40,716 nt of DNA, taken from IMG/VR virus record IMGVR_UViG_3300044724_002056, positions 1 through 40,716 of that record; one strand, written 5' to 3'. The DNA is from a virus. Taxonomy: Duplodnaviria > Caudoviricetes. Position numbers and translations under genes: made by a program. The notes beneath the pieces are model-generated. The model saw only the letters and a list, made by a program, of their open reading frames with translations, was not told where the DNA came from and ran no database searches. Shown here piece by piece: positions 1 through 40,716 of this stretch. Position 1 is the stretch's first letter; the number at the start of each line of letters is the position of its first letter.

Positions 1-1
1 T

Positions 2-214
2 CAAGACCACAATCTAAGATTAGAAGTGCATAGAAACAATGATATACCAAGTGTGCCTGATAGAATTACAGGAACACAAAAGAACATTGACGAAGAAATA
101 AGTTATGTTTCAATTAACACTATTCGTTCAGATGCGTTTAAAGTTCCTCAAGCACAAGAGACGCTCATAGATAAAATAGATGTTCTTTTAAAGAAAACAA
201 TTAAGGTTTACTAA
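2..214 (+). CDS. 3' end of a gene truncated by the window edge; hypothetical protein
   Basis: Frame is open from base 2 (QDHNLRLEVHRNNDIP...) to TAA at 212-214, which overlaps the next ATG (TAATG). Confidence 0.7.
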   Translation, partial: QDHNLRLEVHRNNDIPSVPDRITGTQKNIDEEISYVSINTIRSDAFKVPQAQETLIDKIDVLLKKTIKVY

Positions 215-894
215 TGATTAAATTTAAAAAGTTTATGACTGAGGGTGTGGATGACCCTGCGATATTTAAAGCAGTTTTTCTGGCAGGCGGGCCAGGAAGC
301 GGTAAGTCCTTCATTGTTGGAAAAACGGGCCTCCCTGCCCTCGGTCTGAAAGTTGTCAACTCTGACGATGCGTTTGAAGCTGCAATGAAAAAAGCAGGAA
401 TGACAATGAAACCTGACGATATCTTCTCGGTCAAAGGTCAAGATATTCGTGGTCGTGCAAAAGCACTAACAGGTAAAAAACAAGCAATGTTTATTAAAGG
501 TCGTTTAGGTTTGGTTATTGACGGAACTGGTAAAGACTTCGAGAAAGTTAAGAAACAAGTAAAGTCAATGAAAGATTTAGGTTATGATGTTGCAATGATA
601 TTTGTTAACACCGACCTTGAAACTGCAATTGAACGTGACAAGACACGTGAACGTACACTAGGTGAAGTAGGAGTAACTAAGTACTGGAAAGAAGTTCAAC
701 GAAACATTGGTGCATTCCAAACTATGTTTGGTAAGAAAAATATGTTGATTGTTGATAACTCAAACGGTAAAGACTATCAGAAAGAAACTCTACGTGCATA
801 TCGTGATGTCACAAAATTCTTAGATAAAGAACCTGATAATGCCAAAGCAAAAGCGTGGATTAAACAAGAACGTGAAAAGAAAAAGAGGACTTAA
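214..894 (+). CDS. Zeta-toxin/AAA_33-like P-loop kinase with a T4 capsid-targeting-like N-terminus
   Basis: Walker A AGGPGSGKS, VNSDD, Walker B-like LVIDGTG and lid-like RDKTRER; begins MIKFKKFMTE. Confidence 0.8.
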   Translation: MIKFKKFMTEGVDDPAIFKAVFLAGGPGSGKSFIVGKTGLPALGLKVVNSDDAFEAAMKKAGMTMKPDDIFSVKGQDIRGRAKALTGKKQAMFIKGRLGLVIDGTGKDFEKVKKQVKSMKDLGYDVAMIFVNTDLETAIERDKTRERTLGEVGVTKYWKEVQRNIGAFQTMFGKKNMLIVDNSNGKDYQKETLRAYRDVTKFLDKEPDNAKAKAWIKQEREKKKRT

Positions 895-905
895 AAGTCC
901 TCTTT
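882..905. terminator. Probable bidirectional intrinsic terminator between convergent genes
   Basis: AAAGAGGACT-TAAA-AGTCCTCTTT perfect 10-bp stem with A-rich left flank and T-rich right flank. Confidence 0.75.
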
Positions 906-920
906 CCTTTCTATGATATA

Positions 921-1130
921 TTAATTATCTAAGTATTTATTCCAGACTTTATTCCAAGTCATTAGAACAAGAACTAATCCACCGAGTAGAACAATAACGC
1001 CCTCTCCTGAGAATAAGTAAATTGCTACTTGTAAAGTTCCAAGTATTAATCCTAATTCTGCGTGGAATTCGTCCCAAGCATTTAGTATAGTAGATTTAAC
1101 TACTCCCCAAATTTCCTTAATTTTATTCAT
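921..1130 (-). CDS. Small two-helix membrane protein (69 aa)
   Basis: ATG at 1130 preceded by GAGGAG Shine-Dalgarno and a late promoter; two hydrophobic stretches. The longer ORF-track start runs through a tRNA and is rejected. Confidence 0.75.
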   Translation of the reverse strand: MNKIKEIWGVVKSTILNAWDEFHAELGLILGTLQVAIYLFSGEGVIVLLGGLVLVLMTWNKVWNKYLDN

Positions 1131-1167
1131 AGATTTCTCCTCTGTCACTTTATTGTAACAGTAAGTG

Positions 1168-1175
1168 TATTTATA
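1168..1175 (-). promoter_or_regulatory. T4-type late promoter
   Basis: Exact TATAAATA on the minus strand, intergenic, about 40 nt upstream of the 1130 start. Confidence 0.75.
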
Positions 1176-1179
1176 TGTT

Positions 1180-1256
1180 TGGCGACCCTGAGAAGACTTG
1201 AACTCCTGACCTTTCCGTTCGTAGCGGAATGCTCTATCCAACTGAGCTACAGAGTC
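1180..1256 (-). tRNA. tRNA-Arg(ACG)
   Basis: Minus strand GACTCTGTAGCTCAGTTGGATAGAGCA-TTCCG CT ACG AA CGGAA-AGGTCAGGAGTTCAAGTCTTCTCAGGGTCGCCA: 7-bp acceptor stem, D and T arms, encoded CCA. Confidence 0.95.
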
Positions 1257-1268
1257 TCGCTATTTGAT

Positions 1269-1344
1269 TGGCCGACTTACAAGGACTCGAACCTTGAACC
1301 CAAGTTTAGAAGACTCGTATGATATCCAGTTTCACCATAAGTCG
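1269..1344 (-). tRNA. tRNA-Arg(TCT)
   Basis: Minus strand CGACTTATGGTGAAACTGGATATCATA-CGAGT CT TCT AA ACTTG-GGTTCAAGGTTCGAGTCCTTGTAAGTCGGCCA: perfect acceptor stem, GTTCGA T loop, encoded CCA. Confidence 0.93.
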
Positions 1345-1363
1345 TTTCCAATCAAGTTCAAAT

Positions 1364-1392
1364 ATTATATCAAATCACTCCTTATTTGTCAA
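1364..1392 (-). promoter_or_regulatory. Consensus sigma70 (early) promoter for the tRNA pair
   Basis: TTGACA-17 nt-TATAAT with TG extended -10, about 20 nt upstream of tRNA-Arg(TCT). Confidence 0.85.
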
Positions 1393-2017
1393 GCCTTTTC
1401 TTTGCGTGAATTTTAACATTTTTAGGAATAGGAATCTTAATGTTGTTATGAGAATGATACAAGTGAAACTCTACATTGGAAAACTCTTTAAACATACTAG
1501 TCCAGATAGGTCTCCAGTTGTTTGCAAGTCTTACTGTGTTTGGAGTAGAACGGTCACTCTCTAATAGTAAGTCAGTAAAACTACCTAGATTCATATCAAA
1601 GATACTGTCAAATCCATAGATGTGAACTTCGTCTGCTCTCATTTTATTACAAGCATAATGAACTGCCATATGACCACAATTAAAGTTAGTCGCTGCCATT
1701 CTCTTGTCACCGTTGATAGCGGCATACTCAGGCACGTGAGGATAGAATCCTTTTATCAAGTGTGAGTATTTCATATAGAATGTTCCAGATTGTTCCATCC
1801 AGACCTTGGGTCTTGTTCCAAGAATCCAGTCATACATATCTAATTGTATACGACCTTCTTGAAGTGCCTTCATCATTTTGAAGTCAACCATACAAGTTGC
1901 ATACACTTCATTTCTTGGTATTGCGAATGGTGGCATATTACATATCAATAATCTGCCAGGCGTACCACGTTCAAACATATAAGCGTGGTCACCATTACCT
2001 AGAACATTTACTCTCAT
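1382..2017 (-). CDS. MptE/sialyltransferase-fold (GT29/GT42-like) putative transferase
   Basis: NVLGNG at the N-terminus, ICN, CMVD, NCGHMAVHYA and VHIYGFDS motifs are typical of this Rossmann-like family. Confidence 0.55.
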   Translation of the reverse strand: MRVNVLGNGDHAYMFERGTPGRLLICNMPPFAIPRNEVYATCMVDFKMMKALQEGRIQLDMYDWILGTRPKVWMEQSGTFYMKYSHLIKGFYPHVPEYAAINGDKRMAATNFNCGHMAVHYACNKMRADEVHIYGFDSIFDMNLGSFTDLLLESDRSTPNTVRLANNWRPIWTSMFKEFSNVEFHLYHSHNNIKIPIPKNVKIHAKKRLDK

Positions 2018-2418
2018 AGTTGTACTAATTCTCTATTTGCAAGGTGTTGTTCTTTAATTGTTTCTTTAGATTGACCTTGATAATGAACTGCGTGATAATT
2101 ATCAACTAATAGTTGATTGATATTAATTCTATTATCTTCTACCTCAACAATAAACTCTCCAAGTATACGTCCAAACTTACCCTTACCGTCTTTTGTTGTT
2201 TTAAGAATAGGACTCGTTCCAAGTGCTTTCTTTAAAAATTCTTTTGCAGCTAATCCGTATTTCTTTTCTTCTTTATCACGTGTTCGTGATTCTGGAGTAT
2301 CAATACCCAATAAACGGACACGTTCTTTTCTTAACCAGACACCAAATCCTAAATCGATGTCTACGTCAACCGTGTCTCCGTCTACAACACGTGATACCTT
2401 AGTTCTATATTCATACAT
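2014..2418 (-). CDS. Staphylococcal nuclease (SNase/thermonuclease)-like protein
   Basis: RVVDGDT, VRLLGIDTPE and GKFGRILG motifs. Confidence 0.9.
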   Translation of the reverse strand: MYEYRTKVSRVVDGDTVDVDIDLGFGVWLRKERVRLLGIDTPESRTRDKEEKKYGLAAKEFLKKALGTSPILKTTKDGKGKFGRILGEFIVEVEDNRININQLLVDNYHAVHYQGQSKETIKEQHLANRELVQL

Positions 2419-2621
2419 TATGATTTCCCAAAATGGTTTTTACAAACTTCTAGTTTGTCTTCTGCTTCAGCAATCTTAGCGATTTCTTTTTCAATAGTTT
2501 CTACTATGTCACCGTGTTCTCCGATACCGACAGAATTTCTTACATAAACTAAAACATTTGCTTTAGCAACTTCTATTTCACCCTCTAGTTTCTTAACTAG
2601 GGCTTTAATTAAATAATTCAT
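2418..2621 (-). CDS. Small conserved phage coiled-coil protein
   Basis: Coupled ORF with VGIGEHGDIVETIEKEI, a motif I recognise from aquatic phage hypotheticals. Confidence 0.7.
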   Translation of the reverse strand: MNYLIKALVKKLEGEIEVAKANVLVYVRNSVGIGEHGDIVETIEKEIAKIAEAEDKLEVCKNHFGKS

Positions 2622-3264
2622 TTATCTGACTCCTTATTACGTCATTTCCCTTTTTACCAGTATGATGGATAATCTTAGGGTTCTTCACTTGTATATTATC
2701 TATGTAGTCTAATCTTAAAGTGTTATATGTATGAGGCATAGGTTTAATACAAGATAACTTCTTGAGTGCGTCACCTCCCATCATAAGATATAATACTTCT
2801 TGGTCTCCTTGTACTGGATTACGAATACATTCGTCTGCCCACGCACGAAGGATATTAGGTGTTCCTTCTACCGCAACTACACCAGAGTTATACCATTCTC
2901 CGAGTTCATCTCTACGAGTTGACCACGGTCTATCTTTGACCATACCAAGTTTACCTTTTTCGGTCATATCAAATATAGATTCTATATTATCGGTTACTTC
3001 ACAATCAGTATCTAACCAACAAACCTTTTTAACACCGTCTAATTTAGTTGCGTCCAGAATCGCACGAGGTTTTTTGAACCAACCTTTTGCTTCACTCTTG
3101 ACATCAATAACTAAATCAATACCTTCAATCTCACGCATTTCTTTGGACACACCAAAGTCCGCAAGTACTAAAGGAGTAGTATTATGTTTACGATAGTTAT
3201 GCACAAACCAAGGTAATTGCCATTCGGTGTTCTTATCACACCCTGTTAGAAATACTTCAAGCAT
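2605..3264 (-). CDS. GT-A fold glycosyltransferase (GT8-like)
   Basis: WFKKP, WLDTD (DxD), YNSGV, GDQEVL and IIHHTG motifs. Confidence 0.8.
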   Translation of the reverse strand: MLEVFLTGCDKNTEWQLPWFVHNYRKHNTTPLVLADFGVSKEMREIEGIDLVIDVKSEAKGWFKKPRAILDATKLDGVKKVCWLDTDCEVTDNIESIFDMTEKGKLGMVKDRPWSTRRDELGEWYNSGVVAVEGTPNILRAWADECIRNPVQGDQEVLYLMMGGDALKKLSCIKPMPHTYNTLRLDYIDNIQVKNPKIIHHTGKKGNDVIRSQINELFN

Positions 3265-3904
3265 TGATAATCTTGTATCCTTCTTTATAATTGTGTTTTG
3301 CCTGACATCCTACTTCTGTTTGAATCGTAGTGAAACTATCTCTTGCTTCAGCAACGAAAGGATAGTATTCTTGTAGATACGGAAAAGTATCTAGATTTAA
3401 ATATATGTCTGTAGGTCTTGCGTGGGTTGAGGCAGCACCGACCAAACGTTTTCCACCAGACGGTGTAATCATATAAGCGTGAGCGCCTGGAAAGTATCTT
3501 TTAGTTGTTAGTTGATTGATTCCTATAGTTGGTGGTTTATTCCATTGACCATAAGACGGAGCACCAACATTCATTGCATATAAAAATGGCACATTGGGTA
3601 GAGGTGCTACTATCACCGCATCGTGTTCAAAGATTGCGTAAGTATCATTACTCTCTCCGCATTGTTTCCACAACGAGTAATGCGATAGGAATGCAGAAAT
3701 ACAATTTAGATTTCTAGAAAATCTTTCTTCAAATCTGTTAGGGTCAATACCCTCTTGTTTTAATAACTTGATTGGGTCATCATTAGGAGTTATTGCTTTA
3801 AACTTTTCAACTTCAATACCATTACGTTTACCAGAAGCAATACAACGTTCCGCAACTTCTACTGATTGTGGATTATCTAATAATGTAATTACAAATGCTT
3901 TCAT
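3257..3904 (-). CDS. Glycosyltransferase family 25-like
   Basis: Starts MKAFVITL (ATGA overlap); FLSHYSLWKQC, IFEHDA, GAHAYMITP and PTD motifs. Confidence 0.8.
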   Translation of the reverse strand: MKAFVITLLDNPQSVEVAERCIASGKRNGIEVEKFKAITPNDDPIKLLKQEGIDPNRFEERFSRNLNCISAFLSHYSLWKQCGESNDTYAIFEHDAVIVAPLPNVPFLYAMNVGAPSYGQWNKPPTIGINQLTTKRYFPGAHAYMITPSGGKRLVGAASTHARPTDIYLNLDTFPYLQEYYPFVAEARDSFTTIQTEVGCQAKHNYKEGYKIINA

Positions 3905-4614
3905 TTTGTTGTGGTTGACTTCAACCCTTTCTGTATTGTTGTATAATATGGATATACGACTTGCAACCAAGGAAACAATTGTTTACACATTAATGCATCG
4001 TTTGGCCACATTCCTATATCTTTCACCTTATCTATAAGTTTCTTTGCACCCTTGGGTGATATCATATATGCAGAATTACCTGCAAGACCTTGAGGTACGT
4101 CCCAGTCATCTACTGTAGGAACTCCTTGAAGTCCCATTGTTTTCTTTACTTGTTCGTCAAATAGGTTTGCTCTACGTGTCGCACCTATTGGATTGTTGAG
4201 ACCAAGTATACCACCTTTCCACTCTAAAGTCAAGGGGTGTGGGTCAAATGTTCTAATAAATAATGCATCGTGTTCTAGAACAACAATAGTTTCATCTAGG
4301 TCTATTGCTTTTTGCCAACACCTCATATGAGATATCATACACGCAACACGGTTATCGTGACTCGCAGTTTCGTATCGTGTAAGACGTAATCCTGTATTCA
4401 TATCAAGACCGTTCTGTTCAGGTTTGACAGGATATGTCCACTTGACACCTTTTAGATTTACAGACTCAAGACCTTCGTTAATAGTATTAGGAACGGTTGC
4501 AGGAAGAATAATAGGTTCTAGTTTAGATTCGGTTTTCTTGATAGATTCAATAACGTGACGAGTAGCAACAGTTGCTTCGTGGTTATTGATTAAACTAATT
4601 ATGAAGGCTTTCAT
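3901..4614 (-). CDS. Glycosyltransferase family 25-like
   Basis: MKAFIISL; ACMISHMRCW, VLEHDA, GNSAYMISPKGAKKL and PND motifs; tandem paralogue of 3257-3904. Confidence 0.8.
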   Translation of the reverse strand: MKAFIISLINNHEATVATRHVIESIKKTESKLEPIILPATVPNTINEGLESVNLKGVKWTYPVKPEQNGLDMNTGLRLTRYETASHDNRVACMISHMRCWQKAIDLDETIVVLEHDALFIRTFDPHPLTLEWKGGILGLNNPIGATRRANLFDEQVKKTMGLQGVPTVDDWDVPQGLAGNSAYMISPKGAKKLIDKVKDIGMWPNDALMCKQLFPWLQVVYPYYTTIQKGLKSTTTK

Positions 4615-5353
4615 CAACATCTCTTACATACTCCCATCTCTCAGATAGATAACAACCACCGTGATAACTTTCGTGGTAAAACCCAAAGGGTTCGGATAGT
4701 ATTTGATACCACCCCTCTTCTGCACTCTTTAATTGTTTGTCTTTATATAGACTATCTACTAAGTCAGTGTCCCAACATTCTCTGGGATGAATTATTAATG
4801 CATCATTAATATAATAGGTGGTCTCTTCACCCATTTCCTTAAGTTTATTAAAGTCGTGAGTACCATAATAATTCATACAATTGAATCCAATCGGAATCAT
4901 TCGGTCATAGGAATCATCAATCAATCCTTTCCAATCAATCTGGTCAGATACAATCACATCAAAACGAGTACGAATAATCATATCGTATTCTTCAGGAATT
5001 GACTTCATCATTTCGTTATGAATCAGAAGTTGTTTATGCCAGTTTGCAGAAGCGTATGCGTGTTTCAACTGACTATGGTCTTTACCTTCCTCTTCATATT
5101 CTTTTATCATTTTTGGAAACACATCTCGTCTTAATACACTTGCATTATCAGGATATGCTTCGGTATCAAAGACTGGATGATATAGATTCTCAGGGTCATC
5201 AAAGTAGTAATCTACGGTGGTATCCACCGTGTTTTGACCATTCCACGAACCAGTAAACATTTTGTCGTGCGGAATTATTTGTTGTGTTCTATCAATCCAC
5301 TTCTGGTCACAAAATTCATTCCATCTACCAGATAAACATAATGCAGTTTTCAT
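4595..5353 (-). CDS. Putative glycosyltransferase-like protein
   Basis: MKTALCLSGR start, YDMIIRTRFD and IND motifs as in GT-associated proteins of capsule and phage clusters. Confidence 0.55.
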   Translation of the reverse strand: MKTALCLSGRWNEFCDQKWIDRTQQIIPHDKMFTGSWNGQNTVDTTVDYYFDDPENLYHPVFDTEAYPDNASVLRRDVFPKMIKEYEEEGKDHSQLKHAYASANWHKQLLIHNEMMKSIPEEYDMIIRTRFDVIVSDQIDWKGLIDDSYDRMIPIGFNCMNYYGTHDFNKLKEMGEETTYYINDALIIHPRECWDTDLVDSLYKDKQLKSAEEGWYQILSEPFGFYHESYHGGCYLSERWEYVRDVDESLHN

Positions 5354-6694
5354 TTACCAACTCAATAGATATCTTTCCAAATCTTCAGGTGTTCCAAGTC
5401 CCCACATATCTTTTACTTCGTGGGTGTGAATATTCTTACCATCTTCGATTGATTGATTATATACAGGACAAACATAAAACTCATTGTTTACACGAATATC
5501 TTTTTCAATCATTTGATTTGCATACTTTACATAATCACTTCCGTGTTTCCAATAATAGAAACCTACTGTTGCATTATTACTAATTGGATTCTTTTCTGCA
5601 ACTTCAACAACCAATCCATTATCACCTGTCTTTGCATACGACCATTTAGGATGGGTTGCTTTGAAAGTAACAATACCACCGTCAGCTTTACGTTCATTCA
5701 TTTTATACATAAAGTCCAGAGGATTCCATTCTACATATTGGTCAGAGTTTGCAATAAAGAGTGGTTTGTCATTATCAATATATTCTTTTGCAAGTAATGT
5801 CGTACAGGCAGCACCTTCAGTAATACCGTCAACTTCTACAATTGTGCAATTAGGTGCAATCAAATTTAACATAGAATCTAAATTGTATTCTTTTCTATGT
5901 GACTTTTGTACAATAAAAATATAGTTTGCTTCTAGTCCAAGATTCTCTACTACCTTTTGAATCATTGGTTTACCATTAACATCAATTAAAGGTTTGGGAA
6001 AAGTATATCCTGCTTCAGCAAAACGTTTACCTGCACCTGCCATAGGTATCAACACATTTAGATTATCGTCTTTCCATTTAAGTTTTGAATATGATTCTTC
6101 ACTTTCAATCCTATCAATAAGACTAATATTGGTTTCATCTGGAGACGAAACTCTGATAACTCTTGCACCAGAATGATATGCGGAAGAAAGTCCTGTCGGT
6201 GAATCTTCAATGATTACCGTATCTTCAGGTAAGACTCCCATTTCAGACATTGCTTTCCACCAAATCTCTGGGTGAGGTTTTGGATTGTCTACATCCCAAT
6301 TACTTTTAATAACATCAAGATATGGTCTTATCATAAGTTGGTCAATGCAATTATTTACAGTATTACCGATTGCATTAGAACAAACTCCAACCTTATATCC
6401 TTTATCTTTTAATTCATTAAAGAGTTCAAGAAGTTCACTACTACTTTTTATTGTTTTCATTTTAAGCATAGTGATTGCTTGTTTTCTCAGAGCAATTTTA
6501 TTCTTCTCGTGAGGTGCAACATTATATTTAATTAATTTTTGTTCTGTAGTAAGACCATCATACTCTAAGGTATGTTCTTCTGGACTTATCTCAGGATATC
6601 CATTTTTTGACAATGACTCATTCAATGCATCAAAATGTATTTGTTTTGTATTGACCAGAACTCCGTCTAAATCAAATAAAACTAGTTTTGTCAT
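5354..6694 (-). CDS. Bifunctional HAD phosphatase + sugar-phosphate nucleotidyltransferase
   Basis: N-terminal FDLDGVL, CSN, KPHPE, IEDS (HAD); C-terminal VLIPMAGAGKRF..PKPLI, ANSDQ, AEKNPIS, GLGTPEDL (NTP transferase). Confidence 0.88.
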   Translation of the reverse strand: MTKLVLFDLDGVLVNTKQIHFDALNESLSKNGYPEISPEEHTLEYDGLTTEQKLIKYNVAPHEKNKIALRKQAITMLKMKTIKSSSELLELFNELKDKGYKVGVCSNAIGNTVNNCIDQLMIRPYLDVIKSNWDVDNPKPHPEIWWKAMSEMGVLPEDTVIIEDSPTGLSSAYHSGARVIRVSSPDETNISLIDRIESEESYSKLKWKDDNLNVLIPMAGAGKRFAEAGYTFPKPLIDVNGKPMIQKVVENLGLEANYIFIVQKSHRKEYNLDSMLNLIAPNCTIVEVDGITEGAACTTLLAKEYIDNDKPLFIANSDQYVEWNPLDFMYKMNERKADGGIVTFKATHPKWSYAKTGDNGLVVEVAEKNPISNNATVGFYYWKHGSDYVKYANQMIEKDIRVNNEFYVCPVYNQSIEDGKNIHTHEVKDMWGLGTPEDLERYLLSW

Positions 6695-7308
6695 TTAGTC
6701 ACCGCTATAATGTATGTGTCCCCACAATTAGTTTCTTTTCTTCGGTCATATACAGTTTTCTCATAACCGTCCAATGTGTTCATAAAACGAATATGTTTCA
6801 TCATATCGTATCTATCAGGTTTACTTGTTAACCAAGGATGTGCAAGTTCACTTTGATTCATTTTATCCATTGGCCAAACATCTTCAATAAAATAAACACC
6901 ACCTTTATTAACAAAAGGAATAATATTTTCAAAAGTTAATCGGTTTGCTTCTGGCCAATGACCACCATCGTCAATCACAAAATCAAACTTTACGTCACCC
7001 CATTCGTTTTTCATTTTCACACCAAGAGATGCGTCCATTGAATCTGCCTTAATCCACTTGACTCGTTCCTCACTTAGAATGTCAAGGTTTTCAGGTTTAG
7101 TCCTAACAAAGATATCAATCGTATAGATTGTTGCGTTAGGAAAGTATTCGTGAAAAGCACGTGTAGACGCACCCTTGAATGTTCCTACTTCAAGAATATT
7201 AAGAGGTTCTTCTCTCACATCTTCAAAGTAAGGTTCGTAGTCTTTGTAATAATGATGTTTCTCTGTTCCTTTATCACAATCGTATTTGTCAAATAGTTCT
7301 TTAAGCAT
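6691..7308 (-). CDS. SAM-dependent (sugar) O-methyltransferase, MycE/Methyltransf_24-like
   Basis: Start MLKELFDKYDCDKG; HHY, ILEVGT, IDDGGH and GGVYFIEDV motifs. Confidence 0.82.
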   Translation of the reverse strand: MLKELFDKYDCDKGTEKHHYYKDYEPYFEDVREEPLNILEVGTFKGASTRAFHEYFPNATIYTIDIFVRTKPENLDILSEERVKWIKADSMDASLGVKMKNEWGDVKFDFVIDDGGHWPEANRLTFENIIPFVNKGGVYFIEDVWPMDKMNQSELAHPWLTSKPDRYDMMKHIRFMNTLDGYEKTVYDRRKETNCGDTYIIAVTK

Positions 7309-7999
7309 TCCAATAATTCCTCGTTGCCCCTGTATCAAAATCAAATCCCCAATAGTCAATGTCCTTTTGATACCAATCAGCGACAATCTGTATAGTTTCT
7401 TTAGTGTATATATCCTTATAAGATAGACCATATCCAGTTTTACCTTTATCATTAGGTACACGTGTAATATTACGTGGTTCTGGATTGGTCAGTAAACCAA
7501 AGTAAAGTTTAACGTCTTCGTTATAGTTTTCAAATCTTAGAATGTCGCAACGATTATTACCTTCTTCGTCCGATACGTGTTCGTATGCAGGATACCATCC
7601 ACGAACGGCACGATGCCACATATATTTTTCTCCACCCCATTTATGTCGTTCTTCAAGAAACGCTTCAAAAGAGGAAATGTCTGCATAATTTTCAGGAACA
7701 GTTCCTTCGTATTCTATTACCTTCTTTGCAAATACATAACGAGAACAAACTCTGTCCCAAGGATTACGAACAATTGCAACTGCTTTATGGTTTTCTTTTA
7801 AGTCTTGTTTCCAGTCTCGCCAACGTGCGTGTTCATATCCTTGATGGTCTCTGGTCTTGTGCATTTTTTCTTCAAGACCACGAGTATATGCCCTGTTTGT
7901 GTGATTGTCAGGTGTTGCAAGATATACTTGTCTACGAATATCAGGATTCTTTCGTATAGTCATTCCACCATTCTTAGGTATGTGTACAAATAATTTCAT
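7301..7999 (-). CDS. Sulfotransferase (Sulfotransfer_2-like)
   Basis: 5'-PSB loop FVHIPKNGGMTI, 3'-PB motif VRNPWDRVCSRY, RFEN, and C-terminal YQKDIDYWGF. Confidence 0.85.
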   Translation of the reverse strand: MKLFVHIPKNGGMTIRKNPDIRRQVYLATPDNHTNRAYTRGLEEKMHKTRDHQGYEHARWRDWKQDLKENHKAVAIVRNPWDRVCSRYVFAKKVIEYEGTVPENYADISSFEAFLEERHKWGGEKYMWHRAVRGWYPAYEHVSDEEGNNRCDILRFENYNEDVKLYFGLLTNPEPRNITRVPNDKGKTGYGLSYKDIYTKETIQIVADWYQKDIDYWGFDFDTGATRNYWNA

Positions 8000-8541
8000 T
8001 CTCTTTCCCATTTTACATAATATCTATTCAAGTCGTGCATAAACTCGGTTATCTCAAACCCATTCTGTCTTGATAACAACATATGGTGGTCTAATTCCCA
8101 GTTCCAAAAAGGCACTTCTTGTACTCTATTATTACCGTGGTCACGATGGGCAGGATTGCACCTCCAGTATATACGAGACTTTTGTTTCAATGCATTACAC
8201 ATCATTTCAGTCTGTTTCTTAATTAGAGACCAATCACCAAAGTTAATTGACCCTAATGCAAAGGCAACATCAAACTTCTCTTCGGTCTCATAGTCTTCTA
8301 TTGCAATCTGTTCGTCTGAACCTATGTCAGTAATATCAATTCCGTGTAGATTAGGAATATGACGTTTAAAGGGATTAATACCACAACCGACATCTAGAAC
8401 TCGTTCTCCTTCTTGGATTTCTTCTATTAATCTAAATCCAGTCCAGTAATACCTATCAAGTCCTGCGGTGCGTGAACTTGGCCAATCGTGAGTAAAATAA
8501 TCTTTTAAAAAATCTTTATGTGGATTTAGGTCGGTAGACAT
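7996..8541 (-). CDS. Class I SAM-dependent methyltransferase
   Basis: VLDVGCG motif I, GIDI, FDVAFALGS. Confidence 0.82.
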   Translation of the reverse strand: MSTDLNPHKDFLKDYFTHDWPSSRTAGLDRYYWTGFRLIEEIQEGERVLDVGCGINPFKRHIPNLHGIDITDIGSDEQIAIEDYETEEKFDVAFALGSINFGDWSLIKKQTEMMCNALKQKSRIYWRCNPAHRDHGNNRVQEVPFWNWELDHHMLLSRQNGFEITEFMHDLNRYYVKWERE

Positions 8542-9100
8542 ATACGGTCACATCCTTTTTATCATACTCTACTCTCTCCACATCTGTAGATAATTCTAGA
8601 GTCTTAAGTACTTCAATGTTATCTTTACATTTAGTTATTCTTTTTCTATTCTTATATATGAAACTCATTATACACTGATTCTGTAATTGAATCTGAGTAA
8701 ACATATTGTCTTGATTCTTATACCAATCATAATTAGGATATGAAATATCAAAACCACCACACTCATTCCACCACTTCCAACACTCGTAGTCATTTCTTAT
8801 TACCATAACAATAGGATAATTATCATAGTAATAATAATTCATTTGTGTAGCCAATGTGTGCGACTTTATTAGTTTAACACCTTCACCAGAAAAAGGCAAG
8901 TCCCAATTACTCCTTCTGAAATCAAATTCCATTTGGGGGTCAAAGTATGCACCTCCGTGAACTAATCCGTTATGATGAGTATATGACCTCTCTTCTGTAT
9001 TATCGGTCTGGTCAAAATCACTTGATGTGTGAATACTGTTTGCAACACTAGACCACCGACTGCCTGGCGCTCCAGTCATTAATAGATAATTACCTTTCAT
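8516..9100 (-). CDS. P-loop sulfotransferase/kinase-like protein
   Basis: N-terminal LMTGAPGSRWSS degenerate P-loop, LIKSH and VMVIR, resembling the sulfotransferase fold. Confidence 0.5.
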   Translation of the reverse strand: MKGNYLLMTGAPGSRWSSVANSIHTSSDFDQTDNTEERSYTHHNGLVHGGAYFDPQMEFDFRRSNWDLPFSGEGVKLIKSHTLATQMNYYYYDNYPIVMVIRNDYECWKWWNECGGFDISYPNYDWYKNQDNMFTQIQLQNQCIMSFIYKNRKRITKCKDNIEVLKTLELSTDVERVEYDKKDVTVYVYRPKST

Positions 9101-9725
9101 TTTTAGGTCTTATTCCTTGCCATACTTGTTCGTCTAACCAGTGTTCTTCTACGTGTTTCACATACTTCGCATTCTGGTCTTCTTTGATATCTTTGATTAC
9201 TCGTTCGTCATTGTAAGCAATAGGAAAATCAAGAACTTTAGATAACCATTTTAGATATGCACCACCATAAAGATATAGTGATTCGTGTGATATAAACTCT
9301 AAGGTTGCGTCTAGATTATAATAATATTGTAGTGCAGTTGGTAAGGTCACTTCTTTACGAACTCTACGTTGTTGTTCTTTGTTGATATTATTATCACGAA
9401 CTACAATACAAACCTTTACATCATATCCACAATCCTCTGCTTCATAGACTACTTGTTGTATCTGAGGAATTTGTTTGACTCCATCATAAACAAAGGGTAC
9501 ACTTACATTCGCAACCATAAGATTGTGATTTAACATACTTTTTGTCTTAGATGGGTCAACCCAACATTCTGCAAAGGGTTCTTCATCACTAGGAATCCAA
9601 TATTTGTCTCCGAAATCCCACCCATTTACATCTGAATGGTATCCGAATACTTTACTGAATAAATGATTTCCAGAACCTTGCGGCCCTGTTATAATTAATA
9701 GTTTACGGTCTTTGTTGTCCGACAT
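9090..9725 (-). CDS. P-loop sulfotransferase/kinase-like protein
   Basis: LIITGPQGSGNHLF P-loop, IVVRD, FISHESL, LSKVLDF pattern. Confidence 0.55.
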   Translation of the reverse strand: MSDNKDRKLLIITGPQGSGNHLFSKVFGYHSDVNGWDFGDKYWIPSDEEPFAECWVDPSKTKSMLNHNLMVANVSVPFVYDGVKQIPQIQQVVYEAEDCGYDVKVCIVVRDNNINKEQQRRVRKEVTLPTALQYYYNLDATLEFISHESLYLYGGAYLKWLSKVLDFPIAYNDERVIKDIKEDQNAKYVKHVEEHWLDEQVWQGIRPKNER

Positions 9726-10371
9726 AAGTTCTCACCTTCAATGGATTAATTTCATCTGTCGGCCCTGTACCAGAGTCAGGACTAAACACAAACAGAGTGA
9801 CATCTTCTCCTTGATTACACATAAAGTTATGTAATACATTTCTTTCCATAATCCAAGCGTCTCCTTTTTTGATAGGAAACGTTACACCATTGTCAAGTTC
9901 AATCTCACCTTTACCAGAGAGAATAAGACCGATTCGTTGACTTGGGTGAGTATGCAGGGTTTGTGTCATTCCACGAGGGAAATGAACATAGTTGACTACA
10001 GGTAATCCTAGTCTGCCTGGGTTTGAAGCGGTAGTGTTTGTGCCTCCGTCCATATAAGATAGATTACCTCTAGGAAGACCTTTAGGTACAAACAAACGGT
10101 CATCATTCATTGATAAACCATAAAACTTAATATGAACAAACGTACCATACACTTCTGCGGTAAATGGATTTACTGTTTGTCCAGTAAAATCATTATCACT
10201 AACCGACCAAGAATCATCTACACTAACACAACAATCTAGTGCCATTAAGAAACTTGTTCCGTCAAAGTTCTTATTGACGTATTCATTATAATCACCTTTT
10301 TGGACGTGGACATCAAAATTCCAGATATCTCTAACCTTATAGGTTTCGCCATTTTCTATGTTCTTCATCAT
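9703..10371 (-). CDS. Cupin-domain protein
   Basis: Metal-binding HTHP...ILSGKG and NVLHNF cupin motifs in the C-terminal half. Confidence 0.8.
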   Translation of the reverse strand: MMKNIENGETYKVRDIWNFDVHVQKGDYNEYVNKNFDGTSFLMALDCCVSVDDSWSVSDNDFTGQTVNPFTAEVYGTFVHIKFYGLSMNDDRLFVPKGLPRGNLSYMDGGTNTTASNPGRLGLPVVNYVHFPRGMTQTLHTHPSQRIGLILSGKGEIELDNGVTFPIKKGDAWIMERNVLHNFMCNQGEDVTLFVFSPDSGTGPTDEINPLKVRTYVGQQRP

Positions 10372-10420
10372 AATCCTGTATAGGTTTCGCCATTTTCTAT
10401 GTTCTTCATCATAATCCTGT
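10338..10420. repeat. Perfect 41-bp tandem duplication spanning a stop/start junction
   Basis: TATAGGTTTCGCCATTTTCTATGTTCTTCATCATAATCCTG occurs at 10338-10378 and 10379-10419. Confidence 0.92.
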
Positions 10421-10966
10421 TGCCTTTATAATTTCCTTGGGTATATAGGGTATTTTCATTCTTTCTGGGTGCCACACAATTGCACAAATATTATCTTTAA
10501 TCCAAGATTCACATTCACCAGTTACATCTGTACATAATTGTACACTATCTGGTGGTATTTTGTCAATAGCAATCGTATGAAAACTATTTACTTTTACTAA
10601 ATGTGGTTGGTATTTACTGTATACTATATGTTCAACATCAAAATGATTGTTTTTACCTGTTTTTGTTTTACCACCAAGAATCTCTGTAAGTAAAAATGCA
10701 CCGTGACATATACCAAGAATAGGTTTATTTAGTTTGACCATTTCGGTTGCCAGAGATATTTCTGTAGTGATACGAATTTCCTCATTCCCTCCACCAGTAA
10801 TGATGAGAAGGTCTAAGGATTCTGCAAGAGATTGATAATCTAAGTCGTCACGATTTGGGACAGGAATGAGTTCGTGACTCTTTAATAACCGATACCAGTT
10901 ATGTTCTAAAGAGTCATGAACTTGTCTATTGTGCGTGAGGACTCGTTGAGTGAGTCCTATTTTCAT
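10409..10966 (-). CDS. Class I glutamine amidotransferase / peptidase C26, gamma-glutamyl-CDP-amidate hydrolase (Cj1417)-like
   Basis: IGLTQR start, ITGGG, PILGICHGA (catalytic Cys), VNSFH, WHPER (His-Glu). Confidence 0.82.
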   Translation of the reverse strand: MKIGLTQRVLTHNRQVHDSLEHNWYRLLKSHELIPVPNRDDLDYQSLAESLDLLIITGGGNEEIRITTEISLATEMVKLNKPILGICHGAFLLTEILGGKTKTGKNNHFDVEHIVYSKYQPHLVKVNSFHTIAIDKIPPDSVQLCTDVTGECESWIKDNICAIVWHPERMKIPYIPKEIIKATGL

Positions 10967-11665
10967 TTACCAACCGTAAGCTGCGTTTACTAGTTCTCTA
11001 GAACCTTTTGCTTCAACTGTATTTTTACACGAGATTTCAAACAGGTCTTTACGCATTTTTCCAATAATATCAAGAACACGATTTTGTGTCTTTTCATCTG
11101 TTGCAATTTTACGTAATGAGTATCCACCGATTGCACTATGGAAACCTTCGTCTTTTGCAATTTCACGATATCGTGTAGAAATGAATTCGTCTTGAATAGT
11201 ATCTGCCATCTGATTCCAGACTGCTTCTGCACGTCCTTCTGCAACTAACTGATAGGCAGCAAGAACTGCTTCGTCATTCTCTGCACCATACTTTTCTAAT
11301 AGTGAAGCACCTTTGGCGGTGTTTGCTTTTCTTTCTGATTCAAGAGCAGCTGCGACATCAACTTCTTCACCTTTGATATGTTCGATTACTTCTCGAACCA
11401 TACGATAGTGTTTTGCTTCGTCATGTGCTTGTTTAGAAAGAAGTTCTAATTCTTTAGGGTCTGCATTATCAGCTGCATTTGCAATTTGCTGAGATATTTC
11501 AGACATATTCATACGTTCATTGACCATACGACCAATGAAGTGATTGACCATTTCCTCTTCAGGTAGGTCGTTTTCAAAGTACTCTTTGACATTCATCTTA
11601 GACGCTTCAAAAAGTGCTTGATTGTCGTTGCGAATTTTCTTCACAAACTCTTTTGGGTTTAACAT
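10967..11665 (-). CDS. Ferritin-like diiron-carboxylate enzyme
   Basis: Helical protein with E...DEAKH...E...DEGFH ligand pattern; AGGAG Shine-Dalgarno upstream. Confidence 0.8.
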   Translation of the reverse strand: MLNPKEFVKKIRNDNQALFEASKMNVKEYFENDLPEEEMVNHFIGRMVNERMNMSEISQQIANAADNADPKELELLSKQAHDEAKHYRMVREVIEHIKGEEVDVAAALESERKANTAKGASLLEKYGAENDEAVLAAYQLVAEGRAEAVWNQMADTIQDEFISTRYREIAKDEGFHSAIGGYSLRKIATDEKTQNRVLDIIGKMRKDLFEISCKNTVEAKGSRELVNAAYGW

Positions 11666-11701
11666 TAGGATTCTCCTATCACTCTATTAATATATTAGTA
11701 T

Positions 11702-11709
11702 TATTTATA
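11702..11709 (-). promoter_or_regulatory. T4-type late promoter
   Basis: Exact TATAAATA in the intergenic gap, about 37 nt upstream of the ferritin-like gene. Confidence 0.75.
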
Positions 11710-11778
11710 CAATTCTTAGTTTAAAATATCTATTATTTTGGTACTTAAAGTACCCACATCTGAGAAAATATAAACGTT

Positions 11779-12573
11779 TCAGTTGATTTGTTTCATTAAC
11801 TCTTCGACATTTTCACCCTTTTCAGGTAATTTGTCCTTCAAAAAGAAATGAACAAAATAACACTCTTTTATGTTATTGACTGCACTATACAATCCGTTCC
11901 ATTGACCTCCCATATGTTTGGTTGGAATATTATACTTCTTTAAAAAGAAATTTAATAGTGTCTGGTCAGTACTCCACTTATAAGCACCAACTCCATCCAC
12001 AAAGTCTTTGAACTCCATACGATTCAAGAAACTATGTGGGTCTTGTCCTTTTAGATAAGGTTTGAACAACTTACTGTTTAAGAGAATCAATCCCATATTA
12101 AAGAACTCGTATCCGTATTTGTCTGGTTTAAAATCTATTCCACTATGATGATGTAAGGTTTCGTATTGCATTCGTGAATAGTTTATAATCTTGTTTCCAT
12201 ACCAAGACTGTATATCCATCTCACGTTCACATACAGCACCAAAAGCGTGTTCTGTTCCAAAGTCTTCAAAGATATTAGGTGCGTCAGGTCGGATATAAAT
12301 GTCTGCGTCAACGATTGCAATCTGGTCATAGTCGTCCAGATAATTAAATGCGTTTTCTTTTTCGTAGATAGGAAGATATCCACCATACTTCATATAGGAT
12401 TCTTCACTACGTCCACTACTAAAGATATCAGGTTTGATTCTTAGTTGAGGTTGGGTTAAAACAATATGTTCAATATTATATTTCTCACAATAGTTTTCCA
12501 TTGATTCAATACAATGTTCATATAGTTTGGACGGTTTTCCTACCGACACTTGAAATATCATTCTAGTGGTCAA
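11779..12573 (-). CDS. GT-A fold glycosyltransferase (GT8-like)
   Basis: YCEKYNIEH, IVDADI (DxD), FNMGLIL, DQTLLN, WNGL, FVHFF; start could be TTG 12573 or ATG 12561. Confidence 0.82.
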   Translation of the reverse strand: MTTRMIFQVSVGKPSKLYEHCIESMENYCEKYNIEHIVLTQPQLRIKPDIFSSGRSEESYMKYGGYLPIYEKENAFNYLDDYDQIAIVDADIYIRPDAPNIFEDFGTEHAFGAVCEREMDIQSWYGNKIINYSRMQYETLHHHSGIDFKPDKYGYEFFNMGLILLNSKLFKPYLKGQDPHSFLNRMEFKDFVDGVGAYKWSTDQTLLNFFLKKYNIPTKHMGGQWNGLYSAVNNIKECYFVHFFLKDKLPEKGENVEELMKQIN

Positions 12574-13177
12574 CTGTTCCTCCTACCTTCATATCATATA
12601 TAGGTCTACAGTAATCCGCAATTAGGTTTAAATCTTTATTTAATTTATCAAACATTATATCATCAACATATCTTGTATGTCTTTCGGTCACACATTCTAA
12701 TAACAAGTCTTCTGCCTGTTCTGGTTCAATATAATATCCAGAAGTAATAGGACATAACTTGTAGTGCCACCAATAAGGGTGTCCTTCAAACCTATCGCAA
12801 TAGTTATGAAACTCTGCATCATTCTGAAAATTACAGATTGAAAAGTATGGTGCAATAATAGGCATATCAGAGGTAAGACATTCGGTGTCGTGTTCTATAA
12901 CTGTTATGGGTTTTCGTTCTTCAACACATTTCTCCCATAACAGATAGTGACTATACCAACAACCCATTTCAGTATCAGTAAAATCACGTTTACCGTGATA
13001 CTGGTCAAGTTGTATATCGTCATATAGATGTAGAGTCTTTGGAGTGACTGCATCAAATAGATTTACTTGAAAACCGTGCGATTCCCAACTTTGTATTGAT
13101 TGTTTTGCATAATGTTGAGATACCTTACTGTCAGGTATCTGTATCATCCATATATTATCTGTAATCGTCAAGGTCAA
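12563..13177 (-). CDS. Glycosyltransferase family 25-like
   Basis: FDAVTP, EMGCWYSHYLLWEKC, VIEHD motifs; exact start uncertain. Confidence 0.72.
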   Translation of the reverse strand: MTLTITDNIWMIQIPDSKVSQHYAKQSIQSWESHGFQVNLFDAVTPKTLHLYDDIQLDQYHGKRDFTDTEMGCWYSHYLLWEKCVEERKPITVIEHDTECLTSDMPIIAPYFSICNFQNDAEFHNYCDRFEGHPYWWHYKLCPITSGYYIEPEQAEDLLLECVTERHTRYVDDIMFDKLNKDLNLIADYCRPIYDMKVGGTVDH

Positions 13178-14117
13178 ATTCAGTTCCGTGCATTTTATAT
13201 AAGTCCCTTTCGTGATTAGTCCAAACTAATACTTCAGGGTCGTCAAGTAGAAAGTCACAAGTTTTGCAGTAGTCAGGATATGTTTTGTTCTTATGGTCTT
13301 CACGCAGTTTACTATATTCTGGGCCGTTCCAGATTTCTTCGATAGTATTTTCACTGGTATGACCTAGAACTGCATTTTCGTCTTGACCAAGTACTTGACA
13401 ACAAGGTGCAACCGCACCAGTTTTTTTATCAAGTCCACCTGCACGAATAACTACGTCAGGAGAGAATGGTCTACCACAAGTCTTTTCCTCACCACTACGA
13501 ACATTTTGTTTGGGGTCATAAACACCAGACCAGTTATGCATTTTCCATATCTCGGTCTTGACTCCTAGATTGTTTACTAGTTCTTGATATTTTTCTAACT
13601 CATAGTCTAGATTATCATTATCGGTAATTAAATGATAAGTTGCAACAACACAATCACTACCAGATTCGTCAACATATTTTTTCATTTCTGATATGTTATT
13701 GACAATATGATTAAAGTTACTACCGATAGTATTATACATCCATTCGTCATATTTTGCAGGGTCATATCCAATAAAGGAGAAACGATAGAAGTCTAATCCT
13801 GCGTCAACACAATCCTTCATAAATTGACCACCCATACGAAATCCATTAGAGAACATAAAGCATTTTGCTCCATATTTCTTAACAATCTTAATGTATTCAG
13901 GTAGGTTTCTGTTTAGAGTAGGTTCACCACTACCTTCTAGATTAACTACTCTTAGTCCGTGTTGGGCACAATCTGCGACATTTTTTTCAAACTCGTCTAG
14001 TTTCATTTTCTTGAGGAATCGTTTATCACGTCCACCTGTTCGCATATCTTGAGGACACATAGTGCAGGAGAAATTACATCCTCCGTTAATCTCAATAACT
14101 GCTCTATCAATTTTCAT
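13155..14117 (-). CDS. Radical SAM protein with SPASM/twitch domain
   Basis: CNFSCTMC (CxxxCxxC), GSGEPTL, C-terminal CGRPF...VAPCC...IEEIWNG...CKTC. Confidence 0.92.
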   Translation of the reverse strand: MKIDRAVIEINGGCNFSCTMCPQDMRTGGRDKRFLKKMKLDEFEKNVADCAQHGLRVVNLEGSGEPTLNRNLPEYIKIVKKYGAKCFMFSNGFRMGGQFMKDCVDAGLDFYRFSFIGYDPAKYDEWMYNTIGSNFNHIVNNISEMKKYVDESGSDCVVATYHLITDNDNLDYELEKYQELVNNLGVKTEIWKMHNWSGVYDPKQNVRSGEEKTCGRPFSPDVVIRAGGLDKKTGAVAPCCQVLGQDENAVLGHTSENTIEEIWNGPEYSKLREDHKNKTYPDYCKTCDFLLDDPEVLVWTNHERDLYKMHGTEFDLDDYR

Positions 14118-14302
14118 TAATGACTCACAAACTGGTTAATCAACCAAAACATAAATATCATAAAACCAAACACAAGTACCTGTATGACAGATGCGTATAC
14201 AACCTGTTTCATAGGGTGTACTTCAGGTAATTTCTCCATAATACTTTCATTCGGAGATAGATTAACTGCTCTTAATATTTTCTTTTCGTTCTCAGGAATC
14301 AT
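14117..14302 (-). CDS. Small membrane protein
   Basis: 61 aa, coupled to both neighbours, one C-terminal hydrophobic helix. Confidence 0.65.
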   Translation of the reverse strand: MIPENEKKILRAVNLSPNESIMEKLPEVHPMKQVVYASVIQVLVFGFMIFMFWLINQFVSH

Positions 14303-15063
14303 AATGTCATATTATTGTAAATTCTATTTTTTGCAACATTGAAATAATGTTCATCTAATTCAATTCCTATAAATTTTCTATTAGTGTTAAGGCAAGCAAC
14401 ACCAGTTGAGCCACTACCCATACAAAAATCTAAAACAGTTTCTTTTTCATTTGTATAAGTTTTTATTAAGTATTCCATCAAACCTATTGGTTTTTGAGTG
14501 GGGTGATATTTGCCCTCTGATTCAGCAGTTTTGTGATAAATAACACTTCTTGGTTTTCTTAAACCGCTTTTATTTTCTTTTTTTATTTTATTTCTTTTTG
14601 TTAGTCCACCTTGCAAAACTTGGATATTATTATGACCTATACCTTTATTATAGGGTTTGCCTTTCGTATGCTGTGGATTGTATTTCATTGGATTTTTACT
14701 TCCTTGTGCTGAACCGCCAAAACTAAAAACACAAATATCTTCGTGGGTTTTAAGCGGTTGATAGTTTGCGTGTACAAAATTACTTGCTTTGCTTTTTTCC
14801 CAAACCCAACAATATTTAAACCATTTTAGATTAGAATTTATTAATGCTGTCGTGAATGGTTGACTTGATGTCATTACTATAGCTGCGTCATTTTTTACAA
14901 TTCTTTTCACTTGTTTCCACATAGAATCAAGACAAATTATGCTATCCCATTTGCAACGAGTAGTTCCATAAGGCATATCAACTAATACCATATCAATCGA
15001 TTTATCAGGTATTTCATTCATTTTTAATAAACAATTACCTATTGTTAAATTAATATTATTCAC
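14299..15063 (-). CDS. DNA amino-methyltransferase (N6-A/N4-C, beta class)
   Basis: DMPY catalytic motif IV variant, WVWEK, HPTQKP, VLDFCMGSGSTG motif I, IGIEL. Confidence 0.9.
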   Translation of the reverse strand: MNNINLTIGNCLLKMNEIPDKSIDMVLVDMPYGTTRCKWDSIICLDSMWKQVKRIVKNDAAIVMTSSQPFTTALINSNLKWFKYCWVWEKSKASNFVHANYQPLKTHEDICVFSFGGSAQGSKNPMKYNPQHTKGKPYNKGIGHNNIQVLQGGLTKRNKIKKENKSGLRKPRSVIYHKTAESEGKYHPTQKPIGLMEYLIKTYTNEKETVLDFCMGSGSTGVACLNTNRKFIGIELDEHYFNVAKNRIYNNMTL

Positions 15064-15881
15064 TTCTTCTTATCCTTCTTCTTCTCATGATATCTACTCT
15101 TTAACATATCTATATAGTCGTTTGCTTTATCTTTCATTTCTTTTAGATTAGGTTCAAACTTTTCTGCACCGTCAGCTATAAAATCAAGTACTTGATGTCT
15201 ACTTGGTTTTTGTATTGCTTGAGGAGTGTTATACTCAGTTACACCTTCCCAAGATGGAACGAACATTGGTTTACCAAAGTTTCTTGCAATATAATGCCAC
15301 ATACCATCGTAACAGAAAATAAAATCACATTCTTGTATCTGTTTAAATGCATCTTTTATAGGTGTTCTGTAGGTTAACTCTACTAGTATCCAACCCTTCC
15401 AGCGCAGTAAGCTAATTATATCAGACCAATCATCTATTGTCAAGAACCTTTTCCACTTTCTTGGTGGTTCACTATTATAGTGTGGTGTCCAGATAACTAT
15501 CTTTTTTCTTTTAGGAACAAAAGATTCAGGTTTAAATATCCAATCGTTTGGTGGAGCACCCCAAGGTTTGAATGCTTTTGAGTCAAAATAGAATCGGTTT
15601 TTATTTTTGTCAGGGTTTACATTTCCTTTCGGAAACAAATCTGAGTTATAAACGTGAGTGACCGTGACATCTTCTTGACGGTGATACTGATTGTGTATCC
15701 ACGCCATACGTTCTATGATTGTTTCTGGGTCTTCTGGGTGATGAAGATAATCCTCATCGTGTTCCCAGTGCATTTCCAGATTTACTTTTGTGTTGTTATC
15801 AAAACAATAGTTATGACAAGTATTGAGGGCATTCATAAAGTCTCCGACTCCCCAAGTGCCTCTCCACCTAACCTTTTCCAT
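15060..15881 (-). CDS. GT-B fold glycosyltransferase-like (GT9/heptosyltransferase-like)
   Basis: GTWGVGD N-terminal motif and IQECDFIFCYDGMWHYIARNFGKP, resembling the GT9 DSG..H.A..LG.P motif. Confidence 0.6.
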   Translation of the reverse strand: MEKVRWRGTWGVGDFMNALNTCHNYCFDNNTKVNLEMHWEHDEDYLHHPEDPETIIERMAWIHNQYHRQEDVTVTHVYNSDLFPKGNVNPDKNKNRFYFDSKAFKPWGAPPNDWIFKPESFVPKRKKIVIWTPHYNSEPPRKWKRFLTIDDWSDIISLLRWKGWILVELTYRTPIKDAFKQIQECDFIFCYDGMWHYIARNFGKPMFVPSWEGVTEYNTPQAIQKPSRHQVLDFIADGAEKFEPNLKEMKDKANDYIDMLKSRYHEKKKDKKK

Positions 15882-16271
15882 TTATTTGCCTGAGAATGCT
15901 TTTCCTGCTTCAGCAATACCAAATGAACCTAATGTCACAACAACAAAAGACGTATAGATTGTATCAGATATCTCTAAAGGTGTACCGTCCATTGCAGTAA
16001 CTAAATCAAAAATACCAAACGCAACCATCATAAGAAACGATGCAAATCCAATGATTGATTTCTCATTGATATCATTTTCGTCTCTAAACAATGACCAAAA
16101 ACCTTTGGGTACTGGTTTTGCAGCTGCTGTTACAACTTGTAGTTCCTTCGAGAGTTTTTCCATCTCTTTAATTTTATCTTGTGCTTCGTCTACCTTAAGA
16201 ACTAACTCAGTGTATTTTTCTAAATCAACTGTCGCTTGTCCTACAGGTGTATCTACGGTTTCTTTTACCAT
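15882..16271 (-). CDS. Membrane protein with N-terminal coiled coil and two helices
   Basis: GGAG Shine-Dalgarno; two hydrophobic segments after DENDINEK. Confidence 0.7.
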   Translation of the reverse strand: MVKETVDTPVGQATVDLEKYTELVLKVDEAQDKIKEMEKLSKELQVVTAAAKPVPKGFWSLFRDENDINEKSIIGFASFLMMVAFGIFDLVTAMDGTPLEISDTIYTSFVVVTLGSFGIAEAGKAFSGK

Positions 16272-16283
16272 ATCATTTCTCCA

Positions 16284-17798
16284 TTAAAATACTTTTACTT
16301 TGTATTTGTTTTCCCACTCATTCGCATCTTCTATAGTATTTACCATAGGTTTATTACGAATATTCAATGATGTATTTAGTAGCATTGGAACTCCTGTAAG
16401 TTCGTAATACTCTTCAAGTATCTGACGTATTACTGATTGACAATCAGGTTCAACTAACTGAACTCTTGCAGTTCCGTCTTGGTGGGTCACCGATTTATAG
16501 TCGTGTTTTGCAATTGCGGTAAACTGCATATATTGATTCATCGGCCCTTCAAAATATTGGTCTGCATATTCAGATAAGATTGCAGGTGCAAAAGGTCTAA
16601 ACCTATGTCTACGTTTGATATCATTAACAGTATCTTTTACATCATATCTTACGTCTGCAAGTAAAGAACGATTACCTAATGCACGAGGGCCAAACTCTGC
16701 TCTACCGTTTGCAACACCACACACTTTGTTATCGGTAAGATACTTTGCAACTTCTTTTGGATTAATCTCTCGGTCAATGTTATGACCTAGATAAGGAGAC
16801 CAATCTAAATGTGTTCCACCTGTTTCTTTATGCCACGTATAAGCAGCACACCCAAGTGAATTACCTGCGTCACTTGGTGCAATTGCAATATGCATTTCGT
16901 CAAATAGTTCACTAATTAAAGTATTTGCCACAACATTTTGAGCACAACCACCAGAGTAAACTAACTTAGAACCATATTTACGTGCTTCCTTCATAATCTT
17001 CATTACTTCTACTTCAAAAAACTTTTGTACGGTTGCAGCTGCGTTTTCAGGAATCGTATGTTTCATTACATAATCACCAATTCGGTCAGAGTATTGAGAA
17101 TACTTCTCTGATAGTCCACTTTCTGCATAAGCAATTCGTTCAAAGTCTACTATTTGTTTAACTTTTTTACCTTGTTCACTTTCAAACCAGTAATAACAAT
17201 TATGAAGAAGTTTATAAAGATATTCATCAACTTGACCATAACACGCAAGACCCATAATAATATATTCGTCTCTGAGTGGTCGCATTCCAGACGCTCTAAC
17301 AATTAATCCATAGAGACAACCCAAGGATTGTGGCCAAGTAATACGTTTGATTGTTTTGAAGTTGTGGTCTTTTATAACCATAGATTCTAGTTCACCAGAA
17401 CCATCTACCGATACCATAACAGTATCTTCTTTAGATTTCCACGGTCTAGTAAGGAATGCACCTGCACAATGACTTTCGTGGTGTTCGTTGAAATTGTCAA
17501 ATGTCAATGCATTACGCATTGGAGTGTGTGATTCTGCTTTTTCAGAAAATCCGTGCATTGACCAAGCACCGTGAGTACGATATCCACCCATCTGTTCTCT
17601 ACGCATATCTATGTCTTCGTAGAAAGTAACGTGGTCGTCTTCTTTTACAAAGTTCCACATTTCAGGAGGTATTAGGGGGTCATTTTTAATCCCACTATAT
17701 CGTTCTGATTGACTTGCCCACGGAATTGTACCGTCTTCGTTGACAATAGCTATAGCAGCATCGTGAAAATACTCGGAGTATCCTACATATCGTTTCAT
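16284..17798 (-). CDS. Carbamoyltransferase (NodU/CmcH/TobZ family)
   Basis: HDAAIA, ERYS, HHESH, VDGSGE, MGLACYG, SGGCAQN, DAGNSLG, EFGPRALGNRS, RPFAP, DGTARVQ, LLNTSLN. Confidence 0.95.
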   Translation of the reverse strand: MKRYVGYSEYFHDAAIAIVNEDGTIPWASQSERYSGIKNDPLIPPEMWNFVKEDDHVTFYEDIDMRREQMGGYRTHGAWSMHGFSEKAESHTPMRNALTFDNFNEHHESHCAGAFLTRPWKSKEDTVMVSVDGSGELESMVIKDHNFKTIKRITWPQSLGCLYGLIVRASGMRPLRDEYIIMGLACYGQVDEYLYKLLHNCYYWFESEQGKKVKQIVDFERIAYAESGLSEKYSQYSDRIGDYVMKHTIPENAAATVQKFFEVEVMKIMKEARKYGSKLVYSGGCAQNVVANTLISELFDEMHIAIAPSDAGNSLGCAAYTWHKETGGTHLDWSPYLGHNIDREINPKEVAKYLTDNKVCGVANGRAEFGPRALGNRSLLADVRYDVKDTVNDIKRRHRFRPFAPAILSEYADQYFEGPMNQYMQFTAIAKHDYKSVTHQDGTARVQLVEPDCQSVIRQILEEYYELTGVPMLLNTSLNIRNKPMVNTIEDANEWENKYKVKVF

Positions 17799-17816
17799 AC
17801 AAGTATATAGGGAATT

Positions 17817-18419
17817 TTAACCGACTAGGTAATCATACACGTCCTTCCAACCTTTCATTAGAGGGAAGTCTTCACAATCCATATTGTAACCGTGTTCCAT
17901 TACAATTGAATCTAATCCAAAGTTTGCACCTGTGTGTGCATTTTCTATTTTGTCTTCAACCCAAGTATATCCTGTTCCTTCGTATGGTGCAAGAACTTCG
18001 TCCTTGTCTGCACCTGTATCAAGGTAGATAAACTTAGTAAATGCAGTCTTACCGAACAACTTCTTAATATTCATTGTTCTTAGTTTTTGTGCATTTATGT
18101 CTTTACTCATTGAAGTAATCAAGTGAAACACATATCCGTGTTCCTCGTGCAACTTCTTAACATACTGGATTGCGTCTCTTAAAGGAGGCACAAATCCCAT
18201 ATGTGCAGATTCGTTGAACTCTCTGACTAGTTTTTTAGATTCTGTTTGTGTAATACCGTAGATTTCTCCGATATTATATTTTAACTTATCCTTTGCGGTA
18301 TAACCCTTTTCGGTCATCCATACGTCAAACGCATATCCCCAATTCAGGAGAACACCATCTGCGTCTGTCAGTATTACTTTATGATACTGGTCTAACACTT
18401 TATTATTTTCCTTTTTCAT
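17817..18419 (-). CDS. HAD-family nucleotidase-like protein (5'(3')-deoxyribonucleotidase-like)
   Basis: LTDADGVLL, ITS, K, WVEDK and HGYN motifs. Confidence 0.75.
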   Translation of the reverse strand: MKKENNKVLDQYHKVILTDADGVLLNWGYAFDVWMTEKGYTAKDKLKYNIGEIYGITQTESKKLVREFNESAHMGFVPPLRDAIQYVKKLHEEHGYVFHLITSMSKDINAQKLRTMNIKKLFGKTAFTKFIYLDTGADKDEVLAPYEGTGYTWVEDKIENAHTGANFGLDSIVMEHGYNMDCEDFPLMKGWKDVYDYLVG

Positions 18420-18425
18420 ATCCTT

Positions 18426-18454
18426 ATTATAACAACAAGGACAACAAATGTCAA
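18426..18454 (-). promoter_or_regulatory. Consensus sigma70 (early) promoter
   Basis: TTGACA-tttgttgtccttgttgt(17)-TATAAT with extended -10. Confidence 0.88.
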
Positions 18455-19281
18455 GGCTTTAAATATTTAAATTTACCTTGTTCGTAGTCTTCTAACATTA
18501 CTACTTTGTTTCCTCCACCAGTATAGTGAAGAAAGTTTTGATTATATCCAAGTTCATCTTTATAGTGAGTAGGAGTATCGTTCCACGTTTGGTCAATACT
18601 TTGAATGTTAAATCCGTGTTTGGTTAATTGTCCAGAGATAAACGGTTGGTCGTTGTTTAACCAAAATGGGTCACCGTGTTTATCTCCGTCTTGCATATAG
18701 TCATACCAATCATCAAACTCTTCTCGTGCTTTGAGACGTGCTTCCTTAGTCCATACCAATACACCAGTATTGAATGTAGTAATGCAAGAAGGTCTATAAG
18801 GAGATTCAGTAGGAACAAGTGGAATGTTATTGCGTTTATACTTTTCGGTTAACTGTTTCTTAATCTTATCAGAATAGTCCCAAGTATTATATCCACCGTC
18901 ATCGTCTGTACGAATCTCAGATTCAAAGACACCTGTTACGTCATATCCATTGGTTTGGTCAAAGATATTCTCTTCGGTATTACAAATAATATCGGTATCA
19001 ATGAACGCAACCTTATCAAAGTCATCATACAATGGGTCATAGATTACTCGTAAACATTCAAAGAGTAATACTGTTGAACCTGTTTTACCTGCGGTAAATA
19101 CTTGTCTAGTAGAATAGTGATGAACACAATCTAGTTTTTCTGCATAGATTCTGAATGATTCGGCAGATAGGTCACCTGTTTTACGATAGAGTTCAGAACG
19201 AGTACCTTGAGGATACTCAGGAACTTTTTTTCGTTTCTCAGTTTCCTCATTGGTAATCATATACTGATAGATTAGATTCAT
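18451..19281 (-). CDS. GT-A fold glycosyltransferase (GT8-like)
   Basis: LIYQY, FIDTDI (DxD), FNTGVLV, NDQPFI, WN, FLHYTG; paralogous to 11779-12573. Confidence 0.8.
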   Translation of the reverse strand: MNLIYQYMITNEETEKRKKVPEYPQGTRSELYRKTGDLSAESFRIYAEKLDCVHHYSTRQVFTAGKTGSTVLLFECLRVIYDPLYDDFDKVAFIDTDIICNTEENIFDQTNGYDVTGVFESEIRTDDDGGYNTWDYSDKIKKQLTEKYKRNNIPLVPTESPYRPSCITTFNTGVLVWTKEARLKAREEFDDWYDYMQDGDKHGDPFWLNNDQPFISGQLTKHGFNIQSIDQTWNDTPTHYKDELGYNQNFLHYTGGGNKVVMLEDYEQGKFKYLKP

Positions 19282-19742
19282 TCAGGTAAACCAACACTAT
19301 ATTGTACTTTACCGTCTACTCTTTGTGCAGTAAGAGGTCTATTACGATTCTCTTCTTTACTGACATATGATACGTGAATCCAACCAGACTTAGGGTCTCC
19401 CTCTACATAGAACTCAGAGATAACTTGGTCGTAGTCTAGATTATCTCTAATCCACTTTGCAACTTCTAGGTTATCTTGTCCGTCACATTCAAAGTCAACT
19501 GCTTGACCTTTACTATGTTGTGACCTAGTAGAACCACCGATTGCTTCGTTTAGTGCAGGACTTCTATATCCAGAACTAATCCGAGTAATACCAAAGTGTT
19601 CTCTTATAGGTTGTACTACATTCTCAAATAATGCTTTCGCAGCTTCAAGATGTTCGTCTTTTGGTGTGTTATCAATACCTAAACGAGTTGCGGTCATTGA
19701 CCTAGTAAACTCGTCAAGGGTAAAATTTTTACTTAGTTTCAT
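19278..19742 (-). CDS. Peptidase M15A-like zinc peptidase (probable endolysin)
   Basis: LSKNFTLDE, SSGYRS, SQHSKGQAVD, WIHVS motifs. Confidence 0.9.
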   Translation of the reverse strand: MKLSKNFTLDEFTRSMTATRLGIDNTPKDEHLEAAKALFENVVQPIREHFGITRISSGYRSPALNEAIGGSTRSQHSKGQAVDFECDGQDNLEVAKWIRDNLDYDQVISEFYVEGDPKSGWIHVSYVSKEENRNRPLTAQRVDGKVQYSVGLPE

Positions 19743-20425
19743 TTAATGTTTCCTCGTTCAACCATTTCCTTTGTCATTATATAGTCTCTGACAAACTTTG
19801 ACCGAACAATATCTGCCCACCCAAATTCAATGGTTCTAAAATTATTCATAACCTCTATGATATTCATAAAGTCAAGAATGCCTTTTCTATCTGATTCTTT
19901 AGTTAAATCAGATTGATAGTAATCACCACTAAAGATGATACGACTGTTGTGTCCGACTCGTGTAATTATAGAGTCCAACTCGTGATATGTACAGTTTTGC
20001 ATTTCGTCAACCAAGATAACACAATTGTCTAGAGTTGTCCCTCTGATATATGAAGTAGAGAGAAACTCAATTTTATTTTGTTGTTCTAGTTGTTCGTATG
20101 CTTTCTTTTCATTAAAGAGTTCTGTTGCGATTGCACGATAAGGTGCGGTATAAGCGTCAACCTTTTCCTCAATACTGCCAGGCAGATAACCCATTTCTCT
20201 TGTTGGAACAACACTTCTTACGATAACAAGTTTCTCTTGGTCGTATTTTCTGTCCATAACTTCTTGGAGTGCAAGATACATACCAACAAAAGTTTTACCT
20301 GTTCCAGCAGAACCACATAAAACTAAATGGTCTCCTTCTTCCCAAGAATCATATGCGTGTTGTTGATTTTCTGTTATAGGTTCATAGGATAACAAGTGGT
20401 CAATCTTAAGACGTTTCATTGTCAT
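19739..20425 (-). CDS. phoH: PhoH-family ATPase
   Basis: GSAGTGKT, GYLPG, YIRGTT, VDEMQN, ITRVG, GDYYQSD, DIVRS. Confidence 0.95.
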   Translation of the reverse strand: MTMKRLKIDHLLSYEPITENQQHAYDSWEEGDHLVLCGSAGTGKTFVGMYLALQEVMDRKYDQEKLVIVRSVVPTREMGYLPGSIEEKVDAYTAPYRAIATELFNEKKAYEQLEQQNKIEFLSTSYIRGTTLDNCVILVDEMQNCTYHELDSIITRVGHNSRIIFSGDYYQSDLTKESDRKGILDFMNIIEVMNNFRTIEFGWADIVRSKFVRDYIMTKEMVERGNIK

Positions 20426-20655
20426 GATTTGATGTTGTGTCCTCTTCCAGAACCTTTACCGATTTTTTGCATTAGGTTTTTCCAGTCTCCACTTGTTTTA
20501 TTAATAATATTACCAGTATGACTGACTAGATTGGGGGCACCAATCTGTTGTTGTTCGTCAGGATTTTTTTCTAAACGTTCTTGTAGTTTATCATAACTGC
20601 ACATAACCTCTTCGGTTTCTCCAGTTTTATTATTGATAATTGTGTATAGTGGCAT
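20422..20655 (-). CDS. Small conserved T4-like phage protein (FmdB-like N-terminus)
   Basis: MPLY..NKTGE start; this type is commonly found just upstream of phoH in T4-like phages. Confidence 0.7.
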   Translation of the reverse strand: MPLYTIINNKTGETEEVMCSYDKLQERLEKNPDEQQQIGAPNLVSHTGNIINKTSGDWKNLMQKIGKGSGRGHNIKS

Positions 20656-20996
20656 TAAGTATCCTTTTTTGCGATATAAATTTTAGGTTCGTGACCTGTC
20701 GCATATGCATAGTCTTTTCTTATATATGCACAAATTATGAGTTCGTCTCCGACATTAGTTAAATGAGCACCTGCACCATTAACCGATATTTTATTTGAAC
20801 CTCTGGGTAAAGGTAATGCATAGGTTGTATGTCTATTACCGTTGGTTTTATTGTAAACGTCTACTTGTTCGTATATGCGGATTCCTACCTTATCCATCAA
20901 GTCTTCGTCAATCAGAATAGACCCTTCATAGTCTAAATCTGTTTCAGTGCATATAACACCGTGTAGTTTTGATTTCAATAGTGTTAAATAGTTCAT
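20655..20996 (-). CDS. panD: L-aspartate 1-decarboxylase proenzyme (pyruvoyl-dependent)
   Basis: LKSKLH, DLDYEG|SI self-cleavage site, NGNRHTTY, NGAGAH, GDELII. Confidence 0.93.
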   Translation of the reverse strand: MNYLTLLKSKLHGVICTETDLDYEGSILIDEDLMDKVGIRIYEQVDVYNKTNGNRHTTYALPLPRGSNKISVNGAGAHLTNVGDELIICAYIRKDYAYATGHEPKIYIAKKDT

Positions 20997-21020
20997 AATA
21001 TTATATATCCATAATGACGA

Positions 21021-21040
21021 AGGGGTGCTAATGCACCCCT
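21021..21040 (-). terminator. GC-rich hairpin between the 56-aa ORF and panD (terminator-like)
   Basis: AGGGGTGC-TAAT-GCACCCCT 8-bp stem; weak U tract. Confidence 0.5.
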
Positions 21041-21065
21041 ACGAGACTTTTGACCACCTACCTTA

Positions 21066-21236
21066 TTATGCTAGATTATGAGTATTATGTAACTCGGCAA
21101 TAGTTTGATTAAGAAATGTCCGTTTTATCGTTAACTTGTGAGCAAGGTTGTCTCGTCCTTTTTTCTTGAGACGGTGGATATAGTTATCAAGTTCACGACT
21201 GTCACTCTTTAATCTCTCTATTTGGTTTCTTGGCAT
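21066..21236 (-). CDS. Small basic helical protein (56 aa), not in the ORF track
   Basis: AGGAG Shine-Dalgarno then MPRNQIERLKSDSRELDNYIHRLKKKGRDNLAHKLTIKRTFLNQTIAELHNTHNLA. Confidence 0.75.
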   Translation of the reverse strand: MPRNQIERLKSDSRELDNYIHRLKKKGRDNLAHKLTIKRTFLNQTIAELHNTHNLA

Positions 21237-21284
21237 ATAGTTGCTCCTGTTATTATGGGGTTAAAATAACATAACAAAAGAGAA

Positions 21285-21707
21285 TCAAGATATTAGATTT
21301 GGAAACGCCTCCTCTACTATCTTCTTTGTCAATCCTTTGACTGGTGGTTTCTTTGCCACCATATCAAGAACAATCAGAGCATCTTCTGCGTGAATACTTT
21401 CAAGCAGTTGAATGAACTGGTTCTCGATTTGAAATTGTTGTACTCCCTCTGACCTAAACCCTTTTACATAATTACCGAACTCACGGTGTTTCTGTCGTAA
21501 ACTAGACGGAACACTTTCAGGTCTGTTGGGTGTGTAAGGTGGTTTACCTTCAGGTAGAAGGAACTCTAGACGTTTGTCAAAGCAACCTCTAACTACGTCT
21601 TTAATTGCAGGAACTCGTTGTCCCTGTTCTCTTAGAAAAGCTATCTTGTCTTTTCTATTTTTCAACTTTGTAAAATCCTCAAAGATTTCAAAGACTTCTT
21701 TTTCCAT
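21285..21707 (-). CDS. Conserved T4-like phage hypothetical protein
   Basis: FLLPEGKPPYTPN and FIQLLESIHAEDA motifs recognised from T4-like phage proteins. Confidence 0.75.
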   Translation of the reverse strand: MEKEVFEIFEDFTKLKNRKDKIAFLREQGQRVPAIKDVVRGCFDKRLEFLLPEGKPPYTPNRPESVPSSLRQKHREFGNYVKGFRSEGVQQFQIENQFIQLLESIHAEDALIVLDMVAKKPPVKGLTKKIVEEAFPNLIS

Positions 21708-21744
21708 ATTTTCTCTCTTATATTATATATACGTAGAAAGTTCT

Positions 21745-21936
21745 CTAAACCTTGTAATAATTACAAAATTCTTCTAACATTTCTTCGTATTCATTAATGA
21801 GGTAAATTGCAGTTGCAATTCCCAGTTCGTCACCCTCTAGGGTATATTTTTCTAATCTGTCCTTAGAAACTTGTACATATTCTTCGATTGCACCTTTCTT
21901 TTTTAAAATTTCTTTTTTTGTTAATTTCTCTGTCAC
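21745..21936 (-). CDS. Hypothetical early protein
   Basis: 63-aa ORF overlapping the upstream stop. Confidence 0.65.
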   Translation of the reverse strand: MTEKLTKKEILKKKGAIEEYVQVSKDRLEKYTLEGDELGIATAIYLINEYEEMLEEFCNYYKV

Positions 21937-22352
21937 GTCATTAATACCATTTCTATATAGTGACTTCTATGAAAGTAGTCAGTCATTGCATCGTCTTCGC
22001 AGAAGAAATCTTCACCTTCCATTGCGTCTTTCATTTCACTTAAGAATGCAGTACCTTTTTCACCGTAGTTTTCAGGAATCCAGTATTCATTAACTCTATG
22101 TCCCCACTTACTTGCGTTTTCAAAAACTTCGACAGGACTAAACGTATAGTGTTTTACTTCTCTTTCCAATACCTTATCAGGTGTCATTTGAACTTCACAA
22201 TACTCTTCTAAGATATCCTCTGCACCTTTGATTTTTGCAACCAAAGTAGAATGATTGTTAACACTTAAAGATACTTTGTATCCATACTTATTTGCGACCT
22301 TCTTTACTCCAACCGCAAGTTTCTTTTTATCTTCTTGAGATACATACGCCAT
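21933..22352 (-). CDS. Early protein with a DAMTDYF motif (LPD25/LPD29-like)
   Basis: Own promoter and AAGGAG Shine-Dalgarno; C-terminal EDDAMTDYF. Confidence 0.65.
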   Translation of the reverse strand: MAYVSQEDKKKLAVGVKKVANKYGYKVSLSVNNHSTLVAKIKGAEDILEEYCEVQMTPDKVLEREVKHYTFSPVEVFENASKWGHRVNEYWIPENYGEKGTAFLSEMKDAMEGEDFFCEDDAMTDYFHRSHYIEMVLMT

Positions 22353-22384
22353 AATTAAACTCCTTCTTTTTAAATTACTATATT

Positions 22385-22413
22385 ATTATAACAATGAAAA
22401 CACTCTTTGTCAA
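22385..22413 (-). promoter_or_regulatory. Consensus sigma70 (early) promoter
   Basis: TTGACA-aagagtgttttcattgt(17)-TATAAT. Confidence 0.88.
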
Positions 22414-22691
22414 GCACTTTTTGCAGAAAATGACAAAAAGATATCTCTAACATTTTCTCTGTCAATGGAGTCTCCACCACCCCATAAATGTTCACCTTTG
22501 GTCGAAACACTCTCGTAGTGTCCTCCTAAGTACATTTCCATACACTCTACTGCGTCAAGAGAACCCATACCAATTTCAGGGTAAACTGCGTCCCACTCAG
22601 GTTTATCACTATAGAATGAGAGTAGATACTCAACAAAAACACCTTTCTCTTGGTTTGTTGGATAACCAACTTCTTTATTAAACTCTAACAT
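22410..22691 (-). CDS. Hypothetical early protein
   Basis: 93 aa, TAATG coupling to the upstream gene; FLLSFY-like and GGDSIDRE.VRD motifs. Confidence 0.7.
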   Translation of the reverse strand: MLEFNKEVGYPTNQEKGVFVEYLLSFYSDKPEWDAVYPEIGMGSLDAVECMEMYLGGHYESVSTKGEHLWGGGDSIDRENVRDIFLSFSAKSA

Positions 22692-22897
22692 TATGCAGAC
22701 TCCTCAAGTAATTGTTCTGAAATCCTAGAAATCAAGAAATCTCTTGCTTCGTCAAGGTTAAGTTTCCACATTGGAATATTAATACCAAAGTTTAAGTGAA
22801 GAACTTGTTTAACCTTAGTATCAGACATTTCGTCTACAATGTCAATTGCGTCAGAAATTGCTCTGTCGCAAATAAAATCGTTATTTAAGTTACTCAT
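22691..22897 (-). CDS. Hypothetical early protein
   Basis: ATG at 22897 (MSNLNND) preceded by AAGGAG, downstream of a consensus promoter. Confidence 0.7.
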   Translation of the reverse strand: MSNLNNDFICDRAISDAIDIVDEMSDTKVKQVLHLNFGINIPMWKLNLDEARDFLISRISEQLLEESA

Positions 22898-22929
22898 AAT
22901 TTTCTCCTTTCTTTTCAAATTATACACTT

Positions 22930-22958
22930 ATTATAACAACAAGAACACCTTTTGTCAA
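22930..22958 (-). promoter_or_regulatory. Consensus sigma70 (early) promoter
   Basis: TTGACA-aaaggtgttcttgttgt(17)-TATAAT. Confidence 0.88.
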
Positions 22959-22964
22959 GCCCTT

Positions 22965-23927
22965 TTAGAGAAATTTTACATTAAATTTTTGTTCCCATTC
23001 AATGTGTCTACTATCATATTTTTGTCCTTCACGAGGAACAATCTCTAGAGTATTATCAAAATCTTCTTTGTTTTCGGACATAACATTGAATATCAATTCA
23101 AATGAGTCGTCTAGTATTCCATAGATTACATCTAGTTTTTTTAGTTGAGGAATATTTCTTTTCGCAATGGTATAACACATTTCATAACCATATATTGACG
23201 GAGGTGGGAACATAATACCTTGAACAGACTTTGCGGTCATAAGTGCAGGTAAGATACTTCGTTCAAATGCATTGAAATGATGATATGCAGTTGCAAGTCC
23301 AACATTCTTGTTTTCATAATAATTCATACGACTTGCATTATAGATTGTTTGTTTGTGAGATATAAACTTAAATGGTTCACCTTCAGGAGATAAGAAACCC
23401 ATAAGTCTCAATAACTCTCCGTCACTATTAATAAATGCAGTATCGTTTTCATTGACTTCCCAGACTTTAATGTTATCCTTGTCTTCAGGAACTACTCGTG
23501 CGTCAATGTTTTTTGTTGCTTCTCTAGTATTAAGAACCATCATCCAGAGACCAATCCAACCACCTATCATTTTTTCAATATTACTATTCTTAAAGAATGC
23601 TTGGTCTACTGTAGTCAAACGATTGACTGGCCAATTATCTCCAGAAAACTCTTCAATACTCAGATTATTAATTCTTTCGTTTGCTTTGGTATTAGTATCA
23701 AAAACTGCGTCAGGAATAATAAACAAAGGTAATCCTAATTCTATACACGCAAATACAGCTGCAAGGTTGGTTGCGTCTACTTTAGGTATTTGAACAGTGG
23801 TCACTTCTCCCTTTTTAACACCGTTTTGTATGAGTAAGTGTTTAAACTGATTTATTAGAATACCAAATTCTTCTTTATTAAGATTATCAATTCTAATGTC
23901 GTCTTTTATAAGATTACGATGTAACAC
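22965..23927 (-). CDS. Degenerate adenylate-forming (AMP-binding) enzyme paralogue
   Basis: GVKKGE...AVFACIELGL, ISHKQ, YHH and ILPAL match the neighbouring gene; the SGTTG loop is lost or interrupted. Confidence 0.55.
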   Translation of the reverse strand: MLHRNLIKDDIRIDNLNKEEFGILINQFKHLLIQNGVKKGEVTTVQIPKVDATNLAAVFACIELGLPLFIIPDAVFDTNTKANERINNLSIEEFSGDNWPVNRLTTVDQAFFKNSNIEKMIGGWIGLWMMVLNTREATKNIDARVVPEDKDNIKVWEVNENDTAFINSDGELLRLMGFLSPEGEPFKFISHKQTIYNASRMNYYENKNVGLATAYHHFNAFERSILPALMTAKSVQGIMFPPPSIYGYEMCYTIAKRNIPQLKKLDVIYGILDDSFELIFNVMSENKEDFDNTLEIVPREGQKYDSRHIEWEQKFNVKFL

Positions 23928-25197
23928 TCAAATGTCCTCTTAGTTGTTCATAATTAAGTTTAGTATCTTGATAGAAAGGTGTAATATCAAATCCCTCTGG
24001 TATTTCTATCTCAGTTCTTGGTTTCGGATGTATTATATATTGTCCGTTTATCAGTTCTAGTTCGTCTTCCATATATCGTGGTTCGTCCCACCACTCGTGT
24101 TCTACTTTCATACGACCATTCTCTAAAGTAGTCTTGTAGAAATCGTCTGGTAATATACCCAGACTATTCGGAATAATCTTATCGTGTTCTCCAACATAAT
24201 TTACCAGTAATGGAATTGCAGTATCAATACTACCGTAATGTGATTGAAATAGAACATTATATTCTTTTGCAAGTTCTACAAACTCTTCGTCTAATGCAAA
24301 TCCACACATATTGATATTGACTGTTCTTTTGAATCTACCACCAAAGGTTTCAAGAAAGTCATAGAGTTCTGATTTGTTGGGTATCATTATATTAGAAGGA
24401 GGGTTTTCTAATAAATCTTTTAATCCTATCAATCGGTCAACGTCTTCTTCTGCACTCAAGTCGTGACCAATTGCAAATGAACTATGACCATAACAAAAAA
24501 ACAATGCAGGTAATAGGTGAGTTAACATTGCTGATGCGTGGTGTAGATTTCTGGAATGAACTACTTTTGAATTCTGCACAAACCAGAATGTATGAATATT
24601 ACGAATTGATATACCCATTACTTCTTGGTGTGAGAATGTGATTGGTTTTGATTTTCCTGTTGTTCCAGAAGTAGAACTAACTAATAGTGGGTCGGTAGGT
24701 AATACTTTGGGAAAGTCACAATCACGATATTCGTGATTAAAGTATTTATTAGAAGACGCAGGTGATTCACAATCAATACCAACACCACCGTATCGTTTCA
24801 TCATTTCGTCATGAAGACCGTTATATATTTTAGTGGTATCTTCTTTTGAACTGTAGATATAGTAATCACTTGGGCCGTGAAGTGCAAGTTTAGTAAAAGG
24901 AAGGGATTCTTTGGTCGCAGGACTATCTAATATGAATATTCTTAATCCTAGTTCTGCACACGCAATCAAAGAAGCAATGTGTTGTAGGTTGACCTTCATA
25001 ATAGAAATGGTAATCAAATCACCTTTCTTTGCACCTGCATCACGCAGTCGCCATTTCATTTCATTGGTCAACAAATAAAAGTCTTTATACTCTTGACCGT
25101 CATAAACAAAACCGTATCGTCCACCTATAACTTGACGATTCAATACACCGTTATTCTTTAATGTACCCCAATAATTATCTTTTGATATGCTTGGCAT
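23914..25197 (-). CDS. Adenylate-forming (ANL/AMP-binding) enzyme, apparently lacking the C-terminal subdomain
   Basis: GAKKGD, SSTSGTTGKSK phosphate loop, NLHH, YGSID (YGxTE-like), LG. Confidence 0.72.
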   Translation of the reverse strand: MPSISKDNYWGTLKNNGVLNRQVIGGRYGFVYDGQEYKDFYLLTNEMKWRLRDAGAKKGDLITISIMKVNLQHIASLIACAELGLRIFILDSPATKESLPFTKLALHGPSDYYIYSSKEDTTKIYNGLHDEMMKRYGGVGIDCESPASSNKYFNHEYRDCDFPKVLPTDPLLVSSTSGTTGKSKPITFSHQEVMGISIRNIHTFWFVQNSKVVHSRNLHHASAMLTHLLPALFFCYGHSSFAIGHDLSAEEDVDRLIGLKDLLENPPSNIMIPNKSELYDFLETFGGRFKRTVNINMCGFALDEEFVELAKEYNVLFQSHYGSIDTAIPLLVNYVGEHDKIIPNSLGILPDDFYKTTLENGRMKVEHEWWDEPRYMEDELELINGQYIIHPKPRTEIEIPEGFDITPFYQDTKLNYEQLRGHLSVTS

Positions 25198-25579
25198 GAA
25201 TCTTACATCCTATAAACTCATTATAATACTCGTCACTCAACAAAACGTCATATTCAAATTGTAGTTTTGCCTCGTAGTATGAACACTCACCTTTTGTCCT
25301 ACATAGTCTTAGAACGTCTCTCTGGAAGTCCTGACCCCCTTCTACGAGTGTTTTTACCATTTCTGACGACCCATAGTAGTTCCGCCAGTCAGATTGAACC
25401 CTTGTTCTTTTGCGTCTTTTTCTTGTTTTTGTAACAGGAAGTATCTTAGGTTTCCAGAAAAACTTCTTACCAATATACTTTTTACCAGTACTTAACTCTG
25501 TCAGACAATAAACAAATCCTTGGTATTGTTCCAAGAACTCTTCTTCAGGGTCAAACTCTTTACCTTCATATATCCACAT
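25175..25579 (-). CDS. GIY-YIG endonuclease (T4 endonuclease II/DenA-like)
   Basis: GFVY...KYIGKK, DWRNYYGSS, YYE, YYN motifs. Confidence 0.8.
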   Translation of the reverse strand: MWIYEGKEFDPEEEFLEQYQGFVYCLTELSTGKKYIGKKFFWKPKILPVTKTRKRRKRTRVQSDWRNYYGSSEMVKTLVEGGQDFQRDVLRLCRTKGECSYYEAKLQFEYDVLLSDEYYNEFIGCKIHAKHIKR

Positions 25580-25591
25580 AAAGGTATATAT

Positions 25592-25714
25592 CTATTCTAT
25601 ATCAACACCACACATAGGACAATATTGAGGTTCTTCCTCACTGTCTTTGACTGTAACTTCTACTTTAGTTTCGCAAAGACTACATTCTAAAATGTATACG
25701 TTATCTTCGTCCAC
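25592..25714 (-). CDS. 40-aa zinc-ribbon microprotein, not in the ORF track
   Basis: GTG overlapping the nrdB stop; MDEDNVYILECSLCETKVEVTVKDSEEEPQYCPMCGVDIE (CxxC...CxxC). Confidence 0.72.
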   Translation of the reverse strand: MDEDNVYILECSLCETKVEVTVKDSEEEPQYCPMCGVDIE

Positions 25715-26679
25715 TAGGCAACACTTACTTTTTCGTCCCAACCCCAGTCACCTTCCATACCATTTACGGAATATTCAGTGACACGTTTTTCAAAGAAGTT
25801 ATCGTGTGACGCACCATTCAGTACCCAGTCCAACCACGGTAGTGGATTGTCCTTGACACCAAACTTCGGTTTCATACCTAATTGTAATAGTCTACGGTCT
25901 GCAATGTGACGAATATATTGTTTCACATCTTCTTCAGATAGACCTTCGATTTTACCAGACTGGTATGCAAGTGTAATGAATCGGTCTTCTAACTTAACAG
26001 CATTCTTTGCCATCTGATAGATTTTAGATTTAAGTTCGTCATTTACAATACGTGGATGTTCTTCGCAGAACTCACGGAATAGTTTTGCATTACCTTGTAC
26101 GTGTAGAGTTTCGTCTCTGATAGACCATTCTACAATTGTTCCCATACCTTTCATCTTACCAAAACGTTGGAAGTTTAATAACATTACAAAGGACGCAAAC
26201 AATGACATACCTTCGTTGAATACTGATTGTGCAAGTACTAAAGCAAGACCAGTTAAAGAGTTGATATCACCTTCCTTCATAAAGTCAATCTTGTCTGCCA
26301 TTTCTTTATATTCAAGGAATGCGTGATGTTCTTCGTCAGGTAAACCTAGAGTATCATTCAACAATGCATATGCACGTTGGTGTACACCTTCACGGTTTGC
26401 AAAGGACGATAACATATTACGAATCTCATTGTTCTTAAAACGAGGAATCAAGAGTTCGTGATAATTCTCACCTACTTGTACGTCTGATTGAGTAAACAAT
26501 CTTAATACTTGGGTAATAAATTCTTTTTCTTCTTTGGTTAGTTTAGTTCTCCAATCTTGGATATCTTCAGAAAGTTCTGCTTCGTCTTCTGTCCAATGTA
26601 TCTCTTCGTGTTTCTTTACTAGTTCTACCGCCCAAGGATACAAGAACGGTTTATATGTTTTACTAAAATCTAATAACAT
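25714..26679 (-). CDS. nrdB: Class I ribonucleotide reductase beta subunit
   Basis: HW, FTQSD, REGVHQRAY, FNEG, SIRDETLH, NFFEKRVTEY. Confidence 0.96.
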   Translation of the reverse strand: MLLDFSKTYKPFLYPWAVELVKKHEEIHWTEDEAELSEDIQDWRTKLTKEEKEFITQVLRLFTQSDVQVGENYHELLIPRFKNNEIRNMLSSFANREGVHQRAYALLNDTLGLPDEEHHAFLEYKEMADKIDFMKEGDINSLTGLALVLAQSVFNEGMSLFASFVMLLNFQRFGKMKGMGTIVEWSIRDETLHVQGNAKLFREFCEEHPRIVNDELKSKIYQMAKNAVKLEDRFITLAYQSGKIEGLSEEDVKQYIRHIADRRLLQLGMKPKFGVKDNPLPWLDWVLNGASHDNFFEKRVTEYSVNGMEGDWGWDEKVSVA

Positions 26680-26681
26680 TT

Positions 26682-28658
26682 TTATCCCTCACAAGCACGA
26701 CATTCATCGTCTTCGTTTGTTTCTACTGGTTGATTAAAAAATACCATAAGTTCGTCATAACCCCCAACATACTCACCTTCAATATAGATTTGAGGGACTG
26801 TTTTGACTTTACGACCTGTAACTTCGGCAGCAGTTTTTCCAATATCTTTCAGGTTGATATAATCATAAGGAATACCTCTTAACTTGAGTTCTTCCTTTGC
26901 CATAGAACAGAACGGACAATCTAGTTTACCATAAATTATGGTGCGAGTATCACCTTGAAGGGCAACACGTTCTACTTTTTCCGATACGTTCTCTGCTCTT
27001 TGTTTTGCTTCTGTACGTAGATAGTATAGACCCTTGAGTCCTTTCTTCCACGCATTCAAATGCACTCTGTTCACATAAGATTTCTCTGAACCAGCTGGGA
27101 AGAACAGGTTAACACTCTGTCCTTGACAAATAAACTCTTGACGCTCTGAAGCGTGAGTGATTACCCAGTCTTGGTCAAGTTCATCCGCAGTCTTAAAGAT
27201 TGCTTTCTCACCTTCAGTTAGTTCAGGAAGGTGTTGAACAGAACCTTTATTCGTAATGATTGAAGTCCAAGTGGAATCATTATTTATATCTTTTTCGTTT
27301 AGTAACTCAGTTAAATATCTATTTTTTACCAAGAAACTTCCTGCACGTGTTCTATGTGTATATGCATTCGCTTTCAATGGTTCAATAGAAGGACTGGTTG
27401 ATAGAATCACACCAGACGAGGCATTAGGAGCAATCGCAAGAAGGTGTGAGTTTCTTTTACCAGAACCAATACCGTCAGGATACTCTCCTCGTTCCTCTGC
27501 AAGTAATTCAGTTTCTTTATGTGCTTCTTCATTGATATGTTGGAATACAGTTCTGTTGATATCCCTTGCAGCTTCACTCTCCCACGCAACTCCGTGTTTC
27601 TGTAATAGAGAATGGAATCCCATTGCACCAAGACCTAAACTTCTTTCTCTTTCTGCGGAATACTTTGCTCTAGTAATAGTATCAGGTGCATTCTCAATAA
27701 AGTATTGAAGCACATTATCAAGCATACGAATGATATCACGAACAATAGTAGTGTCCTTCCATTCGTCATAGTATTCTAGATTGAGTGACGATAAACAACA
27801 TACCGCAGTTCTATCGTCAGAGGTTGGTAGGTGAATCTCATTACATAGATTACTACCGTGAATCTTTAGTCCTTTGTCTTTTAGTGGTTGAGGTAAACCT
27901 TTGTTTGCTGTATCAATAAAGTTTAGATAAGGTTCACCTGTACGGAAACGAATCTCTAGAAGACGTTCCCAGAGTTTACGTGCATTAACAGTTTCTTTTA
28001 CTTCGTTGTTCTTTGGGTCACGCAAATCAAAGTCTTCGTTATTGATTACTGCTTCCATAAACTCGTCAGTAATATTGATTGCGTTATGTAGGTTTAATGC
28101 TTTACGTTGTACGTCACCTGTAGGAATACGCATATTCATAAACTCTACAATATCTGGATGAGAGATATCCATATAAGCAGCATAAGAACCTTTTCTTGTT
28201 TTACCTTGACGGTATGCAATCATATCTGCGTCAACAGTATGTAGAAAAGGAATCGGGCCAGGTGCAATGTCTGATACGGTTCTTACGTCAGACCAGTGTC
28301 CACCGACACCACCACCATAAACGGATAACCAACGTAGTTCGGATGAGTGACCGATAAGTCCTTCTAGAGTGTCAGGAACATAAGTAAGGAAACACGAGAT
28401 AGGCATTCCTTTACTTTTTGTGTCGTGACCGTTGGGTGCATTGGATAATACAGGAGACGCAAACATAAACCACTTATTAGACACATAGTCGTATAGACGT
28501 TGTGCGAGTTCTTCGTCTCCATTACTCCACGCTGTTGATGCCCTTGCGAATCCTTCTTGAGGACTCTTTTCATAATCATTAAGGTAAAATTCTTTTAACA
28601 TTCCAACTGCGTATTCCGCTAGCAGTTTGTCCTTTTTCTTATCAATTTTTAGGGGCAT
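26682..28658 (-). CDS. nrdA: Class I ribonucleotide reductase alpha subunit with a fused glutaredoxin domain
   Basis: PISCF, SNLCNE, VCCLSS, AIAPNASS, GLYYLR, then Grx (CPFC...TVPQI...VGGYDEL) and terminal CRACEG; no N-terminal ATP cone. Confidence 0.96.
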   Translation of the reverse strand: MPLKIDKKKDKLLAEYAVGMLKEFYLNDYEKSPQEGFARASTAWSNGDEELAQRLYDYVSNKWFMFASPVLSNAPNGHDTKSKGMPISCFLTYVPDTLEGLIGHSSELRWLSVYGGGVGGHWSDVRTVSDIAPGPIPFLHTVDADMIAYRQGKTRKGSYAAYMDISHPDIVEFMNMRIPTGDVQRKALNLHNAINITDEFMEAVINNEDFDLRDPKNNEVKETVNARKLWERLLEIRFRTGEPYLNFIDTANKGLPQPLKDKGLKIHGSNLCNEIHLPTSDDRTAVCCLSSLNLEYYDEWKDTTIVRDIIRMLDNVLQYFIENAPDTITRAKYSAERERSLGLGAMGFHSLLQKHGVAWESEAARDINRTVFQHINEEAHKETELLAEERGEYPDGIGSGKRNSHLLAIAPNASSGVILSTSPSIEPLKANAYTHRTRAGSFLVKNRYLTELLNEKDINNDSTWTSIITNKGSVQHLPELTEGEKAIFKTADELDQDWVITHASERQEFICQGQSVNLFFPAGSEKSYVNRVHLNAWKKGLKGLYYLRTEAKQRAENVSEKVERVALQGDTRTIIYGKLDCPFCSMAKEELKLRGIPYDYINLKDIGKTAAEVTGRKVKTVPQIYIEGEYVGGYDELMVFFNQPVETNEDDECRACEG

Positions 28659-28728
28659 TATTTTTCCATAGAGTATAGTTTTTTAGAGCGTAATACTATA
28701 TATCACACTTAAGTTTTTTAGTTTGTGT

Positions 28729-28757
28729 AGTATACCCTAGTCAGGGTAAAAAGTCAA
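28729..28757 (-). promoter_or_regulatory. sigma70-like promoter for nrdAB
   Basis: TTGACT-17 nt-TATACT in the intergenic gap upstream of nrdA. Confidence 0.7.
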
Positions 28758-28760
28758 GTT

Positions 28761-29222
28761 TTATTTTCTACGAGACTTATCTATTGCACGAGACCCAAAC
28801 CAGAATGATATAATAGCGGCAAAGATTGCCTTTGTATCGTCATCCCAGAGGATATTGATTGCTTCACTGAAATCTGAACCCTTCTCTAATGCTTCCATTA
28901 GTAGAGTGATTTCAATAACCGCAAAGAGACCGAAGAAACAATAGGTAATAACTGGTCGTACAGATTTCTGTAGTCCTGCAATAAAACCTGTTCCTTGGTT
29001 GATAGAAATATCGTGTTGTATCAATCTTTCGTGTTCGTTATCCCTTGCTTGGGTTTCAAACATTTTCATTTCGTGGTCAAAACCAGCAGCACGAAGTTCT
29101 GCCATTTTTTCCATCTTTTGTAATTCAAATTTGTTATCTGATTTTGTTTTAAAGTGTTCAGTGATTGCAGGGACAACAGACCCACTAAATCCTAATACAC
29201 TACCAAGTAATCCACTTAACAT
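28761..29222 (-). CDS. Holin-like membrane protein (GTA 3TM holin family-like)
   Basis: SVRPVITY and FWFGSR motifs, hydrophobic helices, basic C-terminus. Confidence 0.72.
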   Translation of the reverse strand: MLSGLLGSVLGFSGSVVPAITEHFKTKSDNKFELQKMEKMAELRAAGFDHEMKMFETQARDNEHERLIQHDISINQGTGFIAGLQKSVRPVITYCFFGLFAVIEITLLMEALEKGSDFSEAINILWDDDTKAIFAAIISFWFGSRAIDKSRRK

Positions 29223-29485
29223 TATTTACTCCTATTATATTTTTTAATAGAATCTTTTGCAGACTTCATCATTCTTTTTTGATGTGCTTGTTGTTGAGAT
29301 TGAGTTCTCTTCTTCATTCTATCTGCGATTCTTTCTTCAAATTTTTCAAATCGTTTAACTATTTCAGGTTTCTTTTTCTTTTTCTTATCAAGATAGACAG
29401 GAACAGTACTACTATCGTCACCTGCACCTGCGACTGCACCTGTAGCGGTCATTTCTTCTTCAAACCAATTTTTAAAACCTTTCAT
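29222..29485 (-). CDS. Small putative internal head protein
   Basis: MKGFKNWFEE capsid-targeting-like start, Gly/Ala stretch, Lys run. Confidence 0.6.
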   Translation of the reverse strand: MKGFKNWFEEEMTATGAVAGAGDDSSTVPVYLDKKKKKKPEIVKRFEKFEERIADRMKKRTQSQQQAHQKRMMKSAKDSIKKYNRSK

Positions 29486-30081
29486 CGAGTTATCTCCCCT
29501 GTAGAGAAATACACCGTTTGATTAGAGTTCATGTGTATTCCTTTATAGATATCTAATCCAAGTATTTCTGTAATAGGATAGGATTCAGATTCTACGATTC
29601 TAATTTTGTCGTCTTTCTTTACAATGTCTTCGCATTGTGTTGTTATGGTATCATATTTAATACGATAGACCCCAGGCGACATTTGTTTGTCATCTAGGAT
29701 AAACCATTGGGATTCTTCAGCAAGAACGTCAAGAATGTCAATCCCAGTCTCTTCGTGGATTTCCATTAATCTCTTATCATTTAATTCACCGTGTTCTTTG
29801 ATAAGAGCGAGTGCTGCTCCATAACGTGCAATAACTGATTGACCGCCAGGCACTTTTGCCATTAGACGTTTTAGATTAAATACGAGACGATGAAACGGTG
29901 TATAGTGAGAACGATATGCCTCACGGTCATCAGTACTATTCGTATTGAATTCCTTATTCTTTTGACCGTCTTTGTCTATAATACCTGCCTTGAATGCTTC
30001 GGTCTTCTCAAACGGAGTGACCAATAGTTTCAAGAAACGAATCGTATAAACTAAGTCTGCTGCTGATTTTAATATTCCCAT
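29482..30081 (-). CDS. Conserved T4-like phage late protein
   Basis: DLVYTIRFLKLLVTPFEKTEAFKAGIIDKDG and YTPFHRLVFNLKR motifs; late promoter immediately upstream. Confidence 0.75.
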   Translation of the reverse strand: MGILKSAADLVYTIRFLKLLVTPFEKTEAFKAGIIDKDGQKNKEFNTNSTDDREAYRSHYTPFHRLVFNLKRLMAKVPGGQSVIARYGAALALIKEHGELNDKRLMEIHEETGIDILDVLAEESQWFILDDKQMSPGVYRIKYDTITTQCEDIVKKDDKIRIVESESYPITEILGLDIYKGIHMNSNQTVYFSTGEITR

Positions 30082-30086
30082 AGTCT

Positions 30087-30094
30087 TATTTATA
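30087..30094 (-). promoter_or_regulatory. T4-type late promoter
   Basis: Exact TATAAATA overlapping the stop of the upstream gene, 5 nt before ATG 30081. Confidence 0.6.
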
Positions 30095-31481
30095 TGTTTT
30101 GTTCCATACAGTGAGGTACAGTTGCGTCAAAAATGTTATTAAATATCTCATCATAATCTGCATACAACACGTCTTTATGTGGTGTTACACATTTATATTG
30201 AAACTTCTCCAATATTTTTCTTTGAATAGGAGAATCCATTGCATTGTCTTCTAAAAACTTTCTACTGGTCTTAAACACTTCGTGGAAAATTCTTCTATCA
30301 TTATATAGAGACGTGGTAAGTACATCATTATTACAACTAATCGCACGAGTATAAAACTTCGGTGTTATTAGTTTTAACATATCATATTCCATTATATCAT
30401 AGTCTCTTTTAGAAGTCAACCACTTTTTATTAAATTCTTCTACATAAGTATCTGTAGTTTTATGTGTTCCAAGAGTATAGGAAGCACCGTAGTGATGTTT
30501 CTTAGTTTCTATATCTTCCATAATCTTGTTCTTAATATACCATTCACTCTCACTATAATACTTAAGACTTAACATATGCATATGCGGAATCAAATCACGG
30601 AAGAACATTTCATCACCATTAACACCATATAGAACAATGTCAGGGTTTGCTTCCTCCACTTGTATCATAGTTGGTAGAATAGTACACCAACGAGTAGACG
30701 AATCTCTTAAAAATCTATGTGTATATTCTTTATTCTTTTTACACTCATATGTCCACATAGTTGTGTTTTCAAAGTTTTCGGATGCAATTTGTTTATATTT
30801 AAATCCGTCCTTACCTGCATCACACGGATAAATGTGATAAAGATATTGTGGGTCTTCTTTAAAGTATTGAGACTGAACCGCAGAATCTATTCCTTCACTT
30901 AAGGATATAAAACGATTCTTATAATTATCTTTGATTACTTGTGCGTGTTGAGTCATACACTCGTGAATATAATCAACCAGTTCATCAATTTCCCATATCT
31001 CTTGTTCTAATGCATCTTTACAATCTTGAACATAATCATATACAGGAAGGAATGATTGAATATGACCAAAGAAAGTTGCACATTCGTTTGGTGATATCTC
31101 ACGTGCATTTATATCATAACGAAGATAATTTCTAACAATATCTTCTTCTTTGATTGTCATATATGGTAAATGATTGGTAATCTCAATTCCATACTTGTCC
31201 GCAGTAAAGACCTTGTGATTGTTAAAGTAGTCTAGTGCTATCTCATAATCGGTCTTGGTCAGTTTAACTGCAAAGAAGTTTCCGTTTGCTTCGTGAAAAC
31301 TAAAGTCTGAAGCGACTTCTTCTATATCACCCTCAATCAGATATCCAGAATAAAGAACAATAAAGTCTTTTCCCTTATAGACAGATACTTTGTCATCGTG
31401 AAAAAATACCCATTTACCATAGGTATCACAAAGAGTCTTTTTGGTAAACTTATTACCGTCATCGCAGATAAAGAACTTCAT
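30090..31481 (-). CDS. Asparagine synthetase-like ATP pyrophosphatase (PP-loop)
   Basis: Ntn-like N domain (YSGYL, ANGNFFAV, DYF), ISLSEGIDS PP-loop variant, GVNGDEMF; no N-terminal catalytic Cys2. Confidence 0.7.
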   Translation of the reverse strand: MKFFICDDGNKFTKKTLCDTYGKWVFFHDDKVSVYKGKDFIVLYSGYLIEGDIEEVASDFSFHEANGNFFAVKLTKTDYEIALDYFNNHKVFTADKYGIEITNHLPYMTIKEEDIVRNYLRYDINAREISPNECATFFGHIQSFLPVYDYVQDCKDALEQEIWEIDELVDYIHECMTQHAQVIKDNYKNRFISLSEGIDSAVQSQYFKEDPQYLYHIYPCDAGKDGFKYKQIASENFENTTMWTYECKKNKEYTHRFLRDSSTRWCTILPTMIQVEEANPDIVLYGVNGDEMFFRDLIPHMHMLSLKYYSESEWYIKNKIMEDIETKKHHYGASYTLGTHKTTDTYVEEFNKKWLTSKRDYDIMEYDMLKLITPKFYTRAISCNNDVLTTSLYNDRRIFHEVFKTSRKFLEDNAMDSPIQRKILEKFQYKCVTPHKDVLYADYDEIFNNIFDATVPHCMEQNI

Positions 31482-31924
31482 CGTATTTTTAATTCACCTT
31501 GTTTAGTATATAACCATACAGACATTTCTTTACCTTCACTTACTAATATCTCTTCAACTAATGTGTCTAGTTTTTGTTTGTTGTTATGATACTGAATCTC
31601 TGGTGGTAATGTTTTATCCAATGATAAAATACCAATTTGACCTTTACTTTTATGAGCAACGAATCCAAAGTCCTTTGGTCTGTAATGGTCTTCTAAGTCA
31701 TGTTCAATATAAGAACACCAAAACTCTTGACATATGCGTGGTTTATCTTCGTGAATAGAACACCCAGTATCGCAGAGTTTATTACAAGTACTCCACGCAC
31801 CATAGTCTACACCATACTTTTCTGCTTCGTTGTATCGGTCTGCAAACTTCCAATCACCAGTATATCCCATAGTCTCACAACATACGGTGCAGTCTCCACA
31901 ACGTGATTCGTCAGGGGTTATCAT
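31478..31924 (-). CDS. YkgJ/FliB-like cysteine-cluster (putative Fe-S or Zn) protein
   Basis: CGDCTVCC...C..L...GCSIHEDKPRICQEFWC. Confidence 0.8.
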   Translation of the reverse strand: MITPDESRCGDCTVCCETMGYTGDWKFADRYNEAEKYGVDYGAWSTCNKLCDTGCSIHEDKPRICQEFWCSYIEHDLEDHYRPKDFGFVAHKSKGQIGILSLDKTLPPEIQYHNNKQKLDTLVEEILVSEGKEMSVWLYTKQGELKIR

Positions 31925-32280
31925 ATTTCTCTCAAAGCTTCTACTACTGTTTTATCCATATCAATATTGGTATATTCAGTGTTCTTTATTGCTTTGAGAA
32001 AAATTAGAAAGGGTTTGAGTACACCCCAATGTTCTAGTTCAATCTTGAGTTCTAGGATATTTAATCCTGCCTCATAACCAAATACATTGAATATAACTAT
32101 AAGGTGATTGAGAATGAGACGTTCTGACAATACGTCATTGTCTCTATAACGATTGAGTAATCGTTTGATATATTTAAATCTTTTTAAGTCTTCAAAGAAC
32201 TCTTCACTATCAATACATTTAGGATTGTGATAGTTCTGGGCAGCATATAAAACAATATTGTCTTTTGTCAGTTTCATCAT
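31921..32280 (-). CDS. Conserved T4-like phage hypothetical protein
   Basis: YHNPKC..EEFFEDLKRFKYIKRLL..ERLILNHLI..NVFG, recognised from marine T4-like phages. Confidence 0.8.
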   Translation of the reverse strand: MMKLTKDNIVLYAAQNYHNPKCIDSEEFFEDLKRFKYIKRLLNRYRDNDVLSERLILNHLIVIFNVFGYEAGLNILELKIELEHWGVLKPFLIFLKAIKNTEYTNIDMDKTVVEALREI

Positions 32281-32292
32281 ATAGTTATGTAT

Positions 32293-32313
32293 AAGGGGAC
32301 GATGTGTCCCCTT
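32293..32313 (-). terminator. Intrinsic terminator-like hairpin
   Basis: AAGGGGAC-GATGT-GTCCCCTT 8-bp stem just after the stop at 32317. Confidence 0.65.
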
Positions 32314-32316
32314 TAA

Positions 32317-32664
32317 TTAATTGTCAATAATTTCGCTGACTTCTTCAATCAATGTTGATTTATTTTTTCTACGGTCTAGTTCAATACCGTGTTGACGACC
32401 TAATGCTTCTAACTCTACTTTGGTCATCTCTTCTAGAGACTTGTTACCAATAGGTGCTTCAGTTAAAACTTGAGCAGTCTTTTTAAAGTTATTTCTAGGT
32501 TTTGGAACTTCTTTCAGAACTTTCTTAGGTTTAACACCGTGAAACTCATCAATCTGTTCTTGGGTGAATCCACCAGAGACATATAGTTCTCCAGTATTAG
32601 GGTCTTCCCATCCATTTAATGTTGGGACTGCGTTTTCACACCAGTTGGGGGCTTTTATAGTCAT
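32317..32664 (-). CDS. Protein with a C-terminal Rho_N/HeH-like nucleic-acid-binding domain
   Basis: LEEMTKVELEALGRQHGIELDRRKNKSTLIEEV; AGGAG Shine-Dalgarno. Confidence 0.7.
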   Translation of the reverse strand: MTIKAPNWCENAVPTLNGWEDPNTGELYVSGGFTQEQIDEFHGVKPKKVLKEVPKPRNNFKKTAQVLTEAPIGNKSLEEMTKVELEALGRQHGIELDRRKNKSTLIEEVSEIIDN

Positions 32665-32682
32665 AATATCTCCTACTATAAT

Positions 32683-32946
32683 TTAGTGACTGAATCCTAC
32701 AGCAGCACCTAAGACAGCAGCATTAGTAGCAAATATTTCGTCTGTAGTATTTTTGTAGATAATTTCAGATTCGCCAGCACAAAGTGTAAACGAACCAACC
32801 AGAACATTACCAGAAGTTTCTACTGAAACAACATAGTTTGTTGCACTGGGATTTACTACACGTACTGCGGATGCATTGGCGAAACTAGAACCGTTTCCAG
32901 TTCCAACTCCTAATGCGGATTGTGCTCCTAATAGTTTAAGTGCCAT
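32683..32946 (-). CDS. Small beta-rich putative virion protein
   Basis: 87 aa rich in Ala/Gly/Val/Ser, in a late operon. Confidence 0.6.
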   Translation of the reverse strand: MALKLLGAQSALGVGTGNGSSFANASAVRVVNPSATNYVVSVETSGNVLVGSFTLCAGESEIIYKNTTDEIFATNAAVLGAAVGFSH

Positions 32947-32951
32947 AATTC

Positions 32952-34019
32952 TTACCTTCTTCTTGCCATTCTTTCAAGAAATTCTTTTGCTTTCTTAGTT
33001 CTTGCGTCAAAAGGATTCTTTTCTTTCTCTTCTTTACCGTTTTTGATATTACCTGCAAGTTGTTCTCTTGCCATATCAACTAAAGATACAGAACCTTCTT
33101 GAGCATTTGCGTCAACTACTACTGCACCTTCTTTTATGTTTTTAGCAGGTGCTTCGGTTGACTTGACCACATTGGTGTCACCTGCTTGATTGTCTTGAGG
33201 ACGTTTACCAGACTTAGGTTTAGTTCCACCTTGTGCCTTGAAAGTTTTGGTGTGACCATCTTCTTCGTCATCTTCGTATTTCTTCTCAGACTTTCCTTTA
33301 TGTGCAGAAGTAAATTCTTTTGCTTTCGGAGAATCTTTAGAATCAATCTCTTCAGGTTTAGTTGCATTAGACTTCTGTTGTTTAGCAGCAGATTCCCACA
33401 TTTGATGTAGGTCTTTGATTGCGTCAACTAAATCTAAGTCTTCACCAATCTTAGAGATTTCTGGAGTCTTAGCTGTAGATGTGACTTTCTTCTTGTCGTT
33501 TTTCTTACCAGCAACTTTAGGCATTTCTTTTTCTTCTTCGTCTTCTTCTTCAGACTCTTCGTCTTCTTCTTCAGACTCTTCACCTTCTTCAGAATCCTTT
33601 TCTTCACCGTCTTTCTTAGGTGGGAAAGGTTTCTTCTTCTTAGGTTCGTCTCCGTTCTCGTCTTCTTCTTCTTTTAAAGCAGACTCAACGTTGTACTTCT
33701 TACCTGCGAATACAAAATCTTTTTCACCTTTTGCTTTTGCGTCTTTAGCTGCTTTGATGAAACCTCTTTTGCCTTCGTTCTTAGCAGGTTTCTTACCACC
33801 GTCAATCGCATCGTCAGTAGCGGCACGTCTCTTGTGGAGATACTCGTCAGAACTATCTACATCACCATCATTGTCAATGTCTTTGTCCTTACGGTCTTTG
33901 AATTTTTTGTCGTTTTCCTTGTCGTTAACAGGGTCGAGTTTTTTCTTTTCTTCGAGGGATTCGCCAGATGTAACCTTTAACCAAGCTTCACCTAGTCTTT
34001 TTATATCAGATGTTTTCAT
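32952..34019 (-). CDS. Highly charged low-complexity putative internal head/scaffold protein with a DxDxDG loop
   Basis: K/E-rich; DKDIDNDGDVDSSDEYLHKRR; acidic SEEEDEE repeat; GGAG Shine-Dalgarno. Confidence 0.65.
   Translation of the reverse strand: MKTSDIKRLGEAWLKVTSGESLEEKKKLDPVNDKENDKKFKDRKDKDIDNDGDVDSSDEYLHKRRAATDDAIDGGKKPAKNEGKRGFIKAAKDAKAKGEKDFVFAGKKYNVESALKEEEDENGDEPKKKKPFPPKKDGEEKDSEEGEESEEEDEESEEEDEEEKEMPKVAGKKNDKKKVTSTAKTPEISKIGEDLDLVDAIKDLHQMWESAAKQQKSNATKPEEIDSKDSPKAKEFTSAHKGKSEKKYEDDEEDGHTKTFKAQGGTKPKSGKRPQDNQAGDTNVVKSTEAPAKNIKEGAVVVDANAQEGSVSLVDMAREQLAGNIKNGKEEKEKNPFDARTKKAKEFLERMARRR
33535..33576. repeat. 21-bp in-frame tandem repeat (2 copies) in the acidic tract
   Basis: TCTTCGTCTTCTTCTTCAGAC twice, encoding SEEEDEE on the minus strand. 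Confidence 0.8.
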
Positions 34020-34031
34020 TAATGTTCTCCG

Positions 34032-34313
34032 TTACATCCAGAAGTAATTTACAATTGTACCAATCACGGCAACTGAAATTAAGTAAACTACTTTATTTAT
34101 GATTGAGACAGTTCTTGCGTTGTCATCAACCTTCTTTTCTATATCATCTAGTTTTTGTGAAAATCTGTTCATGCGGTCAAAGTTGTTATGATTGTTTCTT
34201 TCTATCGCAACAAGTTTCTCTTCCGCACGAGCAAGAGCAATCATTGCTTCCGATAATTTGTCAATTTTCTCTTCAATACGGTTTAATCTATCCGTTTGAG
34301 TTTCTCTTGCCAT
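34032..34313 (-). CDS. Coiled coil + C-terminal TM protein (XhlA/holin-like)
   Basis: RLNRIEEKIDKL...LARAEEKL coiled coil and one terminal hydrophobic helix. Confidence 0.65.
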   Translation of the reverse strand: MARETQTDRLNRIEEKIDKLSEAMIALARAEEKLVAIERNNHNNFDRMNRFSQKLDDIEKKVDDNARTVSIINKVVYLISVAVIGTIVNYFWM

Positions 34314-34331
34314 CTCAGGTTTCCCATTTAA

Positions 34332-35015
34332 TTAGATTATAGTGTTATTTATAAGAGTTTTATTCTTAACTCTATAACTTTCTATTGTTTCTTCCCATTC
34401 ATCACATAGACTATTATCTATACCTATGTAATCAATGACCTCCTCCAAAGTATCCCTTGATATAACTTTGTTACTATGTAACAACTCACAAGGGTCTATA
34501 ATTAAACAATCGTGGTCTTCAGGTATCATTTCCATAAACATATTAAAATAATATGCGTCTGATTGCCACGGTCTATCCCAAAATTCTTCAACATTAAAGA
34601 GATTACTCTCTATTAATCCTTTCATAATATTTGAATCTTCATCGTCAGGTTTAAGTCCTAACTTTAATTGTGCTAGTTTCTGGGTATATTCAAGACTTGC
34701 TTCAGTTCTTGATTTAAATATAACCGTCCTAGTTTCTTTCCAGTTATTCCAAAGATAATCAATCCAGAACTCAGGTTGTTTGGAAAAACCGTATCCGTGG
34801 TCTAACCTTAGATTCCATAAGTTCTTATCCCAGTTCGGAGTTTTAGCACCCATTTTAAAATGACTTGATATCAAATCATCTCTTTCTAAATGCCACCGTT
34901 CCTTTTTTGGGTCGTGTTGGAGTTCTTTGGTTGCAATCTCTGGGTGCTTTACTAAAAGTCCACCAAAGAATTCACCACCTGCTCCACCACGATATAATAA
35001 ATTAATTATCTTCAT
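34332..35015 (-). CDS. P-loop sulfotransferase-like protein
   Basis: Start MKIINLLYRGGAGGEFF, a degenerate 5'-PSB/P-loop; C-terminal IDPCEL...VIDYIGI pattern. Confidence 0.45.
   Translation of the reverse strand: MKIINLLYRGGAGGEFFGGLLVKHPEIATKELQHDPKKERWHLERDDLISSHFKMGAKTPNWDKNLWNLRLDHGYGFSKQPEFWIDYLWNNWKETRTVIFKSRTEASLEYTQKLAQLKLGLKPDDEDSNIMKGLIESNLFNVEEFWDRPWQSDAYYFNMFMEMIPEDHDCLIIDPCELLHSNKVISRDTLEEVIDYIGIDNSLCDEWEETIESYRVKNKTLINNTII
34346..34353 (-). promoter_or_regulatory. T4-type late promoter
   Basis: Exact TATAAATA 33 nt upstream of ATG 34313, within the last codons of the upstream gene. Confidence 0.7.
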
Positions 35016-35271
35016 ATATTCTAATAACCAAATCACCTTCACCTTTAATCAATCGGTGATATTCATTCTTTACAATACTATAACTATGTCCTTGCAATAA
35101 GTCCATAGGTATTTCGTTATCTATCTGTAACTGCCAACCGTATCCTTCTAGTACTACAAGAGTTCTATCTTTGAGGTCTCTATGCCAGATTAAATCTTCT
35201 TCTTTTACGTCCTCTCTAAAAACCCTTATTTTACCATTACGAAGTTTAAGTTCAGTATAAGGTTTTACCAA
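35002..35271 (-). CDS. Small cupin-like protein
   Basis: LIWHRD...VLEG.GW.LQ.DN...YHRLIKG. Confidence 0.65.
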   Translation of the reverse strand: MVKPYTELKLRNGKIRVFREDVKEEDLIWHRDLKDRTLVVLEGYGWQLQIDNEIPMDLLQGHSYSIVKNEYHRLIKGEGDLVIRIYEDN

Positions 35272-36005
35272 AAAAATGACCCTCCACCAGATAGTCCTAA
35301 TTGTTTTGCGTAACGAGGCAATCTACATGCCCAGTATCCTGCTTTTGTCTTATCGTTCTGTTGGTCACACTTATGACGAGCAGCGAATGATTTACGAGCA
35401 GCAGGGTCGTTCAACTTAACTTTAAGTCCAGTTGTATCACCCCACGACACTTTCTTAATGTTTCCTGTAGATGGGTCTTTGACATACACATAGTATTTCT
35501 TCGGCCCACCACGCATTGGTTTACCCAGAGGTTTCTTCTCTTCTTCTTCAAAGATACAATCCAATGCAACGTTTTCACCGTTGAATGTTGCAAACTCACC
35601 AAGGTCAGATTCCATAATATCAACCTCGTTTGGTTGAATCTCAATCTCACCTTTACGGTATTGTTCTTTTATGTCTCTCCAGTATGCAAAATACATTTCT
35701 GAACCAACACGATATACATTATTCTCTACTAGTGAGGATTCTGTTCCACAATCGCAATGTTGATTAAATGTTTTCATTTCTGTCCTCAGTCTAGGTTCTC
35801 TTCTATTATACTTTTGTGATACAATAGATAAATTAGATTTATCGTTATTTAATGGATTATTATCCTTATGATGTACGTCTTTTTCGTCAGTAAGTTCTTT
35901 CCTTCCCTTTAATAGTTTACGAGCGGCATTACGAGCGGCTCTTTTCTTTTTTTGGTCAGGACGAGAATGATAATTTTCATACTCTTTTTTATAATTTCTA
36001 GGCAT
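35265..36005 (-). CDS. HNH-like domain fused to a conserved phage late-protein domain
   Basis: N-terminal RNYKKEY..RAARNAAR..DVHHKDNNPLNNDKSNL; C-terminal KKYYVYVK..KKVSWGD..ARKSFAARHKC..AGYWAC. Confidence 0.7.
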   Translation of the reverse strand: MPRNYKKEYENYHSRPDQKKKRAARNAARKLLKGRKELTDEKDVHHKDNNPLNNDKSNLSIVSQKYNRREPRLRTEMKTFNQHCDCGTESSLVENNVYRVGSEMYFAYWRDIKEQYRKGEIEIQPNEVDIMESDLGEFATFNGENVALDCIFEEEEKKPLGKPMRGGPKKYYVYVKDPSTGNIKKVSWGDTTGLKVKLNDPAARKSFAARHKCDQQNDKTKAGYWACRLPRYAKQLGLSGGGSFFW

Positions 36006-36286
36006 TATGATTCTGTTTCAATCTCACCGTCATACTTACCGTCTTCGATATCAATTATATGGTCATAACACTCGTTTTCTACTTGCGTTAGTGCGTCATA
36101 TATTTTATGAGGGCCTAAAACTGCACCAGTATATTGCCAACTGTTCATATCCTTTGCGAGTTTATTGACGGAAGTGATAATCTTTTTCACGTTAGTCACT
36201 TCTTTTCTCTGATTAAAAGTCTTACCAGTGAATTTAGTTTTTTTAGCGACTTGAATTCTTTCGTTAATTTCTTTAAATGTTTTCAT
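36005..36286 (-). CDS. Small putative internal head protein
   Basis: Starts MKTFKEINE. Confidence 0.65.
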   Translation of the reverse strand: MKTFKEINERIQVAKKTKFTGKTFNQRKEVTNVKKIITSVNKLAKDMNSWQYTGAVLGPHKIYDALTQVENECYDHIIDIEDGKYDGEIETES

Positions 36287-36525
36287 ATGTTTTCTACCGC
36301 AACTCTACCCTTACCTTGCATTTTCTTATTTAGTCGTTTTTTAACGTGGGCAGCTATTTGGTTAACAAATTTCATTTTGTTATGCCTAATATCGTTTTGT
36401 AATTTTGTTCTTAAATCTTTTAATACAAATTCAATCGCATCATTAAAATCTGTTATTAAAAGCGCCTTTTCAGATATCTCAGATATCTCTTCATATACTT
36501 CTTGGTATTGTTTAAACTTAATCAT
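36283..36525 (-). CDS. Small putative internal head protein
   Basis: Starts MIKFKQYQEVYEEISE. Confidence 0.6.
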   Translation of the reverse strand: MIKFKQYQEVYEEISEISEKALLITDFNDAIEFVLKDLRTKLQNDIRHNKMKFVNQIAAHVKKRLNKKMQGKGRVAVENI

Positions 36526-37247
36526 TATATTAAGTCCTCATTTACTAGAATACCTTCAGCAAAAACTGAACCAAAAACTGAACCAGATAATGACCTCAAC
36601 TGAAGTGCGATATCTGTTTTCTCATCATACTTAAATGGAAGTTGTCTTTGAATATTCATATTCTCAAAGAATGTTGTATCCGCAACTCTAAGGTCACGTC
36701 CATTTGATGCTTCTATAAAGTTTCTAAATCTTGCTGCCTTACCACCATTAGCGTCCGTACAAAACGCATCAATACGTTGTAAGAAGAAACAATGACCAGC
36801 TGGAACGGTATATATTGCTGCCTGATTTCTTCCTGTTCCTGCAAGAATCTTTGCATATGTTACTGCACTATTTGAAATAGTAATATCACCAACAGCATTA
36901 CCAACAGTCGTAATAACATCATTAATACGAAAGTACTGATTTGATGTAGTTAACGTTGTTGTTCCGTTAAGTGTCAAAGTTTCTTGAATTGTATTATAGT
37001 TTGCGTCAAGACCAATAATTAATATAGTAACTGCTGTATCACTTGCACTACTACTTACAACATCCATTGTAAGAGCAGAACTTGGAAACGCATAATTTCC
37101 TGCGACTTCCCACGGTGTTCTAAACTCAGTAGTGACGATATTTGATGCACCTGCTGTAGTTCCAAATATATTTCTTACAGACGCACCTTTTATCAAACCT
37201 CTTGCGAGGTTGATTTCCATCCCTTCTAAGTAGTGCGAATTTGCCAC
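36525..37247 (-). CDS. Beta-rich putative virion structural protein
   Basis: Thr/Ser/Gly-rich; IIGLDANY..ETLTLNG..YFRIN and YTVPAG motifs. Confidence 0.65.
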   Translation of the reverse strand: MANSHYLEGMEINLARGLIKGASVRNIFGTTAGASNIVTTEFRTPWEVAGNYAFPSSALTMDVVSSSASDTAVTILIIGLDANYNTIQETLTLNGTTTLTTSNQYFRINDVITTVGNAVGDITISNSAVTYAKILAGTGRNQAAIYTVPAGHCFFLQRIDAFCTDANGGKAARFRNFIEASNGRDLRVADTTFFENMNIQRQLPFKYDEKTDIALQLRSLSGSVFGSVFAEGILVNEDLI

Positions 37248-37251
37248 GAGA

Positions 37252-39945
37252 TTATCTACCTAATCGTTTTAATAAATTCTTAATAGAGTTTAAATCCTTT
37301 GATATCACTTTTTGAAACTTCTCTTTATCTTGAGGTTTCTTTAATACATTAAACATTTTATCAACTTTCTTTGCGTCTGCTTGAGATATCTTACCTTTCT
37401 TACCAGAAGGGAATTCAATCTCACCACCTTTAGGTAAGTCAGTTGCTTTACGTATTTGCATTAATACATTTTTAGATGCAGCTTTACGGTCAGCGTCTGT
37501 TGCCCTAATATCTTTAAAACCTTTAGGTTGAAAGTCAGGGTCAGAACTCATACCACGCATTGCGTCACGTCTTGCACGAGATTCTTTCATGCTGTTTGCT
37601 TTTTGTTGTGCCTTTTTATATGCACTGGGGTCTTTCTTTTTAATTTCCTGACCAACTTTTTTAAGAGTTTCTAGTTCACTTTTTGAAGGTTTATAATTTT
37701 TATTTCTTTTGAATTTACTTTTTATGTTTTCTATTGCTTTTTCAGTTTTACCAATAATATCAATTCCTGCCATTTCGGATGCTATAAGACCTATAAATGC
37801 GACTGCATTTACTCCCATAAAAGCTGTTAGTCCAGTTAAGAGAAAACTCGAAACATCTTCGTCAAGGTTTATAGATTCTTTTAAAGGTTTCTCACCTTTC
37901 TCTTTTTTAGAGATTGCAATCGCAGCTTGTTGAGCAGGAGAGACTGCTTCTTTTTTATTCAAGTTCTGAACAATCTTTTGAATGTTATCGCCTGGCTTAT
38001 AGTTCATGACTGCCTTACCTACGTCTGTAAGTTTGCCCTTCTTGTCATACATCATGTCAATCATTTTCAAGTCTGCTTTTGATAACTTTTCTTCTAATGA
38101 TTCTTTGTTTATCATTTTTTGATTTGAAAGTTTACCAATCAATGATAATACTGATTGTGACATTTGTAAGATATCTTCGTATTCTTTATTATACTTTTTA
38201 TCTTTGAGTTCCTTGTCACCCATGTTTACAATCTTCTGATAATTTTTCTTAATCTTTTCTGCATCTTTTGAAAGTTGTTTCATTGCATTGATTTCTTTAT
38301 CAGTGACTTCTGAAATGACTTCTTCGTTTGCTAATCGTAATGCTTTTGCTACATTCTTATTTTTTGACAAACCTTTTTTGATTGCTTCGATTCTTTTAAC
38401 TGCACCTGTCATATTACCACCCATTGAAGATGCAATGTCTATTGCTTTTCTAATTTGGGCTTGTTGAGACACTTCCATAATGTTACTAAATGATTTACCT
38501 TCTTTTAGTGGTTTATCATATCCACCACCGTGGTCTTCAGCAGTTTTAAGTTTTGCAATTTGATTAACCAAAGGTCTTAAATCTACTCTCCACTCTGGTT
38601 TTTTCTTGTCAAGTACCAAACCAATTTTATAAGCACTTGAACCTTGTTCAGGTGTTCCTGTTTCTAATTTAGATGTGATTTTATTTTTTCTCATAAAAGC
38701 TTGAGTTAGTTTCAATGCTTTTTCATAATCTTTTTTATTATCAGGTGAAGTAATTCTATCACCTTTACCACCTCTAAATTGAATATAGAAATCTACAATT
38801 CGTGGATAGTCTTTAATCATAGTAGGTTTAAATGCTTCTGTTGCAAACGCTTTTTGCATTACAGTTTCAATTTCTTTCTTCTTACCAATACCTACAACTT
38901 TTTCTAAGTCATATGAATTAAGTTTTTTCATACGTGCAACACGAGCGGCAAAAGGTTTCATAGATTTAATTTTATGCATTTGGTCAGCAACTTTCTTACC
39001 TTCTACTCCAGTATGATAATTAAGAACTTCGTTAACAGATTCTACTTGAGTATCAATATAATCTGCCATACCGTCAAGTTTATCAACTGCAACAGCAACC
39101 TTATTTGTCCACCACGTTGGTAGAGATTCTTGGTCACCTAACTTACCAAGTTCTGTATTCATTTTTTGAAGTGCAGACATAGCAGTCTTGACTTTATTCT
39201 TCATAGACTCTACATCATTATGACCGTCTTCATTAACTGATTCTTTTTTTCCTGCGTACTGTTTGAGTCGTCTTTCTCTCTCACGTTGCTTTCTAGCACG
39301 TTCTTCTTCATTATCTTTTTGACCCATCTTCATTTGACGCATTCTGCGTTCACGTTCTGCTTGTTGTTTTGCTTTTAAATCTGCCTTTTGTTTGTCAGTC
39401 ATTTGAGAAGGTGATACGTATTGTCCGTCTTCATTCATAGATAAAAGTTTCTTCGCTTTTGCACGGTCATGATATCTAAAAGAATATTTCTTGTTGTTGC
39501 CACGTTCCATAGCTTGAACAATATATCCAGTTGGACTTACCTTAATGACTTTTCCAAATAACTTATCACCACGTTCAGTTTCGTAGAAGTCCATTTCTTG
39601 ACCGACTTTTACTTGACCTTTAGTTTCTGTACCCATACCTTTACGTGCAAGAGTTCGATAGTTCTCTTTGAGTTCAGGTTTCTCGTGAGTATAACCCATT
39701 TTCTTCATACGCACGTGGTCTTCAGGTTTATTTGCTTTATAACCTTTACCAGTCTTTGGGTCATACATCATATGGGGTTCAAAGTCACTCTCTGCAACAC
39801 GTTTTGCAGTTGCAGTAGCGATTGCCATTTTCTTATCCATAGGCATATCTGGGTTGTCTTTCTCCATTGCTTTCGCAATCTCCTCACGTTTTTTCTTTTC
39901 CGCAGGAGTGAGAGTTTTTTCTATTAGTTGTTGGAACGATATCAT
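37252..39945 (-). CDS. Large (897 aa) modular charged protein, putative internal head polyprotein
   Basis: Starts MISFQQLIE; short modules separated by recurring ESVNE/LKE/ESLEE/LDE sites. Confidence 0.65.
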   Translation of the reverse strand: MISFQQLIEKTLTPAEKKKREEIAKAMEKDNPDMPMDKKMAIATATAKRVAESDFEPHMMYDPKTGKGYKANKPEDHVRMKKMGYTHEKPELKENYRTLARKGMGTETKGQVKVGQEMDFYETERGDKLFGKVIKVSPTGYIVQAMERGNNKKYSFRYHDRAKAKKLLSMNEDGQYVSPSQMTDKQKADLKAKQQAERERRMRQMKMGQKDNEEERARKQRERERRLKQYAGKKESVNEDGHNDVESMKNKVKTAMSALQKMNTELGKLGDQESLPTWWTNKVAVAVDKLDGMADYIDTQVESVNEVLNYHTGVEGKKVADQMHKIKSMKPFAARVARMKKLNSYDLEKVVGIGKKKEIETVMQKAFATEAFKPTMIKDYPRIVDFYIQFRGGKGDRITSPDNKKDYEKALKLTQAFMRKNKITSKLETGTPEQGSSAYKIGLVLDKKKPEWRVDLRPLVNQIAKLKTAEDHGGGYDKPLKEGKSFSNIMEVSQQAQIRKAIDIASSMGGNMTGAVKRIEAIKKGLSKNKNVAKALRLANEEVISEVTDKEINAMKQLSKDAEKIKKNYQKIVNMGDKELKDKKYNKEYEDILQMSQSVLSLIGKLSNQKMINKESLEEKLSKADLKMIDMMYDKKGKLTDVGKAVMNYKPGDNIQKIVQNLNKKEAVSPAQQAAIAISKKEKGEKPLKESINLDEDVSSFLLTGLTAFMGVNAVAFIGLIASEMAGIDIIGKTEKAIENIKSKFKRNKNYKPSKSELETLKKVGQEIKKKDPSAYKKAQQKANSMKESRARRDAMRGMSSDPDFQPKGFKDIRATDADRKAASKNVLMQIRKATDLPKGGEIEFPSGKKGKISQADAKKVDKMFNVLKKPQDKEKFQKVISKDLNSIKNLLKRLGR

Positions 39946-40166
39946 TATGCTAAATCCTTGTCGTGGTTCAGACCACCTTTCTTCTTTTTAACTATAAAGG
40001 CATTTACCCTTGCATATCCCCATTGTTGAGGAGTAGTGCCTGGCCTGTGACCAGTCTTCCAAGCGGCAACGCCACGGTTGTAAACTTTTTTGAGAGTACC
40101 ATAAGAAATACCAGACTTATCTGCTTTCTTTTTTAGTGCTTCGTCTGCTTCGTATAACTTAATCAT
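39945..40166 (-). CDS. Small basic protein (DUF5824-like)
   Basis: Probable start MIKLYE at 40166; LKKKADKSG..LKKVYNRGVAAWKTGHRPG..QQWGYARVN. Confidence 0.7.
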   Translation of the reverse strand: MIKLYEADEALKKKADKSGISYGTLKKVYNRGVAAWKTGHRPGTTPQQWGYARVNAFIVKKKKGGLNHDKDLA

Positions 40167-40716
40167 TTGGTCTTGTCTTTCTATTTTTTGTTCTTGCACG
40201 TGCAAGTCTGGCACGGTCAAGCATAGTGTCGTGTTTTGTTTTATCCTGTTCTTTCTCTCTTTTAATTCTGTCTTTTGCTATTTGTACTGCGTCTTCTTGT
40301 TCCATAGGAGTATCTTTCTTATACTTCTTCAGAAGTTTAGTAGTACCTTCTTCTCCTGCACCCTTTTCCTCACCATACATATCTTTGAATGATTTGGTAT
40401 ACTTGGACGGTTTTGTCTTTGCGGTTGCATCGCCTGGGGCAGGTTTATATGCAGATTGGTCATCATCTGCTTTCTTACCGTGTTTCTTAAAGTGTGTGTC
40501 TCTCTTACTCTTAGTAGTTTTCTTTAGACCTGCAAAATACTTCTTAGGTTGAGTCCCTTCTTTGTCTTTAATGTCAGGGTCTTGAACTGCTTTCTTTTCT
40601 ACAAGTTCTACTGCGTCCAACCACTTACGAACTTTGCGGTCACCACATTCTACGATAACATAGTTAGAACCTAATACAGATACAATACCTACTTCATCGC
40701 TTTCTTTGATAACAAC
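40159..40716 (-). CDS. 3' part of a gene truncated by the window edge; resembles the C-terminal region of T4-like phage cytidyltransferase-domain proteins
   Basis: Frame is open to the window end (VVIKESDEVGIVSVLGSNYVIVECGDRKVRKWLDAV...), followed by a Lys-rich PKKYFAGL...KTKPSKYTK region. Confidence 0.6.
   Translation of the reverse strand, partial: VVIKESDEVGIVSVLGSNYVIVECGDRKVRKWLDAVELVEKKAVQDPDIKDKEGTQPKKYFAGLKKTTKSKRDTHFKKHGKKADDDQSAYKPAPGDATAKTKPSKYTKSFKDMYGEEKGAGEEGTTKLLKKYKKDTPMEQEDAVQIAKDRIKREKEQDKTKHDTMLDRARLARARTKNRKTRPND

Follow-up and report, generated by a model that had tools for sequence, protein, structure and literature searches.

Why should a phage that has otherwise purged CCWGG keep the site wherever Pro-Gly demands it, and then keep it only beside one particular flanking base? 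The question is raised by the window, the whole 40,716-base stretch of DNA analysed here, which comes from a marine T4-like phage. The original prediction held that all 12 Pro-Gly-encoded sites read GCCWGG on at least one strand, and that common GGC and GGG codons do not account for this. Codon analysis covered 61 ORFs (39,435 coding bases), and word expectations were taken from 300 codon-preserving shuffles of the window, counted on both strands. CCWGG occurs 12 times, at the same positions as predicted (Table 1), and every site has G before it or C after it (both flanks in six), while about 15 unflanked sites were expected and none was observed. HCCWGGD was found 0 times versus 30.8 ± 5.6 in shuffles (lowest shuffle 14), and GCCWGG 18 times versus 3.5 (highest 9). 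All 12 sites encode Pro-Gly; the glycine codon is GGC in ten, and the other two sites are preceded by GGG or TCG. Both claims hold, as GGG and GGC make up only 34 and 31 of the 809 glycine codons in the ORFs. Eight of the 12 sites are shielded only by YG, the base preceding the G being free.

The part of the prediction that concerned GGNCC stood less firmly. GGWCC is indeed avoided (0 versus 42.4) and GGSCC is kept (22 versus 6.3; highest shuffle 20), and all ten Gly-Pro dipeptides in the ORFs use GGG or GGC, the eleventh GGSCC site, at 327, encoding Thr-Gly-Leu. However, GGSCC by itself does not prove shielding, because it is not an AvaII-type site (GGWCC). GGNNCC is retained at two sites, each containing GGC or GCC (4 versus 57.6 on both strands), and all three CCCG words read GCCCG, with HCCCG at 0 versus 33.6. 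GC-containing palindromes had been described as common; this is correct for TGCA (498 versus 439) and GCWGC (74 versus 79), but GCGC (8 versus 31), AGCT (56 versus 152) and AGCC (11 versus 75) are depleted, and CTGCAG, GTGCAC and CGCG are missing (versus 18, 13 and 36), so there is no general tolerance. CATG is not rescued by a preceding G (4 of 15 window sites flanked).

Table 1. Retained sites and the methyltransferase gene of the window
Feature	Position	Details
CCWGG	292..296	Pro-Gly; G before (GG-CCAGG)
CCWGG	1956..1960	Pro-Gly(GGC); G before and C after
CCWGG	3486..3490	Pro-Gly(GGC); G before, + strand
CCWGG	9063..9067	Pro-Gly(GGC); both flanks
CCWGG	10016..10020	Pro-Gly(GGC); G before, + strand
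CCWGG in phoH	20178..20182	Pro-Gly(GGC); both flanks
CCWGG in nrdA	28258..28262	Pro-Gly(GGC)-Pro; overlaps GGGCC at 28255 and GCCCG at 28254
CCWGG	29672..29676	Ser(TCG)-Pro-Gly(GGG); C after, + strand
CCWGG	29846..29850	Pro-Gly(GGC); both flanks
CCWGG	37991..37995	Pro-Gly(GGC); both flanks
CCWGG	40039..40043	Pro-Gly(GGC); both flanks
CCWGG	40433..40437	Pro-Gly(GGC); G before, + strand
GGSCC, 11 sites (289..36115)	289, 327, 9682, 9761, 13321, 16543, 16687, 24872, 28255, 35503, 36111	ten are Gly-Pro
GGNNCC	10468..10473	GGTGCC, contains GCC
GGNNCC	20536..20541	GGCACC, contains GGC
CCCG, only three (288..28257)	288, 326, 28254	all GGCCCG on minus strand
Beta-class N6/N4 DNA methyltransferase (PF01555)	14299..15063	minus strand; 30% GC versus 36% in window

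Comparison with related genomes supports G followed by C and then C or T (GCY), with the base before the G free, as the shielding context. Numerous related genomes, and a number of palindromes besides CCWGG, back the proposal of recoding under a GC-context shield, but the context is neither general GpC nor GCC alone. Surviving CCGG, CTGCAG, CCATGG, CTTAAG and CTCGAG sites in relatives also follow the GCY rule. Among avoided palindromes starting with CC or CT, a preceding G or a following C was present at 94/94 surviving sites in G001, 71/71 in G002, 32/35 in G005 and 12/12 in the window, while palindromes starting with CA or CG showed no flank excess (8/34 in the window, 21/100 in G002). The GC dinucleotide is depleted (rho 0.65–0.72) in the window and in G001, G002, G005, G041, G046 and G047, all of which carry the footprint. 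No such depletion was seen in G003 and G004 (0.94 and 0.99), which have no footprint and in which none of the four enzyme families was found; the two are weak controls, because no palindrome is strongly avoided there and they are 84% complete.

The GCY context bears on two readings of a different kind. A 7-deazaguanine mark on the G of GGC would cover GCC on the opposite strand, and phage CAjan marks GA and GGC (PMC7544227). This is scarcely credible here and is already largely refuted by CTGCAG, CTTAAG and CTCGAG, which are shielded by G before CT and lie beyond what a GGC mark can account for; GATC and GGACC, both of which contain GA, are absent, and no QueC was found in five relatives, including the complete G001. 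There may also be no mark at all, if host nucleases that recognise longer, degenerate sequences (such as HCCWGGD), or that have a flank preference, spare G-flanked sites. A partial bias does occur where no GCY enzyme is known: in P-HM1, which carries a 42% homologue of the D12 enzyme described below, 75 of 110 CCWGG are shielded and there is no CCCWGG, and small G-flank excesses are seen in P-SSM2 and S-ShM2. However, the one-base exemption spans at least six unrelated palindromes (CCWGG and the five listed above) in one genome, cyanophages from the same host, WH7803, differ by gene content (S-PRM1 keeps 12 G-preceded CCGG in 80 kb, against 0 in both S-PM2 and Syn33), and GCY words are themselves depleted, GCC to 0.44 and GCT to 0.42 of expectation. 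We therefore regard the absence of any mark as improbable.

The purge of sites and the exemption of CY sites preceded by G are observed both in the window and in its relatives. Phage genomes avoid restriction sites, overlapping methylation can block cleavage, and a methyl group on the outer C of one strand would be expected to block enzymes of the EcoRII, MspI and PstI type. We propose that the phage purged many restriction-type palindromes through silent codon choice and kept Pro-Gly-forced CCWGG only behind a G, with the C of G-C-C/T likely methylated (predicted m4C). Methylation of the first C in a single strand would stop host nucleases of the CCWGG, CCGG and CTGCAG type. Sites unable to overlap GCY (GATC, GGWCC), or holding only Y-GC-R (CGCG, GTGCAC), are removed outright, and the GCY mark would be written by a phage enzyme encoded outside the window. 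As in classic restriction-site avoidance, GATC, CCGG, CGCG, GGWCC and CCWGG are depleted; the difference is that a single neighbouring base here decides whether a site is avoided, and that the avoidance imposes rare-codon choice wherever Pro-Gly occurs.

The window does encode a beta-class N6/N4 methyltransferase, the only DNA methyltransferase among 54 window proteins scanned, and this enzyme might make the shield itself. We consider this very improbable. No match to it was found in G001, G002 or Melnitz, none lies at the matching place in G041, and only distant matches were found in the compared loci. Its low GC content suggests that it was acquired recently, whereas the recoding of all Pro-Gly sites needs prolonged selection, which argues against its making the shield; the gene is probably a recent bystander.

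A candidate writer of the predicted mark is found in G041, the closest complete relative, which has the same gene order as the window and can be aligned with it over 32,542 bases at 76%. All 43 CCWGG sites of G041 are shielded (32 by YG only), and GGWCC, GATC, CCGG and CGCG are all at 0. A PF02086 methyltransferase of the D12/"Dam" alpha class is encoded at 144637–145512, adjoining the major capsid gene (the Pfam scan covered 30 of the 94 non-core proteins listed). The same enzyme, 90–92% identical, lies beside the major capsid gene in five overlapping fragments, L582–L586, which count as one observation because they are 93–99.6% identical to each other. Their 4-mer profiles correlate with that of the window at r 0.90–0.98, so that all five are among the 13 highest of the 629 loci ranked, and they appear to come from the same phage species as the window. 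In these fragments, CCWGG is shielded at 20/20 sites, GATC is absent, GGNNCC contains GCC or GGC at 10/10 sites, and CCCG reads GCCCG at 5/5. There is no physical link between the enzyme gene and the window; two extension searches added less than 2 kb.

Where the enzyme is at least 61% identical, 18 of 24 loci with three or more CCWGG are fully shielded; at 47–55% identity, 0 of 19 are. Homologues of 61–69% identity without a clean footprint are those of L596 (5/14 shielded CCWGG), L599 (0/3), L603 (3/7), L604 (1/8), L605 (1/9) and L623 (1/5), and C48C1, with a 70% homologue, has 63/80 shielded and keeps 771 GATC. On balance, it is fairly probable that the shield in the window's phage is a G(m4C)Y mark made by the D12 enzyme encoded outside the window.

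The enzyme matches PF02086 (E 1.8e-24) and carries FLGGG followed by ADPPY. Its identity as Dam (m6A at GATC) was tried and rejected: TIGR00571 gave 78.5 bits against a cut-off of 114.85, and GATC is absent from G041 (149 kb), L582–L586 and the window. Despite its label, the enzyme cannot plausibly be a GATC methyltransferase. Its sole PDB match is 7m6b (E 1.6e-42), which we take to be M.CbeI. Among the 12 best plasmid matches listed, three lie next to or overlap a gene for a HaeIII-family nuclease, and identity to plasmid enzymes beside such nucleases is about 33%. M.CbeI is annotated as a D12 adenine-specific enzyme with DPPY, yet it makes m4C in GGCC (PMC3425538), and M.Ssp6803II makes GG(m4C)C (PMC6560206). 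The phage enzyme shares with M.CbeI, DmtB and M.Ssp6803II the D12 or "adenine-specific" annotation and FxGxG before DPPY (PMC3425538; PMC6560206), and its predicted target is likewise a C after G within GGCC-like words. It differs in its predicted relaxation to three-base GCY, in being phage-borne, and in that no nuclease partner was seen. From these motifs and matches we infer that the enzyme descends from the GG(m4C)C family (M.CbeI, M.Ssp6803II) with a relaxed specificity and would act on G(m4C)Y; the footprint speaks for GCY as the target in preference to GGCC.

Marine myoviruses studied by SMRT sequencing are reported to carry m4C at RGCY, VGCY, YGCYGC and CCWGG, and the viral enzymes there come closest to M.Ssp6803II (Hiraoka et al., PMC8919816), a likeness in virus group, mark and enzyme. 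The caller mostly gave RGCY and DCCWGGH rather than GCY and GCCWGG, all but three viral enzyme–motif pairs were unmatched, and, in the portion of that paper available to us, the marks are not tied to flank-conditional site avoidance (PMC8919816).

The shield could be real and yet be written by another gene in the remaining three quarters or so of the genome, either a C5-methylase with TET, which would convert 5mC to 5hmC and then to glycosylated C, or a DruA/Mom-like acyltransferase. Such enzymes do accompany the footprint. In Melnitz, a C5-methylase and Tet_JBP follow the polymerase gene (adjacent PF00145 and PF12851), and CCWGG (68/68), CCGG (15/15) and CTGCAG (14/14) are fully shielded; C5-methylase/TET enzymes act on GpC(C/T) (Burke 2021, PMC8256090; Pyle, bioRxiv 2023.12.21.572611), a published context equal to that of the footprint. 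Among C5-methylase loci, 24 of 25 informative ones are fully shielded, and in G051, a relative that turned up in a search with a window gene, a C5-methylase accompanies 14/14 shielded sites. A C5-methylase plus TET seems to reach the same GCY shield in Melnitz. The complete G001 has a DruA-family gene (PF14236, DUF4338) and no C5, D12, N6/N4, TET or QueC match; the gene, also found in G002, occupies the slot of the G041 enzyme, and DruA carriers often show the footprint. Its predicted structure (pLDDT 89) has a GNAT fold with Mu Mom as best match (8bv8; Z 9.8, rmsd 3.4, 164 aligned), tied within 1 Z with ordinary GNATs. A DruA-family, Mom-like acyltransferase would probably account for the same shield in G001 and G002; Mom itself modifies adenine in SAS (8bv8; PMC13219725).

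For the window's own phage, either of these writers is unlikely. None of the DruA loci (62 + 73) or C5-methylase loci (80) matches the window signature as closely as L582–L586. No gene of the Mom/DruA kind turned up in the relatives nearest to the window, searches of G041 for DruA and C5-methylase found neither, and PF14236 is absent from the window. The C5-methyltransferase plus TET (5mYOX) system differs in being absent from G041, where of the pair only the C5-methylase was sought; the adjacent pair was found in neither the window nor G001.

Since phages with three unrelated enzyme families share one footprint, an unseen common cause would also fit, and a host orphan methyltransferase could place the mark during replication; the host of Melnitz encodes a type II methylase (PMC9004378). 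We find a host origin of the mark quite improbable, as viral and prokaryotic motifs are described as rarely common in the marine SMRT data (PMC8919816), same-host cyanophages differ, and each of the complete genomes examined that show the footprint (G001, G041 and Melnitz) has its own candidate enzyme.

Beyond the D12 enzyme of the window's phage, we tentatively suggest that marine T4-like phages share a "recode-to-fit" defence, in which only restriction sites overlapping GCY are kept and at least three unrelated, swappable writers make the mark (an N4-cytosine methylase wrongly annotated as Dam, the C5-methylase/TET pair, and a DruA acyltransferase resembling Mom that would produce an acylated base), with a second DruA subfamily writing a different C-C mark. 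Pyle et al. judged genome-wide protection by GpC marks unlikely (bioRxiv 2023.12.21.572611); the footprint suggests how a short-motif mark may suffice, by purging purgeable sites and recoding the rest under the mark. The analysis also names a specific candidate enzyme with a predicted motif, m4C motifs in marine myoviruses having had no matched enzyme in PMC8919816, as far as that source was available. If the suggestion is true, many of the genes labelled "Dam" in cyanophages would encode cytosine methylases, and surviving sites would read out candidate enzyme specificities, allowing the targets of uncharacterised phage modifiers to be predicted from sequence alone, among cultured phages in Melnitz, S-PRM1, S-SSM7, HTVC008M, Mosig and C48C1.

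The window, a 40.7-kb piece of a marine T4-like phage genome, carries nrdA and nrdB, phoH, a lysin gene and many glycan genes, and its NrdA is 78% identical to that of phage C48C1 and 67% identical to that of the Methylophilales phage Melnitz. The counts behind the original prediction were all correct on recount. Each of the 12 CCWGG sites falls at a Pro-Gly dipeptide, and each has a G before or a C after it (a shielded, or G-flanked, site); unflanked CCWGG has a strand-count of 0, versus a mean of 30.8 and a minimum of 14 in 300 codon-preserving shuffles. GGWCC is also avoided (0 versus 42.4 in the shuffles), and all 10 Gly-Pro dipeptides use GGG or GGC, which are not generally common here (65 of 809 Gly codons). 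Although the absence of GGWCC and this codon choice stand, the GGNCC half of the argument is weak when taken alone, since GGSCC falls outside the GGWCC pattern in any case. GATC, CCGG and CGCG are missing altogether, while both GGNNCC sites contain GGC/GCC and all three CCCG read GCCCG, in agreement with the flank rule. The supposition that GC-containing words are generally spared did not hold: GCGC, AGCT, AGCC, CTGCAG and GTGCAC are depleted. Strong, incomplete avoidance was also seen for CATG (15 sites, of which 13 are preceded by T or followed by A), TCGA (22), CACAG (4) and AGCC (11), and Trp-Pro is written TGG CCA in 6 of 6 cases. The window's own N6/N4 methyltransferase gene looks like a recent bystander and not the author of the footprint.

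Features of the window and of related phages, with their coordinates
Feature	Location	Remarks
Glycan cluster	window 2605-19281 (-)	glycosyltransferase 25/8, sulfotransferase, NTP-transferase/HAD, radical SAM, carbamoyltransferase, cupin, glutamine amidotransferase
Beta-class N6/N4 methyltransferase	window 14299-15063 (-)	30% GC, sits among glycan genes
Aspartate decarboxylase	window 20655-20996	
AMP-binding enzyme	window 23914-25197	
DruA-family and ParB-like pair	G001 53619-55807	slot beside major capsid gene
D12-class methylase	G041 144637-145512	slot beside major capsid gene
Tet_JBP gene	C48C1 49583-51001 (L081/L082)	unannotated

NrdB led to 80 loci, 49 of which contain at least three CCWGG; 29 of these 49 were fully shielded. 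Shielding was complete in several long records of relatives (G001, 63/63; G002, 44/44; G005, 20/20; G041, 43/43) and in Melnitz (68/68), and weak in G003 (51/156) and G004 (45/143). The one-base rule extends to surviving copies of other avoided palindromes, without exception in G001 (CCGG 9/9, CCATGG 7/7, CTGCAG 6/6, CTCGAG 4/4, CTTAAG 1/1) and largely in Melnitz (CCGG 15/15, CTGCAG 14/14, CTTAAG 3/3, CCATGG 2/4). When avoided palindromes were picked without reference to flanks, survivors of those starting with CC or CT were G-flanked in 94/94 cases in G001, 71/71 in G002, 32/35 in G005, 35/46 in Melnitz and 12/12 in the window; no clear G-flank excess was seen for palindromes starting with CA or CG, and any base is allowed ahead of the shielding G in the window and its relatives. 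The exempt context is therefore G-C-[C/T] (GCY). GCC and GCT are scarce in the window (0.44 and 0.42 of expectation, versus 0.86-1.08 in G003/G004), as expected if a marked word is costly. Thus, the predicted GpC/GCC shield survives in part: an overlapping G-C context does exempt sites, but not every GpC does, and GCT serves as well.

Other contexts were considered and rejected. General GpC shielding is ruled out by the failure of a preceding G to rescue CA- and CG-starting palindromes and by the purge of GCGC, CGCG, GTGCAC and TGCGCA, and RGCY-only shielding by the YG found at most shielded sites. A GGC mark of the type known from phage CAjan is ruled out because GCT also shields and QueC was not found in the relatives searched. 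Phage P-HM1, which has no known GCY enzyme, has 75 of 110 CCWGG shielded; an RGCY basis for this bias failed, 66 of the 110 being YG-only. In the whole Melnitz genome, survivors lacking the G flank often have GC directly before them (CCATGG, 2/2 such sites; CGWCG, 1/1; also CGWWCG), hinting that a bulky mark adjoining a site also shields it. In some relatives (L005, L521, L541, L613-L621) CCWGG is entirely missing and CCGG is allowed, so that Pro-Gly is solved there by CCG/CCC codons.

The window's last gene, used as a query, recovered the complete genome G041, collinear with the window (32,542 bases aligned at 76%). G041 shows the footprint in full and shares with the window the absence of GATC, CCGG and CGCG. 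Searches of G041 for DruA and C5-methylase found neither; a D12-class methyltransferase occupies the slot of the DruA gene of G001 (30 of 94 listed non-core proteins scanned). Five overlapping loci, L582-L586, encode this enzyme at 90-92% identity, have 20 of 20 CCWGG shielded, resemble the window in 4-mer profile (r 0.90-0.98) and share its scarcity of CATG, TCGA, CACAG and HCCCG. Judged by this signature, they probably belong to the window's own phage species; no contig was found to join them to the window, and its rightward extension yielded only L264/L474, L413 and L414, none of which is long enough to include the enzyme region. Among 80 loci with the D12-class enzyme, full shielding was found in 18 of 24 informative loci at identities of at least 61%, versus 0 of 19 at 47-55%, several 61-69% homologues lacking a clean footprint. 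C48C1, with a 70% homologue and a TET gene, has 63 of 80 CCWGG shielded. The product of its Tet_JBP gene is possibly a thymine dioxygenase; a C5-methylase was not found in that genome.

The footprint accompanies other enzymes elsewhere. Melnitz has C5-methylase and Tet_JBP genes after its polymerase gene, and enzymes of this class target GpC[C/T] (PMC8256090). Among 80 viral loci with a Melnitz-type C5-methylase, a TET homologue is present in 65, and shielding is complete in 24 of the 25 that are informative. The slot after the DNA polymerase holds the D12 enzyme in C48C1 and DruA in HTVC008M. Complete G001 gave no match in searches for C5, D12, N6/N4, TET or QueC; a DruA-family protein (PF14236) and a ParB-like gene adjoin its capsid gene. 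The DruA model (pLDDT 89) has a GNAT fold with Mu Mom, a DNA-modifying GNAT, as top match (Z 9.8, rmsd 3.4, 164 aligned), level with ordinary GNATs, and a Foldseek search against the PDB gave nothing at E 0.001 or better. DruA homologues were found in 31 phage records of GenBank, mainly adjoining polymerase or clamp-loader genes, and replace the D12 gene (present in 10/10 non-carriers versus 1/13 carriers). In a blind test on 80-120 kb samples of cultured phages, 4/13 carriers versus 0/10 non-carriers had the footprint (Fisher p 0.10, not significant, kinship uncorrected); GC depletion differed at p 0.004 (same samples, kinship uncorrected). Among phages without unflanked CCGG, G-flanked copies numbered 46 in 8 carriers and 2 in 10 non-carriers; CCGG is not avoided in four carriers (S-SM2, Sf-CH8, S-SRM01, S-B68). 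Shielding is often missing from DruA loci at 53-65% identity (complete in 27/61). DruA was the leading candidate for the window phage and was abandoned because G041 has the footprint and no DruA. A curli-type cluster (CsgF, CsgG, FecR, curlin repeats, adenylate cyclase), probably a lineage marker, is common to G001, G002, G041 and Melnitz and unmatched in G003/G004.

A second footprint was seen in 120 kb samples of HTVC008M (L280-L283, L462-L463) and Mosig (L312-L315, L460-L461), both of which carry a second, longer DruA-family gene. C follows or G precedes all surviving GATC (71/71 and 14/14, respectively; Asp-Pro could force some GATCC) and GTATAC (11/11 and 9/9), as well as GANTC in HTVC008M (35/35). 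HTVC008M also has the first DruA type and a G|CY bias (CTGCAG, 7/7).

The D12-class enzyme scores under the Dam cut-off, and a Dam role would be senseless because the genome has no GATC. It shares ~33% identity with its best plasmid relatives; of the 12 listed, 3 adjoin HaeIII-family (GGCC) nucleases. We infer a GG(m4C)C-type methylase relaxed to G(m4C)Y. The sequence by itself does not tell whether the mark lies on the C or on the G paired with it, but this class of enzyme suggests the C. On one strand of G|CCWGG such a methylase would mark the first C, which would block EcoRII-, MspI- or PstI-type cleavage. M.CbeI, annotated as a D12 adenine-specific enzyme with DPPY, is described as making m4C in GGCC (PMC3425538), as is M.Ssp6803II. 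SMRT data on marine viral genomes report m4C at RGCY (nine viral genomes), VGCY, YGCYGC and CCWGG; virus V32, whose enzyme is nearest M.Ssp6803II, has VGCY at 350/545 and CCWGG at 112/178 (PMC8919816). The motifs published there read RGCY and DCCWGGH, whereas the footprint predicts GCY and GCCWGG. In ten cyanophages whose D12 genes are labelled "Dam" (L316-L339, L444-L459; proteins 38-43% identical to the G041 enzyme), GGCC is depleted and CCGG survives in only two copies, both GG|CCGG; therefore, some of these genes may encode GGCC-type cytosine methylases and not Dam.

Evidence against this reading comes from the 61-69% homologues lacking a clean footprint, the incomplete shielding in C48C1 and P-HM1, and the form of the SMRT motifs; also, that the same footprint accompanies three unrelated enzymes could reflect one hidden common cause. 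Shielding of the surviving sites by a GCY mark is nevertheless what we consider highly probable; that this mark is m4C made by the D12-class enzyme is favoured with less assurance. The phenomenon is real and ordinary in kind, combining site avoidance with overlapping methylation, with a precise twist. Literature searches turned up nothing on site avoidance that depends on flanking bases, nor on phage DNA modification by DruA, matters on which subscription papers and the supplement of Pyle et al. may bear. In the view of Pyle et al., broad genome protection by GpC-limited marks seems unlikely (bioRxiv 2023.12.21.572611); our results suggest that such marks can protect a genome broadly once its sites have been recoded to match them.
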